Virus record (IMG/VR): IMGVR_UViG_3300025000_000061 | Span: 87,783 to 151,782 of that record | Source: a virus | Direction: 5' to 3' (one strand) | DNA: 64,000 nucleotides | Shown here: positions 1-64,000 of the stretch, in pieces | Layout of the letters: the number at the start of each line of letters is the position of its first letter | Numbering within the stretch: the stretch's first letter is position 1 | The notes under the pieces: generated by a model | What the model was told of the DNA's origin: nothing | Databases searched by the model: none | What the model saw: the letters and a program-made list of their open reading frames with translations, nothing else | Made by a program: the position numbers and the translations under genes

Positions 1-41
1 CAAAAGATATTATTGGTAAAGAATTAACTGCTCCTGTATGG

Positions 42-311
42 TTGTATGAATTAGCAGAACAACATGTGCAAAGTAGAATAAAAAGCAACGATATTGAAAA
101 TGTCGAAGATTTTGAAGTTAATTTTTGGAATGAATTGCCTGATGACAAAAATACAATATTGGGTAGAAGTTTTAATAATTTATTTGAGAGTTATATTTAT
201 CATAAAACAATCAAAATTAAAGGAAAATCAGTAAAAGTTGATTGGCAACATGAAATAGTTGGTTATTTGCATAATAGACATGCAGAAATTACATTTAATA
301 CAATCAAATAG
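42..311 (+). CDS. Hypothetical protein (probably 5'-truncated by the window edge)
   Basis: ORF track; frame is open upstream. Confidence 0.6.
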   Translation: MYELAEQHVQSRIKSNDIENVEDFEVNFWNELPDDKNTILGRSFNNLFESYIYHKTIKIKGKSVKVDWQHEIVGYLHNRHAEITFNTIK

Positions 312-405
312 TTTAAAATATGTTAAATTTGGTTTATCACGTTTTTTATCGATCAAATATTCAATTTAACTCACTTATACTTCCATTTGCTATGTAGTAT
401 AAATG

Positions 406-583
406 TCATAATAAAATAACGGTTTTGTCACAATATAGGTAAAATTACGCAATATCGTAATGTATCTGATTTTACCCATAATAATGTCAGCAAACCCTTA
501 TAATACAAGGGTTAGAGAGCATTTTTATACTTAAAATAAAAGTATAAAATAAATATTGTGACAAAAGAAAGATTTTGTTCAAA
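406..583. repeat. Structured intergenic element bounded by two 11-6-11 palindromes
   Basis: 14-bp perfect IR 423-436/553-566; internal hairpins 438-476, 493-513, 523-549. Confidence 0.75.
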
Positions 584-607
584 CTTTAAAGGAAAAAGGA
601 GGAAATT

Positions 608-1150
608 ATGAACAAAGAATACATAAAGTTTTTAAATTTTAGAACAGAATTAATTGAATTATTAGATAAGTATAGATACCAAATATCAGGTACAAATCTT
701 GATGATGGCTCAATGAATATAGAAAATAAAAATGGTATTGCTTATATATTAAGAGATTCTTATTCAGATTACGAAGCATTGGATTTTGACTGGAATATAT
801 TATCTACAGATTATATATTAAATATGTTCCCAGAAGATAATAATTCGCCTATTAAAAATAACAATATTGGTATATTTACTAATAATTATGATAAAGTTTC
901 TATGTTATTTGATGATCTATATAATCAAAATAAAGAAAATGTAAAGAGATTCAGAAAGAGCAAAGAAGAAATAAATTTATTATTAGAAGATGATAGATAT
1001 TTTGTTTGGATTAAACCGATAGATAATTCAAGAGGTCATAGATGTTCAAAAGTTGTTTATATTGATAGGAATTTAACATTAAATGAGTTACAATATAATG
1101 TTATGCCTATTTGTTGTTATTGTAAAAGAGAAGATGTAAAGGTGTTTTAA
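608..1150 (+). CDS. Hypothetical protein
   Basis: 180-aa ORF with AGGAGG RBS. Confidence 0.8.
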   Translation: MNKEYIKFLNFRTELIELLDKYRYQISGTNLDDGSMNIENKNGIAYILRDSYSDYEALDFDWNILSTDYILNMFPEDNNSPIKNNNIGIFTNNYDKVSMLFDDLYNQNKENVKRFRKSKEEINLLLEDDRYFVWIKPIDNSRGHRCSKVVYIDRNLTLNELQYNVMPICCYCKREDVKVF

Positions 1151-1183
1151 ATAAATATAAATAAAAATAAGGAGGAAAATAGT

Positions 1184-1345
1184 ATGGTAATGAAACCTGA
1201 AGAATTTGATAGTTTATATTTATCATTTTTAAATGGTAATGAATTAACTAGAGAGGAAGTTAAAAATTTGTTTGATACTTTTGGAGAATTAATAAATGAG
1301 TATAAACGATTATTGGAAGAATTTAATAAAACCGTAGGAGGGTAA
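1184..1345 (+). CDS. Small hypothetical protein (53 aa, not in ORF track)
   Basis: AAGGAGG RBS, ATG 1184, TAA 1343-1345. Confidence 0.7.
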   Translation: MVMKPEEFDSLYLSFLNGNELTREEVKNLFDTFGELINEYKRLLEEFNKTVGG

Positions 1346-1346
1346 T

Positions 1347-1922
1347 ATGAAAAGAATTGATGTAATGACTGATATTGAAACATTAGGTAAAGATTCTGAT
1401 TCTACAATATTTCAAATATCTGCAATAGCTTTTAATATTGAAAGTGGAGAATACATAGATAAATTTAATATGATTGCTGATATTGAAAAGAATAAAATAA
1501 TAAATGTATCAGGTAGCACAATAAAATGGTGGTTAAATACCGATAAAGAATTATTAACAAAACTACTTAATAATGGAGAATATTCAAGTGAAGAAATACT
1601 TAAACAATTTCATATATGGTTAAATTCATTAAGTGAAGATATGAAGAATGTTTATTTATGGGGTAATGGTATTCTATTTGATAATAAGATGTTACAATGT
1701 CAAATGAAAAATATCAATTTAGATTATCCTATATTTTATAGGAATGATAGAGATATGAGAACATTAGTAGAATTAGCAAGTCATAAGGTAGGGATTCAAA
1801 CAGAAAAGGAATTTAGAGATAAATATAAAAATCCAGATTTAATTGCTCATGATGCTTTTGATGATGTCAAGGGACAAATTGATATTGTTATTAAATGCCA
1901 TAATATATTGATGAAAGGATAA
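1347..1922 (+). CDS. DEDDh 3'-5' exonuclease/exoribonuclease (Rv2179c/ExoVIII-like)
   Basis: DIETLG, WGNG..FD, H.A..D motifs. Confidence 0.85.
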   Translation: MKRIDVMTDIETLGKDSDSTIFQISAIAFNIESGEYIDKFNMIADIEKNKIINVSGSTIKWWLNTDKELLTKLLNNGEYSSEEILKQFHIWLNSLSEDMKNVYLWGNGILFDNKMLQCQMKNINLDYPIFYRNDRDMRTLVELASHKVGIQTEKEFRDKYKNPDLIAHDAFDDVKGQIDIVIKCHNILMKG

Positions 1923-1929
1923 TATAATT

Positions 1930-2151
1930 ATGAACAATTATAAACTTATGGAAGAATATATTCAATGGAGAAAAGATACTGGTAAATTTAGACATGAATT
2001 AAGAGATATAATTGTAAATGATAATGGTGTAATTAAAACAGAGAAGAAGATGGCATGTGTTATAAATACTTCACCTGAAGATTGGAAAGAGTTTTGTGAA
2101 GATAGAGATATAGAATATGAAGGTGAAATGAAATTGTTGGCAATGTGTTAG
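1930..2151 (+). CDS. Hypothetical protein
   Basis: ORF with RBS. Confidence 0.65.
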   Translation: MNNYKLMEEYIQWRKDTGKFRHELRDIIVNDNGVIKTEKKMACVINTSPEDWKEFCEDRDIEYEGEMKLLAMC

Positions 2152-2164
2152 TATGTAGAAAATC

Positions 2165-2233
2165 TTGACAAATTATCAATAGTAATTACTATATGTAGTA
2201 TTAAAAATATATAAAAATACTACATATAGTAAT
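2165..2233 (+). promoter_or_regulatory. SigA-type promoter overlapped by two NrdR-box-like palindromes
   Basis: TTGACA 2165-2170, TACTAT 2187-2192; boxes at 2186-2201 and 2217-2232, 31 bp apart. Confidence 0.55.
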
Positions 2234-2237
2234 AATA

Positions 2238-2265
2238 TCATGATCAAATTCCTCTTTTATATTAA
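2238..2265. repeat. 11-6-11 palindromic site
   Basis: TCATGATCAAA TTCCTC TTTTATATTAA. Confidence 0.6.
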
Positions 2266-2280
2266 CTTGAAAGGAGAATT

Positions 2281-2562
2281 ATGAAAAAATTATTAATCAT
2301 TTCTTTACTAACTACTTTTTTATTAACTGGGTGTGGTATGTCTAATAGTAATAATACAAAACAAATGGCATATTTTAAAGATACAGGTGTTGTTATAAAA
2401 GATTCAATGGATAGAGAATACCATATAATTAAAGACCCAAATGATTATTTGTATTTTCGTACTGATGTAGTATATTATAGTATTTCGCCTGTATTAGATA
2501 AAGATGGTAAATATACAAAAGATATAAATACAATTAAAGAGATGTACAGAATAGAAAAATAA
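2281..2562 (+). CDS. Putative lipoprotein
   Basis: MKK + hydrophobic stretch + LLTGC lipobox. Confidence 0.75.
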   Translation: MKKLLIISLLTTFLLTGCGMSNSNNTKQMAYFKDTGVVIKDSMDREYHIIKDPNDYLYFRTDVVYYSISPVLDKDGKYTKDINTIKEMYRIEK

Positions 2563-2580
2563 AAAGGAGAAAAAATACAT

Positions 2581-2913
2581 ATGATAACTCAATTACCATG
2601 TGGCTGTTCAACTATACCTATCAATAAATTTGCTAAAGTTAAAGAAATATTATTAGCAGGAAAAGCAATTATAACTGATAATCCAAATTATGAAGAATCA
2701 GAAATAGTTATGTTCCAATTAAAAGATGGAAATGTATTTTCAGTAGTTATGTTTTCAGATGATACTCAAGGAACTGTTAATTTTGATATGAAAAAAGCAT
2801 TAAATGTTTGTAAAGAATTATGGGATGATGGTTATGATTTTTGCTATGGAGAGCATATGAATTTTGTTATTGGTGAAGAAAGTAAAGATAAGAAAGATGA
2901 AAATAATAGTTGA
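2581..2913 (+). CDS. Hypothetical protein
   Basis: ORF with AAGGAG RBS. Confidence 0.7.
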   Translation: MITQLPCGCSTIPINKFAKVKEILLAGKAIITDNPNYEESEIVMFQLKDGNVFSVVMFSDDTQGTVNFDMKKALNVCKELWDDGYDFCYGEHMNFVIGEESKDKKDENNS

Positions 2914-2932
2914 CAGAATGATAAAATAATAG

Positions 2933-2961
2933 TTGACAGATTGTAAATAAAAATGTATAAT
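2933..2961 (+). promoter_or_regulatory. SigA-type promoter of the ligase-macro-PARP operon
   Basis: TTGACA-17-TATAAT. Confidence 0.8.
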
Positions 2962-2990
2962 ATGATTAAATTAAAAAAGGAGGTTATAAT

Positions 2991-4319
2991 TTGCAAGAAA
3001 TATTAAGTATTGTTAATCAATTAGCAAGTACATCTAGTCGTTTAGAAAAAGAATCTATTTTAAAGAGAAATCAAGATAATCAATTATTCAAAGACATTCT
3101 TACATTCGTTTATAATACTTTAGAAGTAAAAACAGGTATTAAACGTAAAAAACTTGAGAAGAAAGTAAAATCTAAACCAACAGTAACTATGAATAATTTT
3201 TATGATTTAAGAGATTATTTATCTAATCATAATACTGGTTCAGATGAAATAATTGCAAATATTCAACAATTTTTATCTCAGCAAGAAGATAATATAAAAG
3301 AATTATATATTCAAATTATTCTTCAAGACCTACGTTGTGGTTTAAAAGAAAAAACTATTAATAGTGCCTTTGGATATGAATTTATTTATATCCATAAATT
3401 AGAGAAAGGAGAAGTAGCAGAAGAAAAACATCTTAAATGGCTTAAAAGTAAAGAATTTGGTATATATAGAAAGTTAGATGGGTATAGAAGTGAAATTGAA
3501 GTAGGTAATAATAAGGTTAAGATAATGTCCTCTGGTGGTGAAATATATAAAGAATTAGTCGATATTGAAAAAGTATTATCTGAAACTGATTTACCACATG
3601 GAGTATTTGTTTGCGAATTATTAGCAGTAGATGATAATAATACAATGTCTAGAATAGAAAGATTTAATAAAACTGGTTCTATTTTAAGAAAAGATGGAGA
3701 AAAGCATGGAATAGAAGTTAATATATTTAATTTTATTCCTGATGACGGATTTTATAAAGGTTATCATCCTATGACTTGTAGAGATAGAAAGAATCTAGCA
3801 AAAAAATTGATTGATAAGATTAATTCTCCTTTGATTAAAAATATTGATCCTTTCTATATTGGAAAAGATATTGCTCAAATTGATTATTGGTTTGAAAAAA
3901 TGATGGATCAAGATGATGAGGGAATTATGGTTTTGCCTTTAGATGCAAAATATTATGGTAAAAAATCATATCAACAAATGTTAAAGGTTAAGACAGAAAA
4001 AGAAGCTGATGTGGTTATAGTTGGTTTTGAAAAAGGTGAAAAAGGTAAGGAATTTGAAAATACTTTAGGTAAAATAATTGTAGATTATAAAGGTAAACCA
4101 GCAAAAGTAATGTGTGGTTATAAAGTAAAATATAATCCAGATAAATATGATAATAGGATGGTTAGAGATTATATTTGGAATCATCAAGATGAATTGATGG
4201 GTAAAATTGTTAAGGTAAGATATACAGATGAAAATGTTAATGAAAAAGGTGAATTGGATTTAAGATTATGTAGATTGATTGAGTATAGAGATGATAAGAG
4301 TGAACCGAGTTATAATTAA
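2991..4319 (+). CDS. lig: ATP-dependent DNA ligase
   Basis: KLDGYR adenylation motif, EGIMV, LKVK, C-terminal OB-like region. Confidence 0.92.
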   Translation: MQEILSIVNQLASTSSRLEKESILKRNQDNQLFKDILTFVYNTLEVKTGIKRKKLEKKVKSKPTVTMNNFYDLRDYLSNHNTGSDEIIANIQQFLSQQEDNIKELYIQIILQDLRCGLKEKTINSAFGYEFIYIHKLEKGEVAEEKHLKWLKSKEFGIYRKLDGYRSEIEVGNNKVKIMSSGGEIYKELVDIEKVLSETDLPHGVFVCELLAVDDNNTMSRIERFNKTGSILRKDGEKHGIEVNIFNFIPDDGFYKGYHPMTCRDRKNLAKKLIDKINSPLIKNIDPFYIGKDIAQIDYWFEKMMDQDDEGIMVLPLDAKYYGKKSYQQMLKVKTEKEADVVIVGFEKGEKGKEFENTLGKIIVDYKGKPAKVMCGYKVKYNPDKYDNRMVRDYIWNHQDELMGKIVKVRYTDENVNEKGELDLRLCRLIEYRDDKSEPSYN

Positions 4320-4348
4320 CAATAAATAAATTAAAAGGAGGAAATATT

Positions 4349-4768
4349 ATGATTATTAAAGAAGAACAAAGGGATTTATTTTCAGTACCACATGGTTATT
4401 ATTTTGCTCATTGTATCTCAGGAGATTTTGCATTAGGTGCAGGTATTGCAGTTAAATTTAACGAGTTATATAATATGCGTAAAAAATTAAAAGAAGTCAC
4501 AGATTTTGAATATGATAATTGTGCAATTCTTATTGATAATGTATTTAATCTTGTAACAAAACGAAGATCATTTCATAAACCTACATATGATAGTTTAAAT
4601 GAAGCATTAGTAGATATGATGGAACAAGTTAAAGAATTAGGTGTTGAAAGAATTGCTATGCCTTTTATCGGATGTGGACTAGATAAACTTTCTTGGAGTA
4701 TTGTTAAGGAAATGATTGAAGAAGTATTTGAAGATGTTGATGTTGAAATTTTAGTTTGTTATTTATAA
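4349..4768 (+). CDS. Macrodomain ADP-ribosyl hydrolase, TARG1/Poa1p/DarG-like
   Basis: AHCISGDFALGAGIA, NLVTK, GCGLD motifs. Confidence 0.9.
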   Translation: MIIKEEQRDLFSVPHGYYFAHCISGDFALGAGIAVKFNELYNMRKKLKEVTDFEYDNCAILIDNVFNLVTKRRSFHKPTYDSLNEALVDMMEQVKELGVERIAMPFIGCGLDKLSWSIVKEMIEEVFEDVDVEILVCYL

Positions 4769-4781
4769 GAGAGGTGGATAT

Positions 4782-5996
4782 ATGCAAAATCCATTATATT
4801 TAGTTAAAGTAGAACCAGGAGAAAATAATAATAAATATTACCAAATGCTGGATAACGGCGATGGAAATTTTATTTGTAAATATGGTAGAATTGGCAATTC
4901 AGGTTATCAGACAAAAACTTATCCTATATCTAAATGGGAATCTCAATATAAAAGTAAGATAAAAAAGGGTTATATAGACCAGTCAAGATTAGTTGCGGAA
5001 ACTATTGTTACTCAAAATAAGAAAAAAGAATACCTTGATATTGACAATCCATCTATAGCACAAATTGTAACAAGATTACAATCTATGGCACGACAAGCAA
5101 TTAAGGATAATTATACTATTAATTCTCAGAATGTTACGCAGGTTATGATCAACGAAGCACAGTTAATTTTAAATAATCTAATTGATGCAGATGATATTGA
5201 ATTATTTAATAAAATACTAGTTGATTTATTTAAAACTATCCCTAGAAAAATGGGTAAAGTTAAAGATTATTTAGCAAAAAGTGATAAAGATTTTAGTGAG
5301 ATTATTCAAAGAGAACAAGATTTACTTGATGTAATGAAAGGTCAAGTTGTTCAACAATCTATAGTTAAAGATGAAAATAATGAAGATGATACATATGAAA
5401 TGCCAAATCAAACAATATTAGAAGTATTAGGATTACAATTTGAAGAAATTACTCAAGATGAAAAAGAATTAATTAAGAAAAATCTTGGTGGTATTAGTGA
5501 TAAATTTTATCAAGCATGGAGAGTTATTAATATTAAGACACAAAAGAAATTTAATGAGTTTATACAGAATAATAATATAAAAGAAAATAAATTATTATGG
5601 CATGGATCAAGAAACGAGAATTGGTGGAGTATTATTAATTCAGGATTAGTTTTAAGACCATCTGCTGTAATCACAGGCAAGATGTTTGGATATGGTATTT
5701 ATTTTGCACCTAAAGCAAGAAAGTCATTTGGTTACACTTCTTATCATGGTTCATATTGGGCAGGAGGAAATTCTAATTCTGCATTTATGAGTTTATATGA
5801 TGTAGCATATGGCAAACCTTACGATGTACATTCTTTTGATAGTCAATATCATAATTTTAACTATGAGTTATTACAAAAGTATTGTAAAGATGCTAATTGT
5901 CTACATGCTCATGCTGGAAGTATGCTTAGGAATGATGAGATTATAGTTTATAAAGAAGAACAAACTACTATTAAGTATTTAGTTGAATTGAGGTAA
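4782..5996 (+). CDS. WGR-domain PARP-family ADP-ribosyltransferase
   Basis: N-terminal NNNKYY..YGRIG WGR domain; LLWHGS, GKMFGYGIYFA, KSFGY, NDEIIVY (H-Y-E triad). Confidence 0.9.
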   Translation: MQNPLYLVKVEPGENNNKYYQMLDNGDGNFICKYGRIGNSGYQTKTYPISKWESQYKSKIKKGYIDQSRLVAETIVTQNKKKEYLDIDNPSIAQIVTRLQSMARQAIKDNYTINSQNVTQVMINEAQLILNNLIDADDIELFNKILVDLFKTIPRKMGKVKDYLAKSDKDFSEIIQREQDLLDVMKGQVVQQSIVKDENNEDDTYEMPNQTILEVLGLQFEEITQDEKELIKKNLGGISDKFYQAWRVINIKTQKKFNEFIQNNNIKENKLLWHGSRNENWWSIINSGLVLRPSAVITGKMFGYGIYFAPKARKSFGYTSYHGSYWAGGNSNSAFMSLYDVAYGKPYDVHSFDSQYHNFNYELLQKYCKDANCLHAHAGSMLRNDEIIVYKEEQTTIKYLVELR

Positions 5997-6068
5997 TATG
6001 ATTGGTCGGATTGTTGAGTAAGGTATAATCAAGGGTGAAATAATAAAAATAAATAATAAAATTCACCC

Positions 6069-6097
6069 TTGACAAATATATAAAATACTAATATAAT
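6069..6097 (+). promoter_or_regulatory. SigA-type promoter of the replication operon
   Basis: TTGACA-17-TATAAT; -35 lies in an 11-bp IR (6029-6039/6062-6072). Confidence 0.8.
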
Positions 6098-6213
6098 AAT
6101 GGAGGGTTGAAGGAGGAAAGACAAAAGAAGAAGGAAAGGATTAAAAAGAAAGGAAAAGTTAAAGTAAGTAATAAGACAAAAAAATTTAAAAGAAAAGGAG
6201 AAATGATTATTTT

Positions 6214-6486
6214 ATGGTAGAAATTAAAGTCAATCCGTACAAATCAGTTGTGGTTTTAGACAGTGAAGGTGAAGAAATCACTATTTCAGAAGGAGATCAA
6301 GTACAATTCTGCCTTGATTCTGGATTAGTAAAGAAAGGGAGAATCACAAAATTACAAGGAAAGGGTGATAAATTAAAAATACAATTGTTGCCTAGTGAAA
6401 AAGAATGTGAGGAAATTTGGCCTATAGTTGTGATAAGTGATGGAAGTTTGAAGTTACAAGATGATAGTGATGAAGAAGATGAATAA
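6214..6486 (+). CDS. Hypothetical protein with acidic tail
   Basis: ORF with RBS. Confidence 0.75.
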   Translation: MVEIKVNPYKSVVVLDSEGEEITISEGDQVQFCLDSGLVKKGRITKLQGKGDKLKIQLLPSEKECEEIWPIVVISDGSLKLQDDSDEEDE

Positions 6487-6554
6487 GGGTTAAGATTTAG
6501 TTAAATTAGTAAATTAATAAAATAAAATAAATAAAATGGAGGAATATTATACAT

Positions 6555-7544
6555 ATGGCTAAAACTAAACATGGTTTACAAGAAACAGTTGGTGTCTATC
6601 AAATTAGAGGAATTGTTAATGGAACAGAGAAGGAAAAATTCTATGTAGAAAAGAAAACTAAAACTCAAAAAGATATGAGAATGATTAATTTTGGATTGGA
6701 AATAGAACCTAATAAAAATATCTATTTTAATCTCAATGGTATGGTTAAAGATGAAGTGTATTTTTCTACCAAAGATAACGAAGGTAAAACTGTTACTGAA
6801 AAAGTTAAATGGGACAAAAGAAAAACATTTAATAAAGAAAATTATAATCTCATAGGTCTTAGAATTGGTCTTGAAAAAGATAATGATGGTAAAAATATTC
6901 AAGAAACATTAGTTGAATTTGATGCCTGTGAAAAAATTAGTAAATTGCTTAATGATGATATGAGTGTTTTTACTAAAGGCAAAATTGAATTTGGTAGTTT
7001 CGATGGAAAAGACAATAAAGTTCGTACTATAAAATTTATACCTCAACAAATGTCTTTATGTTCTAAAGATATTGATTTTACAGATGAAAATTTTGAAATC
7101 AAATCTGATTTTAGTCAACAAATAGTTTTTATGGGTATTGAAAAGAAAGACGATGTTTTTATTGTTAAGGCGAAAATTATTACTTATTCATCTATTGAAG
7201 AAACGGAATTTATTATTAAGGATAAAGATTTAGCACAGTTGTTTAAACAAAAACTAAAACCTTACAATGCTATTCAGGTACATGGGCATATTGAAGTAGC
7301 TGAAAATGTTGAGGAAATAAAAGATGATGATACTTGGGGTGAAAGTGATCCAACTCAAAGAATAAATACCCCTACACGTAGAGATTTAGTTATAACTGGT
7401 GCTAAAGGTAAAACTCTTGATACAACAACTTATACTAAAGAATTAATTGAGGAAGCAATTCAAAAGTTAGAACAATCCAATAATGCACAAGGGGATTGGG
7501 GTTCTAGTAATAGTGTTACTGATGCAGAAGATGATGAATGGTAG
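6555..7544 (+). CDS. Putative ssDNA-binding protein (SPbeta YorF-like)
   Basis: Position before the AAA ATPase, beta-rich sequence, acidic DDEW C-terminus. Confidence 0.6.
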   Translation: MAKTKHGLQETVGVYQIRGIVNGTEKEKFYVEKKTKTQKDMRMINFGLEIEPNKNIYFNLNGMVKDEVYFSTKDNEGKTVTEKVKWDKRKTFNKENYNLIGLRIGLEKDNDGKNIQETLVEFDACEKISKLLNDDMSVFTKGKIEFGSFDGKDNKVRTIKFIPQQMSLCSKDIDFTDENFEIKSDFSQQIVFMGIEKKDDVFIVKAKIITYSSIEETEFIIKDKDLAQLFKQKLKPYNAIQVHGHIEVAENVEEIKDDDTWGESDPTQRINTPTRRDLVITGAKGKTLDTTTYTKELIEEAIQKLEQSNNAQGDWGSSNSVTDAEDDEW

Positions 7545-7608
7545 AAATACCATTCATAAATAAATTATTAATTAATAAAATAAAAATAAATGGAGGAATA
7601 TTATACAT

Positions 7609-8766
7609 ATGGCAACTGCAAGAAAAGGTGGCAAAGTTCAAAGTAAAATTCAAATGTTATTGTTTGGACTTCAAGGATCAGGGAAAAGTACTATTGCATC
7701 ACAATTTTTATATTTAAAACGTCCAGATGGAAAACCATTAAGAGTTTTATATTTAGATGGAGAATCTGGCTCAATTGACGATATGCTTGAAGCAATAGAA
7801 AATGATAATATAAATTTAGAAAATTTATATATTGTTTATACTCAATCATTAAAAGAAGTAAATCAATACATAGAAAAAGCAACAAAAAAAGAACCATTTT
7901 ATGAACTTGATGATAAGGGAAAAGAAGATTTTGACAAAATGATATTAGATGCAGATGGTGAACAATTTATACCAGATGCTATTGTTGTTGATGGAACGTC
8001 AGTTTTAAATTTGGCAGTAAAACAAGGTATAATTGAATTTAGTAAAAAAAGAGCAAATGTTAAAGCAGAAAGAGATAAATTACTAGGTGAAGAAAAATTC
8101 GTAAAAGTTGAAGGAGCAGGTATTGAATTAAAAGACTATAATACCATTAATTTTAAAGGACAAGATTTAGTATTAACCTTAACTGGAAGTGGATTGCATT
8201 ATATTGTTACTGCCAGAGAAGTTGATGAAAAAATATCTATTAAAGATTCTGAAGGGAAAATTACTTCTATTTCAACTGGTAAAAAGATACCAGAAGGATT
8301 TAAAGGTATGGGATATAATGTAAAAACAGAAATGAGATTGTTTAGAGAAGAAGATGATATGGAGTTAGTTAAAGCACATGTTATTAAAGACAGAACTAAA
8401 ACATATCAAAACGGTGAAATAGTAGAAGACCCTTCATTGTTTGCTTTTCAAACAGTAATTGATAAAACTAAAGATCATAAAGATGTTGTTGTGCAAAATA
8501 GATTGCATGATGCTATTAAACAAGAATTAAAAGAGACTGAAAAAGAAATATTGGGTAACGAAATTGACGAAGAAACAATTGACAAAAATAATATTGATGA
8601 TATTGAAATATTAAAAAATCAATTAATGGATAAATTAAAGTCCTTAAGTCCTAAAGAAAAGGAAACTGCTAAAGAAAAACTTAGAGTTAAGGGATTACCT
8701 ATTAGTTTTAAAAGTGTAACTAATATAGATATTATTAAAAATGCTTTGTTAGTAATGGAAGAATAG
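7609..8766 (+). CDS. AAA/RecA-like ATPase (Sak4/YorG-like recombinase)
   Basis: GLQGSGKS Walker A, LYLDGESGS, IVVDG Walker B, KDRT. Confidence 0.8.
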   Translation: MATARKGGKVQSKIQMLLFGLQGSGKSTIASQFLYLKRPDGKPLRVLYLDGESGSIDDMLEAIENDNINLENLYIVYTQSLKEVNQYIEKATKKEPFYELDDKGKEDFDKMILDADGEQFIPDAIVVDGTSVLNLAVKQGIIEFSKKRANVKAERDKLLGEEKFVKVEGAGIELKDYNTINFKGQDLVLTLTGSGLHYIVTAREVDEKISIKDSEGKITSISTGKKIPEGFKGMGYNVKTEMRLFREEDDMELVKAHVIKDRTKTYQNGEIVEDPSLFAFQTVIDKTKDHKDVVVQNRLHDAIKQELKETEKEILGNEIDEETIDKNNIDDIEILKNQLMDKLKSLSPKEKETAKEKLRVKGLPISFKSVTNIDIIKNALLVMEE

Positions 8767-8782
8767 AATAATATATAATATT

Positions 8783-8821
8783 ATATAAGCCAAGATTATT
8801 ATTTTCTTGGCTTATATTTTA
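8783..8821 (+). terminator. Hairpin/intrinsic terminator
   Basis: ATATAAGCCAAGA/TCTTGGCTTATAT followed by T-run. Confidence 0.6.
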
Positions 8822-8836
8822 ATAAAGGTGGGAATT

Positions 8837-9274
8837 ATGGCAAAAAAATTTGATAGAAAAATTTTATTTAATTATCTACAAGATAAATATGGTATTACCA
8901 AATTACCAAAACATTTCTTTATTAAAATGTCCAATATTTTTAATGGTAAATTAGATGGTTTATCAAAACCTATTTTACCTGAACATATGTATGATATGTG
9001 GATAAAAAAATCTGCTTATTTAGACAAGATTAATAATAATAATATTACTAAAGGAAAAAAAATGGATGCATATGTTAGGTTAAATTATGACTTAGCTGTA
9101 CTAATGTCTAAATATGATAATTATTTAGAATGGTTAGATAAACAAAAAGCATTATCTTCAGAAAATGAAAGTTTAAAAGAAAATGTTTCTGTTACTGATA
9201 TATTATATAAACAAAATAATAATGAAGTAATAAATAATAATAGTATAGAAGATTTATTGGATGATTTAATATAA
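8837..9274 (+). CDS. YorH-like replication-associated protein
   Basis: Synteny before the helicase; ATG 8837 with AAGGTG RBS. Confidence 0.6.
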   Translation: MAKKFDRKILFNYLQDKYGITKLPKHFFIKMSNIFNGKLDGLSKPILPEHMYDMWIKKSAYLDKINNNNITKGKKMDAYVRLNYDLAVLMSKYDNYLEWLDKQKALSSENESLKENVSVTDILYKQNNNEVINNNSIEDLLDDLI

Positions 9275-9289
9275 AGGACGTTGATATAT

Positions 9290-10879
9290 TTGAATAACGA
9301 TTTAGGAGATTTAAAAGATGTTTTAATTAATGTTCAAAATGAAATGTTATTAACAGGATGTTTCTATAAAGAACCTGATTTATACATAAAATATGGTCAT
9401 TTTATTAGAAGTAAATATGATTATGCTGATGATGCAATGAAATTTTATTATGATTGTTTTGAATTAATGTATAAAACATTTTCTCAAACAGTTGACGAAT
9501 TTAAAGTAAATACATTTATGACACAAGATGCAGAAAGATTTAAAATTTATAGTAATTATGGTAGATACGAAACAATAAAAAAAATAATGGATATTGTAGA
9601 TACTAACGATGTTGATAATTATTTTGAAACAGTTAAAAAATATTCTTTAGCAAGGGAATACCATAGAAAAGGTTATCCAATTCAAAAAATGGTTAAACAT
9701 CCTCGTTTTCAATCAATGACAGCAGAACAAGTTTATAAAACTATTAAAGCAGGAGCAGATAAAGTTAGTACAGTAATATTATGCAATAAAGAAAGTATTG
9801 TTATTAATAGTGGAGTAAGTGATACAATAGATAATTATTTAATTACTCCACAGATGGGTTTAATAACATCTTGGCATATGTTTAATGAAATGTTTAGAGG
9901 TTGTAGATTAGGAAAAGTATTATTTGATGGTTTATTATCAAATGAAGGTAAAACAAGAAAATTAATGTTATTAGCAGCTTATATAACATTAATAAAAAAT
10001 GAAAAATTTTTTTTAGCAAGTAATGAAATGGATGAAGAAGATTTAAGGAGTTGTTTAATAACTACAGTTTTAAATAATAAAGAATTTAAAGAAGTACATG
10101 GTATTAATATAACTAAAAAAGAAAGAGAAGTTGTTCTAGGATTATATAAAGATGACAAAACTAATGAATTTATACATAGATATGCAAATGAAAAGGGAGA
10201 ATTTATTGAAAGTAAAGAAGAATATATAAAGAGAGTTGTTAAAAATTCTAAAGAATATCAATTAGTTCAAAAAGTTGCTCAATGGGTTGATAGTAAAAGA
10301 GAAACACAATTATTTTTTAAAGATGTTGGTAATGACTATTCTGATGTAGCATTAGAATTTGAATTTAAGAAACATCAAATGATTTATGGTATTAAATATG
10401 GTGGATATGATACACTTAAAGGATTTCATGTTGATGATTGGCAAACTATAAAACAAACTGCAACAAAATTAAAAGAATTAATGAAAGAAATTGGTATGTT
10501 TTTATATGCTGTATTCCAATTAACTGATGATGCAGTATTTACAGATATATTTGATTTAAGTAGTAACAATATAGCTAATTGTAAACAAATTAAACATATT
10601 GCTGATCATTTAAGTATGGGTAAAAGATTAAATAAAGAAGATTATCATAAGTATAAATATATACCTATAGGATGTTGGGGGCAAGAAACATTTGAAAATC
10701 TTAATCCTAACAAAACTTATTATGGTGTAAAAGTAGATAAAAATCGTGGTGGTAACAAATCAGGAATAATGCTTTTTGATGTTAATTTAGATTATAATAC
10801 ATGGGAAAATATTGGAGCATTAGTAAAAACAAATTATAATATTAATGAAACTAAAAAAAATAAAAATAAAAAAGGATAA
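9290..10879 (+). CDS. dnaB: DnaB-like replicative helicase (YorI-like)
   Basis: SNEGKTR Walker A, SNEM, YDTLK, FQL, KNRGG. Confidence 0.88.
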   Translation: MNNDLGDLKDVLINVQNEMLLTGCFYKEPDLYIKYGHFIRSKYDYADDAMKFYYDCFELMYKTFSQTVDEFKVNTFMTQDAERFKIYSNYGRYETIKKIMDIVDTNDVDNYFETVKKYSLAREYHRKGYPIQKMVKHPRFQSMTAEQVYKTIKAGADKVSTVILCNKESIVINSGVSDTIDNYLITPQMGLITSWHMFNEMFRGCRLGKVLFDGLLSNEGKTRKLMLLAAYITLIKNEKFFLASNEMDEEDLRSCLITTVLNNKEFKEVHGINITKKEREVVLGLYKDDKTNEFIHRYANEKGEFIESKEEYIKRVVKNSKEYQLVQKVAQWVDSKRETQLFFKDVGNDYSDVALEFEFKKHQMIYGIKYGGYDTLKGFHVDDWQTIKQTATKLKELMKEIGMFLYAVFQLTDDAVFTDIFDLSSNNIANCKQIKHIADHLSMGKRLNKEDYHKYKYIPIGCWGQETFENLNPNKTYYGVKVDKNRGGNKSGIMLFDVNLDYNTWENIGALVKTNYNINETKKNKNKKG

Positions 10880-10887
10880 TAATTGTT

Positions 10888-11931
10888 ATGGATATAAAAA
10901 GATTAAAACAATATATTTTCAACAATAATAAAGTAGATTATATTCTTTCACAAATTGGTTGTAAAAATATTGTTAGACATAATGATTATTATACATGTGC
11001 AAATTATGATGGAGATAATACTAAGGCTATATGTCAATATTTTAATTCTGAATATCTGAATTGTATAAATTATACTAGAGATATTAAATACAATAAGACA
11101 AATAATCATTCAACTAGTATAATAGACCTTGTTTGTTACAATAAAAAAATAAATATTTTTCAATGTGTTAAATATCTTTGTGATATTTTGGGATTAGATT
11201 ATTATGAAATGGAAAACGAGGATGATATACCTGAAAGTTTAAAAATGCTTCAAATGCTTTATGATATGAAATCTGGTGAATATATTGAAGAAAATTATAA
11301 ATTACAACCAATAAGTGAAAAAATACTTAAATATTATAAACCGTATGTTAATGATATGTTTGCTAATGACAACATATCTTATGAAATACAAAAATATTTT
11401 GAAATAGGTTATGACGATGAAACTAATTATATAACTATTCCTATTAGAGATGAACTTGACAATTTGGTAGGAGTAAAAGGAAGATATTTTGGAAATAACA
11501 ATGAAGTTGAAAATAAATATATTGCATTAGAAAGATATGCGAAATCAAAAATATTATATGGATTAAATAAATCAATTAGACATATAAAAAATAGTGGAAA
11601 ATGTTATATTTTAGAGGCTGAAAAATCAGTAATGAAATTATTTGGTTATGGATATTTAAATTGTGTTTCAATAGGAGGGCATCAAATATCAAGAACACAA
11701 TTAAATAAGTTAGTAGGTATGTGTATTGATATTATAATTTGTTTCGATAAAGATGTAGAAAAAAATATTATATTAAATGAATGTAAAAAAATAAAAGAAA
11801 AAGGAGTAAATAAAGTATTTTATTTATTAGACAAAGATAATATTTTAGAAGAAAAAGAAGCACCATGCGATGATCCAAAAAGGTGGGAAATATTATTACA
11901 TAATAATATTTACGAATATAAAGAAAATTAA
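10888..11931 (+). CDS. dnaG: DNA primase (YorJ-like, TOPRIM)
   Basis: IPIRD..GVKGR, LYGLN, EAEKS, CFDKD. Confidence 0.88.
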   Translation: MDIKRLKQYIFNNNKVDYILSQIGCKNIVRHNDYYTCANYDGDNTKAICQYFNSEYLNCINYTRDIKYNKTNNHSTSIIDLVCYNKKINIFQCVKYLCDILGLDYYEMENEDDIPESLKMLQMLYDMKSGEYIEENYKLQPISEKILKYYKPYVNDMFANDNISYEIQKYFEIGYDDETNYITIPIRDELDNLVGVKGRYFGNNNEVENKYIALERYAKSKILYGLNKSIRHIKNSGKCYILEAEKSVMKLFGYGYLNCVSIGGHQISRTQLNKLVGMCIDIIICFDKDVEKNIILNECKKIKEKGVNKVFYLLDKDNILEEKEAPCDDPKRWEILLHNNIYEYKEN

Positions 11932-11947
11932 ATAGAAGGAGAATAAA

Positions 11948-13705
11948 ATGGATTATATACTTATAGGGAATAATGATATACATAATATTAAAGAGACAAT
12001 ATTAAAAAATCGTGGTATTAAAGATATTGATACATATTTAAATTTAAATCAAAATGTACTTTATGATTATTCATTATTAGATAATATAAACAAAGGAGTA
12101 GAATTATTAAAAAAAATAATAGAAAATAAATTACCTATATATATAGTAGTTGATTGTGATCCTGATGGGTATTGTAGTGCAAGTATTTTATATGATTATA
12201 TAAAAACAAATTTAAATTATACAAATTTAATATATATATTACAAGAAGGCAAAAAACATGGATTATCAAAAGAAGTAATGAATATTTTATTAGCAGAAGA
12301 TCAGAAAATAGGATTAATAGTATTACCAGATGCAGGTACAAATGATATAAAACAATGCAAAGAATTATTTGATATTGGTTATAGTATTTTAATTTTAGAC
12401 CATCACCAAAAGGAAGAAGATAATTCATTCGCCATTGTCATAAATAATCAAGCATGTGATTATCCAAATAAAAATTTATGTGGGGCAGGAATTGTATATA
12501 GATTTTTATGTGCTTTAGATGATGAATATTGGTTATCAAATGCCAATGATTATATTGATTTAGTTGCTTTAGCTAATATATCAGATGTTATGGATTTAAG
12601 AGAATGTGAAACTAAATATTTAGTTGATACTGGATTAAATAATATAGTCCATCCTTTATTTTTAGCATTGTTAAATAGACAAAATTATAGTATTAAAAAT
12701 ATAGAATTTCCAACAATTAATGATATTTCTTTTTACATAACTCCTTTAATAAATGCAATGATAAGAATTGGTACGAAAGACGAAAAAGATTTAATGTTTA
12801 AAGCATTTATTAAAGAATATGATGAATTTGAATACAAACCTAGAAAATCAAAAAATAATCCAGAACCAACAATAATTATGGAATCAATTTATGATAGAGT
12901 TGCTAGATTTTGTATAAATAATAAAAGTAAGCAAGCAAAAATACAAAATAAAAGTGTAGATGAAATATTAACTGTTTATGATGAAAGTAATAAAGTAAAT
13001 TCAATTTGTTTTATTAATGCTACTAAATTTGAAAATGTATCTAAAGATTTAACTGGTCTTATTGCAATTAAAATAGCAGATAAATATAGTAAACCTTGTC
13101 TAATATTAAGAAAAGATAAATATAAAAGTAATGATAGTGACATAATTTTTAGTGGAAGTGCTAGAAATATTAATGATAGTTTTATAGAAGATTTAAAATC
13201 TGAACTTGAAAACAGTAGTTTATTTGAGTCATGTACTGGACATTCTAATGCCTTTGGTACTTCAATTAAAAAAGATAATATACCTATAGCAATACAATAT
13301 TTTAATAATAAATTTAATAATATAAGTAATATAAAAACTCATAAAGTAGATTTTATTTTTGATAAAAATATAAATTATAAAGTAATTAAAGATATATATA
13401 GTATTAAACATTTATTTTCAGGATTTTTAAAAGAACCATTAATAGTAATTGAAAATATTAATGTAGATTTAATGAGTTTCGATATATTTGGTAGTGATGA
13501 AAAAAAACATTGGAAATTTCAAAATGATGTAATTGAATACATAAGATTTAATGTACCAGAAAATGATGAGATGCTTTTATTAGACACTTTTACTTATAGT
13601 AATATAATAATGAATATTATAGGAAAAACAAATATTAATGTATATGGAAGTAAAACAACACCACAATTTATTATTCAAGATTATATGATTATTAATAAAG
13701 AATAG
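11948..13705 (+). CDS. recJ: RecJ-like DHH ssDNA exonuclease (YorK-like)
   Basis: DCDPDG, LDHH, CGAG, SDVM, GSAR, GHSNAFG. Confidence 0.92.
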   Translation: MDYILIGNNDIHNIKETILKNRGIKDIDTYLNLNQNVLYDYSLLDNINKGVELLKKIIENKLPIYIVVDCDPDGYCSASILYDYIKTNLNYTNLIYILQEGKKHGLSKEVMNILLAEDQKIGLIVLPDAGTNDIKQCKELFDIGYSILILDHHQKEEDNSFAIVINNQACDYPNKNLCGAGIVYRFLCALDDEYWLSNANDYIDLVALANISDVMDLRECETKYLVDTGLNNIVHPLFLALLNRQNYSIKNIEFPTINDISFYITPLINAMIRIGTKDEKDLMFKAFIKEYDEFEYKPRKSKNNPEPTIIMESIYDRVARFCINNKSKQAKIQNKSVDEILTVYDESNKVNSICFINATKFENVSKDLTGLIAIKIADKYSKPCLILRKDKYKSNDSDIIFSGSARNINDSFIEDLKSELENSSLFESCTGHSNAFGTSIKKDNIPIAIQYFNNKFNNISNIKTHKVDFIFDKNINYKVIKDIYSIKHLFSGFLKEPLIVIENINVDLMSFDIFGSDEKKHWKFQNDVIEYIRFNVPENDEMLLLDTFTYSNIIMNIIGKTNINVYGSKTTPQFIIQDYMIINKE

Positions 13706-13715
13706 GATGTGAAAT

Positions 13716-16700
13716 ATGTCAAGTAGTTTACATAATCACTCTATGTACAGTCTCCAAGATGCTTTCGGTACTCCAAAAGAAATGTTAGATAGAGCAAAGG
13801 AAATAGGATTAAAAGCATTTGCTATCACAGAGCATGGTAATGCTTATTCTTGGGTATATTTTGATAAAATAAAAAAAGAATATCCTAAAATTAAAATTAT
13901 TTATGGTGTAGAATTTTATGAATGTTTTAATATAAATATTAAAGATAAAGATAATAAATATTTTCATTTAATTGCTCTTGCAAAAAATGAACAAGGTAGA
14001 AAATCATTAAATGAATTAATTACTAGAAGTGAATTTGAAGGTAAATATTATAAACCTAGAGTAGATTTAAATATGTTAAAAAATCATGCAGAAAATTTAA
14101 TTATATTAAGTGCATGTTTAGCAAGTAAAATATCTAGAGAAAATGATTATGATAAATGTATAGAATACATTAAAGAATATAAAAGTATTTTTCCATATTT
14201 TTATTTAGAAATGCAATCTCATAAACATGTTGATCAAGAAAAGTATAATCAAAAAATACTTAAACTATCACAAGATACAAATACTCCTTTTACAATCACA
14301 ACAGACAGTCATGTTGCTATTAAAGAACATCTAAAATATCAGGCAAGACATGTGCAAATTGCAAGAGATGCAGATACTATTTCTGAATCTTACGAAGGTT
14401 GTTATATACAATCAGATGAAGAAATTCATGAAATTATGGATAGTCAAATTGGTAAAGAAAATGTTGAATTAGGTTTAAAAACTTCTGATGATATAGCAGA
14501 TTTAATTGAAATAGTAAGTATGCCATTTCAAGAACCTCAATTGCCAACATTTCCTTTACCAGATGGATTTAAAACTAATAAAGAATATCTTCAACATTTA
14601 ACGCAAATTGGTTGGATTAATAGAAAATATGACAAACGAACAACAAAAGAACAAGAAGTAAGAAAAGAAAGACTGGAATATGAGTTGGATATTATAGATA
14701 AAATGGGATATTGCGGATATTTTCTTATAGTATGTGATTATATTAATTTCTGTAAAGAAAATAATTATCCTATTGGTTCGAGAGGTTCAGCAGGTGGAAG
14801 TTTGGTATGTTATTTATTAGGTATTTCTACTTTAGATCCAATTGATTATAATTTGATTTTTGAAAGATTTTTAAATCCAGAAAGAGTATCAATGCCTGAC
14901 ATAGACCTCGATTTTGCATATAAAGAAAAAGTTATTGAATATTTAATGCAAAAATATGGTGAATTAAGAGTGTGTCAAGTATTAAATTTAGCATCAATAA
15001 CACCTGTAGTAGCAATTAAAGATGTTGGAAGAGTATTAAAAGATGAAAATGGGAAACCACTTATATCTAGTGCGACAATAAATAGTATAAGTAAATTGTT
15101 TACTGAAAAAGAATTTGATAAATGTATGGAAATTAATGATACTGCCATAAAAAAATATACTAGTGAAATTTATAATGAATTATTTGATATTGCAAAAATG
15201 TTAAGTGGCAGAATAAGACATGTTTCAACTCATGCAGGAGGAGTTGGAATTGTTGATACTTCAATATTTGATTATATGCCAATGAAATTAGGAGATAAAG
15301 GAGAACATGTAATTCAAGTTGATAAAGTAATGATAGAAGAAATAGGTATCATTAAATTTGATATTTTAGGATTAAATACACTTGTAATTATTGATGGTGT
15401 TAAAAAACGTGTTGGACTTAGTGATTGGGATATAGACCCTAATAATCTAGAATTTTTACATGATGAAAAAATGTATCAATTGCTACAAAGTGGAAAAACA
15501 AATAATGTATTTCAAGTTGAATCGCAAGGAATGAAAGATTTATTATTAAGACTTAAACCAACGTCATTAGAAGATATTTCAGCAGTTTTAGCACTATATC
15601 GTCCAGATAGTATGAGTTATTTAGAAGATTATATTTATTATAAACACCATCAAGATGAAATTAGATATATACATGAAGATATGATACCAATATTAAAAAC
15701 TACTAATGCTCAAATGATTTATCAAGAGCAATTAATGGAAATAGTAAGAACATTTGGTGGAAGAACATATGGTGGTAGTGACAAATTTAGAAAGGGGATC
15801 GGTAAAAAAGACCCCGAACTTGTTAAAAAAGAATCTGATAAATTATATGAAGAAATAATAAACAATAATTATGATGAAAAAATAGCTAAAATAATTAGTG
15901 ATGATTTACGTTCTAAAGGATCTTATATGTTTAACAAATCGCATTCCGCATTATATGGTGTCACTACACTTCAAACAGCATATTTAAAAGCACATTATCC
16001 AGTTGAATTTTATTGTGAAGTATTTAATGCTTGTGAAGGTAATAATGGTAAACTTAACAAATATTTAGTTGAAGCACAGGAATTAAATATTAAAGTTTTA
16101 CCTCCACATATAAATAAATCAGATTATAAGTTCAATGTTCATGATGGACAAATATTATTTGGTCTTAATTCTATAAATCAAGTTGGAGAAAAAATTGTAG
16201 AAAATATTATAGAAGAGCGTAGTAATGGTAAATATGAAGGTTTAGATAATTTTATGAATAGAGTATTAAATATTTCAATTGCACAATTAGTAATGTTAAT
16301 TAAATCTGGTGCATTACCAACAAAAAATAAAAATAATATGTTATTAAGATGTGCTGATAGATATACACAATCAGAAAAAGAATATAAATCTTATACAGAT
16401 GTTAAAAGTTTACCTTCATTACTAGAATTAAAAACAAAATGGGGTATAGATACAGATACTATTAAAGATAAACAAGAAAGACTAGTATTATATAATCAAA
16501 AAAGAAAGATAGAACATGAAACAATAAAATATCAAGAATGGATAAAAAAAATAAATGATAATAAAAAAGAAGCAATAGAAATATTTAAAAATAAGTATAT
16601 GCAAAATGAACAGTTTTGGGAATTCGAAGCACTATCTATTTTTCTTAGTGATAATCCTTTTGTTGATATTGTTCAATATAATAATGAAAATTTTTATGAA

Positions 16701-16991
16701 TGTGAAAATGGTGATGAATGTGTAATTATAGGTATTATTTCAAGAATACAAAAGAAAAAAGATAGACATAAAAGAGATTATGCTTATATAAATGTATATG
16801 AAAGCAATGGATTATTAGAAGGTATTGCTTGGTCAAGTGTTTATTCTAAATATATTGATTTAATAAAAAAGAATAATAAACTTGCTTTTTATTCAGAAAA
16901 ATCTAGTGATGATAATTTTATTATTAAAAAAATAAAAACAATTAATGAATGGATTAATGATAGAAAATTACATAATGTAATTAATATTTAA
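13716..16991 (+). CDS. dnaE: DNA polymerase III alpha subunit (DnaE-type, YorL-like)
   Basis: PHP HNHS..SLQD, RGSAGGSL, FERFLNPER.SMPDIDLD, KFDILGL, FNKSH. Confidence 0.97.
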   Translation: MSSSLHNHSMYSLQDAFGTPKEMLDRAKEIGLKAFAITEHGNAYSWVYFDKIKKEYPKIKIIYGVEFYECFNINIKDKDNKYFHLIALAKNEQGRKSLNELITRSEFEGKYYKPRVDLNMLKNHAENLIILSACLASKISRENDYDKCIEYIKEYKSIFPYFYLEMQSHKHVDQEKYNQKILKLSQDTNTPFTITTDSHVAIKEHLKYQARHVQIARDADTISESYEGCYIQSDEEIHEIMDSQIGKENVELGLKTSDDIADLIEIVSMPFQEPQLPTFPLPDGFKTNKEYLQHLTQIGWINRKYDKRTTKEQEVRKERLEYELDIIDKMGYCGYFLIVCDYINFCKENNYPIGSRGSAGGSLVCYLLGISTLDPIDYNLIFERFLNPERVSMPDIDLDFAYKEKVIEYLMQKYGELRVCQVLNLASITPVVAIKDVGRVLKDENGKPLISSATINSISKLFTEKEFDKCMEINDTAIKKYTSEIYNELFDIAKMLSGRIRHVSTHAGGVGIVDTSIFDYMPMKLGDKGEHVIQVDKVMIEEIGIIKFDILGLNTLVIIDGVKKRVGLSDWDIDPNNLEFLHDEKMYQLLQSGKTNNVFQVESQGMKDLLLRLKPTSLEDISAVLALYRPDSMSYLEDYIYYKHHQDEIRYIHEDMIPILKTTNAQMIYQEQLMEIVRTFGGRTYGGSDKFRKGIGKKDPELVKKESDKLYEEIINNNYDEKIAKIISDDLRSKGSYMFNKSHSALYGVTTLQTAYLKAHYPVEFYCEVFNACEGNNGKLNKYLVEAQELNIKVLPPHINKSDYKFNVHDGQILFGLNSINQVGEKIVENIIEERSNGKYEGLDNFMNRVLNISIAQLVMLIKSGALPTKNKNNMLLRCADRYTQSEKEYKSYTDVKSLPSLLELKTKWGIDTDTIKDKQERLVLYNQKRKIEHETIKYQEWIKKINDNKKEAIEIFKNKYMQNEQFWEFEALSIFLSDNPFVDIVQYNNENFYECENGDECVIIGIISRIQKKKDRHKRDYAYINVYESNGLLEGIAWSSVYSKYIDLIKKNNKLAFYSEKSSDDNFIIKKIKTINEWINDRKLHNVINI

Positions 16992-17005
16992 AGGAGAGTG
17001 AAATT

Positions 17006-19231
17006 TTGAGTTTTATTATTAAAGGTTATATTTCTAGACAACAACCATTTTTTCAAAAAGGATCATTTAAAATGTATGGTTTTTGTCCTAATGATACATA
17101 TTTAGATAAAGTATCTTTGTCTGATTATGGTAATATTACTATAAAAGGTGAATTACCATCATTAGTTGAAGGTAAAGAATATAAAATAGAAGTAGAATAT
17201 GAGAAAAAAGGTCAATATGAAAGTTATATTGTTAAAAGATTTTTAAATAATCCTATGGATATGAATGAAAACGAAGCATTTAATTTCTTATCAGAACTTG
17301 TTGGTATTAATTTAGCAGATAATATATTAAGAGCATATCCTGATTTTATAAAATTAATAATACAAGGAAAAGAAAATGAAATTGACACTAGTAAAATTTA
17401 CGGAGTGGGAGAAGCTGTTTTAAAAAGAATAAGTAACAAGATTAATCAAAATATTTTGTTTTACAATATAATTAGTGAATATAAAGAATATGAATTAACC
17501 TTAAACCAAATTCAAAAAATATATGATGCATTTAATTCCTTTGATTTATTAAAAGAGAAAATGAATGAAAACCCATATCAATGTTTATGCTCAATAGCAG
17601 GTATTGGATTTACGATAGCAGATAATAAAATATTAAATAAAAACAAATCATTAATTAAATCAAGATATAGAATGGCAGAATGTATTATGTGTATATTAGA
17701 ACAAAATGAAGAAAAAGGACATACATGGATTAAATCAAATGAATTATATTCTGAATGTAGTAAGTTAACTCCACAATGTATGCAAGAATTTAAAGGTGTA
17801 CTAGAACATAATGATAAAATTTATTATGATATAGAAAATAAAAAAGTATCAAAAAAACAAACATATTACTGTGAAAAAGAAATAGCAGAGCGAATAATGA
17901 ACATATCATTAAATCCAAGAGAATTAGATATTGATTATAGTAAGTATAATATGATTGGAGATATTAAATTAACTGATAAACAGATATTATCTTTAGAATA
18001 TACTTGTAAATATAATTTTTATATATTGGCAGGATTTGCCGGTGGAGGCAAGACCTTTAGCACAAATGCTTTACTTGATATGCTGGATGATAATAATTAT
18101 TCATATATACTATTAACTCCCACAGGCAAAGCAGCTAAAAATTTCTATAAAAATACAAATCGTCCAGCAAGTACAATACATCGTGGATTAGGTTTTAATC
18201 CAGCAGAAGGATTTATTTATAATGAAAAAAATAAATTACCTTATGATTTTATTATTGTAGATGAGGCAACGATGATTGATGTGTATTTAATGAGAAGTTT
18301 ATTAAGAGCAGTAAATGAAAAACATAGTAAATTAATATTTATTTGTGATCCGGCTCAAATACCTAGTGTTGGTTGTGGCAATTGTATTCAAGATATAATT
18401 AACAGTAATATATTCCCCACTATTTTTTTAGATAAAGTATTTAGATATAAAGATGGTGGATTAGCAAAAATTGCCACTGATACAAGAAATGGAAGTAGTT
18501 TTTTGAATGATGATGGGATACAAAAATTTGGTGACGATTTTATTTTTATATCAACTTTAAAAGATACATTAGTAGATAAAATAATTAGTGCATATAAAAA
18601 AATGCAAAATAAGGGTGGTTCTGTAGATGACATTATAATCATATCTGCATATAATGTTGGCGATTATGGTACATATAAAATAAATTCACTGATTCAAGAT
18701 TTAGTTAATCCTTCAAATGGTAAAATGGAATTAAGTTATACAAGAAAAAAATTTGAAATTAAATTTAGAGAAAATGATAGAGTGATGCAAATAGTTAATA
18801 ATTATAAAGCACCTATTTTTGAACATGAAGATCAAACAAAAAATAAAGAAGAATATACTGTTGTATTCAATGGTGATGATGGACGAATAATAAAAATAGG
18901 AGTAAATAAAAAAGGCCAAAAATATATGGTTGTTGATTTTGATGGACAATATGTTATATATAGAAACGATGATATATATGATTTACTATTAAGTTATTCA
19001 ATTTCTGCTCATCGTGCTCAAGGTTCAGGTTATCCATATGTTATAGCTATTACTCCACCAACACATAAATTTTTTTTAAATAGAAATTTATTATATGTAA
19101 TATATACTAGAACTAAAGAATTTATGTATAATATTGGTACAATTGATACAATTGACTGTGCATTAAAGAAAAGTGAGAATTTAAATAGGAAAACTCATTT
19201 GAAAGAATTGTTAATAAGATTAAATACATAA
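17006..19231 (+). CDS. recD2: RecD2-like SF1 helicase
   Basis: GFAGGGKT, TPTGKAA, STIHR, VDEA, HRAQGS, LLYVIYTR. Confidence 0.92.
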   Translation: MSFIIKGYISRQQPFFQKGSFKMYGFCPNDTYLDKVSLSDYGNITIKGELPSLVEGKEYKIEVEYEKKGQYESYIVKRFLNNPMDMNENEAFNFLSELVGINLADNILRAYPDFIKLIIQGKENEIDTSKIYGVGEAVLKRISNKINQNILFYNIISEYKEYELTLNQIQKIYDAFNSFDLLKEKMNENPYQCLCSIAGIGFTIADNKILNKNKSLIKSRYRMAECIMCILEQNEEKGHTWIKSNELYSECSKLTPQCMQEFKGVLEHNDKIYYDIENKKVSKKQTYYCEKEIAERIMNISLNPRELDIDYSKYNMIGDIKLTDKQILSLEYTCKYNFYILAGFAGGGKTFSTNALLDMLDDNNYSYILLTPTGKAAKNFYKNTNRPASTIHRGLGFNPAEGFIYNEKNKLPYDFIIVDEATMIDVYLMRSLLRAVNEKHSKLIFICDPAQIPSVGCGNCIQDIINSNIFPTIFLDKVFRYKDGGLAKIATDTRNGSSFLNDDGIQKFGDDFIFISTLKDTLVDKIISAYKKMQNKGGSVDDIIIISAYNVGDYGTYKINSLIQDLVNPSNGKMELSYTRKKFEIKFRENDRVMQIVNNYKAPIFEHEDQTKNKEEYTVVFNGDDGRIIKIGVNKKGQKYMVVDFDGQYVIYRNDDIYDLLLSYSISAHRAQGSGYPYVIAITPPTHKFFLNRNLLYVIYTRTKEFMYNIGTIDTIDCALKKSENLNRKTHLKELLIRLNT

Positions 19232-19261
19232 GAATATTATTAAAATACTAAAATAAATATG

Positions 19262-19290
19262 TTGACATATATCCACCAATCATTTATAAT
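19262..19290 (+). promoter_or_regulatory. SigA-type promoter
   Basis: TTGACA-17-TATAAT. Confidence 0.8.
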
Positions 19291-19373
19291 ATAAATAAAA
19301 AATAATTAAGAAAACAAATAAAAATAATTAAAAGTGTTGATTTTGCAGAATTATCTAAAACTACATACATCAC

Positions 19374-19437
19374 AAACCCTTATAAATCAACACTTTCTAA
19401 TTATCAATATTTGCACAAAATCGATGTTTTGTAACGA
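19374..19437. repeat. Composite element: 23-bp box + 11-6-11 site
   Basis: AAACCCTTATAAATCAACACTTT, 13 nt, TTTGCACAAAA TCGATG TTTTGTAACGA. Confidence 0.7.
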
Positions 19438-19477
19438 TTTACCAAATTAAATAAAATACTTAAAGGAGAATAATTAT

Positions 19478-19807
19478 ATGAAACAAAGAATCACACCACA
19501 ACAACTTAATGAATTATCACCTACACAAAAATCAAACTTATTTAATTGGTGGAAATCAAAAGGAATTAAAATGGGAGATATTTATTATTTAAATGTTAAC
19601 GGAGAAGAATCTGTTAGATGCATTCTTTTTGATTGTGATGGGTTAAGTTTTGAAGGGACGAAAGTAAATTATAAATATTATCCATTATTAAATATTGGTC
19701 AAATGATTGAATTATTAGATGATTTAAATGCACCTTTAGTCAGAGTAAATGGAGTAAATAAATTATGTGATTTTCTTTGGAAAGAAATTAAAGAGATATT
19801 AAAATAA
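19478..19807 (+). CDS. Hypothetical phage protein
   Basis: ORF with RBS. Confidence 0.75.
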   Translation: MKQRITPQQLNELSPTQKSNLFNWWKSKGIKMGDIYYLNVNGEESVRCILFDCDGLSFEGTKVNYKYYPLLNIGQMIELLDDLNAPLVRVNGVNKLCDFLWKEIKEILK

Positions 19808-19830
19808 AGTTTATAAGGAGATTAATTAAC

Positions 19831-20247
19831 ATGAAAAAGACAATTGAATTCACAGCAATTAATTCTGGCGATCAAGAATGTTTCTGTTGGAATGTTGATA
19901 TAGAAACATTTAAAAGAATAAAAGGTAGAGAACCAGATGTATTTGATTATGTTAAAATAGATAGAACAGATATTGATAACTATAAACCAATAGGAGATAA
20001 AATTAAATTATATCCAAATGATATTTTTAAGGGTGAAAAAATTAAAATAAAAATTGAAGTAGAAATATTAGAAGTAATATGTAGTGATTGTGGTAAAGTA
20101 TTAAAACTATCAGAATTAAAACCACCTAATAAATATGAATAACATAATGATTATTATTGTGATGATTGTTTAAATACTTGTTCTGTATGTGGAGAATTAT
20201 TTGCAGATTATTATAATGAAGGTAAATGTGATAGTTGTGCAGATTAA
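19831..20247 (+). pseudogene. Zn-ribbon protein interrupted by in-frame TAA (20140-20142)
   Basis: CxxC motifs continue in frame after the stop (CDDC, CSVC, CDSC). Confidence 0.55.
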
Positions 20248-20271
20248 TAATAAAAAGGAGATTAATTTACT

Positions 20272-20550
20272 ATGAATGATATTTTAACTAAACAAATAGA
20301 TATTATAATGAACAATAAAAAATCAATTAAAGAAAAAATGACTAAACTATTCAAAGAAGAAATAGAAGAAGATGAAAAACTAAGTAAAATTGAAGACACC
20401 TTGAATATATCTATTTCAACTTGTAAAACATGTCGTGGTACTGGTGAAATTTCTGATAGTAGTGGTTATGGTGGATGTTCAGTATCATATTATTCATGTA
20501 GTAAATGTAATGGTAAAGGTTATATAATTAAAGAGAAGGGAGAAAATTAA
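20272..20550 (+). CDS. Protein with DnaJ-type CxxCxGxG zinc finger
   Basis: CKTCRGTG and CSKCNGKG. Confidence 0.75.
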   Translation: MNDILTKQIDIIMNNKKSIKEKMTKLFKEEIEEDEKLSKIEDTLNISISTCKTCRGTGEISDSSGYGGCSVSYYSCSKCNGKGYIIKEKGEN

Positions 20551-20551
20551 T

Positions 20552-20875
20552 ATGGAAAATTTAGAAACACAAGTTTTAAAAAGAATACAAAATATAGATT
20601 TAAATATGCTTAATAATATTATTGATAAGTTAGCAATGTATGGAATTATATTTTATAATAATTATGGAGAATTTGAGTTTAATAAATTCAAAAATGATTG
20701 TTATAAAACACATAAATTATTGTATAAAAATAATAAACCAGATCCAGATATAGGAATTAAATATCAACTATGTGATTTTATGAGTGCAATTCAATCTATC
20801 GTTGGGATAAGAAATTTAGCAGAGTTTATGGGTAAAAAATTGAAATATACTATCTATATAGAAAGAAGGTTTTAA
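20552..20875 (+). CDS. Hypothetical protein
   Basis: ORF with RBS. Confidence 0.7.
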   Translation: MENLETQVLKRIQNIDLNMLNNIIDKLAMYGIIFYNNYGEFEFNKFKNDCYKTHKLLYKNNKPDPDIGIKYQLCDFMSAIQSIVGIRNLAEFMGKKLKYTIYIERRF

Positions 20876-20877
20876 TC

Positions 20878-21270
20878 ATACGAAAAATTAAAAGTAGTTT
20901 AATAGATGATAAACACAAAGATGATGAAGAAATAGAAAATGAAAAACAATACATAGAAAATGAAGATGATTCAAGTAGTGAAGAATCCACATCGCAAAGC
21001 AAATGTCCTAACCTAATCACAGAAATAATTAAAACTAAATGGAAAGTAAATGAAGGACTTGAAAGTGAATATGAAATATATATGGAGTATCCAAGAAGTA
21101 CGTGTAAAGATAATTCAGTAAAAGGCATAGTCGGTTGTTGCGGTGTTTTAAAATGGTGTGATAAAAAATTAAAGAAAGATAAAAAAGAAGGAAATGAAAA
21201 AGATAGTAAGTTAGTAGAAGAAATTAAGAAGGTTAAGAAAAAACAAAAAGAAAATAATAAAGGAGATTAA
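20878..21270 (+). CDS. Hypothetical protein, probable ATA/ATC start
   Basis: Frame open 68 codons upstream of ATG 21082, filling the gap after the previous stop. Confidence 0.55.
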   Translation: MRKIKSSLIDDKHKDDEEIENEKQYIENEDDSSSEESTSQSKCPNLITEIIKTKWKVNEGLESEYEIYMEYPRSTCKDNSVKGIVGCCGVLKWCDKKLKKDKKEGNEKDSKLVEEIKKVKKKQKENNKGD

Positions 21271-21274
21271 ATAT

Positions 21275-21883
21275 ATGAGAAAAATATCAACAATTATTAC
21301 AAATGAAGATCAATTGAAAAATCCTGTTATGGTTTATTCTGTAATTATACAATGGATGCGTGAAGCAGGTGAAGATTTAATAGATACTAATGAAAGTTTT
21401 ATTAATGGAAAAGATATTCTTCAATGGATGCTTAATAAAGATATTGTAACTAAAGAAAAATATAATTATATTATTCAAAATAATGAAACTTGGATACAGG
21501 ATTTATTATTAGGGTATGAAACTGGATTGTTAAATGGAGAATGTGATTTTCCTTCTAATTATAAAGCATATCAAATTATTTCTGAATATATATCAGAATC
21601 AAAAGAATTAAGAGAAAAATTTATATATTATTTTTGCACAAGTTTTGATGAAGATAATGGAGATGAAAGTAGAGGATTTATGGGTGGAAGTTATGATGCA
21701 GAAGATGGATATCCAATTTGCTCTCATATTCTAGAATATGACTTACAAACAGATACAATGACAAAAGAAGAATGGTTAAAACAAAAATGGAATGCAGATA
21801 TTTCATTTACTGATGAATATAATTATTTAAAAGAAATGAGTTTTAAAGAAGCAGATAAATTGAGTGAAGAATTAAATAATTAA
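21275..21883 (+). CDS. Hypothetical protein
   Basis: 202-aa ORF, AAGGAG RBS. Confidence 0.8.
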   Translation: MRKISTIITNEDQLKNPVMVYSVIIQWMREAGEDLIDTNESFINGKDILQWMLNKDIVTKEKYNYIIQNNETWIQDLLLGYETGLLNGECDFPSNYKAYQIISEYISESKELREKFIYYFCTSFDEDNGDESRGFMGGSYDAEDGYPICSHILEYDLQTDTMTKEEWLKQKWNADISFTDEYNYLKEMSFKEADKLSEELNN

Positions 21884-21910
21884 AATTAATTAATAAAAAG
21901 GAGAATTATC

Positions 21911-22618
21911 ATGAACAATTATCTACAAACAATCATAAACAAATACAATGAATTTGATACATATTTAAACACTATCAACATTAATGATTTTAAACAATAT
22001 TCCAGAGAAGAATTAACTAAATTCGCAAAAGAATTGCCTTCATATTTTTCATTTAGATATTTAACATCGGAAATAAATGAAATCATTGAAGAAAAGAAAT
22101 TACAAGAATATCCTGAATTACTTGGTGTACATCATTATCCAGAAATAAAAGAATTAAATTTTATATCTGAAGAAGATAAGATTAAACTAGATGATTTTTT
22201 AGTAGAATGGGGATGGAATTCTTATTTGCATGAATACACTCCTAAATTTCGCAATATATTTAAAGAATATAAACTTGAAATTGTTAATAAAATACTAGAC
22301 TTTTTAGTATCAAAACAAATATTAGATAAATATTATAAGATGTATATATGTTGTGATTATATTATTGTAGATGAAGAAAAAATCAATAAATATTTAAGAG
22401 CGTTTGAATTAAATGAACGTATTGATTTATCAGAAGAAGAAAGAGAAGAACATTGTGAATTATATAATAGATTAGATTATCTTAATTTTGTTGATTTTTG
22501 TCCTGAATGTGATAATGAGGTTGAAATTACAAAAGAATTAATCATGGAAACAGTTAATAATCCATCTTATTTGTATAAGATCATTAAACAAAGAGATAAA
22601 ACTTATGATAATGTTTAA
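21911..22618 (+). CDS. Hypothetical protein with CPEC motif
   Basis: 235-aa ORF, RBS. Confidence 0.8.
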   Translation: MNNYLQTIINKYNEFDTYLNTININDFKQYSREELTKFAKELPSYFSFRYLTSEINEIIEEKKLQEYPELLGVHHYPEIKELNFISEEDKIKLDDFLVEWGWNSYLHEYTPKFRNIFKEYKLEIVNKILDFLVSKQILDKYYKMYICCDYIIVDEEKINKYLRAFELNERIDLSEEEREEHCELYNRLDYLNFVDFCPECDNEVEITKELIMETVNNPSYLYKIIKQRDKTYDNV

Positions 22619-22636
22619 AGGAGTGAAAAATTATTT

Positions 22637-23011
22637 ATGTATTACTTTGTAAGTATCAAAAATTTCGATAATCAAATTTTACATCCTCGTATACCTAAAA
22701 ATAGAATGAACAATGAAGATGAAGAAATTGAAAGGATATGTGTATCTCAATCTATAGATGGTTGTCTTGTTGCTACATATTATGGTGTAGGAGATATAAT
22801 TTATGTTCATACTTGTGAATCAGATAAAGTCATATCTCCTACACCTGAACAAGTTGAAGATGCTCCATTTACTGGTGAACAATGGATTATTGAGCCAGTT
22901 GAAATGAAATTATTTATGAAGTTAGAAATAACTGAAAAAATTGATAGAGTTATTGGGAATGCTGATTTAAGTATTGATACATATCGTTATCGTGTTTATA
23001 ATGATGAATAA
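22637..23011 (+). CDS. Phage protein, possible ADP-ribosyltransferase-like fold
   Basis: YFVS..PRIP..E..RICVS.SI.GCL.A..TGEQW pattern; fold is inference. Confidence 0.45.
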   Translation: MYYFVSIKNFDNQILHPRIPKNRMNNEDEEIERICVSQSIDGCLVATYYGVGDIIYVHTCESDKVISPTPEQVEDAPFTGEQWIIEPVEMKLFMKLEITEKIDRVIGNADLSIDTYRYRVYNDE

Positions 23012-23045
23012 AAGTATAATATAATAATAAACAAGGAGTTTAAAC

Positions 23046-23423
23046 ATGTTATACACAACATATTTCAGTAAAATGAATAAACTATCTGACAATGTAAAGA
23101 AACTTGCAATCACAAGATTTCCACCAAAATCATTTAATCCAAATAAATATCCTAACACTTACGTAGTTAAAGATTTAGCACCTTATGCAGAAATACTTTT
23201 AGATTATAAAAAAGATAATGATTGGGGTAGGTATATTGAAAGGTTTAATTTGCAGATGCAAAAAGACGAAAAAATGATTGTTTGTTTAGATAAATTATAT
23301 TTAAAACTATCACAAGGTAAAGATTATGCTTTAATATGTTATGAAAAAGATTATATTCATTGTCATAGATACCTGATTGCAAAATATTTAGAAAGTAAAG
23401 GGATTAAGTGGAAGGAAATTTAA
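23046..23423 (+). CDS. DUF488 family protein
   Basis: YTTYFS, LAP, LICYEK..CHR..IA. Confidence 0.8.
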   Translation: MLYTTYFSKMNKLSDNVKKLAITRFPPKSFNPNKYPNTYVVKDLAPYAEILLDYKKDNDWGRYIERFNLQMQKDEKMIVCLDKLYLKLSQGKDYALICYEKDYIHCHRYLIAKYLESKGIKWKEI

Positions 23424-23448
23424 AAAATACCATATTACGAAAATACGG

Positions 23449-23512
23449 AAAACATTATAAATAAAGGGTTTGTAAGCATCAAAATCGTGTCCAAACCGAC
23501 ATTTTGACATGA
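23449..23512. repeat. Composite element: 23-bp box + 11-6-11 site
   Basis: AAAACATTATAAATAAAGGGTTT, 13 nt, TCGTGTCCAAA CCGACA TTTTGACATGA. Confidence 0.7.
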
Positions 23513-23667
23513 TTTATTAGAAAAGTTGGTAAATAATACATAAAATAAATACTCTCTTCCGAAGGATTGTATACTATTACATATTATGCTTCTCTCACCA
23601 ACTCCTCTAATGGAATTATAACCATATTAGGAAGAAAGTATTCTGGTAAATATAAGGAGATGATATT

Positions 23668-24015
23668 ATGGAATTAGTAAGAGCATATAAACTTGAAAAA
23701 TATATGGAGATAAAAATAAACAAAAATCTATTTGAAAATAAATTTAAGTTTCTTAATTATCCCAAAAAATATAAATTAGGTGCAGATTTAACACTAGATG
23801 CTAATTTATTTTATGGTTTAAATAATGATGATTTAAAATTTAAAATGATAATAAATATGAAAGAATTTGATAACTTTGATATTGTTGTTAGATTAATTAG
23901 TTGGGATTGGTTTGAAAAGAATTCAGACTATATTATTAGAATTTTAAAAACAAATAAAAATGAAAAAGTAGATTTTCAAGAAGAAATGAAATATTTAAAA
24001 TGTAGAGTATTATAA
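23668..24015 (+). CDS. Hypothetical protein
   Basis: ORF with RBS. Confidence 0.7.
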   Translation: MELVRAYKLEKYMEIKINKNLFENKFKFLNYPKKYKLGADLTLDANLFYGLNNDDLKFKMIINMKEFDNFDIVVRLISWDWFEKNSDYIIRILKTNKNEKVDFQEEMKYLKCRVL

Positions 24016-24037
24016 TATTAGAAAGGATGTACCATAT

Positions 24038-24259
24038 ATGTTTAAATGGTTAAATAGAAAGTTTACTAAAAACTACACTGAAGTACCTTTATTATTGGTG
24101 GAATTTGACTTAGATAAGTATAAAACAAATGGTGCAAAAAATTCATGCATGATTAGAATTCATCCTGAATTAAAAGGTGATAAATACATTCAAACAGAAA
24201 TAAATAAAGTTATTGACTATATCAGAGAAAATTATGATATGGAAAAATTAAGTAAGTAA
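24038..24259 (+). CDS. Hypothetical protein
   Basis: ORF with RBS. Confidence 0.7.
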   Translation: MFKWLNRKFTKNYTEVPLLLVEFDLDKYKTNGAKNSCMIRIHPELKGDKYIQTEINKVIDYIRENYDMEKLSK

Positions 24260-24293
24260 ATCTTTCATTTATAATAAGTAGGAGGTAATAATT

Positions 24294-24437
24294 ATAAAAG
24301 AAATACTTTTAGAAGTATGGGTGACTGTAGAATCAAAAGAAATTGCAAAAGAAATTGCACATGATATTCATGAAATATTAAATGATAATGGTATAACTAA
24401 TAATATAAATGTAACAGATGAAAAATATGAAAATTAA
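24294..24437 (+). CDS. Small protein, probable ATA/ATT start
   Basis: GGAGGT RBS at 24281, 47-codon open frame. Confidence 0.5.
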   Translation: MKEILLEVWVTVESKEIAKEIAHDIHEILNDNGITNNINVTDEKYEN

Positions 24438-24458
24438 ATTTTTTAAGGAGATAATATT

Positions 24459-24584
24459 ATGACATTTTTAAGATATTGCCCTTATTGTGGTGGATTAAAT
24501 CATGAATCAATAGAAACAGATAACTTATATGAAGAAAAATTTATATGTTTGGATTGTGGTAAAGAATTTATTGATTATAGTTAG
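24459..24584 (+). CDS. Small Zn-ribbon protein (41 aa)
   Basis: CPYCG...CLDCG, AAGGAG RBS. Confidence 0.65.
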   Translation: MTFLRYCPYCGGLNHESIETDNLYEEKFICLDCGKEFIDYS

Positions 24585-24596
24585 TGAGGTATCTAT

Positions 24597-24884
24597 ATGA
24601 CAGATAAAGAAAAACTAAACTTTAAAGAAAAATATCAAAATAATCCTGTTGCTTTTGTTGAAGATTTTTATAATATAAAATTACATACTTGGCAGAAAAC
24701 ATTGTTAAAAGCTATAATTGCAAAAGATAAAATTGTTTCGCATTTTATTCCTTATAGATATGGGAAAGCAATACTACAAAAAGGACAATTAGAGTACATG
24801 AAAGCAATGGAAATGGATTTTAATATATTGACTAAAGATGGTATTGAAGTATATGAAAAAGGTATATTAGTTAAAAAATATTAA
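24597..24884 (+). CDS. Hypothetical protein
   Basis: ORF with GAGGT RBS. Confidence 0.7.
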   Translation: MTDKEKLNFKEKYQNNPVAFVEDFYNIKLHTWQKTLLKAIIAKDKIVSHFIPYRYGKAILQKGQLEYMKAMEMDFNILTKDGIEVYEKGILVKKY

Positions 24885-24924
24885 ACATGATGATAATAAA
24901 TTATATTAAAAAGGGGTTAATAAT

Positions 24925-25320
24925 ATGAATTGTTGTAATAAACAATGTAGTTACAAAGAATTAAATGGTGGAGATGAAATTTCAGATTTTTATTATTGTA
25001 AATATGTTGGTGTAACAATGGATAGAGGAAATGAGAAATGTTTATTAGATAGATTTGAACGAGAAGCATATCAAGAAGCATTAGAACAATTCAAAACATC
25101 TAAAGAATTTGCTTTTGCTGACGAAAATCTAAGAATGGAAGAATTTTATAATACAGCAATTATAGCACTTGAAAAACAAATACCGATGAAAGTAAAATAC
25201 CCAATTAATATAAATGGAAAATGTTATGAATTAGTTACATATTGCTTTTCATGTGGTGAAAAAGTTAAAGATATGAAATATTGTTGTAACTGTGGACAGA
25301 GGTTGGATTGGGAGATATAA
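24925..25320 (+). CDS. Phage Zn-ribbon protein
   Basis: ALEKQIP..CFSCG..YCCNCGQRLDW. Confidence 0.75.
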   Translation: MNCCNKQCSYKELNGGDEISDFYYCKYVGVTMDRGNEKCLLDRFEREAYQEALEQFKTSKEFAFADENLRMEEFYNTAIIALEKQIPMKVKYPININGKCYELVTYCFSCGEKVKDMKYCCNCGQRLDWEI

Positions 25321-25347
25321 AAATATAAAGAAGGAGGATTAATTAAT

Positions 25348-25533
25348 ATGTATTTTGTAAGTTACAGTTGTGGAGGGGAAGAATTATTATTATGTAAATC
25401 ATATCCTAGTAAAGCAATAATATTTAACGATATAGAAAATGCTAAAATTGCAATTTCACAAGAAATTAATAGAGATGAATTTAGATTGAAACATAATTAT
25501 AAAATATTAAAGATTGTTTGCGAACAAAAATAA
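25348..25533 (+). CDS. Hypothetical protein
   Basis: ORF with AGGAGG RBS. Confidence 0.65.
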   Translation: MYFVSYSCGGEELLLCKSYPSKAIIFNDIENAKIAISQEINRDEFRLKHNYKILKIVCEQK

Positions 25534-25543
25534 TTAAAGGAGA

Positions 25544-25756
25544 ATGAATAATATGGATACAGTATTTGCTCCCATACTACAATTTGAATATACAAACTGG
25601 AAAGGTGAAACAAGTTTAAGAAAAGTTATTCCTTATAAATTTTGGTTTGGTAGTACAGAATTTCATAAAGAAGAACAATGGATGTTACATGCTTATGATA
25701 TTGATAAGGGTGAAGAACGAAATTTTGCATTGAAAGATGTGATTAGGTTTTTATAA
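25544..25756 (+). CDS. Stand-alone WYL-domain protein
   Basis: FEYTNWKGE..R.V.P..QWMLHAYD..K...RNFAL. Confidence 0.8.
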   Translation: MNNMDTVFAPILQFEYTNWKGETSLRKVIPYKFWFGSTEFHKEEQWMLHAYDIDKGEERNFALKDVIRFL

Positions 25757-25769
25757 GGGGTGATGAATT

Positions 25770-25904
25770 ATAAATAAAAATATTCCTATAGAGTGTGAAA
25801 ATTGCTTATGCTTTAATTGCAAAAAGAAAAATATATGTAATATATGTATATATTGTTTAAATATAGAGTATCATCCTATTTATGATTGTGAGGAGGTTAA
25901 TTAA
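25770..25904 (+). CDS. Small Cys-rich protein, probable ATA/ATT start
   Basis: GGGGTG RBS; CENCLCFNC..CNICIYC. Confidence 0.5.
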   Translation: MNKNIPIECENCLCFNCKKKNICNICIYCLNIEYHPIYDCEEVN

Positions 25905-25905
25905 T

Positions 25906-26349
25906 ATGGTCAATAAAATACTTAAGGATAAATTAGAAAAAAGGATTATTAAAAGTCAAGAAGAAATTAAACAAAATCAAATATTAATAAAATTAATTGA
26001 TTCATATCCAGATTTAAAAATATACTCTAATAGATGGAATAAAGAATACTTTTATTCCAAATTAATTAATGAGATAGTTACAGATGTTGAATTTGCTAAT
26101 GGTTGTGGATGTTGTGCAGACACTCCTTTATATGCAAAGTTTTTTGTTGATATTGATGGGATTAAGGTATATGCTGATCCTGTTGAAATATGTATAGGAG
26201 AAGGTAGTTATAATGGTAGTGGGTATATTAATACGGAAACATGGAGAGATATATTAGTAGCATTAAGTATTAATAAAAATATATTTAATAAAGTAGAAAA
26301 ATATTTAGAAGATAATAAATTTGAACCATATGAAGATGATGAAGATTAA
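25906..26349 (+). CDS. Hypothetical protein (GCGCC motif)
   Basis: ATG 25906 behind GAGGAGG. Confidence 0.75.
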   Translation: MVNKILKDKLEKRIIKSQEEIKQNQILIKLIDSYPDLKIYSNRWNKEYFYSKLINEIVTDVEFANGCGCCADTPLYAKFFVDIDGIKVYADPVEICIGEGSYNGSGYINTETWRDILVALSINKNIFNKVEKYLEDNKFEPYEDDED

Positions 26350-26364
26350 GGAGAATAAAATAAT

Positions 26365-27087
26365 ATGCAAAAACTATTAGTTAATAAAAAAGACAAACAA
26401 AATTTCTATTATAAGATAGATAATTTTATTAATAAAAATATAAAAATTAATCCAGATAGTTATTTATCTAATAAAATAGAATCATATGAAGAATTAAAAA
26501 ATCGTATTATTGAAAAATTAAATAATGCTAGAATTGACGATACTATTTTTATTTATAGTGAAGATGTAATAGATAATTCAAGAATTTATATTAAACCATT
26601 TTTAATATTTGAATGTATAGGAAAACACAATGTAATTATAGAAGTAGGAATAAGTAAAGATAATTGGTATAGGATAGATGATGACACTGAAGAAAAAATA
26701 TTAATTTCTAAATATAATGAATTAAATATTAAATATAAATATGAATCACAAAAATATGACGATTATGCTTTACACAATAAAATATTAGAATTTTATAAAC
26801 AAATAATGTTGCTTAATTTTAATACAAAAATGATTGCTACATTAGATGAATATTTAAAATTTTCATTATATGAAAGTTATAGATATACATCGTATAATTA
26901 TAAAGATGTGCTTAAACAAGAATTAAATATTAAACCAAAAAATTATGAGCATCAAAATGAATTAATAAAAAAAATATTACCAAGAATGATTAACAATCTA
27001 AAAAATATTATTAAAAATAAAAAAATAGATTATGATGAATTAGATTACAAAACTCAATCAATAGAATGGAAAGAATATAAAATATGA
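26365..27087 (+). CDS. Hypothetical protein
   Basis: 240-aa ORF, RBS. Confidence 0.75.
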   Translation: MQKLLVNKKDKQNFYYKIDNFINKNIKINPDSYLSNKIESYEELKNRIIEKLNNARIDDTIFIYSEDVIDNSRIYIKPFLIFECIGKHNVIIEVGISKDNWYRIDDDTEEKILISKYNELNIKYKYESQKYDDYALHNKILEFYKQIMLLNFNTKMIATLDEYLKFSLYESYRYTSYNYKDVLKQELNIKPKNYEHQNELIKKILPRMINNLKNIIKNKKIDYDELDYKTQSIEWKEYKI

Positions 27088-27097
27088 GGTGCAGTAT

Positions 27098-27676
27098 ATG
27101 AATGATAAAATAGATTATAGATATAGAATTATAGTAGAAAAACTTAATAGTAAATTAAGTTATAATAAAGATAAGAAAGATATTGATTCTGCTGTGGTGA
27201 ATTGTATTGAAGAATTTAATAAAAATAATAAATATAATTATATTATTAATGATTTATCTGAAGATTATTGGAAACGCAAAGAGATAATATTTACTAATAA
27301 TTATATTTGCCCTGACGTACATATGCTAATTAGTTGGGATACTATATATTGGCAGGTTAAAGAAATATATTATACATATGAAAAATCAGAAATTCAATCA
27401 TATCAAGATAGATTGATTAATTTATTATCAGAAATACTTTTGTATTGTTATATGTTAGACATAAGAGGAGAAAAAATACATTTAAATTTGGATTGCAATA
27501 AGGATTTATGTATATGGAATGATAAAACTATAATAAAAATTATGAGTAATAAAAATGATTATATTAGTATAGAAAATATAGATTTATTATGGAAAAATAT
27601 TGATGATTATAAGAATATATTAACTAAACTTATGAAGATTAGATATTATTTAAAATCAAAATTGAAAGGTAAGTAA
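27098..27676 (+). CDS. Hypothetical protein
   Basis: ATG 27098 behind GAGGTG. Confidence 0.75.
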   Translation: MNDKIDYRYRIIVEKLNSKLSYNKDKKDIDSAVVNCIEEFNKNNKYNYIINDLSEDYWKRKEIIFTNNYICPDVHMLISWDTIYWQVKEIYYTYEKSEIQSYQDRLINLLSEILLYCYMLDIRGEKIHLNLDCNKDLCIWNDKTIIKIMSNKNDYISIENIDLLWKNIDDYKNILTKLMKIRYYLKSKLKGK

Positions 27677-27681
27677 TTAAC

Positions 27682-27945
27682 ATGAAAACAGGAAAAAAAA
27701 TAATACTTAAATATTGTAATAATATTAAAACTGGTGATATAGATCATTTGCAAGCATCTATAGATATTAAAAATGCGTTAAGGAAAAACATCATTGATAA
27801 AACATATTTAATAAGTCATTGTCCTAGTGCATTTGGATTAGATGATTTTATTGGTGAATGTGAAAAGGAATATGTATCAACATATTCTAAGCAAATTAAA
27901 CAATGTAAATTATGTTGGGATAGAGCATTAGAATATAAAAAGTAG
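27682..27945 (+). CDS. Hypothetical protein (CP.AFGL..C..CW)
   Basis: ORF with RBS. Confidence 0.7.
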   Translation: MKTGKKIILKYCNNIKTGDIDHLQASIDIKNALRKNIIDKTYLISHCPSAFGLDDFIGECEKEYVSTYSKQIKQCKLCWDRALEYKK

Positions 27946-27977
27946 ATTATATCAAAATAAGAAAAGGAGGTTTACTT

Positions 27978-28166
27978 ATGGATAAATTAATTAGGCAAGC
28001 AAAACAATATATAAAAGACAATAATGGTTTAGTAGAAATTAAAGAACTTACAAAATGGAAATCACAAGGAATTATAAAAGGTATTCGTAAAGTAGCATTT
28101 TCTTCATTTATGTTTGATAAATACGTTATTTTTGCAGATGATACTTATGAAACTATTTGGGTTTAA
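27978..28166 (+). CDS. Hypothetical protein
   Basis: AAGGAGG RBS. Confidence 0.7.
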   Translation: MDKLIRQAKQYIKDNNGLVEIKELTKWKSQGIIKGIRKVAFSSFMFDKYVIFADDTYETIWV

Positions 28167-28199
28167 TACTAATATATTTTAAGATTGGAGGTGAATATT

Positions 28200-28379
28200 A
28201 TGAACGAATTAATGAGTATTATTCTTAATGATGAGAAATTAAATAATATGTATAATACAGATGCGATATTTCATACAGCAATTGAAACAGCAATTATTAA
28301 TAATTTATCAGTAAAAGAATCTCTAATTTTTGCAATTAAGTGTTTATATGAATCTAAAGAAGCATTAATGAAAATATAA
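28200..28379 (+). CDS. Hypothetical protein
   Basis: ATG behind GGAGGTG. Confidence 0.65.
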   Translation: MNELMSIILNDEKLNNMYNTDAIFHTAIETAIINNLSVKESLIFAIKCLYESKEALMKI

Positions 28380-28435
28380 AACTGGTTATAAATGGTGTAA
28401 GAATTTAATCTTAATGATAAAGGAGAGATATAAAT

Positions 28436-28795
28436 ATGACTAATAAAGATAAACAAATTGATTCAAAATGGAATAAAAGAATAAATAAACATAAAAGATA
28501 TAAGAAAATTTATTCATGGATTATTAAAAAACTTGCATTGCATTTACTTAAAACAAGTAATTATTTAAAAGAGGAAGATTTAATACATAAAGAATTAACT
28601 ATTACATATAATCCTGAAGGTTTTGACACCTATCCGTCATGTAAAAGTAATTTAAAACAATGGTGCTATAGTAATAAGAAAAAATATATTGGTAGATTTG
28701 CCGAATATGGTGTGTATGGAGATAGTGAAGAAGAAGTTTATTTAAATGTTATTAACGTAATATTATTTAAACAATATAGGTATCCATTTTGTTAA
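28436..28795 (+). CDS. Hypothetical protein
   Basis: ORF with RBS. Confidence 0.7.
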   Translation: MTNKDKQIDSKWNKRINKHKRYKKIYSWIIKKLALHLLKTSNYLKEEDLIHKELTITYNPEGFDTYPSCKSNLKQWCYSNKKKYIGRFAEYGVYGDSEEEVYLNVINVILFKQYRYPFC

Positions 28796-29067
28796 TTTGA
28801 AATTATTTGATTAAACATAGAAAGGAGGTTTTATAATATAAAACCATTTATCAAGTATAGAAAGATAATAGGTTATATATTAACTTCATTATCTTTAGCT
28901 ATTACATTATTTATTGTAATATTATTAGCAAAACCAAATAATCTATATACAATGTTTACTATAGGTGCTATATGTCAAGCATGTTTTATAATTGGTATAA
29001 GTTTTGTTACAACAGAAATGGAGTTAGAGATTAAACAATTAAAAAATAAAAAAAAAGAGGATAAAAT

Positions 29068-29394
29068 ATGCCTATACAATTTTGTTTTAAATGTTTTTCA
29101 CCAACTAATTCAAAATATTATGTAAGTATGAAAGTATTATGTGGTGAATGTGCAAAACTTCATGGAGAAGAAGAAATTAAGGAATTAAATAAACAAAAAG
29201 AAGAAATTAATAATAAAATACAAAATATAAGAAAACAAATAAACGAAGCAATTATAGCAGATTGTAAACATGAAAATGCATTCGACACTAATTATGGATT
29301 TGTTACTAAAGATGGATTTACTACTATATGGAGATGTCCTGATTGTGATTTTACTTTTAATAAATTACATGAATTTAAAAGAGGTGATATATAA
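29068..29394 (+). CDS. Zn-binding coiled-coil protein (CxxC..CxxC..CKH..CPDC)
   Basis: Cys motifs, RBS. Confidence 0.7.
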   Translation: MPIQFCFKCFSPTNSKYYVSMKVLCGECAKLHGEEEIKELNKQKEEINNKIQNIRKQINEAIIADCKHENAFDTNYGFVTKDGFTTIWRCPDCDFTFNKLHEFKRGDI

Positions 29395-29999
29395 TACTTC
29401 TAAACGAAAATTATAATAAAAACGAATCAAGAGAACATTATGAATTAAAGCAAATTTCAAAATACATACTATTTTCAAAAGGTTACAACTGTATAGCAAC
29501 CGAAGTACAATTCCCTAAACAATCTTATTATCTTAGAGACTATGATTGGTTTAATTCTAAAGCAATAACTAAAAATATTATTGATGTAATAGGAATCAAA
29601 GGCAATCTACTAAATCTTAGAGAGAATAATGTGGATGGTTACAAAGTTATGGGTATCGAGGCAAAAGCAAGTTATCAAGATTTTCTAAATGGATTTTGTT
29701 GTCAATGTGAATATACATATTTGATTGCACCGATAGGGGTTATACCTGTTGAAAAACTTCCACCCAAAATTGGTCTTATTGAATGCAATCTTGAAAAATA
29801 TACTATTAAAAATAGAGTAAATAAATTTGAATTCAAAGGTATTGTTACAACTAAGCAATGCTCAAGCAGAAGAAAAGAAATATATAAAAGGGATGATATT
29901 TATAGAGTAGATACTTTAAATATCTTAAGAAAAATTGCATATCGCAACACTATCAACGATTTATTTAAGAAAAATGAAATATTAATTAAAGGATTATAG
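29391..29999 (+). CDS. PD-(D/E)XK nuclease, MmcB-like; probable ATA start
   Basis: Extended frame gives ATEV..IDVIG..GIEAKASYQDF; no ATG/GTG/TTG before 29631. Confidence 0.7.
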   Translation: MILLNENYNKNESREHYELKQISKYILFSKGYNCIATEVQFPKQSYYLRDYDWFNSKAITKNIIDVIGIKGNLLNLRENNVDGYKVMGIEAKASYQDFLNGFCCQCEYTYLIAPIGVIPVEKLPPKIGLIECNLEKYTIKNRVNKFEFKGIVTTKQCSSRRKEIYKRDDIYRVDTLNILRKIAYRNTINDLFKKNEILIKGL

Positions 30000-30010
30000 A
30001 GGAGGAAATT

Positions 30011-30205
30011 ATGGAAAATATAACTTTAAAAATTGCAATAGAATCCTACAAATTTGGATTTAATACTACATATGATGGAGATAATCATACTGTCTTATTT
30101 GGAACAGAATGTAATCATTGTGGTAATTATTTTGAGTATGGTAAAATGGATTATTATTGTCCTAAATGCAGATATGAAAAAGAAGGAATAAAAGGAGTAA
30201 ATTAA
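30011..30205 (+). CDS. Small Zn-ribbon protein
   Basis: CNHCG..YCPKC. Confidence 0.7.
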   Translation: MENITLKIAIESYKFGFNTTYDGDNHTVLFGTECNHCGNYFEYGKMDYYCPKCRYEKEGIKGVN

Positions 30206-30407
30206 TCATGATGCCAGAAAAATGTCCGTACTATTCAAATTTTAAATGTCCATATGTTGGAATAGTATTTTGTTCTTCACCATGTTTTGATTGTTATGTA
30301 GGTGAATTATTATCTAGTAATGTAGGGATAGATATAGAAAGTGGAGAAATCAAATAATATTAAATAATTAATAATAAAAACTAAATAATAAAAAGGAGAA
30401 ATGTAAT

Positions 30408-30602
30408 ATGAAACATTATTCTTGTCCTGTTTGCAATATTATTTCTAGTGAAAAATTGTGGAATGAATCTACAGTAAATAAATATGGATGTGATATTGGA
30501 TTAATTCAGACAGAAGAAAAAGATGAATTATTATATGTTTGTCCAGAATGTAGAGAAATAAGTGATGGGTATAAGATTAATTTTGTGTATGAAGATGAAT
30601 AA
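30408..30602 (+). CDS. Small Zn-ribbon protein
   Basis: CPVC..CPEC. Confidence 0.7.
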   Translation: MKHYSCPVCNIISSEKLWNESTVNKYGCDIGLIQTEEKDELLYVCPECREISDGYKINFVYEDE

Positions 30603-30791
30603 TAATATAAATAAAATAAATAAAAGGAGAATAATTAATCATGTATGCAGATAATGAATTTCTTACTGCTTTAACTAACAAGTTATTGGAATTGGCAGAT
30701 GAAACTACTGATATTCAAACAGAGCAAGAATTAAGAAATATGGCAGAATTAGCAATTAATACTTGTGTAATACAGAAAGGGTAAAATAAAT

Positions 30792-31196
30792 ATGCTAACA
30801 AAACCAAACTTAGGATGGACACATCTCCAACTAGATAATTTTTCAGAAAGAGCAAGTTATTTAACTGATGTTCCTAATGACTGTTTAGATTCTTTTATTT
30901 ATGGTTTAAAAAATAATGTTCCTATTGCTATTTATTTTGATGCAGAAGGTTATGATTATCATTTAGTTTCTTCATGGAATAGCAGTTATATTATAATGGA
31001 TAAAATAAATGCAACTATTACAATTGATAAAAACATAGAAGAATTAGCAAAAGAATTAATAGATGATATTGAAAATAATTTTGAAGATTGGTTAAATTGG
31101 GAATGCTATGATGATGGTGAGTATGTAGAAACTAATAGAGATGTATTTAAGGAAAAGTTAAGTATATTAAGGTTTGAATTGAACAAAAGAAAATAA
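30792..31196 (+). CDS. Hypothetical phage protein
   Basis: ORF with RBS. Confidence 0.75.
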   Translation: MLTKPNLGWTHLQLDNFSERASYLTDVPNDCLDSFIYGLKNNVPIAIYFDAEGYDYHLVSSWNSSYIIMDKINATITIDKNIEELAKELIDDIENNFEDWLNWECYDDGEYVETNRDVFKEKLSILRFELNKRK

Positions 31197-31211
31197 GAAA
31201 GGAGATTAACT

Positions 31212-31640
31212 ATGGCAAAATTACACAAATTAGAATTATATATCATAGATTACAATGATAATTATAAAAATTTAGAAGAAATAATACAGGATATAGATAA
31301 TTCTATAGATTGTAGTATTAATCATTTTAATGCACAAGAAGTAAAAATAAATTGGCATGATGAAATAGATTTAAATTATAGTAATTGCCCTGTTGATAAT
31401 TTTAGAAATTATTTTGAAGGAAATGAAAATATATTTAAAGAAGAAAAATGTATATACAAAGAAGAATTAATTGTAAATACTAAAGATTGGGCATGTGAAT
31501 TAATGAAAAATAATAGATGTTTTATTGGAGAATGGGATGATTTTTATTTAGGTGATAATAATTATTGGCATTTTGATGGTGAATGGTGCTGTGAATATTT
31601 TAATCCAGAAGCAGATTGTTGTAGACCAAAAAAAGAATAA
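31212..31640 (+). CDS. Hypothetical phage protein
   Basis: ORF with RBS. Confidence 0.75.
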   Translation: MAKLHKLELYIIDYNDNYKNLEEIIQDIDNSIDCSINHFNAQEVKINWHDEIDLNYSNCPVDNFRNYFEGNENIFKEEKCIYKEELIVNTKDWACELMKNNRCFIGEWDDFYLGDNNYWHFDGEWCCEYFNPEADCCRPKKE

Positions 31641-31664
31641 TATTATAAGAATAGAAAATAAATC

Positions 31665-31693
31665 TTGACATTTTATTAATAGAATGATAAAAT
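31665..31693 (+). promoter_or_regulatory. SigA-type promoter upstream of the RNR unit
   Basis: TTGACA-17-TAAAAT with extended TG. Confidence 0.75.
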
Positions 31694-31712
31694 AACATTA
31701 GTTTTAAAGGAG

Positions 31713-31898
31713 GTGATTATTATACCAGATATTTCGATGTGTGACAATGATAAATGTGAAAAATCATTAGATTGTCTTAGATTTTTAGCAGAACCAAGTA
31801 AATATCAGAGTTATATTTGTGGGATAGAAAGTATTTGTAATAAAGAAAATGGATTTGAGTATTTTTTAGAGGTAAAGAGGTTGAGTAAAGTTGTTTAG
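31713..31898 (+). CDS. Small Cys-rich phage protein (DISMC..C..C.RF)
   Basis: ORF; the GTG lies inside the SD so the real start may be ATT/ATA. Confidence 0.65.
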   Translation: MIIIPDISMCDNDKCEKSLDCLRFLAEPSKYQSYICGIESICNKENGFEYFLEVKRLSKVV

Positions 31899-31955
31899 GT
31901 AATAGGATAAATAGAATAATAAAATAAATATAAAATAAGGAGGGTTTTATTCAAA

Positions 31956-34268
31956 TTGAAAGTTATTAAAAGAAATGGAGCAATAATTGAATTTGATGAA
32001 AATAGAATTATTGATGCAATTGAAAATGCCATGAGAGAAACAAAGATTGGATTAGACATTGAGATAAGTAAATTAGTTGCTAAACAAATTAAAAACCAAA
32101 ATATAGATATTATTCAAGTTGAGAAAATACAAGATATGGTAGAAGAATTTCTTATGGATACAAATAGAAAAGATGTAGCAAAGAGATACATATTATATAG
32201 AGAAAATAGAAATAAAAAAAGAAAAGTTAATAAAAATTATAATGGATTATTAAGTGAAGAATTTATAAGTAAATATAAACATAAACCATCTCCAATGAAT
32301 CAATTAGGTAATTTTGTTTATTATAGAACTTATTCTAGATGGTTGCCAGAAGAACAAAGAAGAGAGTATTGGTGGGAAACTGTAAAAAGAGCAGTTGAAT
32401 ATAATTGTAGTCTTGTACCTACTACTAAAGAAGAAGCAGAAAAACTATATGATAATATATTTAATTTACGTCAATTTTTAAGTGGAAGAACATTTTGGGT
32501 TGGTGGCACAAAAGTAGCACAAAAATATCCATGTGCAAATTTTAATTGTGCATTTGTAATATTAGATAACATTAAAGCATTTGAAGAATTATTTTATTTA
32601 CTAATGGTTGGAACAGGAGTAGGAGTAAGAGTATTAAAATCAGATGTAAATAAATTACCAAGAATTAATAATAATATAGAAATTGTACATAAAGAATATA
32701 ATCCATTATCTAAAAATAAAAGAGAAGATAATACTTCACTAGAATTTAAAAAAGATATTGCAAAAATTATCATTGGTGATTCAAAAGAGGGTTGGAGTAG
32801 AGCATTATTTTATTATATGGATATATTAACCAATAATTATTATGAAAATATTAAATTAATTATTTTTGATTATGACAATGTAAGACCAAAAGGAGAAAGA
32901 TTAAAAACATTTGGAGGCACTGCTTCTGGACATGAAAGTATTAAAAATATGTTTAAAAAGATACATATAATTGTTTGTAATTCAAATAAAAAGTTAACTC
33001 CTTTAAATTGTTTAGATATTGCAAATATAATTGGAGAAAATGTAGTTGTTGGAGGAGTAAGGCGTACAGCAGAAAATGGTTTGATTGATCATAATGATGA
33101 TGAAGTAATAAATGCAAAAAATAATTTATATATACAATTAGATGGACAATGGATTGAAAATAAAGAAATATCTCATAGAAAAATGAGTAATAATTCAATA
33201 TTTTATACTGAAAAACCCACAAGAGAAAAATTACATTGGCAAATAGAAAAAATGAGATATTCAGGTGAACCTGCTTTTGCAAATGCTGTAGCAGCTTTAA
33301 TAAGAAGATTTGATTTCGAAGGACTTAATCCATGCTTTGAAATTTTGTTGAGATCAAGAGGATTATGCAATTTAATAACATTAAATGTATTTGCATTTGT
33401 TTATAATGGAATATTAAATGTGGAAGAATTATTAAAAGCACAAATATTATCAGTTAGAGCAGGTTATAGAATGACTTGTGTAAATTTAGAATTACATGAA
33501 TGGGACTTAGTACAAAAAGAAGATAGATTATTAGGTTGCTCATTAACTGGTTGGCAGGATATGGTCAATGCAACAAATATGACATTAGATAAGCAAAAAG
33601 AATTATTAAAAAAACTTAAAAATATTGCCATAGAAGAATCGAAAAAATACTCTGCACAATTAAATATGAAAGAACCATTATTAGTTACCACTGTGAAACC
33701 AGAAGGGACTTTGAGTTTATTACCAGGAGTATCAAGTGGGGTGCATTATTCTCATTCACCTTACTATATTAGAAGAATTCGTATCAATTCAAACGATCCT
33801 CTAGTAAAAGTTTGTGAAGAATTAGAATATCCAGTTTATTATGAAGATGGAGAAACAAAAGAAAATAATAATACTAAGGTAATAGAATTTCCTGTTAAAG
33901 CACCACAAGGAAAAACAAAATATGATGTATCTGCAATTGAACAATTAGAAATATATAAAATGTTTCAAGAATATTATGTTCAACACAATACCAGTATTAC
34001 AGTTCATGTAAGAGATTATGAATGGGATGATGTAGAACAATGGATATGGGATAATTGGGATAGTGTTATAGGAGTGTCCTTTATATCTTTAAATGATAGT
34101 TTTTATCCATTAATGCCATATGAAACAATCACAGAAGAAGAATATAATAAGAGAATTAAAGAAATGAATTTATTTATACCATCATTGCTTTCAAAATATG
34201 AAAAAGAAGAAGTTGAAATAGATATTGGTAATGAAGGTTGTGAATCAGGGGTTTGTCCAATTCGCTAA
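31956..34268 (+). CDS. nrdJ: Class II (AdoCbl-dependent) ribonucleoside-triphosphate reductase with N-terminal ATP cone
   Basis: KVIKRNG ATP cone, YYRTYSR, FNCAF, VVVGGVRR, NPCFEI, TVKPEGT, C-terminal GCESGVCPIR. Confidence 0.95.
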   Translation: MKVIKRNGAIIEFDENRIIDAIENAMRETKIGLDIEISKLVAKQIKNQNIDIIQVEKIQDMVEEFLMDTNRKDVAKRYILYRENRNKKRKVNKNYNGLLSEEFISKYKHKPSPMNQLGNFVYYRTYSRWLPEEQRREYWWETVKRAVEYNCSLVPTTKEEAEKLYDNIFNLRQFLSGRTFWVGGTKVAQKYPCANFNCAFVILDNIKAFEELFYLLMVGTGVGVRVLKSDVNKLPRINNNIEIVHKEYNPLSKNKREDNTSLEFKKDIAKIIIGDSKEGWSRALFYYMDILTNNYYENIKLIIFDYDNVRPKGERLKTFGGTASGHESIKNMFKKIHIIVCNSNKKLTPLNCLDIANIIGENVVVGGVRRTAENGLIDHNDDEVINAKNNLYIQLDGQWIENKEISHRKMSNNSIFYTEKPTREKLHWQIEKMRYSGEPAFANAVAALIRRFDFEGLNPCFEILLRSRGLCNLITLNVFAFVYNGILNVEELLKAQILSVRAGYRMTCVNLELHEWDLVQKEDRLLGCSLTGWQDMVNATNMTLDKQKELLKKLKNIAIEESKKYSAQLNMKEPLLVTTVKPEGTLSLLPGVSSGVHYSHSPYYIRRIRINSNDPLVKVCEELEYPVYYEDGETKENNNTKVIEFPVKAPQGKTKYDVSAIEQLEIYKMFQEYYVQHNTSITVHVRDYEWDDVEQWIWDNWDSVIGVSFISLNDSFYPLMPYETITEEEYNKRIKEMNLFIPSLLSKYEKEEVEIDIGNEGCESGVCPIR

Positions 34269-34308
34269 TAATAAAATAAAAAATAATAAAATAAGAAAGG
34301 AGAATAAT

Positions 34309-35235
34309 TTGTCAGCAAAAATCAAAATTAATATAGAAGAAGTAAAAAGGGAAATGTATAATATTAAAACAATTAAAAAACTTGGTGAAATATTTAATTG
34401 TGGTAGAAATTATATGAGTAAATATCTTTTACAGAATAATTTATACGAAGAATATTGTTCAATACACAACAAACAACCAAAAACTCAAAAAGAATATTGT
34501 ATTATTTGCAATTCAGACAATCAAGTGAATAAATATAAAGGAAAACCATATTGCAAAAAACATTTTAATCATATGGTTAGATATGGTGAGGTTGTAGAAA
34601 AAACTATATATGATAAGAATGATTATATCTTTGAAAATGATATTGTTAAAATTGTATTACGTGATAAATATCAAAATATAAATGGTTATTGTATTATTGA
34701 TAAAGAAGATTATGATAAAGTTAAAAACTATAAATGGTATAAATCATATGGTTATTGTAAGACAAAAAGTATCATTAAAGATAATGGAGTTTCCATACAT
34801 AATGTAATTATGGATAATTTAGAACATATTGATGAGATAATATATGATCACAGAAATAAAGATAGATTAAATAATAAAAAAGAAAATTTAAGATTAGCCA
34901 CACAACAAGAAAATACTATGAATATGGGAATGAAAAATACAAATACTAGTGGAGTTACTGGTGTTCAACAATATAATAGAGATTCAGAATCAAAATGGGA
35001 TGCAAAAATAACTTATAAATATAAACCTATTCATTTAGGTAGATACTTAGATTTTGATGAAGCAGTTATAGCAAGATTAGAAGGTGAAGCAAAATATTTT
35101 AAAGAATATTCACCTAATTTTAATAAAGATACAAATACTATCTGTTTAGATTATATATCATATGATAGTAAATTACATAGATACATAGAGATGTCATTAG
35201 ACGGTAAAATACTTATAGACAAAACTATAAAATAA
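34309..35235 (+). CDS. HNH/AP2-type homing endonuclease
   Basis: YCKKH, DHRNKDRLNN..NLR, NTSGVTGV, AP2-like tail; TTG 34309 behind AAGGAG. Confidence 0.85.
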   Translation: MSAKIKINIEEVKREMYNIKTIKKLGEIFNCGRNYMSKYLLQNNLYEEYCSIHNKQPKTQKEYCIICNSDNQVNKYKGKPYCKKHFNHMVRYGEVVEKTIYDKNDYIFENDIVKIVLRDKYQNINGYCIIDKEDYDKVKNYKWYKSYGYCKTKSIIKDNGVSIHNVIMDNLEHIDEIIYDHRNKDRLNNKKENLRLATQQENTMNMGMKNTNTSGVTGVQQYNRDSESKWDAKITYKYKPIHLGRYLDFDEAVIARLEGEAKYFKEYSPNFNKDTNTICLDYISYDSKLHRYIEMSLDGKILIDKTIK

Positions 35236-35273
35236 ATAAATAAATAAATAAAAACAAAAGGAGAATAAACTAC

Positions 35274-35759
35274 ATGAATAATAAAATTAACTGTACATTA
35301 GACGATCAAAATATAACTCTTCCCAAATATGAATCAATTTGTGCTTCAGGAATGGATTTAAGAGCATGGAAATATTCAATCCCTCATTTCTTAAAAGAAA
35401 CAAATGATTTCCCCGAACAAGGTCTTGATTTATATCCAGGTGATAGAATTTTAATTAAAACAGGATTACATATTGAATTTCCACCAAATACAGAAGCACA
35501 AATTAGACCGCGTTCTGGTTTAGCATTGAAAAACGGTATTTCAATCGTTAATTCTCCTGCCACAATTGACGAAGATTATCGTGGTGACATAGGAGTTATT
35601 CTTATTAATATGGGAGATGAACCATTTAATATTAAACAAGGCGATAGAATTGCTCAACTTGTATTCCAAGAAGTTAAAAAATATGATTTAAAAATTGTTG
35701 ATAAATTATCTGAAACGGTACGTGGTCAAGGTGGTTTTGGTTCTACTTTAATTAAATAA
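35274..35759 (+). CDS. dut: dUTPase (trimeric)
   Basis: SGMDL, RPRSGLA, IDEDYRG, GDRIAQL, RGQGGFGST. Confidence 0.97.
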   Translation: MNNKINCTLDDQNITLPKYESICASGMDLRAWKYSIPHFLKETNDFPEQGLDLYPGDRILIKTGLHIEFPPNTEAQIRPRSGLALKNGISIVNSPATIDEDYRGDIGVILINMGDEPFNIKQGDRIAQLVFQEVKKYDLKIVDKLSETVRGQGGFGSTLIK

Positions 35760-35773
35760 TTAGATTAATAAAG

Positions 35774-35813
35774 TTTAGCAGAGGTAAACATAAATTAAAA
35801 AACCTCTGCTAAA
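35774..35813 (+). terminator. Hairpin terminator after dut
   Basis: 12-bp IR TTTAGCAGAGGT/ACCTCTGCTAAA. Confidence 0.65.
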
Positions 35814-35871
35814 TTACAATAATCACTAACATTAAACAATAATAAATACAAAGAAAAATGGAAATAATATC

Positions 35872-35900
35872 TTGACAAAATATAAAAATAAATGTAAAAT
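35872..35900 (+). promoter_or_regulatory. SigA-type promoter
   Basis: TTGACA-17-TAAAAT. Confidence 0.75.
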
Positions 35901-35927
35901 ATAAACACAAGAAAGGACAAACTTTAA

Positions 35928-36194
35928 ATGGAAGAAAAAGAATCAAATATTTTAAACAATCAAAATAAGCCCAAAGAATTCAAATGTATCAAAGAGAAAT
36001 GTTTTTTATATTTTAATAGTGACGATTACTATGAAGTTTGTCAATTAATCAGTAAATATGTGTTATTAGACAAATGTTATGGTATTAAAGAAATACCTAA
36101 TAAAAAAGAAGAAGTAGCATGTAAAATTGCAAATTTAATAAAAGAATTAGACTGTCTTAATGAATTAGAAGAATTAATTAGGATCAATCAATAA
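35928..36194 (+). CDS. Hypothetical protein
   Basis: ORF with RBS. Confidence 0.7.
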   Translation: MEEKESNILNNQNKPKEFKCIKEKCFLYFNSDDYYEVCQLISKYVLLDKCYGIKEIPNKKEEVACKIANLIKELDCLNELEELIRINQ

Positions 36195-36242
36195 TAAAAT
36201 AATAATATAAAATAAAAAATATAAAAAGGGGGATACTGATAC

Positions 36243-36923
36243 ATGATAACTACAAAAACAACTAAAGAAAACTTCATTAAAAACCTAATCAATAAATTAA
36301 ATAGTGAGAATGAAGATAGAATCCATCACAATAAAAAACCAATTGATGTATGCTATATAGTATCAGTAATTGACCAACAAATAGAAAAATGTAAAGAATT
36401 TATAGACGATATTACTAAGCATACATATCACATTAACGGTTATGATGAAGATAATTCTGGAGGTTATACAAATGGTAAAATTAAAATATTAATTGAAAAA
36501 TCAGACGAAGAAAAAGAATCAGAACATTGGGCAGATGCGTATTATAATTATTGCTATTATATAGAATTCCTATATGATGAAAGACATTGGGGATATTGTG
36601 AATGTACTCCTGAAGATGAAGGATACAATGAAAAACATCAATGTTGTGGAAATGGCTGTGATTGGAATTCCCCTGCTTTTAGAATAGAAAAAATAACCGA
36701 TTTAAATTATTGCACATGGGATGGTTTAGAAAAAGATTATTGGGAATATCAAGAAAATTTCGATTTAAATGAAAAAAATAAAAATAAAGAAGTAGAAAAA
36801 TTTAAATTAGAGCAAGAAAAACAATATTTAAGAGATAGGATTAAAGAATTACAAGATGAATTAGATAGATTAGATAATAAAGAAAAGCAAAAAGAATATG
36901 GTAATTTAACAATAGTAAAATAA
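36243..36923 (+). CDS. Hypothetical Cys-motif phage protein
   Basis: GYCEC..CCGNGCDW, coiled-coil tail. Confidence 0.75.
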   Translation: MITTKTTKENFIKNLINKLNSENEDRIHHNKKPIDVCYIVSVIDQQIEKCKEFIDDITKHTYHINGYDEDNSGGYTNGKIKILIEKSDEEKESEHWADAYYNYCYYIEFLYDERHWGYCECTPEDEGYNEKHQCCGNGCDWNSPAFRIEKITDLNYCTWDGLEKDYWEYQENFDLNEKNKNKEVEKFKLEQEKQYLRDRIKELQDELDRLDNKEKQKEYGNLTIVK

Positions 36924-36954
36924 TAATAGAGAAAAAACAAAGGAGAAATTATAT

Positions 36955-37695
36955 ATGTCACAATTAATCGAAACAAATACCATTAATCCTCATATTGCTA
37001 TTCAAAATCCAGAAAACATTTGCTTTAATTGTCTTCAAGAAGGAAATGTACACATAATTCATATTCCTGCACTTAATCATGGTGGTAAATTTCAATTATT
37101 TTCATCTCGTCTGCAACTCTGCCCGACATGCTACAATCTCACAAATCCTATATGGTGGAAGTTAGAAATCATAAAATCATATTCAGAATATAATATGTTG
37201 CAATTGAATTACAAATATGAATCAGAAATATTAAATTTTATAAATCAAATGCCATTAGCAGGACAGGAATTATTCTATGCTAGATATGGAAATGGTATAA
37301 ATTGCGATTTAATGCAAGGTCAAGATTGGATAGATTGTGCGTTAGATAAACTACCACATGAGAAATGTAAAGAGTATGGTTATTACTCTCTAGAAGAAAG
37401 AAAAGCATATTATGATAAATTTCATATATGCGATAAAGTTAGAATTGTTGTTAAAGATAAAGATAATTATAAAGAATCAAGATGTCCATTTGGTGCATTT
37501 GGTAATGATGATGGAACTTCCGAAGGTCATAAACCACATCATCAATGTTATGAATGTCAAATGTTTGAAACTAGAGATAGTGAAAGTGAGATAAAAGTTA
37601 TGGATAAAGAAGATTTTGAGATATATGAGTTAGAAAATAAGTTAGCATTGAAAATATTACTAAAAAAAAGAGAGGTAGATAAATTATATGACTAA
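36955..37695 (+). CDS. Hypothetical Cys-rich phage protein
   Basis: CFNC, LCPTC, CPFGAFG, CYEC. Confidence 0.75.
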   Translation: MSQLIETNTINPHIAIQNPENICFNCLQEGNVHIIHIPALNHGGKFQLFSSRLQLCPTCYNLTNPIWWKLEIIKSYSEYNMLQLNYKYESEILNFINQMPLAGQELFYARYGNGINCDLMQGQDWIDCALDKLPHEKCKEYGYYSLEERKAYYDKFHICDKVRIVVKDKDNYKESRCPFGAFGNDDGTSEGHKPHHQCYECQMFETRDSESEIKVMDKEDFEIYELENKLALKILLKKREVDKLYD

Positions 37696-37888
37696 ATTTG
37701 AAAAATATATGAACATTCTTTTTAAAACATGTGGAAGTATATTTTTACTTTATACTATATTATATTTATTAAATTATTATCAACCAAGTAAAATAAGCAT
37801 AGCATTTCATATGTTTATCATCGGAGTATTTTGTTTATTAGCAAAATTTACAAACAATAAGAAAAATAAAAAGGAGGAGAATATTTAA
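37688..37888 (+). CDS. Small membrane protein
   Basis: Two hydrophobic segments. Confidence 0.65.
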   Translation: MTKFEKYMNILFKTCGSIFLLYTILYLLNYYQPSKISIAFHMFIIGVFCLLAKFTNNKKNKKEENI

Positions 37889-37889
37889 T

Positions 37890-38168
37890 ATGATTAAAGT
37901 AATTGAAACCAATTTGTCTATAGATAATAATGACAATATAGCAGATCATCAATCAAGAGTAATCGAGATAGAAAGTTGGGATAGTTTCATTGAAGAAATA
38001 AAAGAATGTAAAACAGTAATTAGAAATTCAATCTTAGGTTGCATGAGTGGTTGCACAATACCTAGAGAATCAAAAGTAGAAAATCTTAAATATGATGATA
38101 GAACATTGTCATGTGATGTTTATAATTATATAGGTATGAAAACAAAGAAATTAGTTTATAGAATTTAA
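37890..38168 (+). CDS. Hypothetical protein
   Basis: AGGAGG RBS. Confidence 0.7.
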   Translation: MIKVIETNLSIDNNDNIADHQSRVIEIESWDSFIEEIKECKTVIRNSILGCMSGCTIPRESKVENLKYDDRTLSCDVYNYIGMKTKKLVYRI

Positions 38169-38202
38169 TTAATAAAACAATAAAATAAAAGGAGAATAAA
38201 AC

Positions 38203-38751
38203 ATGAATAAAATAATGATACTCAAAGCAAATAGTCAAGCAATACATATGTTAGGTGATATCAGTAGAGAAAATGATGAACATATCAGAGTGCATGAAGA
38301 AACAGAAACACACTACATAGGCAACTTCGAAGAGGGATTAGGATTTATAAATATTGAGTTTAGAAAAGAAGATTGTAGACCATTAACTGAAGAAGAGAGA
38401 AAAGAATTAAATGGTAAATGGTATAGTATTAATGGTACTCCTTTATATAAAATTTATGTTGACGAACAAGGTGATATTATAAAAGGTAAATGTATAATGA
38501 AGAAAGGTATCATTAATAAGATTACTGATTCTGAAGGTGATAATAAACATTCTGATTGGATTGGATTTAATATAGAATTTCCAGAAGATATTGAAATAGG
38601 AGTAAGTATGATTATGTTTACTGAAAATGTTGGTTATATTACAACATCTAAAGTTACTAATGTAGAGATTATTGATAATGATTATATAATTTATACAAAG
38701 AATAGTATTTATTATATATCATTACAAAGTTTAAACTTTGTAATCATTTAA
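38203..38751 (+). CDS. Hypothetical protein
   Basis: ORF with RBS; C-terminal TS.V...TKNSIY. Confidence 0.75.
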   Translation: MNKIMILKANSQAIHMLGDISRENDEHIRVHEETETHYIGNFEEGLGFINIEFRKEDCRPLTEEERKELNGKWYSINGTPLYKIYVDEQGDIIKGKCIMKKGIINKITDSEGDNKHSDWIGFNIEFPEDIEIGVSMIMFTENVGYITTSKVTNVEIIDNDYIIYTKNSIYYISLQSLNFVII

Positions 38752-38786
38752 AAAACTAATATAATTATAAAAGGAGGTAAATAGTT

Positions 38787-39647
38787 ATTCAATTTAATAA
38801 AGAAAACTTAATAAAATCTCCACTTAATTATGTCGGAGGCAAGTTTAAATTACTTCCTCAAATTCTACCACTATTTCCTGATAATATAGATACATTTATT
38901 GATTTATTTTGTGGTGGAGCAAATGTAGCAGTTAATGTAAAAGCAAATAAAATTATATGTAATGATATTCTTACTGAAGTAATGGTATTTTATTGTGTAT
39001 GTGAAACATTCCCTCTAAAATACATAATCAACCAAACAGAATCAGTAATAGAAGAATTTAATTTATCAAAAGATAATCAAGAAGGTTATCTAAAATTAAG
39101 AAAACATTATAACGAAGGAGATAAAAATTGGAAATATTTTTATACTCTTGTGGCACATTCATTTAGTAATCAAATTAGATTTAATAATAGAAAAGAATTT
39201 AACATGCCATTTGGCAAAAGAACATTTAATTCTGTCATGAAAGATAATTTAATTAAATTTGTAGAGAGTATAAAAAATAAAAATATTGAATTTGCAAATT
39301 TAGATTTTAAAGAATTTAACATTAATGAATTAACCAAAAATGATTTTATATTTTGTGATCCTCCATACCTAATAACTTGTGCTTCATATAATGAAAATGG
39401 TGGATGGAAAGAAAAAGATGAAATAGACTTATTAAATCTACTTGATAAATTGTATGATAAGGGTATTAGATTTGCACTTTCTAATGTGCTTGAAAGTAAA
39501 GGTAATAGCAATGACATATTGAAAAAGTGGGTTAAAGACAAGGGATATAATATACATAAATTGAATGTAAAGTATGGCAACGCAAATTATCAACGGAAAG
39601 ATAAAAGTGATAGTACGACATTAGAAGTATTGATTACTAATTATTAA
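38787..39647 (+). CDS. dam: DNA adenine methyltransferase (D12/Dam class); probable ATT start
   Basis: Upstream in-frame extension supplies KSPLNYVGGK and DLFCGG motif I; DPPY at the C-terminus. Confidence 0.9.
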   Translation: MQFNKENLIKSPLNYVGGKFKLLPQILPLFPDNIDTFIDLFCGGANVAVNVKANKIICNDILTEVMVFYCVCETFPLKYIINQTESVIEEFNLSKDNQEGYLKLRKHYNEGDKNWKYFYTLVAHSFSNQIRFNNRKEFNMPFGKRTFNSVMKDNLIKFVESIKNKNIEFANLDFKEFNINELTKNDFIFCDPPYLITCASYNENGGWKEKDEIDLLNLLDKLYDKGIRFALSNVLESKGNSNDILKKWVKDKGYNIHKLNVKYGNANYQRKDKSDSTTLEVLITNY

Positions 39648-39671
39648 AATAAAATATAGGAGGAAAATAAA

Positions 39672-40898
39672 ACGAATATTGCAATTATAGATGCGGATTT
39701 AATAGGGAGAAAGAAACATAGATTTCCTAATTTAGCATGTATGAAATTAAGTGGTTATTATAAAGAACAAGGACATAGAGTAAAATTAATTACTGATTAT
39801 AGAAATTTATTTTCAGAATATATAGTATCACCACAAGAACAAGAACCTAATTTTAATTTCTTAATGCTTGATGATATTAATGGAAAGAAAAATGTAAGAT
39901 ACTATAGAGAACAAGATATTATATTTGATAAAATCATCATTAGTAAAGTATTCACAGATACACCAATCCCATTACAAATTAAACATTTAGATATATGTGA
40001 ATATGGTGGCACAGGGTTTTACTATGATAAAGCAGAACCTTTACCTGATTATATAGAACATCATAAACCAGATTATAATCTATATGATGAATGGGTAAAT
40101 GAACAAATTAATAATGGTGGTAAAAAATTAAATTATAAATATTATCTTGATTATTCGATTGGATTCACCAGTAGAGGTTGTTTTCGTAAATGTCCATTTT
40201 GTGTTAATAAAAACTATGATAAAGTAATATTGCACAGTCCCATTGAAGAATTTATTGATCAAGATAGAAAATACATATGTTTATTAGATGATAATATTTT
40301 AGGTTATGGTCAATGGAAATCAATATTTGACTCACTTCAAAAAACAGGTAAAAGGTTTGAATACAAACAAGGTATGGATTTAAGATTAATCACTGAAGAA
40401 AAAGCAAAGATACTTACAGAAAGTAAATATATTGGTAAATACATATTTGCATTTGATAATATTAATGATAAAGAATCCATTGAAGAAAAATTAAAATTAT
40501 GGAAAAAATATTGTATTATAGACCAAAAAACTAAATTATATGTATTCTGTGGATTTGACAGAAATGATAAATGGGATTATAGTTTTTGGGTTCAAGATAT
40601 CAAAGATACTTTTGAACGTATAAAAATACTTATGAAATACGGTTGTTTACCATACATAATGAGATTTAATAGATATGGGGAAAGTCCATATAAAGGTACA
40701 TACATAAATATTGCAAGATGGTGTAATCAACCTAATTTTTATACTAAAAAAAATTATAGAGAGTTTTGTTTTGCTAATGGTGAAAATAGTTCTACTGTTA
40801 AATATCTTAATGAATTAGAAGAAAATCATTCAGATATAGCAAAAGAATATTTTGATTTAAGGTTTGATGATTTAAATCAATATAAAGTAGTAAAATAA
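39672..40898 (+). CDS. Phage radical SAM protein; probable ACG start
   Basis: CFRKCPFC; N-terminal IIDAD..FPNLACMKLS; in-frame TAG at 39657. Confidence 0.85.
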   Translation, partial: TNIAIIDADLIGRKKHRFPNLACMKLSGYYKEQGHRVKLITDYRNLFSEYIVSPQEQEPNFNFLMLDDINGKKNVRYYREQDIIFDKIIISKVFTDTPIPLQIKHLDICEYGGTGFYYDKAEPLPDYIEHHKPDYNLYDEWVNEQINNGGKKLNYKYYLDYSIGFTSRGCFRKCPFCVNKNYDKVILHSPIEEFIDQDRKYICLLDDNILGYGQWKSIFDSLQKTGKRFEYKQGMDLRLITEEKAKILTESKYIGKYIFAFDNINDKESIEEKLKLWKKYCIIDQKTKLYVFCGFDRNDKWDYSFWVQDIKDTFERIKILMKYGCLPYIMRFNRYGESPYKGTYINIARWCNQPNFYTKKNYREFCFANGENSSTVKYLNELEENHSDIAKEYFDLRFDDLNQYKVVK

Positions 40899-40944
40899 AA
40901 ATATTACAAATATAATGTTAAATATTCAAATATTACAATTTCAG

Positions 40945-41008
40945 AAACCCAGTAATATCAAGGGCTTCTGAATATCAAAATCATAATAAATTATAGGTTT
41001 TATCTTAA
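40945..41008. repeat. Composite element: 23-bp box + 11-6-11 site
   Basis: AAACCCAGTAATATCAAGGGCTT, 13 nt, TCATAATAAAT TATAGG TTTTATCTTAA. Confidence 0.7.
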
Positions 41009-41028
41009 CCTAGAAAGGATAAAAATTA

Positions 41029-41167
41029 ATGAAAATTATATGCATTCATTATACAAAAAAAACAAGTTAAATGTTTAACTAGTGATGAAAAATGTAATTG
41101 TGATTTAGGATTAAAATGCCCTAAAGAATTTCAATGCCCACAATATGAAACAAATACAAAAAAGTAA
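41029..41167 (+). pseudogene. Small Cys-rich ORF frameshifted in an A8 run
   Basis: Removing one A at 41055-41062 gives a 45-aa ORF. Confidence 0.45.
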
Positions 41168-41227
41168 AAAGAAGAATTCACATGTTTTGATTATAAATTA
41201 TTAATATAATAAAGGAGAGATATACAT

Positions 41228-41782
41228 ATGACTTTAGTAGTAAACTTTTTTGCTGGAAGTGGTGCAGGAAAATCAACAATGTCAACTGGTGTGTTTTCTG
41301 AATTAAAATGGATGGGTATTAATTCCGAGTATGTTGCTGAGTGGGTTAAGATGATGGTTTGGGAAGAACGTACAGCACCTTTTCAAAATCAAAACTACAT
41401 ATTCGGTAAACAACATTATAATATTCAACGTCTAGTAGATAAAGTAGATGTAGTAATCACAGATTCACCTATTATATTATCTGCATTTTATAATAATAAA
41501 ACAGAAGAAAACGAAATATTTAATCAACACATATTAAATGAATTCAATAAGTTTAATAATGTTAATTATTTTATTGATAGAGTTAAACCTTTTAACCCCA
41601 AAGGTAGATTTCAAAATGAACAAGAGGCAAAACAAGATGATATAGAGTTAAAAGAATTATTAAATACATATGAAGTAAAATTTCAAATTGTTAAAGGAAT
41701 AAAAGAGAATGTTGAAATAATTGCAAATCAAATTAAAAATATGATTAATGCTCAGAAACAAGGTATTGCTTGGAGAAGTTAA
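41228..41782 (+). CDS. NadR/AAA_28-type P-loop kinase
   Basis: AGSGAGKST, EWVK, ITDSP, GRFQ. Confidence 0.8.
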   Translation: MTLVVNFFAGSGAGKSTMSTGVFSELKWMGINSEYVAEWVKMMVWEERTAPFQNQNYIFGKQHYNIQRLVDKVDVVITDSPIILSAFYNNKTEENEIFNQHILNEFNKFNNVNYFIDRVKPFNPKGRFQNEQEAKQDDIELKELLNTYEVKFQIVKGIKENVEIIANQIKNMINAQKQGIAWRS

Positions 41783-41831
41783 AAAGTTAACAAATAAAAT
41801 TAATAAAAAATAAAAGGAGATAAAAATAAAC

Positions 41832-42398
41832 ATGAAAACAGGAGTATTTTTAGCAAGAATGCAACCAGTTCATAACGCACATTTGCATTTAATTAAACAA
41901 ACATGTATTGAAAACGATGAAGTTATTATTATGATAGGAAGTGCAAATAAAGAATATGAAACAAGAAATCCATTTCCGATAGAATTAAGAGTAGGTATGT
42001 TAAATGGAGCATTGCTTAATAATTTTGATTTTGATCATGTAAACAAAATTAAAATATATGCTTTACCAGACTATACGCATGAAAAAGATTATGAAAATGA
42101 TAAAGAATGGGGATTATATTTATACTACAATATTATTTCAAAAACAAAAAATAATATGTTTTCATTGTATTATTCAGATGAACCAAGTATTATGTTGAAT
42201 TGGTTTGAAAATAAAATTAAAGAAAAAATTAATTTTAGATTTTTTGAACGTAATGAATTATTTGAGGGATTAAGTGCAACCAAAATAAGAGAAGCAATAG
42301 TTAATAATGATAGATTATATATTGAAAAATACTGTCCAAAATCAGTAATAAATAATTTAGAATTACTGCAAGGCATATTAAATAATATAAGGAGTTAA
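41832..42398 (+). CDS. nadM: Nicotinamide-nucleotide adenylyltransferase (NadM-like)
   Basis: ARMQPVHNAH, GSAN, RNPF, SATKIR. Confidence 0.88.
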   Translation: MKTGVFLARMQPVHNAHLHLIKQTCIENDEVIIMIGSANKEYETRNPFPIELRVGMLNGALLNNFDFDHVNKIKIYALPDYTHEKDYENDKEWGLYLYYNIISKTKNNMFSLYYSDEPSIMLNWFENKIKEKINFRFFERNELFEGLSATKIREAIVNNDRLYIEKYCPKSVINNLELLQGILNNIRS

Positions 42399-42403
42399 TA
42401 AAT

Positions 42404-42598
42404 ATGTCAAACACCTACTGTCCAATATGTGCAGAAAATATTGACAACGAACCATTTTGTTTTTCATGTGGAGAAATATCAGGTTCTAAATCAGAAGAAT
42501 ATAAATTACATGAAAGAGATTATTATATTAAAAAGCAAATTAAAATATTTGGAAAAATAATAGTAGAACCTAAAAATTATTTAAAGGAGGAAAACTAG
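42404..42598 (+). CDS. Small Zn-ribbon protein
   Basis: CPIC..CFSCG. Confidence 0.65.
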   Translation: MSNTYCPICAENIDNEPFCFSCGEISGSKSEEYKLHERDYYIKKQIKIFGKIIVEPKNYLKEEN

Positions 42599-42599
42599 C

Positions 42600-43133
42600 A
42601 TGTCAATTATGAAAGGTTTATATCAAAAATACATAATTCAAAAATCAGACGGAACACCTGTAGATCCTAATGCAGATTATTTTGTATTAAGGTTGGATAC
42701 TGATTCAAAAGCAAGAGCAGCAATTAGATTTTATGCTAATAGGATATATCAAGAAAATCCTAAATTAGCAGAAGATATTTGGAGAAGATGCCTTAACCAT
42801 TGGGAAAGAAAATATTTTGAAAAAGATAGGATTAATTTAGAAAATATAGAAATTACATTTGACACAAATAAAAAAAGATATGGTGTAGTAAATAAAGATT
42901 TAAATGATTATAAAAAAGGATTAAAAGTAGAAATACTAGATGAATATGAAGATAAAACAACTTTAGGAGATCGTGTTTATGTAGTTAGATTTATTGATAA
43001 TAGAAAAGAAATGTACATCAATAATAATAAAATTAGACATGTAATTACTGATGATGTTAATTATGAAAGTGTTTATTATGGTATAGAAGTATTTAGTGTA
43101 TGTCAAATTGATTTATTACCTAATGAATCATAA
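42600..43133 (+). CDS. Hypothetical phage protein
   Basis: GLYQKY..YFVLRLD.D..ARAA..YA N-terminal motif. Confidence 0.75.
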   Translation: MSIMKGLYQKYIIQKSDGTPVDPNADYFVLRLDTDSKARAAIRFYANRIYQENPKLAEDIWRRCLNHWERKYFEKDRINLENIEITFDTNKKRYGVVNKDLNDYKKGLKVEILDEYEDKTTLGDRVYVVRFIDNRKEMYINNNKIRHVITDDVNYESVYYGIEVFSVCQIDLLPNES

Positions 43134-43365
43134 TTAATAGAAGTATCATTTTATTATAATATATAAAGGAGTAATTTATTATGCGTATAGTAAAATTTGA
43201 AGGTTGGATTATTTTCGATGAAGATGAATGTAATCATGGGGAAAATATAATTGCTCAAATTGACCATGAATTATTTAATGTAGATGGTGCTATTGAATGG
43301 GATTTAAGAGAAATTACTAATAAAAAGATAGAATATGAAAGTGATTAATATAAAGGAGAATTAAT

Positions 43366-43566
43366 ATGAGTAGTAAACCACTTTTAGAATTAATAACTTG
43401 CAATTCAGGTGATTGGAATGTTCTAAGAGTAAATCTAGGTGAAAATTTTGAACGTCAAGGTCACTCTCTATCAAAATGGGATTGGATTGATTTATTAAAA
43501 TTATTAGACTATAAAGTTGAAGAAAGAGAGATTAGTGACGAAGATATGGAATATGGAAATTATTAA
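43366..43566 (+). CDS. Hypothetical protein
   Basis: ORF with RBS. Confidence 0.65.
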   Translation: MSSKPLLELITCNSGDWNVLRVNLGENFERQGHSLSKWDWIDLLKLLDYKVEEREISDEDMEYGNY

Positions 43567-43791
43567 TATAAAATAAGAGAATAAAGGAGTAATATAATTA
43601 TGAATCTAAACAAAGATGAAATAAATATCATAATGAATCTCATAAGTGAAAAAATTGTAGATATGAAAAGTAGACAAAATGAAATAGATTTAAATAAATT
43701 TGAGAAAATAATATTATTAGGTGTAAAAATAGAAAATGAATGGTTAAAATTAAATTCATCAAATTAAAAATTAAAGGAGTAATTTAATCAC

Positions 43792-44304
43792 ATGGCAGAA
43801 TACACAATTGAAATTACTACATATTGTCCACATAATTGTAGTTACTGTTCAACTAATGCAACAGAAAACGGAATACATATTGATATAGAAACAATTAAAC
43901 AATTCTTAAAATCTAACAATATACAATCAACAGATAGAATTAATATATCAGGTGGAGAACCATTATCACATCCTAAATTTTATGAAATATTACAATTATG
44001 CAAACAATTAACTTCTGATGTTTGGGTATATACTAATGAATTAACTCAAATCAGATATAATACTTCTGTAATTAATGAAATACAAATTGAAGCAAATGTT
44101 TGTTTAACTCCAGGAGAAGATGTATATATACCTAAAAATGCTCATAAGGTTCATTTGCTTCAATTCGTACCTACAGGAAGAGGAAAAAATATAAAACCTA
44201 TAAATATGAAACTATCAGGTTCGGATTGTAAAAATTGCAATCATAAAGTTTTACAAGCAAATGGCAAAATTGTAGATGCACCTTGTAAGAAAGATTATAA
44301 CTAA
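43792..44304 (+). CDS. Short radical SAM protein
   Basis: CPHNCSYC, SGGEPL, YTN. Confidence 0.85.
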   Translation: MAEYTIEITTYCPHNCSYCSTNATENGIHIDIETIKQFLKSNNIQSTDRINISGGEPLSHPKFYEILQLCKQLTSDVWVYTNELTQIRYNTSVINEIQIEANVCLTPGEDVYIPKNAHKVHLLQFVPTGRGKNIKPINMKLSGSDCKNCNHKVLQANGKIVDAPCKKDYN

Positions 44305-44312
44305 AAGAAAGG

Positions 44313-44810
44313 TTGATTAATATTAACAATAATATTAAAGATAATTTTATTATTCAAGTTAATCCTATTATTGATTATGCAATGAGAGGTTTATGTAGAA
44401 AACCTTATTACAATCATCCTAAAGGTTGCCCTAATTTTAGAAAAAGAGAAGATTGTCCTCCATTTGCACCTTTATTTGATAAGTATATAGATATGTTAAA
44501 ACCTATTTATGCTATATATAATATATTTGATTTTAAATCTCATATAGATAAAATGAAATTAAAACATCCTAATTGGTCAGAACATCAATTAAAATGTGTA
44601 TTATATTGGCAAGGTTCAGCAAGAAAACAATTAAAAGAAAAATGTAAAATATTTATAAAAGAACATGAAGGATTAGGATATGAAATAATCACTTGTCCAG
44701 AAGCAATGGGAGTTAATTTAACTGAAACAATGAAGAATGTAGGAATTATTTTAGAATGGCCTCCTGTTAATATAACATATCAAATTGCTATAGCAGGAAT
44801 TAAGAAGTAA
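44313..44810 (+). CDS. DUF2284-like metal-binding protein
   Basis: LC..GCPNF..CPP, PEAMGVN. Confidence 0.65.
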   Translation: MININNNIKDNFIIQVNPIIDYAMRGLCRKPYYNHPKGCPNFRKREDCPPFAPLFDKYIDMLKPIYAIYNIFDFKSHIDKMKLKHPNWSEHQLKCVLYWQGSARKQLKEKCKIFIKEHEGLGYEIITCPEAMGVNLTETMKNVGIILEWPPVNITYQIAIAGIKK

Positions 44811-44824
44811 ATGAGGTAATTAAT

Positions 44825-45016
44825 ATGATTAAATGCAACACATGTATTAACAAAACAGAAATAAATGAAGCTGAATTATATTGCATGGATACTTATTATG
44901 GTTATGGGCAAATATTTGATTGGTGTACTGCAAATAATACTTCTTTAGATTATATGGAACACTTAGGTTGTGATTTTAATAAATGTAAAGAATATAAAGA
45001 GAAAGGAAGTGATTAA
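44825..45016 (+). CDS. Small Cys-rich protein
   Basis: CNTC.N..C..C..C. Confidence 0.65.
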   Translation: MIKCNTCINKTEINEAELYCMDTYYGYGQIFDWCTANNTSLDYMEHLGCDFNKCKEYKEKGSD

Positions 45017-45236
45017 TTATCTTAAAACTATCAGAATTAATACAATGGATGGAATATGAATTTGAAAATGGAAATAGAGTCAAAGCATCTAAATTATATA
45101 GAATATTTTGTAAATATGCAAAAATGAGATTTAAAGATGCAGATGAATATCGTTTGAGAAATTATAAAAAATATAATTGGAATAGATAAAAGATCATAAA
45201 AATTTAGTTTTATTCAATAAATAAAGGAGAATTTTT

Positions 45237-45464
45237 ATGGAAGAATTAAAATTTAAAATAACAAAATTATCTCAAGAAAAGAGAATAGATGGAGATGTAA
45301 TTATAGATACAATATGTATCAATGATGACACTGATATTCGCATAATTGTATCTAATCGTTTATATAATGATAGATATTTTGTAAAGAATAAATTAATTAA
45401 TGAATATAATCGTTTAATAGAATTGAAAAAATCATATGATATTAATATTGGCGATATTATTTAA
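45237..45464 (+). CDS. Hypothetical protein
   Basis: ORF with RBS. Confidence 0.65.
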   Translation: MEELKFKITKLSQEKRIDGDVIIDTICINDDTDIRIIVSNRLYNDRYFVKNKLINEYNRLIELKKSYDINIGDII

Positions 45465-45707
45465 ACTAAGGAGAATTATATGGGAATAAGATCAGATTAT
45501 AAAAGATATAGGTATGAATATTATGGAGGTTATTGTAATAAAGTAAAAAATTTAAATTTAGAACCTATTTTTTTTGTGAATTTTCAGATGCAATAGATAT
45601 TTTATTTCAAGAAGAATTAACAAAAAAACAAATTATGGAAAGACTAATTAGTATAACTAAATTTATTAATTATATTAAAAAATAAAATTATAAAAGGAGG
45701 ACTTACC

Positions 45708-47954
45708 TTGTCTACAACTAAAAACTTAATAAATATCAATAATCAAAATAAAGTTTTAATTACAATTAATCATAATCAAACTGAGCAACAAACACAATCT
45801 ATTAAAGTAGATTCTCAACATCATATTCATATTCTCGATAGGTCAGGTTCGATGTCAGGAAGCATTAATAATTTAATTGAAAATGTTAAATTAGCAATTA
45901 AACATATGTCTGATAATGATTATGTCAGCATTATATGGTTTAGTGGACATGATGAATGTAAAGTATTGATTAAAGGTGCTAAAAAAGATGAAAGTTTATT
46001 TAAACTATTAGACTCTATTAAATCTACTGTTGGATTAACTTGTTTCTCTACTCCCATTGCTGAAACAAATACAATTATTGAAGATTTATTTAATATTTGT
46101 AATAGTATTAGTGTTAATCTATTTACAGATGGAGAAGTAGTTGTACCTTGGACAGAAAGAGAAGAAGAAAATAAAATATTTGCAGAAATTGCTAAATTTA
46201 AAGATAAGATATTAGCATTTAATACAATTGGTTATGGATATTATTACAATCAAGATTTATTAAAACGTATTTCAGCAGAATCTACTTTTGGAAATGCAAT
46301 TCATTCTAATCATATCAATGAGTACGTTTCTATCTTTGACCATAATTATGAGAGAGTTAATGATTTAATTTTAGAATCTGTTGAAATTGATATTATCAAT
46401 GAAACAGAAAACGTAGATATTATATATCTTAATAGTAATTCTTCCAAATATACGCAAAATACATTAAAATTGAATAGATTAGATAAAAAGAAAAATCAAA
46501 TATTTTTATTATCTGATAAGGACTTTACTTTTAAATACAATGATGAAATTATTGATACATCAAAATTACCTATCACAAAAATAAACAAAAATATTCAACC
46601 AACAATTAATAATTTCTTTTATACATATGCTTACGAATTATTTTACATAAACAAAAGACAAGAAGCATTAAATATCATTGCAAATAATTTACATGATAAA
46701 TATTTAGTAGATACACAATTAAATATTTTCACAAATGATGAAGTAGGGCAATATACTAAAGAATTAAAAAATAGTATATTTAAACCTAAAACCAGATATA
46801 AAACAGGTTTATCTCCTGACAACTACTTACCTAAAGACGATACTTTTTGTATTATGGATTTACTCAAGATTTTATCTGAAAGTAATAATTATTATATTCC
46901 TTCTAAAAACTATCAAAGAATTGGAACAAAAACAGAAGATAAATTTAATTTGTTTGTTAAAAATGAAGATGAAAGTAAAACACCTATTAATACTTTAACT
47001 TACAATAAGAAATTTTTAAATGTAAGTTTACCATTAACTATTTATGGGAAAGTAAAAATTAATGCAAAAATTGCTAGTAAACATAATTTAGATAAAGAAA
47101 TCGATAGTAAAATATTTAGAACACATACTTTAATTAAAGATGGTAATTTAAACATGCAAGAAATTGAATGTGTTTTAGATGAAGAAACGTATAATAAATT
47201 AATTGAAATTCAAAATGAAAATAATATTGAATTTATTCAGTTAGTTAATTCAAATGATAATGCATATAAAGTTAATATAATACTGAATAAATTACCAGTA
47301 ATAAATCGCATGTATGTCAATGAAAGCAGTAATATTGAAAATATTTTTAATAGTATTATTAGAATTAATGAATTAGAAATACAGCAAAAAGTATTAAATT
47401 TTTATATTAAAGAAATTATTAATAAACATAATATTATTGAAGGTAAATTTAAAGATTTTTCTGCTGAACAAATTGAAGTTTTACAACAACATGGATTAAA
47501 TAAAAATTTAGAATATGTAGGTGTAGATAATCAAAAAGCAGAATCAAAAGATTATTATTTTGCAAGATGTTTAGAATTTAATCTAAAAGGATATAGTAGT
47601 ATACCTAGTGTTAATGATGTTCTTAAAAAAGTAGAAACTAAAAAGAAATTAAATGATGTTGGTAAATACATGTATGATTATATTAATATGTTGAATATTG
47701 GTTTAACTAAATTAGGGTACAATGATTTAAATAACTTAACTGAAAAACATAAAGATGTATTACAACAACAATTAGAAATTGTTAAAAAAGAATTATTTAC
47801 AGAAAGAACAAAAATTAATTGTATGAAAATTGCTGTTGTTTTAACTGGTTCTTGGTTTAACAATTTAGAAAAAGACGATAAGGGAAATTGGTATTATAAG
47901 AAAGATGATAAGATTTTAAATATTAAAAGTGAAAAAGTTAAAGTTGAATATTAA
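45708..47954 (+). CDS. von Willebrand factor A (vWA) domain protein
   Basis: ILDRSGSM MIDAS, LFTDG, TIGYG. Confidence 0.85.
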   Translation: MSTTKNLININNQNKVLITINHNQTEQQTQSIKVDSQHHIHILDRSGSMSGSINNLIENVKLAIKHMSDNDYVSIIWFSGHDECKVLIKGAKKDESLFKLLDSIKSTVGLTCFSTPIAETNTIIEDLFNICNSISVNLFTDGEVVVPWTEREEENKIFAEIAKFKDKILAFNTIGYGYYYNQDLLKRISAESTFGNAIHSNHINEYVSIFDHNYERVNDLILESVEIDIINETENVDIIYLNSNSSKYTQNTLKLNRLDKKKNQIFLLSDKDFTFKYNDEIIDTSKLPITKINKNIQPTINNFFYTYAYELFYINKRQEALNIIANNLHDKYLVDTQLNIFTNDEVGQYTKELKNSIFKPKTRYKTGLSPDNYLPKDDTFCIMDLLKILSESNNYYIPSKNYQRIGTKTEDKFNLFVKNEDESKTPINTLTYNKKFLNVSLPLTIYGKVKINAKIASKHNLDKEIDSKIFRTHTLIKDGNLNMQEIECVLDEETYNKLIEIQNENNIEFIQLVNSNDNAYKVNIILNKLPVINRMYVNESSNIENIFNSIIRINELEIQQKVLNFYIKEIINKHNIIEGKFKDFSAEQIEVLQQHGLNKNLEYVGVDNQKAESKDYYFARCLEFNLKGYSSIPSVNDVLKKVETKKKLNDVGKYMYDYINMLNIGLTKLGYNDLNNLTEKHKDVLQQQLEIVKKELFTERTKINCMKIAVVLTGSWFNNLEKDDKGNWYYKKDDKILNIKSEKVKVEY

Positions 47955-48051
47955 AATATAAAACTAAATATAGTAATAATTATTATTAATTTATAGTAGG
48001 TAATAGTTATTACTATATTAAACAAATAAAATACAATAAAAGTAAAGGAGA

Positions 48052-49005
48052 GTGGATTCTATAAATACAAATCTAAAAACAAGATGCTTAACTTCTCAAC
48101 AATACTCATTAGAAGATTTAATTAATCTATGCAAACTAACAGATAAAATAAAAAATATTGCGTCAACAAAAGAAGGATTATTATACCTTAAATCACTTTT
48201 ACCACATAAACGTGCAATGCTTTACTTCAAGCAACCTAGTACACGTACATTTTTATCGTTTCAAAATGCATGTTACATACTAGGTATATCATGTTCTGAA
48301 ATACGTGATACTTCTACCTCCTCTGAAATGAAAGGTGAGACAGAATTAGATGCGGTAAAAACATTCTCACAATATGCAGATTTAATTATTATGAGACATC
48401 CATCAAGTGACTTTATTTATGAGATATCTGATAATTTACCTAATGATATGAGAATAATTAATGCAGGTTCAGGGACTAATGAGCACCCAACTCAGGCATT
48501 GTTAGACTTCTACACTATTTATAAATATGGGTTATTAGAAGGTAAGAAAGTTGCATTTATTGGTGATTTATTGCGAGGTAGAACTGTTAGATCACTTGCA
48601 TTACTATTAAATAAAGTTAGTGGTACTAAATTATATTTTGTTGCACCAGATAAATATCAAATCAAAAATGATATATTAAATCAATTAAATGTTAATTATG
48701 AAATTGCAAATGATATTGAAAAAGTATTACCTGAAATGGATGTTATCTATATGACTAGACTTCAAGATGAATATGGTCAAATTAATGGAGAAGATTTTAT
48801 TGATACAAGTAGATACTCAATTAATAGTAATAATATAAATATACTAAAAGAAGATGCAATTATACTTCATCCACTACCTAGAAGAAATGAAATTGCAATT
48901 GAGATTGATAAGAATAAACGTGCTAAGTATTGGGAGCAAACAAATAATGGGATGTATGTTCGTGTTGCTTTGATTAACAGTATGTTTAATGTATGTGGAT
49001 TGTAA
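48052..49005 (+). CDS. pyrB: Aspartate carbamoyltransferase catalytic subunit
   Basis: PSTRT, KGE, INAGSG.NEHPTQALLD, MTRLQ, LHPLPR; real start may be ATA 48061. Confidence 0.93.
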   Translation: MDSINTNLKTRCLTSQQYSLEDLINLCKLTDKIKNIASTKEGLLYLKSLLPHKRAMLYFKQPSTRTFLSFQNACYILGISCSEIRDTSTSSEMKGETELDAVKTFSQYADLIIMRHPSSDFIYEISDNLPNDMRIINAGSGTNEHPTQALLDFYTIYKYGLLEGKKVAFIGDLLRGRTVRSLALLLNKVSGTKLYFVAPDKYQIKNDILNQLNVNYEIANDIEKVLPEMDVIYMTRLQDEYGQINGEDFIDTSRYSINSNNINILKEDAIILHPLPRRNEIAIEIDKNKRAKYWEQTNNGMYVRVALINSMFNVCGL

Positions 49006-49025
49006 AAATAAAAAGGAGAAGTTGT

Positions 49026-49434
49026 ATGACAAAATTAGAAGAATTAAAAAATGAATTAGCAATAATATCTAAAGAAATAAAAAAACTATCTACAAACGAT
49101 TATATTATTACATATGAAGAATTAAAAGAAGTAAAAAACACAATTAAATAATGAAATTAAAAGAGAAATACATAAAATACAAACCGAATGTAAACATCCT
49201 ATTTGGTATCACTTAATTACTGAGACAGATTGCTATGAAGGTAGAAGTTATTTTACATGTAAATGTTTATTATGTGGGAAAGAAAGAGAAGATGGATATA
49301 GACATTTTGGCAATGTTCTAAAGAAAAAAGAATCTTATAATAAAATAAAAGAAGAATATGATAAGTTAAAAAGTATTACTACCAATCAAGATGTAATATT
49401 TAGTGCATTAAAAGAAAAATTTACAGATAAATAA
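49026..49434 (+). pseudogene. Coiled-coil/CKH..CxxC protein frameshifted in an A6 run
   Basis: Removing one A at 49133-49138 fuses two frames into one ORF. Confidence 0.55.
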
Positions 49435-49458
49435 TTATAAAATAAAAAGGAGATTAAT

Positions 49459-49704
49459 ATGAGTAATAAAAAACTACAACAAATAATTGATTTCTTTGAA
49501 TTAGAAGAAGGATATAGTAAAAATGATATTATATCAGATATAATTGGTGAAATAAAAGAACTTCAAGGTTATTCTTCTGATGAAATTGGACTTGAATGGG
49601 ACGGAAAATATTTAATGAATTTAGATGATTTTGTTAATGACTTTTATTATAAACTTATTGAAAGAATTTGTAATGTCATAAAAAGTTTTCAAAAAAATAA
49701 TTAG
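49459..49704 (+). CDS. Hypothetical protein
   Basis: ORF with RBS. Confidence 0.7.
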   Translation: MSNKKLQQIIDFFELEEGYSKNDIISDIIGEIKELQGYSSDEIGLEWDGKYLMNLDDFVNDFYYKLIERICNVIKSFQKNN

Positions 49705-49718
49705 AAAGGTTATAAAAT

Positions 49719-49919
49719 ATGAGAAAAGACGGATTAAATGAACAAGAAGGAAAAGTTATGGATTCTCTAATCGAAGCATGGAATCAATATATCAAATTAG
49801 ATAAACAACACTCATCTGATATTGATGAATTTTGTAATGGAATACATAAATGTCAACATGCTTTGACTATAAGAATATTAAGGAGAGATTATCCAGAAGG
49901 TTATCCGATTAAGATTTAA
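49719..49919 (+). CDS. Small helical phage protein
   Basis: AWN..L..H..D..EF..IH..Q..RR.YP pattern. Confidence 0.7.
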   Translation: MRKDGLNEQEGKVMDSLIEAWNQYIKLDKQHSSDIDEFCNGIHKCQHALTIRILRRDYPEGYPIKI

Positions 49920-50142
49920 TTATAAATTTCATTTTTATATTAGTCGAAAGGAGATAAATATGAAACCTAGTTATTACAAACGCAATTGTTCAGATTGTAT
50001 TAATTATATGTCGATAACTAAAGCATTAGATGCAAATTGGTATTTAATTTGTGGTGTAGGTAGATTCACAGCTTGCAAATATTTTGAAGCAGAATCACAA
50101 ACTGATTAAATTTTAAAATTCTAAAAAGGAGAATATAAAACC

Positions 50143-50364
50143 ATGCAACACACAGTCAGATCAGATAAACAATTCTACAATCAATTCCAATCACTCCAAG
50201 ATAGGATTAAAGAATTATCTATTATATTTCAAATTCAAGATCAACCTGTAGAAATATCAGATATAGAATTGATTGAATGGAATAATATAGCAACTAAATT
50301 ACAGAAAGATTTATCGAAGTTGATATTAGAATGTGGATTTAGAATTAGTATGAAGTTAGATTAA
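50143..50364 (+). CDS. Hypothetical protein
   Basis: ORF with RBS. Confidence 0.65.
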   Translation: MQHTVRSDKQFYNQFQSLQDRIKELSIIFQIQDQPVEISDIELIEWNNIATKLQKDLSKLILECGFRISMKLD

Positions 50365-50838
50365 TAATATAAAATATAGAAAGGAGAGAAAATATGAAAA
50401 ATGTTAAATTGTATCTCCGAACACTCAAAGCAATTATAGACAATCACTATGAAAAAGAAATAGTGTTTTATGATGGCGACTATGATGAATGGTATTCTAG
50501 AATGCATTGTAGAAATATCACACCAAAAGAATTGACTGATTGGGTGTTAGAATTAACTAAACCTAAAAAGTAGTTAGTTATAAAAATAGTTATTAAAAAA
50601 TAAAATAATACACAAAGGAGAATATAATTATGTCATATGGAATATTTATGGGTAAAAAAGTTTATTGTCCTAAATGTTATAAAATGCATGAGAATCCAAT
50701 GATTAGTTATGTAGAAAACGGAAAATATTATTGTTATTGTAATTGTGGAAGTTATTTTGAAATTGAGATTAATGAGTAGAAAGGAAATATAATTAATATC
50801 AAGTTCATGTTTCGTCATGATATTAAAAATTAAATATA

Positions 50839-51156
50839 ATGAGGTTAAACATTATGATAGAAGATTTTAAAAATGGAGTAAGAAAAATAACTTTAGGTGA
50901 AGACACTACATATATAAGTCAAATTCATGTCGATGGAGATGAAATCTCTAGTGGAATATGCTTTAGTAATAAATATAGTACAAATGATAAATATAATTTT
51001 CAAGGTGATGAAGTTATTATTGAAATAACTAATTTTCAAGGAGTAATGTCATATATAAAAGCAGGTATTGAATTATTAAAATCATGGAAAATTGAAGGAT
51101 TAGATGAATTGTATGATAAGGTATTAAAAGATATTGATAAAATGATGAAAAAATGA
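50839..51156 (+). CDS. Hypothetical protein
   Basis: ORF; likely start ATG 50854. Confidence 0.65.
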   Translation: MRLNIMIEDFKNGVRKITLGEDTTYISQIHVDGDEISSGICFSNKYSTNDKYNFQGDEVIIEITNFQGVMSYIKAGIELLKSWKIEGLDELYDKVLKDIDKMMKK

Positions 51157-51208
51157 TATAAAGAAGATAAATGGTATATAAATAATGGTGATTTTTGATA
51201 AATAATTA

Positions 51209-51237
51209 TTGACAAAATACAAAAATAATAGTAAAAT
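51209..51237 (+). promoter_or_regulatory. SigA-type promoter upstream of the thyA-folA unit
   Basis: TTGACA-17-TAAAAT. Confidence 0.75.
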
Positions 51238-51255
51238 ATAAATAGTTTAAAGGAG

Positions 51256-51456
51256 GTGATTTTTATACATTTATATATCCCTTGGTGGGGATTCTTAATA
51301 TTATTTATCTGTATAGGTTTTAGTTATGCGTATTATTTTTACAGTAAAAATGCTTTTCATCCTTATGATGTTGTGACACCTATAATAATATTAGGTATAG
51401 TTATAGGGACAATATTAGTTTCAATTGCTTTTTTGATTGGGAAGTTTTTGTTTTAA
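51256..51456 (+). CDS. Small membrane protein
   Basis: Two hydrophobic helices. Confidence 0.65.
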   Translation: MIFIHLYIPWWGFLILFICIGFSYAYYFYSKNAFHPYDVVTPIIILGIVIGTILVSIAFLIGKFLF

Positions 51457-51499
51457 TTAGGTATAAAATAAAAATATAAATAAAAGGGGAATATATATT

Positions 51500-51931
51500 A
51501 TGAAAATTTATGGTAATTTAGAACTTAACCAAGAAAACGAAGGTATTATCCTTAAAAATGAAAAAGGAGATGAAATTTTAAAAATTCGCTGTAATCATAA
51601 TGATATACAATGGATTTATGTAAAACCTCAAACCCAAGAAGATAATTATCTAAACTTATTAGAAGAAAGAATAAAAATATTAGAAAGAATAATTAAACAA
51701 GAAAAACAATTACATATGGATAAAATTACAGAATTTGAACAAAAATTAAATGAATTAAATGAATATATAAATGATACGATTAATAAAAATACTAAAATAA
51801 AATGTAAACATGACTGGAAGGTAATATCCAGAGGTAAACCATTTAAAGTACAAGATGGTGATATATTAGTTTGGGAGAAAAGTAGATGTACATTATGCGG
51901 TGAAGAAAGAAAACAAATGGAAGATTATTAA
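51500..51931 (+). CDS. Coiled-coil protein with CKH..CTLC tail
   Basis: ORF with RBS. Confidence 0.7.
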   Translation: MKIYGNLELNQENEGIILKNEKGDEILKIRCNHNDIQWIYVKPQTQEDNYLNLLEERIKILERIIKQEKQLHMDKITEFEQKLNELNEYINDTINKNTKIKCKHDWKVISRGKPFKVQDGDILVWEKSRCTLCGEERKQMEDY

Positions 51932-51964
51932 AATAAAAAATATAAAAGGAGAAAACACATACAT

Positions 51965-52795
51965 ATGAGTAAAGCAGATCAAATATTTATCAATATGTGC
52001 AAAGACATTCTAGAAAACGGAACATATTCACATGGACAAATTATTAGAGCAAAATGGGAAGATGGAACACCTGCACATACAATAAAAAAATTTGGAGTAA
52101 CTAATAGATATAATCTACAAAAAGAATTTCCTATTTTAACTTTAAGACCAACAAATTTAAAAGCATCTATAGATGAAATACTTTGGATATGGCAAAAGAA
52201 GTCTAATAATATTAAAGATTTAAATAGTAAAATATGGGATCAATGGACTGATGAAAATGGTTCGATAGGAAAAGCATACGGTTTTCAATTTCAAACAAAA
52301 CACAAATATAAAGAAGGGTATTTTGACCAAGTAGATAGAGTATTATATGATTTAAAACATAATCCTTACAGCAGAAGAATTATGACTAATATTTATAATT
52401 TTGAAGATTTACATGCAATGAATCTTTACCCATGTGCATATAGTATGACATTTAATATTGTTGATAATAAGTTAAATGGAATATTAAATCAGAGATCGAA
52501 TGATATTTTAACTGCAAATAATTGGAATGTTGTCCAGTATACTATACTGTTACATATGTTTGCACAAGTAAGTGGTTTAGAAGTGGGAGAATTATTACAT
52601 GTTATTGCAGATGCACATATCTATGATAGACATATAAGTTTAGTTGAAAAATTAATTAGTAGGGATAGTTATGACGCACCTAGATTAATTGTTAATGATA
52701 AGATTAAGAATTTCTATGATTTTAAAGTAGATGATTTTGTTTTAGAAAATTATAAAACTAATCCACAAATTAAAAATATACCTATTGCCATATAA
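51965..52795 (+). CDS. thyA: Thymidylate synthase
   Basis: SRRIM, LYPCAY, QRSND, DAHIY. Confidence 0.97.
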   Translation: MSKADQIFINMCKDILENGTYSHGQIIRAKWEDGTPAHTIKKFGVTNRYNLQKEFPILTLRPTNLKASIDEILWIWQKKSNNIKDLNSKIWDQWTDENGSIGKAYGFQFQTKHKYKEGYFDQVDRVLYDLKHNPYSRRIMTNIYNFEDLHAMNLYPCAYSMTFNIVDNKLNGILNQRSNDILTANNWNVVQYTILLHMFAQVSGLEVGELLHVIADAHIYDRHISLVEKLISRDSYDAPRLIVNDKIKNFYDFKVDDFVLENYKTNPQIKNIPIAI

Positions 52796-52796
52796 T

Positions 52797-53336
52797 ATGA
52801 ATATAATTGTTGCTGTAGATAGTAATTGGGGAATAGGATATAAGAATAAATTATTACAAATTATACCTGAAGATTTAAAACTATTTAAACAACTAACTAA
52901 TAATAAAATAATTATTATGGGTAGAGAAACATTTGAATCTTTACCCAATAAACAACCTTTAAGGAATAGAATTAATATTGTTTTGAGCAGAAATAAAAAT
53001 TTCATTGATGTTAGCAATAAAAACAAACAACTAATAGTTTATCAATCAATAGATGAATTGTTTATGAAATTAAAAAATGTTATACATTATAACTCAAACA
53101 AAATATTTATTATTGGTGGGGAGTCTGTTTATAAACAATTTATACCTTATTGTGAAAAAGCATATGTTACAAAAATAAATAAATCTTATAAAGCAGATAG
53201 GTATTTTGTTAATTTAGATAAGAATGATAAATGGAAATTAATAAATAAAAGTGAAAATAAATTGTTTAATAGCGAAAATGAATTAATTAAATATAGTTTT
53301 TTAGAATATAAAAACAATTTAATAATGGAATATTAA
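52797..53336 (+). CDS. folA: Dihydrofolate reductase
   Basis: IVAVD..GIG, MGRETFES, R.NIVLS, IIGG. Confidence 0.96.
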   Translation: MNIIVAVDSNWGIGYKNKLLQIIPEDLKLFKQLTNNKIIIMGRETFESLPNKQPLRNRINIVLSRNKNFIDVSNKNKQLIVYQSIDELFMKLKNVIHYNSNKIFIIGGESVYKQFIPYCEKAYVTKINKSYKADRYFVNLDKNDKWKLINKSENKLFNSENELIKYSFLEYKNNLIMEY

Positions 53337-53365
53337 AAAATTAATAAAAAGGAGAGTAATATACC

Positions 53366-53674
53366 ATGAACAATAATCTAAAAGAATTAAAAAATAAAAT
53401 TGAACGAAATAATAAATTAATTGCCGAATTTAAAACTCCATTAATAGAAGAAAATCAAAAACTAGAAAAAGAAATGCAGGAATTATGTCCACATAAAAAT
53501 GTTAAGAAAACTGGTGGTGGAATGTGGCATAGTTGGCCTGACTATGGTAGTTATCCATATTTCTTAGAATGTTTAGATTGCGGTGTTATGGCAACAAGTG
53601 AGAAACATTATCCTAATAATTTATATAATATTCTTGATAATAATGTAACAATTGATGAATCTAAAGAAAGTTAG
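53366..53674 (+). CDS. Coiled-coil protein with CPH..CLDC motif
   Basis: ORF with RBS. Confidence 0.7.
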   Translation: MNNNLKELKNKIERNNKLIAEFKTPLIEENQKLEKEMQELCPHKNVKKTGGGMWHSWPDYGSYPYFLECLDCGVMATSEKHYPNNLYNILDNNVTIDESKES

Positions 53675-53695
53675 AAAGGAGGAGTAAATTAATAC

Positions 53696-54247
53696 ATGCA
53701 TATTATTTTAATCTCAGGTAAAGCACAACATGGTAAAAATCAAAGTGCAGAAATAATTAAACAAAAATTAGAGCAATACAATAAAAAAGTATTGATAACT
53801 GCATACGGTGATTTAGTTAAATATATATGCGAAAAGTTTTTTAATTGGAATGGACAAAAGGACGAAAAAGGTAGAACACTTTTACAGTATGTAGGAACAG
53901 ATGTTGTTCGTACACAAAAACCTAATTTTTGGGTTGATTTTATAATTAGTATTTTGACTTTATTTAAAGGTGAATGGGATTATGTATTAATTCCTGATTG
54001 CAGATTCGTTAATGAGTTGAAAAGATATGGAGAAGAATGGGATACAACAACTGTAAGAGTTAATAGATTAAATTTTGAAAATAATCTTACATATAAACAA
54101 AAGAATCATCCGTCTGAAACAGAATTAGATAATTATCATTTTGATTATGTTATTAATGCAGAAAGTGGATTAGATAAATTAGAGATGGAAGTGAATGAAT
54201 TTTTGTATTGGTTACTTCCTATATTAAAGGAGGAAATTAATGAGTAA
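53696..54247 (+). CDS. Deoxynucleoside monophosphate kinase-like P-loop kinase
   Basis: SGKAQHGKN, RTLLQYVGT, DCRF.NE, HPSE. Confidence 0.8.
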   Translation: MHIILISGKAQHGKNQSAEIIKQKLEQYNKKVLITAYGDLVKYICEKFFNWNGQKDEKGRTLLQYVGTDVVRTQKPNFWVDFIISILTLFKGEWDYVLIPDCRFVNELKRYGEEWDTTTVRVNRLNFENNLTYKQKNHPSETELDNYHFDYVINAESGLDKLEMEVNEFLYWLLPILKEEINE

Positions 54248-54791
54248 ACCTAAAATACCAATCTACATAGACATGGATGAAGTGATTTGTGATTTCCTAA
54301 CTAAACTATGCTCAGAATACAATAATAAATATAATAAAGATTTAAAACCAAGTGATATTAAATCATATAACCTTTTACCATATATAGGTGAAGAAGGTAT
54401 TGAGTTACTTAAACAACCTGGATTTTTTAGTGATTTAAAACCAATTGAAGATACATGGGAAATAATATTTAGGTTGTTAGCAGAAGGTGAAGATATATTT
54501 ATAATTTCTTCTCCAATGAACGAATACAGTGTGTTTGAAAAATATCAATGGGTTCAAAAATATTTATCATTCTTTCCTATTAAAAATTTAATTCTAGTTG
54601 GTAATAAAGGTGAGTTGTTAGAAAGATTAGATAGAAATGGAATTTTATTCGATGACTGCCCATTATACATAGAAAAGTTTGGTGGAATTACGGTTGTTAT
54701 GGATAGGGCGTATAATCAGGGGATTGAATGTGATTTTAGAATTAGTAGTTGGGAAGAGTTTTATGAAGTTGTTAAAGAAATATTAAAATAA
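54240..54791 (+). CDS. 5'(3')-deoxyribonucleotidase (HAD, NT5C)
   Basis: DMDEVICD, K..WV, LFDD, AYN. Confidence 0.85.
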   Translation: MSKPKIPIYIDMDEVICDFLTKLCSEYNNKYNKDLKPSDIKSYNLLPYIGEEGIELLKQPGFFSDLKPIEDTWEIIFRLLAEGEDIFIISSPMNEYSVFEKYQWVQKYLSFFPIKNLILVGNKGELLERLDRNGILFDDCPLYIEKFGGITVVMDRAYNQGIECDFRISSWEEFYEVVKEILK

Positions 54792-54813
54792 ATAAGAAAA
54801 GAGGTCAAATAAT

Positions 54814-55518
54814 ATAGATAAAATAGGATTAATACCAATATACGATTATATTGATTATTTAAAAAGAAAAAGATTTAATAAGGAATTAGCAATCCAATAT
54901 ACAAAAGAAAATTATAATATTGATATTTCTAATTTAATTAATGATAAAATATGGTCTGGTTCAGAAGATATTACTTTAATTAAATGTAAAAATAATATAT
55001 ATGAGGAATATATGAATAAATCTCCAATAATTGAAAAAGATGATTTATCAAGAGAATATTTCACCAAATATGCAAGAAAATATTATGGTAATTTTATAGA
55101 GTATGTAGAAGAAAATTATTGCGACTATTCTTGGAATGATGAATTTAAATTAAGCAAAAAAGATTGTGTGTTTAAATTATTAAATGCTAAAGATGTACAT
55201 CATATATTTCCTTTAGTTTATGGTGGAGATAATAGTTTACAAAATTTAATACATATAAGTAATTACACGCATAAAATATTACATATGAATCCATTAGAAA
55301 AAATTAAAAAATATTGTTATCAAGCAATAGATTATATGTATTGGATGTGTAATTATAATTTAATAAATGTGTATGAAAAATATAATATATTTAATCTTTG
55401 TAATAATGATGTAAATATTGCTTCGAAATTAATATTAAATAGAATAGAAGAAGAAATGTTATTTTTTTATAATTATTTAAAAAATAATACCAATAATTAC
55501 CAAGTAATAAATAGTTGA
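54814..55518 (+). CDS. HNH endonuclease-domain protein (start ATA 54814 or ATG 55012)
   Basis: VHHIFPL.YGG.N...NL.....H...H. Confidence 0.75.
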   Translation: MDKIGLIPIYDYIDYLKRKRFNKELAIQYTKENYNIDISNLINDKIWSGSEDITLIKCKNNIYEEYMNKSPIIEKDDLSREYFTKYARKYYGNFIEYVEENYCDYSWNDEFKLSKKDCVFKLLNAKDVHHIFPLVYGGDNSLQNLIHISNYTHKILHMNPLEKIKKYCYQAIDYMYWMCNYNLINVYEKYNIFNLCNNDVNIASKLILNRIEEEMLFFYNYLKNNTNNYQVINS

Positions 55519-55549
55519 TTAGTTAATACATATAATAATGGGTGATAAT

Positions 55550-55675
55550 ATGAAAGTAACAATATCAAAACCACCATCGGAAAAAGCATTAAAAAATTGC
55601 ATTAAAGTATTATTGGATATAATTGAAAAAAATAATTTATATGATAAATATTTACCATTAAAAGTATCTAAATGA
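55550..55675 (+). CDS. 41-aa protein, candidate recombination directionality factor
   Basis: GGGTGA RBS; last small ORF of the early arm before attP, as for SPbeta sprB. Confidence 0.45.
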
Positions 55676-55737
55676 TACTTTTATTTTTTTATAAATTGGT
55701 TACTATAAATACAATGATAGATTGGAGGATAAAAAAT

Positions 55738-55893
55738 ATGTTTAGAAAATCAAATCATTTAATTCATGAAAAATCTCCGTATTTATTACAACATGCTTAT
55801 AATCCTATTAATTGGTTTTCATGGAGTCCTCAAGCATTTAATAAGGCAAAAAGAGAGAGTAAAGCTGTATTCTTATCAATAGGTTATTCATAA
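55738..55893 (+). CDS. yyaL: Phage-borne 5' fragment (51 aa) of a YyaL/SSP411 DUF255 thioredoxin-domain gene
   Basis: [21 protein letters not shown]...FLSIGYS; GGAGG RBS. Confidence 0.88.
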
Positions 55894-55897
55894 TGTT

Positions 55898-55947
55898 TTT
55901 TTACTTTAGTCAACCTGTCATTGGTGTCATGTTTGCTAAAGTAAAAA
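55898..55947. other. Putative attP of the serine recombinase
   Basis: 50-bp dyad, perfect 12-bp outer arms, centre TG 55922-55923, 6 bp from the recombinase stop; core encodes STCHWCHV. Confidence 0.85.
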
Positions 55948-55953
55948 CTTATG

Positions 55954-57471
55954 TTAATAAAATTGTATATCTAATTCAGCTTCATTGTCATCAATTCTAG
56001 TCCATACAATTTTTTCAATTATTGATTTATAGAATTTATTTTTTTCTTCAGCAGTAATATCTTCTTTATTTAGATTGTCTAATACTTTATTAATTGTAAA
56101 AATTTTATCATCAATAGATTTAATCTGATCAACATTTAAAGAATTCTCTAATTCATCTATCTCAACATCAACCTTTTCAATTTCATTTTCCCATTTAGAT
56201 TTTCTATCTAACCATTGTTCTCTAGTATAGTCACCTAATTCATATGCTTCATTAACTTTTTCTAAAGCTGTCTTAAATTTATTTAATTGTTTGCTTTTTT
56301 GTTTTATTATTAATTCTATTTTTTTATTGTCTTTATTTATTTCTGTAGGCATATTATTAATTAAATTATCACGATAATTAATTATTGCTAATAAAACCTC
56401 TTTCGATATTTCTTCAATATTACCAGAACGATTAGGACACTTATTGCCAAAAGCATCAATATACCAACAAGGTTTCATATAAATTTTCTCAGAATTTTTT
56501 TTCTTTAAAAAAGTTATAGAATATCCACATATACTACACTTAATAATTCCAGAAAATTCAAATACACCTTGCTTTGCTCTTGAAGGTGTTTTATTTCTTT
56601 GTTTAAATAATTCTATAATTCTATTATGTTCTTCTATGGTTTTTACTGGTAAATGGCAATTCTCAACAACAATCCACCTATCTCTAGAGTAATTAATTAT
56701 CTTTTCTCCTTTTCGAGTATTGCCTTTAGTTTTATTGCTGATTATTTTTCCCAAATGAGTTTCACTTAAAAGTAATCTTTGCACAACAACACCATACCAT
56801 TTACTACCACGTTCATAAGGTGTAGGAATACCTAATTTATTTAATTCAATTGCAACATTTTCAACTGTTAATAATTTATCAAGAAATAGAGACTTAATTA
56901 AATTATAAGTCGATAATTTTTCTTCATCTATAATTAAACCTTTTGTTTGAGGATTATATTTATATGGGATAGGTGCTGTTCCATTTGTCCAATTGCCCAT
57001 CTTGCTTCCAATTTTCTTACCACGCAACATTCTTCTTTTGATCATCTTATATTCCTGGCGACTCATAAAGGAAATTAATTCCAGAAATGTTTCATCATCT
57101 TCATTTTCTAAATTATAAACTTTATTAGGAGTAATAATTAATGTACCAGACTTTTTAAATATTCTTTTAATTTTTCCAGAATCTTCCTCTGAACCTCTCG
57201 ATAATCTGTCATAATCTACAACTAATACAGCGTCAAATAAATCATTTTCTATATCTTCAAGTAATCTAATCATCTCAGGTCTACCATCAATACTATCACC
57301 TGAAGCAACTTCTTTATAAATTACATATCTTAAATTATGCATTTTAGCAAAATCTGTTAATAATGAATTATGTTTTTCTAATGTTTCGTCTGTTTCTTCC
57401 AGACCTTTCGCCCTTGATTTACGCAAATATATAGCAACATCTTTTATTATTTCTGATAATTTATTTTCCAT
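55954..57471 (-). CDS. Large serine recombinase (integrase, SprA/SpoIVCA-like)
   Basis: YLRKS catalytic Ser, SG..RP, DRLSR, recombinase domain, CSICG Zn ribbon, coiled coil. Confidence 0.96.
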   Translation of the reverse strand: MENKLSEIIKDVAIYLRKSRAKGLEETDETLEKHNSLLTDFAKMHNLRYVIYKEVASGDSIDGRPEMIRLLEDIENDLFDAVLVVDYDRLSRGSEEDSGKIKRIFKKSGTLIITPNKVYNLENEDDETFLELISFMSRQEYKMIKRRMLRGKKIGSKMGNWTNGTAPIPYKYNPQTKGLIIDEEKLSTYNLIKSLFLDKLLTVENVAIELNKLGIPTPYERGSKWYGVVVQRLLLSETHLGKIISNKTKGNTRKGEKIINYSRDRWIVVENCHLPVKTIEEHNRIIELFKQRNKTPSRAKQGVFEFSGIIKCSICGYSITFLKKKNSEKIYMKPCWYIDAFGNKCPNRSGNIEEISKEVLLAIINYRDNLINNMPTEINKDNKKIELIIKQKSKQLNKFKTALEKVNEAYELGDYTREQWLDRKSKWENEIEKVDVEIDELENSLNVDQIKSIDDKIFTINKVLDNLNKEDITAEEKNKFYKSIIEKIVWTRIDDNEAELDIQFY

Positions 57472-57690
57472 GATATTACCACCTTTAAAATAATGTTATG
57501 GAGAATAGTAATAGATATAGTATTCTACATGGAAAGTAAATTATCCTTTTAGAACTAAAAAATTTATTAAAATTGATTTAAAATTATTGAATTAATATGT
57601 ATACTTTATATGGAAATCTGATATAATGAATATTAGGATAGTGAAATTGAAAGATTTAATTAGATTTGATGAATAAGGAGAGTGAAATTA

Positions 57691-58914
57691 ATGGGTATTG
57701 CTGAGAAGGAGATTGGAATGGAAAATGAAGTTAATACTACAATTAATACTGAAATTAAGAGAAACAAAATAGGTATATTTGTAGGTGAAAAAGATATTCG
57801 TAAAGATTATGAGATTAACAATGTAATTACAACAATTCGTAATGACCAAATATTTTCTTACAATTTTAATTTACCAATTTCAACTATTTGTAATTTTATG
57901 GATTCAGATATACTTCAATATATGCCTGAGATACAAAGAGGGAAAAAATTGCTAAGAGGTATTGAAAGTCCACTGATTAATACAACTAAAACGAAAGAAA
58001 TTGCGGAATGTATCATGAAAGATGAATTTTTTGGAGGAACATTAAGTTTTGTTATTATTGAATCATACCTTGATAAACCAGATGCTAAGTTTGAATATGA
58101 TGAAGATAATAATACCATAAACTGTAATCTACCTATATTTTGTGTTGACGGAATGCACAGGGTGTCAAGTGCAAGAATTATAAATGATTTATGGCATAAA
58201 GTTAAACGTAATAAAGATGGTATGATTGATCCTGAAAAATATGAATTTCCCATATCACTTATTATATGTTCGATGGATGATGCTAAACGTATTTTTTCAC
58301 AAAGCACTTTAAATTTAAAAATTAGCAAAGTTAGAAGCGAAGTGTTATCTATAGGTACGTATAAAAATATGATCACAAATGAAATAATTAAAAATAGTGA
58401 CTTACGTAATAAAGTAGAAAAGTATGTTTCAAATATCAAAAATACAAACAATATAGTAACTTATTCCGTTTTAAGTACACAAATAGATAATCAATTCAAA
58501 CCTAAAACTAAACTTGAAAGTGAAGAAATTGCTTCATATTTAACCGACTTTATGAATTTTTTAGTTTACTTATTCCCCTACAGCATGGGTGAGATGGATA
58601 TTACCGAAAGAAAACTTGGTAGAGAAAGAGATTATAGTATTGAACTTTTAATGTGGCAAGGGTATATCGCAGTTGCTAAAGCATTATATGGAGATGAAAA
58701 TTGGAAAGAAAAACTTAGAAAATTGAAACAATTAATAAGAATAAAAAATTGGGAAGGGTTCTTTTTAGATAGAACAAATCCAATTTGGAATCATGTTAAA
58801 AAAGGTGATGGAAAATTAGTAAATAGTAGTGCAACACAAAGTTATGTAAGAAAAGTATTTGTTATGTTTATTACTAACGAGAAAGAATTTTTTGAAATAG
58901 CAGATAAAATTTGA
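57691..58914 (+). CDS. DndB/DGQHR (ParB-like) domain protein
   Basis: IQRG, CVDGMHR, IF...L motifs. Confidence 0.75.
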   Translation: MGIAEKEIGMENEVNTTINTEIKRNKIGIFVGEKDIRKDYEINNVITTIRNDQIFSYNFNLPISTICNFMDSDILQYMPEIQRGKKLLRGIESPLINTTKTKEIAECIMKDEFFGGTLSFVIIESYLDKPDAKFEYDEDNNTINCNLPIFCVDGMHRVSSARIINDLWHKVKRNKDGMIDPEKYEFPISLIICSMDDAKRIFSQSTLNLKISKVRSEVLSIGTYKNMITNEIIKNSDLRNKVEKYVSNIKNTNNIVTYSVLSTQIDNQFKPKTKLESEEIASYLTDFMNFLVYLFPYSMGEMDITERKLGRERDYSIELLMWQGYIAVAKALYGDENWKEKLRKLKQLIRIKNWEGFFLDRTNPIWNHVKKGDGKLVNSSATQSYVRKVFVMFITNEKEFFEIADKI

Positions 58915-58934
58915 TAGGGAATGATGGTGAATTT

Positions 58935-58966
58935 ATACTCCTACTTAAATTAACAAGTAGGAGTAT
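58935..58966. terminator. Bidirectional terminator between convergent genes
   Basis: 12-bp IR ATACTCCTACTT/AAGTAGGAGTAT. Confidence 0.75.
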
Positions 58967-58972
58967 TTTATT

Positions 58973-59644
58973 TTAGGCAACAACTAAATTTCTATCTTTT
59001 AAAAACTTTAACACTTCATCATAATCTTCTTCTTTTACTTTAATTTTAATAGTTTTAAATTTCTGCTTTTTAACAAAACTCCAAGCATCATTATTATTTA
59101 TTAAATTCCAATCATTATCTTTTCTATATAAATGAATATATTTATTTTCTATTTCTCTTATTTCTTTTTCACTTAACCCTTCACATACCTCTATAATTTC
59201 AAAAGTAGCACCTTCTTCTAACATTTCTGAGGTAAAAGGAACATTATTATTAATTTTATTATTATGTTTTAAAAACCTCTTTCTAAATCCTTGAATTGTT
59301 GAACCTATGTATATATTGTTATCTAACACTATTTTATAAACACCAATTTTATTTTCATCTTTTTCATAAATTAAAAAACTAGGAAAATATTTTCGACTAT
59401 TATTTTTACTTCCTATAGACTTCCCTCTATTATCAATTTTTTCTATAGGCATTTCAAACACCTCATCAATTATAAATTTTTGACCATCTTTATGCCATTT
59501 AAAATATCTTTCCCAATTTGCAATTTGTAATAATCTACTTTTACCTTGTTTTTCTTTCTCTTCTAAAAGAAAACACATTTCTTTATAATTTTTAATTGCC
59601 ATATCTATAGATAATTTAATTTTAATAATATTTTCTAAATTCAT
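58973..59644 (-). CDS. GIY-YIG nuclease-domain protein
   Basis: GVYKI..IYIGST..RF.KH..E...I...N. Confidence 0.8.
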   Translation of the reverse strand: MNLENIIKIKLSIDMAIKNYKEMCFLLEEKEKQGKSRLLQIANWERYFKWHKDGQKFIIDEVFEMPIEKIDNRGKSIGSKNNSRKYFPSFLIYEKDENKIGVYKIVLDNNIYIGSTIQGFRKRFLKHNNKINNNVPFTSEMLEEGATFEIIEVCEGLSEKEIREIENKYIHLYRKDNDWNLINNNDAWSFVKKQKFKTIKIKVKEEDYDEVLKFLKDRNLVVA

Positions 59645-59683
59645 TATTATCACTCCTTTGTTCTAATTGTTTGAATTAAATAA

Positions 59684-59893
59684 TTAACTAAATATAATTT
59701 TATTTATCACTTCTTTTTGTTCTGAATAATTTTTCATAGCATTTCTTATTTCAGGTGATTCTCTAAATATAAATACATTTTTATTTTTATCTTTTAAATC
59801 AATGCGTTTATCAATTAAAATAAATCTACACATCATTAAAAAACCAGCCATTGCTTGCGAATGTATTATTACTGCTGGAATTTTTTCTTCCAT
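59684..59893 (-). CDS. Small protein (DUF5659-like)
   Basis: AGFLM..F.L......VFIF..S pattern. Confidence 0.6.
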   Translation of the reverse strand: MEEKIPAVIIHSQAMAGFLMMCRFILIDKRIDLKDKNKNVFIFRESPEIRNAMKNYSEQKEVINKIIFS

Positions 59894-59934
59894 AAAATAT
59901 CAAACTCCTTTAAACAAAAAATTGTATTAAAAAA

Positions 59935-60717
59935 TTATTTCATATTATTAATTCTAGGAATAATAATATCATTTATGTATTTATCATTTATTTCAGTAGC
60001 AATCCAACTTCTATTATACCTAATACATGATTCTATTTCTGTTCCACTTCCAGCAAAAGGTATATATATTAAATTACCTTTATTGCTTAATCCTTTTACA
60101 ATCCAATCGCTAATTTCATTACTTTTTTGAGTAGGATGTTCAGTTCTTAATTCCTTTTTCATATATGGTTTAGATGGTGCTTTTAAAATTGAAGTAGGAA
60201 ATCTATAACCATTATTTTCTGTAATTATATTTTGATAATCTATATTATGATTTTTACTTTTTGTTTTATCATTATTTCTATTACGAACATACTCGTTTCC
60301 TTGTGTTTTTAAATCATTTATATTAAAAACACAATTTGATACATTAGATTTCTTTTTCTTAAAAACTATAAATTGTTCATGTATTTTCATTGGTATATAA
60401 TTACTATTCCACATTGCTCCTGGTTTCTCCCATATCTCTTCAAATCTATAAACAAAATCATTTTCTAATGCTTCAATTAATACAAAACTTAACATAGGTT
60501 GTTGACCCCAAATAACTAATTGTCCATTATTTTTTAAAATTCTATTATATTGTTCAAATATACCTTCAATTTTATAAGAAGAATCCCAATTAACTTTATT
60601 TAATGGTAATTTACCATATGGTTTATCTTCAATTATTAAATCAACACTTTTTTCAGATAATTGTTTCATAAAATTAATACAATTATCATTATAAATTTTA
60701 TTAATTTCAATTATAAT
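59935..60717 (-). CDS. N4/N6 DNA methyltransferase (beta class); probable ATT/ATA start
   Basis: INKIYNDNC upstream extension, DKPY motif IV, HPTQK, PFAGSG. Confidence 0.85.
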   Translation of the reverse strand: MIIEINKIYNDNCINFMKQLSEKSVDLIIEDKPYGKLPLNKVNWDSSYKIEGIFEQYNRILKNNGQLVIWGQQPMLSFVLIEALENDFVYRFEEIWEKPGAMWNSNYIPMKIHEQFIVFKKKKSNVSNCVFNINDLKTQGNEYVRNRNNDKTKSKNHNIDYQNIITENNGYRFPTSILKAPSKPYMKKELRTEHPTQKSNEISDWIVKGLSNKGNLIYIPFAGSGTEIESCIRYNRSWIATEINDKYINDIIIPRINNMK

Positions 60718-60777
60718 TTCCCATCACCTCATTAATAATTATATAAACTTATACAAAACTACATAAAATAAAAAACA

Positions 60778-60811
60778 AAATAGAGGTAGTCATCAAAAAC
60801 TACCTCTATTT
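60778..60811 (-). terminator. Hairpin terminator
   Basis: 13-bp IR with T-run on the - strand. Confidence 0.65.
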
Positions 60812-60838
60812 ATCCAATATTTACCATATGAAATTTAC

Positions 60839-60912
60839 AAACCCTTGATTTACAACACTTTGTTGACTATTAATTTCTGCTAAATCATAACCAAACAACA
60901 ATTTTGTGTAGA
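60839..60912. repeat. Composite element: 23-bp box + 11-6-11 site
   Basis: AAACCCTTGATTTACAACACTTT, 23 nt, TCATAACCAAA CAACAA TTTTGTGTAGA. Confidence 0.65.
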
Positions 60913-60956
60913 TATTGCCTTTTGACATATTAAATTATATATAATATAATACACAT

Positions 60957-61030
60957 GAGGGGTATCAAACAAAACAAACAACACTAGGTTTTTGGATCGC
61001 CTCCATTCTTACTAGTGTTGTTTGTTTTTA
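60957..61030 (+). ncRNA. Putative sRNA 1
   Basis: TTGACA-17-TATAAT at 60922-60950, 17-bp stem, U-tail, no RBS-led ORF. Confidence 0.6.
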
Positions 61031-61090
61031 TTCATATTTATCATATTCTTTAAATTTGACTTCTTACATTAAATGTATTATAATACTCAT

Positions 61091-61178
61091 ATTAAAATAT
61101 TAAGTTTTCGCGAAAAAACTTTCGGCAAATAACACTAGATTATTGGGTACTCATCATGTCTAGTGTTATTTGCTTTTT
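61091..61178 (+). ncRNA. Putative sRNA 2
   Basis: TTGACT-17-TATAAT at 61056-61084, 15-bp stem, U-tail. Confidence 0.6.
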
Positions 61179-61259
61179 AAATTGAATTTATAAGTGTCAA
61201 GTATTTTCACCTTATCCCCTATCGACAAAAGAAGTGGTGGGGAAGTGGAAGAGAGGACG

Positions 61260-61631
61260 TTACTTCACAACTTTTGCCCACTCATCACCCCATATATTCT
61301 TTAATTCCCTCAATGCAGATTTTACTAATCCATTAATTTCATCAGGATTAATGTTATATCCTTTTTCTTCTAATCTATCAGACAGCCAATTATAAGCCAA
61401 CACAACTTTTTCCTCACTTTTTGCATTAATATCTATTCCATGTTGTTCAGCATATTGTACTGCTAATTTTGCTAATTCTAATTTTGCACTATATTCAGAT
61501 TCCAACTTTATCATTTCTTCTGTTCCAATTTTCTTTCTAATATAAGATATTAAATAATATATACCAATAGTAGAAAGTCCATATAAAGCATCAATAAATA
61601 TATTTTGAAAATAAGTATTCATAAATTCCAT
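61260..61631 (-). CDS. Phage holin (LL-H family-like)
   Basis: N-terminal TM helix, AVQYAEQ..EK..A, next to the amidase. Confidence 0.8.
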   Translation of the reverse strand: MEFMNTYFQNIFIDALYGLSTIGIYYLISYIRKKIGTEEMIKLESEYSAKLELAKLAVQYAEQHGIDINAKSEEKVVLAYNWLSDRLEEKGYNINPDEINGLVKSALRELKNIWGDEWAKVVK

Positions 61632-61648
61632 ATTAAAACCTCCAATTA

Positions 61649-62443
61649 TTATTTATTATTAGTAATAATACGATCAAGCATTGTGAATAGTAACCATGCT
61701 TGAACTGGTTCTGCTAATTTCTTTTTCCAATCTTCTGCATTATTAATTAGACCTTTATTAGCAAGATTATCTAAACTTTTAATTCCTGATTCTTCCATCC
61801 ATTTTTCGATTGCCATATCAATTAACTCCTCCTTATCAATTACTTTATCTACTTTAATACCTAAAAAATCTCCAATACCTTGAGCAATAGCAAATGCCAT
61901 CTTATCTTGAAATTCAGGATCATTTAACATTTTTTCTTCTTCTGGATTTGAAATAAATAGCATTTCTATAAGTGTAGCAGGACATTTTGCATATTTTATT
62001 ACATAGAATTTTGCTTCTTTATCAGGATCACCATCAGATAAATCTTCTCTATATATTAAATTAGGAAATGTTGCTTTAACTTTTGAATGAATTTTAGTTG
62101 CTAAAATATCAGAATAATTCTGACCAGGAGTTGTAAAAATCTCAAATCCCCTAGCGGTAGAATTATTACAAGAGTTACAATGCAGACTTACAAAAACATC
62201 TGGATTATAACCATTAGCAATTTGCATACGTTTAACTAAATCTTGACTTAAATTAGAAGGCCAAGATACTTTATCACTATCTCTTGTAAAACATACATCT
62301 ATACCAGCAGATTTTAGATAATTTGCTACTTTAAATCCAACAGACATATTAATATTTTTCTCTTGTGTTCCATTTATTCCCAAAGCGCCTGAATCATAAC
62401 CACCATGCCCATAGTCTATGCAAGCGAGTTTATTCATAAACAA
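61649..62443 (-). CDS. Endolysin, N-acetylmuramoyl-L-alanine amidase (Amidase_3)
   Basis: DYGHGG.DSGA, EK, VSLHCNS, LIEMLFISN. Confidence 0.95.
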   Translation of the reverse strand: MFMNKLACIDYGHGGYDSGALGINGTQEKNINMSVGFKVANYLKSAGIDVCFTRDSDKVSWPSNLSQDLVKRMQIANGYNPDVFVSLHCNSCNNSTARGFEIFTTPGQNYSDILATKIHSKVKATFPNLIYREDLSDGDPDKEAKFYVIKYAKCPATLIEMLFISNPEEEKMLNDPEFQDKMAFAIAQGIGDFLGIKVDKVIDKEELIDMAIEKWMEESGIKSLDNLANKGLINNAEDWKKKLAEPVQAWLLFTMLDRIITNNK

Positions 62444-62461
62444 ACATCTCCCTATATTTAA

Positions 62462-62755
62462 TTAAATTTTATTATTATAATCCTTTTCCGTTTGAATATC
62501 ATTACTTTGTGTAGAAACATTTAAATCACTTAATTTACTTTTATATTCAGCATATTGATTCAATACTTCAACTCCGTTAATTCCAACAAAACCAAATAAA
62601 AACGCTTGAATAATATTTACTAAATCTGAAATATTTTTATCAATGTAATGTGAGTATAGAGTATAAAGAGTTACTGTAATTAGAAGTATTGCTAGAGTTG
62701 AAATTTTCTTTTCTTGTATACTTAGTATATTTTTCAGATATTCTATTGTAATCAC
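62462..62755 (-). CDS. Small membrane protein, holin-like
   Basis: Two TM segments in the lysis cassette. Confidence 0.6.
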   Translation of the reverse strand: MITIEYLKNILSIQEKKISTLAILLITVTLYTLYSHYIDKNISDLVNIIQAFLFGFVGINGVEVLNQYAEYKSKLSDLNVSTQSNDIQTEKDYNNKI

Positions 62756-62777
62756 CTCATGTTGGTTGCTATAAAGT

Positions 62778-63242
62778 TTAATTAATTAGTTTACTTGATT
62801 GATGTATAACCGTATAAATAGCCACACCAGAACTTATTAAAGTTGTAATTACAGCACCTATAGTAATTATCGTCTGTGTACGAATTTTACTTTTGCCATC
62901 AATCTTTGTAGTTTCAATTTTAACATCATTATTTTGCTTATTTATAATCAAACTATTAAGACTTCCTAATATTAAATTATTGTTTGTGGTAGATTTGGCA
63001 TCCATCAATTTTAAATCAGCACTTATTTCTTCTTGATTTTTAATAACGTATTTCATTGCTTCTTGTTGTTGAACCATACCTACTTCGATCTTTGACAGTC
63101 TCTCATCATGGTTAATTATTTTTTCATGAATATTATCAAATTTTTCCTTAATCAATTCTTCATCCACTGACATACCACATCCTTCCTTAATATTAATAAA
63201 TTCCTCCGTTTCGCTCTTAAAATTATTTTCACAATTATTCAT
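62778..63242 (-). CDS. XhlA/BhlA-like coiled-coil membrane protein of the lysis cassette (alternative start 63173)
   Basis: HDERLSKIE coiled coil plus C-terminal TM. Confidence 0.65.
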   Translation of the reverse strand: MNNCENNFKSETEEFINIKEGCGMSVDEELIKEKFDNIHEKIINHDERLSKIEVGMVQQQEAMKYVIKNQEEISADLKLMDAKSTTNNNLILGSLNSLIINKQNNDVKIETTKIDGKSKIRTQTIITIGAVITTLISSGVAIYTVIHQSSKLIN

Positions 63243-63527
63243 AAAACACTTTACAACTCCTCTCTTATGTTATATACTTATGTCACACAATAATACTCTT
63301 ACTATTATTGCTGTTATGAGGTATGGTGTATGAGAGTGGTACACCATACCTTTCAAATACATAATAAATTAAATCAAACACAATTCAATAAAATATTAAC
63401 TTTAGAATCTCATAGACCATCTGCGAGAGCCATTGAGCACCAATGATGTATTTATGGGGTTCTAATTATTGTTTATTATTTGTATAGATATATAAACCTC
63501 CTTAAAAACATATTATCAAATTTATTT

Positions 63528-63568
63528 AATAAAAAGAGAAGTAGAGCATAAATACTTCTCTTTTTATT
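63528..63568. terminator. Bidirectional-type terminator hairpin
   Basis: 16-bp IR AATAAAAAGAGAAGTA/TACTTCTCTTTTTATT. Confidence 0.7.
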
Positions 63569-63661
63569 TTATTATTTTTACTTTATACCCTAATTTCATG
63601 TACAAAATACTACAATAATCTACATTTTACGACATAATTTATCCAATATTTGACATAAAAA

Positions 63662-63689
63662 TCATGATAAAAGGTTTGTTTCATCATGA
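63662..63689. repeat. Near-perfect 11-6-11 palindromic site
   Basis: TCATGATAAAA GGTTTG TTTCATCATGA (10/11 symmetric). Confidence 0.7.
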
Positions 63690-63895
63690 GTAAAATGATT
63701 GATTATAAATAAATTATAAAATAGAGTAATTATTTCTTATCAAATAACTATTCTATTTATTTTGCATTATATTGAGTATTTTAATTTTTTAATTTAAACA
63801 ATATTAAGTTTTACTATGTATAGCGAAATAAATATTCAGTTATTATTTAATTTTATTAAGTTGTAGTTACCACACTAACGCTTTTCGTTGGTTAG

Positions 63896-64000
63896 TTATA
63901 AGAGTATTTCTTGTGGCGGTTGCTTTTTGTCAATTTCAAATTGTGCGAGCAATTCCGCTTCTCGCTTACTTATTTGTATGTCTTGGTCTTTACCAAACTT
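63896..64000 (-). CDS. 3' end of a gene running in from beyond the window
   Basis: KFGKDQDIQISKREAELLAQFEIDKKQPPQEILL*. Confidence 0.5.
   Translation of the reverse strand, partial: KFGKDQDIQISKREAELLAQFEIDKKQPPQEILL

Follow-up and report, generated by a model that had tools for sequence, protein, structure and literature searches.

Dispersed 28-bp palindromes in an SPbeta-like phage genome: candidate operators of a phage-encoded regulator

What do the 28-bp palindromes scattered through the virus contig IMGVR_UViG_3300025000_000061 do? We addressed this question in a stretch of 64,000 nucleotides (positions 87,783 to 151,782 of the record; hereafter, the window) and in the 151.8-kb contig as a whole. 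An earlier note had listed 12 sites with 11-bp arms around a 6-bp spacer, and had proposed either that they delimit mobile gene cassettes, like pdif sites or integrons, or that they are operators of a recombinase-fold repressor such as MrpR/YopR. SPbeta-like phages are a model for arbitrium-controlled lysogeny. Dispersed, repeated operators have been reported from them in two cases, SPBRE with its 10 ChAP-seq peaks (PMC10516654) and Phi3TRE (bioRxiv 10.1101/2025.11.27.690993).

Results

The 28-bp scattered palindromes are real and not a product of chance. We built a weight matrix of the two half-sites, trained on 10 clear copies, and the eight core palindromes of Table 1 scored 17.0-28.4, including four sites outside the training set (406, 2238, 60885 and 63662). 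The four other sites listed previously (43132, 45191, 49916 and 50793) scored only -14 to +5 and were rejected as AT-rich look-alikes, so that the list stands for eight of its 12 entries. First-order Markov shuffles of the window yielded 0.2 sites with the score cutoff set at 14, and the scan of the whole contig found 25 sites when 0.47 were expected. A strict consensus allowing up to three mismatches gave a single match, at 63662.

The geometry is equally strict. Only the 6-bp spacer is enriched: matrices with spacers of 3-5 and 7-9 bp recovered 0-1 sites, and the matrix-free pattern A[CT][AG]AAA-N6-TTT[CT][AG]T occurs 16 times in the contig at N6 (4.1 expected) and 2-6 times at other spacers. 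The 11-6-11 arrangement of inverted arms is thus borne out, with aaaTYnTGAYAAAA as the family half-site, to which each half fits on its own. A site extends over 28 bp, or 34 bp with its flanks, and one turn of the helix separates its inner A-tract from its inner T-tract, which flank the centre. The observation that all spacers differ extends to the whole contig, where the 25 sites have 25 different central 6-mers; variable in sequence, the centre is nevertheless GC-richer than the genome. As noted before for the replisome block (6.5-19.2 kb), the interval between 2238 and 19410 holds no site scoring 8 or more in the matrix scan of the window.

Table 1. Palindromes, adjoining elements and candidate binder genes (window positions unless marked contig)
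Feature	Position	Strand	Remarks
Core palindrome	406-433		Score 26.3; no box 13 nt upstream; not in training set
23-bp box, AAACCCTT-N7-AAGGGTTA	492-514	+	41 nt before core 556
Core palindrome	556-583	+	Score 27.5; start codon of 180-aa ORF at 608, 24 nt after core
Tandem NrdR-box-like 16-mers (2186-2201, 2217-2232)	2186-2232	+	31-bp period; 5 nt from end of pair to core 2238
Core palindrome	2238-2265	+	Score 19.1; start codon 2281, 15 nt after core
Perfect sigma-A-type promoter, TTGACA-17-TATAAT	19262-19290	+	84 nt upstream of box 19374
23-bp box, orientation opposite to most copies	19374-19396	-	13 nt before core 19410
Core palindrome	19410-19437	+	Score 28.4
23-bp box	23449-23471	+	13 nt before core 23485
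Core palindrome	23485-23512	+	Score 27.0; arm match 9/11
23-bp box, inverted type	40945-40967	-	13 nt before core 40981
Core palindrome	40981-41008	+	Score 17.2; followed by ribosome-binding site and ATG
Second YopQ/SroE-like gene, 410 aa, candidate binder	57682-58914	+	blastp vs SPbeta YopQ, E 1e-6; phrog_5732, E 1e-40
23-bp box, minus-strand lysis region	60839-60861	+	23 nt before core 60885
Core palindrome	60885-60912		Score 25.0
Core palindrome	63662-63689		Score 17.0; arm match 10/11; upstream of minus-strand late/lysis block
First YopQ/SroE-like paralogue	contig 45810-47183		Outside window; blastp vs SPbeta YopQ, E 2e-19; phrog_5732
MrpR/SroF-like gene	contig 47187-48251		Outside window; blastp E 5e-17; adjoins YopQ-like gene

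We also analyzed the placement of the sites relative to genes and promoters. In the contig and in genome G001, 52-55% of the elements have a Shine-Dalgarno sequence and a start codon within 50 nt, compared with 8-9% of random positions; the sites tend to lie shortly before ribosome-binding sites. The start codons are mostly 13-33 nt away. Two upstream contexts occur before the ribosome-binding site, namely the 23-bp box or tandem NrdR-like boxes. The five box-core gaps measured earlier (41, 13, 13, 13 and 23 nt) are correct, and among the 12 boxes of the contig nine lie exactly 13 nt before a core. The NrdR-like tandem contains a -10-like TATAGT, and the promoter scan gave TTAAAA-18-TATAGT at 2201-2230. 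Given the distance from the perfect promoter at 19262, the box at 19374 and its core would lie in the leader of the transcript. A different placement is seen at six sites in the contig and in genome G004: here the predicted start site of a promoter with a -35-like TTGACA or TTGATA lies 58.5-59.5 bp downstream of the site centre. Core 60885 has its centre about 59 bp ahead of the start that a TTGACA box predicts. Of the roughly 17 sigma-A promoters that rank strongest in the contig, most are without a site.

At N6, the same inner motif also exceeds expectation in SPbeta (14 copies, 1.9 expected), in 50 kb of phi3T (7, 0.68 expected) and in the complete SPbeta-like genomes examined; the counts are 33 in G001 (2.0 expected) and 5 in L012 (0.48 expected). 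SPP1 and phi105 contain no copy. The palindromes match neither SPBRE nor Phi3TRE, and some copies of the known box in phi3T and SPbeta are immediate neighbours of a palindrome. Given that they coexist with SPBRE and Phi3TRE in SPbeta and phi3T, the palindromes form a separate element.

Which proteins of the phage might bind it? A yopQ-yopR (sroE-sroF) pair is encoded outside the window and a second yopQ-like gene inside it (Table 1). The MrpR-like protein, the sole recombinase-fold protein found in the contig, matches Pfam MrpR_N_CB (PF22822) at 52.9 bits and, by precomputed annotation, MrpR_C_cat (PF22823). Its AF2 model superposes on DNA-bound phi3T SroF with TM values of 0.73/0.80, with fold matches to 8a0a and 9rd5. 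SPbeta YopQ belongs to the DndB family (PF14072, 58.6 bits), and for the contig's two YopQ-like proteins no Pfam match, to DndB or otherwise, reaches the threshold.

Discussion

On balance, we regard the sites as likely operators of a transcription regulator that the phage itself encodes, symmetric and probably a dimer, with the conserved sroE-sroF module as its most likely source. We infer both the identity of the binder and repression rather than activation. We favour the DndB-like SroE/YopQ, of which there are two paralogues here, over the MrpR/SroF-like protein. DndB has been reported to bind spaced palindromes (TACG-N10-CGTA) with 26-33-nt footprints, from -72 to -40 and over the transcription start site (PMC4507180). 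The operators of the Salmonella dnd operons resemble the present sites as spaced inverted repeats of similar footprint size, upstream of and across a promoter (here as judged from sequence), and through the DndB membership of SPbeta YopQ/SroE; they differ in their half-site and in having two copies, against about 25 per genome here. SroE (YopQ) itself has been described as a second repressor, whose place in the induction model was stated to be still open (bioRxiv 10.1101/2025.11.27.690993).

The sites stand in front of gene blocks, at their 5' ends, and two arrangements can be told apart. In the first, a site directly follows a module that resembles a promoter or a terminator (the NrdR-like boxes, at 5 nt, or the 23-bp box, at 13 nt) and closely precedes the Shine-Dalgarno sequence, where it would cover roughly the first 30 transcribed bases; in the second, its centre lies about 59 bp upstream of a consensus sigma-A promoter. 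Under the operator reading, an occupied site would block initiation or early elongation, and this block would silence or time early and accessory gene blocks. Some observations speak against this reading. The strong sigma-A promoters that lack a site would be odd for a master repressor, the consistent position before ribosome-binding sites is not required of a simple operator, and the box and core motifs are common to the contig and G001 even though both candidate proteins are just 25-27% identical there.

We suggest tentatively that A[CT][AG]AAA-N6-TTT[CT][AG]T, which in this phage extends to 11-6-11, marks an undescribed operator family of SroE/YopQ, taken here as a DndB-like second master repressor in this phage group. 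The family would be conserved over a range from the Bacillus phages SPbeta and phi3T to groundwater phages that are uncultured and have 24% GC, and in composite elements it would work next to the SroF box or to NrdR boxes of the host. SroE sites may already have been defined by Brady et al. 2023 (Cell Host Microbe). With their strong enrichment in all SPbeta-like genomes covered here, and as an element other than the SroF boxes, the palindromes are a concrete candidate DNA target that is accessible in SPbeta or phi3T, for which genetic tools and antibodies are available.

We consider it unlikely that the sites are operators of the MrpR/SroF-like protein alone, as a local counterpart of SPBRE and Phi3TRE. 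A member of the MrpR family is indeed encoded in the contig, members of this family bind repeated boxes that are long, rich in A-tracts and scattered over many places, the 26-bp Phi3TRE is of nearly the same size as the 28-bp sites, SPBRE is itself palindromic, and no other long repeated motif fit to serve as the operator of this protein was found in the contig. The present sites resemble these boxes as dispersed, long, A-tract-rich copies in intergenic or promoter regions of an SPbeta-like phage with an MrpR/SroF homologue. However, SPbeta and phi3T carry the palindromes in addition to their known boxes, and SPBRE, about 17 bp long, lies inside the spacer of a TAGACA-17-TATAAT promoter. All ten ChAP-seq peaks of SPbeta contain SPBRE, whereas palindromes without it (e.g., 2628, 44416, 113663 and 132746) are not peaks. 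It has also been reported that SroF acts on its box as a monomer that reads 24 of the 26 bp, the central 6 bp among them (bioRxiv 10.1101/2025.11.27.690993); Phi3TRE is an asymmetric 26-mer, whereas the sites here have symmetric halves and an unconserved centre. The alternative of the earlier note, an operator of a recombinase-fold repressor, is thus of the right kind: the contig encodes a yopQ-yopR pair, and phages of this type have scattered operator repeats. MrpR/YopR as the specific binder is doubtful.

It seems quite improbable that the composite units of box hairpin, core and ribosome-binding site are cassettes similar to the promoter-early stem-loops (PeSLs) of T4-like phages, which are composite terminator/promoter motifs (PMC4122927). 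Here a terminator-like stem-loop would combine with a promoter or activator site specific to the phage, and the unit would spread by homologous recombination and help to shuffle small genes. The fixed 13-nt spacing of box, linker and core in nine copies recurs in G004 and G001. The box can fold, most copies at -6 to -14 kcal/mol; in G001 T6-7 comes after it, and its SPbeta copy at 68521 carries a stem-loop annotation. In addition, a 99-bp homology island shared by the contig and G004 spans exactly one composite element, between flanking genes without detectable homology. Like PeSLs, the units are short composite motifs between small ORFs in plastic regions, where the homology of relatives can be limited to the motif. 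However, the core has no evident sigma-A-type promoter: no -35/-10 pair of this type fits core or box across the copies, and the -10-like hexamers of the right arm have A or G at position 2, as the palindrome itself predicts. The box stem co-varies weakly (72.9% paired vs 71.0% shuffled, with 58 of 500 shuffles as high), and in the one comparison, of the contig with G004, homology-block ends lie no closer to the sites than to other intergenic regions.

That the element acts in the mRNA leader, as a short hairpin or as an enhancer of translation that is rich in A/U and lies just ahead of the Shine-Dalgarno sequence, or that an unknown host factor binds it, appears very unlikely. The former would agree with the closeness to ribosome-binding sites and with a 20-nt stretch, TTATTCAAACTTTAAGGAGG, that is identical upstream of one contig gene and of SPbeta yosX. 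However, the arms of the same site are no more complementary (5.28) than the arms of different sites (null 5.42; P = 0.78), there is no covariation within the genome at outer or inner arm positions, and C-A mismatches between the arms are frequent. Arms without covariation indicate a DNA site for a protein and not a hairpin, and a protein that binds single-stranded RNA would have no use for an inverted repeat. No ribosome-binding site adjoins the best palindromes (contig positions 63606, 75870, 111267 and 151444), and the distance to the Shine-Dalgarno sequence is not fixed (0 to 20 nt in G001). A general host factor is disfavoured because the motif is absent from SPP1 and phi105, both phages of B. 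subtilis.

The remaining reading, in which the sites are tyrosine-recombinase cores for excising and inserting gene cassettes, is largely refuted and its probability is minimal, despite the intergenic position of the sites in a highly mosaic genome and the 11-6-11 inverted arms with better conserved inner ends, as in Xer dif. Xer, Cre and lambda Int require matching overlap regions for strand exchange, and the 25 centres all differ. The window was correctly described as lacking a tyrosine recombinase, and the search beyond it found none either: no protein of the contig, which is about 82% complete, matches Phage_integrase (PF00589), and no contig-encoded protein found in this part of the genome has the complete catalytic set R-K-H-R-H/W-Y. 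MrpR itself showed no recombination in vitro, and its homologue here lacks three of the catalytic residues, with D193 at the Lys, T286 at the His II and Y289/Y290 at the Arg II position (alignment to MrpR; Table 3, PMC10516654). Contrary to what gene gain and loss at the sites would produce, breakpoints are not enriched there. In a single pairwise comparison of the contig with its relative G004 at blastn resolution, at least 78 homology-block ends fell in 87 kb holding only 19 sites; the sites were at a median distance of 308 nt from a block end, other intergenic regions at one of 371 nt, and 21% and 25%, respectively, had an end within 60 nt. A near-identical contig showed one junction, at 44087, far from all sites. 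The sites also differ from Xer dif/pdif and integron attC in being oriented to genes and ribosome-binding sites, a placement of the regulatory type, and SPbeta carries the same family. An integron-like cassette system in a phage, attractive as the idea was, is therefore unsupported and is removed.

Finally, the host NrdR-type boxes that adjoin sites hint that gene blocks of the phage are wired to the nucleotide state of the host.

Palindrome family in the contig

We trained a two-half-site matrix on ten clear copies of the 28-bp palindrome (the core, two 11-bp arms around a 6-bp spacer, named by its window start) and counted as sites all positions scoring ≥14. The whole record (the contig) contained 25 sites, against 0.47 in the Markov shuffles used as background, and the same scan with spacers of 3-5 and 7-9 bp gave at most one site. 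A matrix-free pattern, A[CT][AG]AAA-N6-TTT[CT][AG]T, was found 16 times in the contig against 4.1 expected, with an excess at N6 only. The palindrome family proposed in the earlier note is thus real, although the strict consensus given there matches the core at 63662 only; the half-site consensus is aaaTYnTGAYAAAA. Eight of its twelve cores (406, 556, 2238, 19410, 23485, 40981, 60885 and 63662) scored 17-28, four of them outside the training set, whereas those at 43132, 45191, 49916 and 50793 are look-alikes rich in AT, with scores from -14 to +5. That all central 6-mers are unlike held for 25 of 25 sites in the contig, and site centres had ~44% GC by our own count, compared with 24% for the genome. 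The five 23-bp boxes 5' of cores, at 41, 13, 13, 13 and 23 nt, had also been described correctly; the contig contains 12 boxes, nine of them exactly 13 nt 5' of a core. An 11-mer search of the contig for other repeated motifs showed ribosome-binding sites alone as prominent.

The arms of one site were no more complementary to each other (5.28/10) than arms of different sites (5.42/10; P = 0.78), and no covariation of the variable inner positions was found within a genome. An RNA hairpin was therefore rejected. Because a site's own arms pair no better than foreign arms, the halves match the consensus independently, as would be predicted for a symmetric protein on duplex DNA and not for a hairpin.

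Comparison across SPbeta-like phages

When enriched palindromes were sought without bias, ATAAAA-N6-TTTTAT emerged in SPbeta with 13 copies, where 0.32 were expected. The inner motif at N6 occurred 14 times in SPbeta (1.9 expected), 7 times in phi3T (50 kb; 0.68 expected), 33 times in G001, a complete 164-kb related genome with a YonO 52% identical to that of SPbeta (2.0 expected), and 5 times in the related contig L012 (0.48 expected), and was absent from SPP1 (0.23 expected) and phi105 (0.38 expected). In the SPbeta-like phages with the motif, many elements lie immediately 5' of the ribosome-binding site of the next gene, among early genes and also in the late operon of SPbeta. The same 23-bp box is present in G001 too, again 13 nt 5' of the element. 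Given this shared inner motif and box, the sites of the earlier note are a local, longer form of an element common to the SPbeta-like group.

Probable operators and their candidate binder

Composite sites, in which a box is followed by a core and a ribosome-binding site, span the entire intergenic gap: the upstream gene stops 45-82 nt 5' of the core, with the box between, and the downstream start codon lies 12-28 nt 3' of it. Overlap with the stop codon of the gene upstream was seen at weaker sites. A Shine-Dalgarno sequence and start codon were present within 50 nt of 52% of sites, compared with 8.6% of random positions.

Operators of a recombinase-fold repressor had been the alternative in the earlier note. 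The analysis largely confirms the observation and supports operators in kind, but with another likely binder. By inference we favour SroE-like proteins as the candidate binder, because SroE/YopQ, the neighbour of SroF, is a reported second repressor (bioRxiv 10.1101/2025.11.27.690993), YopQ of SPbeta belongs to the DndB family, spaced palindromes are bound by DndB with footprints of 26-33 nt, upstream of and across its own promoter (PMC4507180), and phi3T and SPbeta are more alike in YopQ than in YopR (E 1e-82 and 2e-33, respectively, in the record's notes). The MrpR-like protein of the contig is surely a DNA binder, judging from its AF2 model (pLDDT 85.5), which matched DNA-bound SroF with TM 0.73/0.80, and is probably not the reader of the palindromes. 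SPbeta MrpR ChAP-seq peaks (PMC10516654) all carry SPBRE, the known MrpR box, and palindromes without SPBRE, for example at SPbeta 44416, 113663, 128076 and 132746, are not peaks. SPBRE is a different motif, sitting inside TAGACA-17-TATAAT promoters, and Phi3TRE, the SroF box of phi3T, is a family separate from the palindrome, with eight copies in 50 kb, two of which abut a palindrome. SroF of phi3T is monomeric on DNA and contacts 24 of the 26 bp for recognition, centre included (bioRxiv 10.1101/2025.11.27.690993), whereas the contig palindromes have a free centre and symmetric halves.

The 23-bp box is a foldable near-palindrome found in both orientations; stem covariation was weak (72.9% paired, against 71.0% in shuffles). 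Six or seven T follow it 3' in 34%-GC relatives, as in a terminator, and the annotation of SPbeta marks its sole copy there as a stem-loop. We read the box as a putative terminator-like hairpin that moves with the core as one unit; alternatively, it may be a protein site.

Relation to promoters

Six sites in the contig and the related genome G004 are centred 58.5-59.5 bp 5' of the start predicted for a promoter with a -35-like TTGACA or TTGATA. Most of the ~17 near-perfect plus-strand sigma-A promoters have no site nearby. The TTGACA-17-TATAAT promoters in the table have a spacer motif in common, which reads AGAATAcTAA, or AGAATGA 5' of TAAAAT; they are a separate class from which palindromes are mostly absent. 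A sigma-A promoter in the core or box was rejected, as -35/-10 scans by offset gave no consistent pair; a good upstream -35 was seen for 4 of 22 boxes. YonO has a single start site, upstream of yonK, and a YonO promoter was rejected because no element lies there. No phage sigma factor was found in the contig, and SPBRE-like spacer motifs in its promoters were limited to four weak, non-palindromic matches.

Tandem 16-bp palindromes, ATACTAnATATnTAGTAT, with a 31-32 bp period, fit the NrdR-box consensus at 14 of 16 positions. Four or five pairs precede a core, with 5 nt between it and the end of the second 16-mer, as at core 2238, where TATAGT in window 2186-2232 would put the start site on the first bases of the core. 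The downstream genes are not nrd genes and no phage-encoded NrdR was found, the reductase ATP cone being the only match; gating of these promoters may therefore fall to host NrdR. The class II ribonucleotide reductase itself showed no NrdR-like boxes 5' of its gene.

Proposed recombination between sites

Pdif/integron-like cassette recombination, the main proposal of the earlier note, was rejected: no competent tyrosine recombinase was found in the contig, the centres are unlike, and breakpoints in one genome pair are not enriched at the sites. Strand exchange by Xer, Cre or lambda Int is incompatible with unlike central regions, so 25 different central 6-mers rule out exchange between sites. 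No Phage_integrase domain was found in the contig (a ~82% complete record). The recombinase fold is represented there by the MrpR homologue alone (Pfam MrpR_N_CB, 52.9 bits; MrpR_C_cat, precomputed), for which MrpR/YopR was the only match by sequence among solved structures. When residues were placed by alignment to SPbeta MrpR and the structure-based table in PMC10516654, R158 lay close to where Arg I is expected, and E169 and Y349 were present; D193 replaces Lys, T286 replaces His II, and Y289/Y290 replace Arg II. Recombination in vitro was not seen for SPbeta MrpR.

Blastn comparison with G004 (MrpR 75% identical) shows the contig as a mosaic of 39 blocks. The median distance to a block end was 308 nt for sites and 371 nt for other intergenic regions, and 21% and 25%, respectively, had one within 60 nt; in this one genome pair, block ends are thus no closer to sites. 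Contigs L041-L044 are 99.6-100% identical to the contig, and L010 (98.8%) and L011 (100%) to L009, a G004-type relative; no informative indels were found among them except one junction in L043. The large serine recombinase was rejected as the site enzyme, since such enzymes use a single attP/attB pair, not ~25 palindromes.

Genome and gene content

The window is the final 64 kb of the linear 151,782-bp IMG/VR record (24% GC; ~82% complete by CheckV), and contigs identical or near-identical to it come from groundwater metagenomes. The gene set is SPbeta-like, with Pol III alpha, a RecD2-like helicase, a DHH/RecJ-like protein, ATP-dependent ligase, WGR-PARP and class II ribonucleotide reductase; a minus-strand block containing methylase, holin and amidase comes after a large serine recombinase. 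Blastp against SPbeta ORFs also identified homologues of SprA, YorI, YorJ, YorK, YorL and YosS in the contig. PARP is unusual in a phage.

Features of the window and contig (L004, L005 and L006 are pieces of the contig; L003 is SPbeta)
Feature	Location	Remarks
Small perfect palindrome ATTACG-caatat-CGTAAT	window 444-461	between cores 406 and 556
ATACTAnATATnTAGTAT 16-mers	window 2186-2232; contig 36851/36883, 64675/64707, 66635, 73238, 81747/81778, 83172	
TTGACA-17-TATAAT promoters	window 2933-2961, 6069-6097, 19262-19290, 31665-31693, 51209-51237	perfect or near-perfect
ATP-dependent DNA ligase and WGR-PARP	window 2991-5996	single block downstream of consensus promoter
ORF of 139 aa	window 4349-4768	between ligase and WGR-PARP
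Class II ribonucleotide reductase	window 31956-34268	B12-dependent; ATP cone at N-terminus
Large serine recombinase	window 55954-57471	
Second YopQ-like gene	window 57682-58914	blastp against SPbeta ORFs
Hairpin between A-run and T-run	window 63531-63569	shortly 5' of core 63662; resembles bidirectional terminator
Identical 20-mer TTATTCAAACTTTAAGGAGG	contig 7806 (L004); SPbeta 129310 (L003)	upstream of a gene; upstream of yosX
Signal peptidase S26 gene	contig 23360-23875 (L005:3360-3875), minus strand	amid plus-strand early genes; divergent gap with TTGACA-17-TATAAA promoter, -10 within 23-bp box
11-mer CCATATTTATC	contig 40159, 40297, 40435	exact 138-bp steps
MazF-like protein (291 aa), AgrB homologue, then yopQ-yopR pair	contig 43180-48251 (L006:3180-8251)	outside window
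YopQ homologue	contig 45810-47183	adjoins YopR/MrpR homologue; blastp against SPbeta ORFs
YopR/MrpR homologue	contig 47187-48251	adjoins YopQ homologue; blastp against SPbeta ORFs

The MazF-like, AgrB and yopQ-yopR genes occupy the position of the arbitrium genes in SPbeta, and the relatives L009 and L012 keep their order; an agr-type peptide signal may stand in place of arbitrium in this phage. The 20-mer shared with SPbeta resembles the T7 gene 10 leader. The spacing of the CCATATTTATC copies suggests a 46-residue protein repeat.

Follow-up and report, generated by a model that had tools for sequence, protein, structure and literature searches.

The 50-bp imperfect dyad described here is very probably the attP site of the large serine integrase encoded immediately beside it, the target of the enzyme being the CHWC codons of a host yyaL gene. 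The attP sites of large serine recombinases are imperfect dyads of ~50 bp with a central crossover dinucleotide, usually located beside the integrase gene. The stretch of DNA analysed, hereafter the window, comprises the last 64 kb of a viral record of 151.8 kb, and all positions are given within it. In the complete record phage genes lie on both sides of the dyad, only one core is present and there is no yyaL 3' part, so the site is read as an attP; a prophage junction, which was considered as an alternative identity, is ruled out on the same grounds. The features of the region, with the evidence on which each is based, are as follows.

55898-55947, no strand: attP, an imperfect dyad of 50 bp (P arm, core and P' arm), from the repeat search, the chance check and its conservation beside the integrase in 14 close-clade contigs.
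55922-55923, no strand: predicted central (crossover) dinucleotide TG, with which the Trp codon begins, from the dyad axis, the same axis in six other lineages and the attL/attR divergence points in G180, L054 and L055, which bracket TG.
55913-55932, + strand: 20-nt core, reading T-C-H-W-C-H-V (first two bases only of the last codon) as the yyaL active-site codons, from variation confined to third codon positions among 14 sites.
55898-55909, + strand: outer P-arm motif, presumed to be the DBD2/zinc-ribbon binding motif, with positions -24 to -16 nearly invariant in the clade and mirroring 55936-55947.
55936-55947, + strand: outer P'-arm motif, with positions +16 to +24 invariant in the clade.
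55954-57471, - strand: large serine integrase of 505 aa, transcribed towards attP, from Pfam, PHROG and PDB matches.
55738-55893, + strand: copy of yyaL codons 1-51 with a ribosome binding site (RBS), ending in G-Y-S and then TAA directly before the P arm, from a match to Pfam PF03190 positions 2-47 (E 1e-17).
55550-55675, + strand: 41-aa ORF with an RBS, a candidate recombination directionality factor (RDF), from synteny in the clade and a complex model.
55661-55690, + strand: terminator-like hairpin with a T-run after the 41-aa ORF, read from the sequence.

The outer arms (55898-55909 and 55936-55947) are perfect reverse complements of 12 nt each, 26 nt apart, and the sequence is in this respect exactly as the initial annotation had it, including the inner symmetry. 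The repeat search lengthens the arms to 23 nt (55898-55920 and 55925-55947), with 83% complementarity and a 4-nt gap, and places the axis between 55922 and 55923, i.e. between the T and the first G of a TGG that belongs to the S-T-C-H-W-C-H-V reading at 55910-55933; the annotation's placement of the dyad centre in the Trp codon of CHWC is confirmed by this axis. Chance was gauged with 100 first-order Markov shuffles, which are approximately dinucleotide preserving. Arms of 23 nt with a 4-nt gap and at least 19 matches occur at a single locus in the window, compared with a mean of 0.04 and a maximum of 1 in the shuffles. Perfect 12-nt arms separated by 20-32 nt give 14 register hits at five loci in the window (shuffle mean 0.77), the remaining four loci being long hairpins elsewhere.

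The stop codon of the integrase gene lies 6 nt from the dyad. The encoded protein has the Resolvase (PF00239), Recombinase (PF07508) and Zn_ribbon_recom (PF13408) domains, all scoring over the Pfam cut-offs, and thus the domain architecture of a large serine recombinase with zinc ribbon and coiled-coil insert; it also has the N-terminal Arg/Ser motif. Its match to the integrase family phrog_95 has an E value of 2e-78, and the closest solved structure is that of SPbeta YokA/SprA (E 7e-44), with which residues 9-498, i.e. approximately the full length, can be aligned. Arg17 and Ser19 of the Y-L-R-K-S-R motif, by family precedent the catalytic residues, are invariant in an alignment of 19 integrase sequences. 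The identity of the enzyme to its closest phage-collection matches, which are from SPbeta-like Staphylococcus phages, is only ~31%. With regard to its surroundings, the adjoining 410-aa ORF (57682-58914) matches phrog_5732, a family of unknown function, and no Pfam family over the cut-off, and the regions at 58973-60669 and 61649-62443 encode a GIY-YIG nuclease, an N6/N4 DNA methylase and an Amidase_3 endolysin; the best phage match of the latter, at 34% identity, is to the 176-kb Moorella phage MTATph1.

Integrases 61-94% identical to that of the window over the matched part were identified on one viral contig and ~20 metagenome contigs, and ENA and Logan gave integrases at 67-82% identity. 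The same dyad is present in the same place beside the integrase in all 14 of the close-clade contigs whose sequence extends to the site (their integrases being 61-82% identical over the matched part), all of the close relatives observed being in the attP form. The initial assignment of an attP to the flank of a large serine recombinase gene is supported. In the 14 sites there is almost no variation at positions -24 to -16 and +16 to +24, and the 20-nt core varies solely at -8, -5, -2, +5 and +8, the wobble bases of the codons for Thr, Cys, His, Cys and His; in a position-unrestricted search that allowed two substitutions, all the substitutions landed on wobble positions, and the Thr codon lay beyond all of the search patterns used to find the sites. 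This codon-like evolution is best explained if the core must match, or is repeatedly copied from, a host yyaL gene.

More distant integrases extend this picture. In six lineages at 33-48% integrase identity, i.e. L011 (with L037/L038), L012-L020, L021, L022, L006 with L047, and G180, the arms are unrelated to those of the window, i.e. they co-vary with the integrase lineage, and the T|G axis of the same Trp codon is retained. The proposal that attB lies in the conserved CHWC codons of yyaL is therefore upheld by the cores of the 14 close relatives, by the axis of the six further lineages and by hybrid attL and attR sites in integrated relatives. Crossover at the TG of the Trp codon is likewise supported, with the exact cut site a prediction from these comparisons.

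The integrated relatives, the integrases of which have 27-42% identity to that of the window, have attL and attR sites that are P/B hybrids (G180 at both ends, L005, L006 and L056 at attR, and L047 at attL), and in G180 the outer halves, once joined, restore attB. At loci L005, L006, L055 and L056 of bacterial genome bins, attR consists of a P arm and core followed by a yyaL 3' ORF of 550-640 aa, the overall order being integrase or integrase remnant, yyaL 5' fragment (G-Y-S and stop), P arm, core and yyaL 3' ORF. In L047, and in upstream fragments in L050-L054, attL consists of a yyaL 5' end that is unbroken through C-H-W-C, followed by a P'-type arm. In G180 (L057 and L058; G180:C12:436000-470000) both element ends are present on one contig, 26,072 bp apart, within yyaL. 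The G180 integrase is 33% identical to that of the window and converges on the yyaL 5' end, with the geometry of the window. When the outer halves are joined in silico at T|G, a frame of 692 aa results, alignable to residues 2-671 of a full YyaL; the inner halves, joined likewise, form an attP dyad with the same axis. The cargo of the 26-kb G180 element comprises a type I R-M system, GmrSD, an ADP-ribosylglycohydrolase and IS21; it is a defence island, not a phage. The initial annotation had also anticipated lysogens in which yyaL is split between CH and WC: such splits do occur in distant relatives, at both ends in the case of G180, but none was found for this phage.

Several of these loci have features suggestive of later events. 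A second, older relic of attL type lies 4 kb further out in G180 and points to repeated use of the site. In L053 (2028-2183 versus 4569 onwards) and L054 (3742-3569 versus 2417 onwards) an attL-type relic is followed 1-2.4 kb downstream by an intact yyaL, and the two have identical 5' sequences; this arrangement suggests that gene conversion removed the P-arm insert and locked the element in. In L049 (G028:C1:667527-668056, in a complete genome of 2.94 Mb), L066 and L068, a 47-52-nt insert with a G+C hairpin breaks yyaL after G-Y-S, with no integrase within 15 kb and no second yyaL 5' copy in the genome; it looks like a scar from recombination between two 5' copies that deleted the element.

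By analogy with the standard chemistry of large serine integrases, an integrase dimer would bind attP with DBD1 on the inner half-sites (~11-13 nt on each side) and DBD2 on the nearly invariant outer motifs (~14-24 nt), and a second dimer would bind attB, i.e. the T-C-H-W-C-H-V coding stretch of host yyaL. Cleavage of both duplexes at the Trp-codon TG would be followed by subunit rotation and rejoining of the ends. The predicted attL would then carry the host yyaL 5' end as far as C-H-W joined to the P' arm, with the frame closing three or four codons on and the integrase gene converging on it; the predicted attR would carry, in order, the 41-aa ORF, the phage 51-codon yyaL copy and its stop, the P arm and the host yyaL 3' part. 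The integrated state would thus have no full-length YyaL with a CxxC motif, and precise excision would restore it. Loss of full-length YyaL in lysogens, with recovery on excision, is most likely the consequence for the host, and we infer both the activity of this copy of the integrase and attP and the nature of the host.

Excision by large serine integrases is directed by an RDF, and the initial annotation had included one in the set; the candidate for this role is the 41-aa ORF, which lies directly outside the P side of attP throughout the clade. A complex model of the 41-aa protein with integrase residues 290-505 scores 0.72, compared with 0.02 for the best control, against a mark that is reached by 58 of 80 solved complexes and two of 110 mismatched pairs, a calibration that holds only roughly for a run made with its own alignments. 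Three runs share at least 91% of contacts, and the pLDDT of the 41-aa partner is at least 68. The modelled contacts involve a strand added to the integrase C terminus (497-505), together with residues 354-366 and 456-486, at the DBD2/coiled-coil junction, and it is at this junction that verified RDFs bind (PMC12286644). Likeness to the known SPbeta structure of integrase with RDF (9dxd) may account in part for this pass. By sequence, the 41-aa ORF matches nothing in Pfam-like, PHROG or PDB searches, and hhalign of its family against the ORF in the same place in G180 gave a weak match only (E 0.003, probability 11%), to which we give no weight. Taking the synteny and the predicted binding together, the 41-aa ORF probably acts as the directionality factor for excision. 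The hairpin that follows it was missed by the terminator consensus scan, its stem having too few G-C pairs; an equivalent hairpin abuts the P arm in those relatives without a yyaL fragment.

A further feature of the window is the phage-borne copy of the yyaL 5' end. After the 51-codon fragment there are 19 nt, which constitute the outer P arm, and the yyaL reading then resumes in a different frame. The copy also occurs in L024/L025, in L022 and in the integrated relatives, most of the 14 close-clade contigs being without it. At 25 distinct junctions (L005-L073) the stop always follows directly after the Ser of G-Y-S, even though the P arms that come next are unrelated between lineages. At 7590-7720 of the 137-kb viral contig L022 the phage-borne fragment is driven by a near-consensus TTGACA-17-TATAAT promoter and an RBS, and the integrase is on the opposite side of the fragment to that in the window.

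The presence of this copy raises the question of whether the attP assignment is right and yet yyaL stays on in the lysogen, the phage 5' copy and host 3' part being decoded into a working YyaL by a ribosomal hop from Ser to Ser 22 nt downstream, by restart or as a two-piece protein. We consider this very unlikely, though it has points in its favour: the take-off and landing codons in the window are both TCA, with a stop immediately after take-off; the 5' copy is intact, has an RBS and appears constrained, with 10 synonymous and seven non-synonymous codon changes relative to L024; and among the best 120 of 1305 short YyaL N-terminal ORFs in the protein database, ~110 end exactly at G-Y-S. The junctions speak against it. 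The insert ranges from 13 to 52 nt at the 25 junctions, in all three frames (modulo 3 it is 0 in eight, 1 in five and 2 in 12), identical take-off and landing codons are present in only four of the 25, and a start in frame before C-H-W-C in seven; the combination of matched codons, stop after take-off and conserved gap that characterizes programmed bypass of the T4 gene 60 type does not hold across them. L024 and L025, the nearest relatives, have inserts of 24 nt, with TTA where the landing codon would be, and in the window the CHWC frame has a TAG right before the second TCA and no start codon thereafter. The TCA match itself has a simple explanation, namely that in the inner P half-site the copy of attB extends outwards by three more bases. 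In-frame read-through of the insert was rejected, the 22 nt of the window being out of frame, and ribosomal hopping as a general rule was rejected on the small number of matched codons and the variable gap; the 5' copy rebuilds yyaL by no general rule. In L060 (G187) and L061 (G184) the inserts after G-Y-S-stop are of 18 nt and in frame, with ATG or TTG directly before S-T-C-H-W-C, and at these loci expression of yyaL as two separate pieces could occur.

A piece of host gene adjoining a dyad is also what aberrant excision yields, and the genome searches found no lysogen of the clade, so it might be supposed that the dyad is a dead or hybrid site, i.e. what remains of an imprecise excision in which the yyaL 5' end was picked up, the phage having since ceased to integrate at yyaL. 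A junction captured in this way would, however, be an attL with a B arm on its left, whereas both arms here are of phage type and mirrored; the two-armed site is kept in 14 diverged contigs that mostly lack the yyaL fragment; and the integrase ORF is intact, with its catalytic motif invariant in 19 relatives. A dead site is accordingly highly improbable. The suggestion that the dyad is a mere RNA hairpin, acting as a two-way terminator between the convergent yyaL fragment and integrase gene, is scarcely credible. The dyad does lie between convergent ORFs and would form a long stem, but the stem is not followed by a T-run on either strand, its 3' arms ending in A-runs, and a terminator scan found nothing. 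Moreover, the core is conserved as codons with wobble changes that ignore pairing, the axis lies in the same Trp codon across lineages with unrelated arms, and integrated relatives are split exactly at the axis. A functional attP directed at yyaL remains the preferred reading.

The use of this target appears to be widespread. Two surveys of genomes were made, both with PF03190. In a Syntrophomonadaceae sample yyaL is split in nine genomes and intact with an upstream relic in seven, which together with the fragments-only genome G046 amounts to 17 of 46 yyaL-bearing genomes; in a class-level sample a split or relic at the CHWC codons is present in ~18 of 77. These figures suggest that the CHWC codon is a busy integration hotspot, with an element, scar or relic in a quarter to a third of the yyaL-bearing genomes of the two Firmicute groups sampled. 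Many hosts of the wider yyaL-targeting family are spore-formers, including Alicyclobacillus, Paenibacillus, Clostridium, Syntrophomonas and Sporomusa.

With respect to the host of this phage, an integrase sequence search of 185,579 species genomes found the integrase clade absent, a clade-alignment search of genome contigs gave solely relatives at 25-42% identity, and neither for this phage nor for its close clade did the genome searches reveal a lysogen, an attB or a host. Pattern scans of viral contigs with the P'-side and P-side half-sites returned just one relative, which was already known. The yyaL fragment of the phage is at most 82% identical to any short ORF and at most 78% identical to any full-length YyaL in the protein database, and the best full-length matches are spread over many taxa, so the fragment did not identify a host; because of these identities, the sequence of the host attB is a prediction.

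The system can be compared with several well-studied ones. SPbeta of Bacillus subtilis encodes the integrase SprA (YokA) and the RDF SprB (YotN), its attB is inside spsM and precise excision restores the gene (PMC4191935, PMC5499854). Like the phage of the window, SPbeta is a large phage; its integrase is the closest relative of known structure, and its attP likewise lies between the integrase gene and a small RDF gene, the latter a candidate in the window. In both systems attB is inside a protein-coding gene, in the case of the window by prediction, the targets being spsM and yyaL, respectively. No sequence similarity to SprB was detected in the 41-aa ORF, and sporulation-controlled excision is a feature of SPbeta, where it has been shown. 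To our knowledge, SPbeta does not carry a copy of the 5' end of its own target.

The Listeria phage A118 integrase (LI) has its attB in comK and is a structural model for attP and attB half-sites. A118 shares with the window a ~50-bp imperfect dyad with a central dinucleotide, integration into a coding gene, inner half-sites common to attP and attB and an outer DBD2 motif that lies further out in attP; the target genes, comK and yyaL, differ, and LI gave no match past the threshold in the PDB sequence search. At ~20 nt, the core common to attP and attB is long for a large serine integrase. Among developmental rearrangements in spore-formers, the skin element with SpoIVCA in sigK and the gin element in gerE resemble the yyaL system in that a serine recombinase element interrupts a coding gene that excision reconstitutes, and in that many hosts of the yyaL family form spores. 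By contrast with the window, which represents an intact phage in the attP form, they are defective elements fixed in sporulation genes, with excision specific to the mother cell.

The kind of system is thus known from SPbeta/spsM, A118/comK and skin/sigK; yyaL as a target is not. A literature search found nothing linking yyaL or DUF255 to a serine recombinase, a prophage or an attB, nothing describing the CHWC codon as an integration hotspot and nothing tying yyaL to an excision switch of the sporulation type; we know of no demonstrated link between yyaL and sporulation, and the analysis gave no support to the initial suggestion of an excision-controlled gene switch as a regulated, sporulation-linked event. 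The yyaL-targeting large serine integrases apparently constitute a whole family that is undescribed.

The integrase, attP, predicted attB and candidate RDF make up a complete set, built around an enzyme only ~31% identical to characterized phage integrases; genome engineering requires sets of this kind as orthogonal tools. Because the 20 nt of coding sequence that are targeted stay nearly unchanged wherever yyaL exists, the attB sites may be unusually portable. A separate and tentative proposal, which we think unlikely, is that the 5' copy (51-58 codons, translated, with a stop after G-Y-S, outside the P arm) is a selected add-on of the yyaL-targeting integrase family. If the copy were functional, the site would be more than an ordinary attP. 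Partial YyaL function might then be kept in lysogens of some family members, via a two-piece protein, restart or bypass; the add-on could instead shield attP from ribosomes, or, in hosts that form spores, it could turn yyaL into a reversible switch governed by excision.
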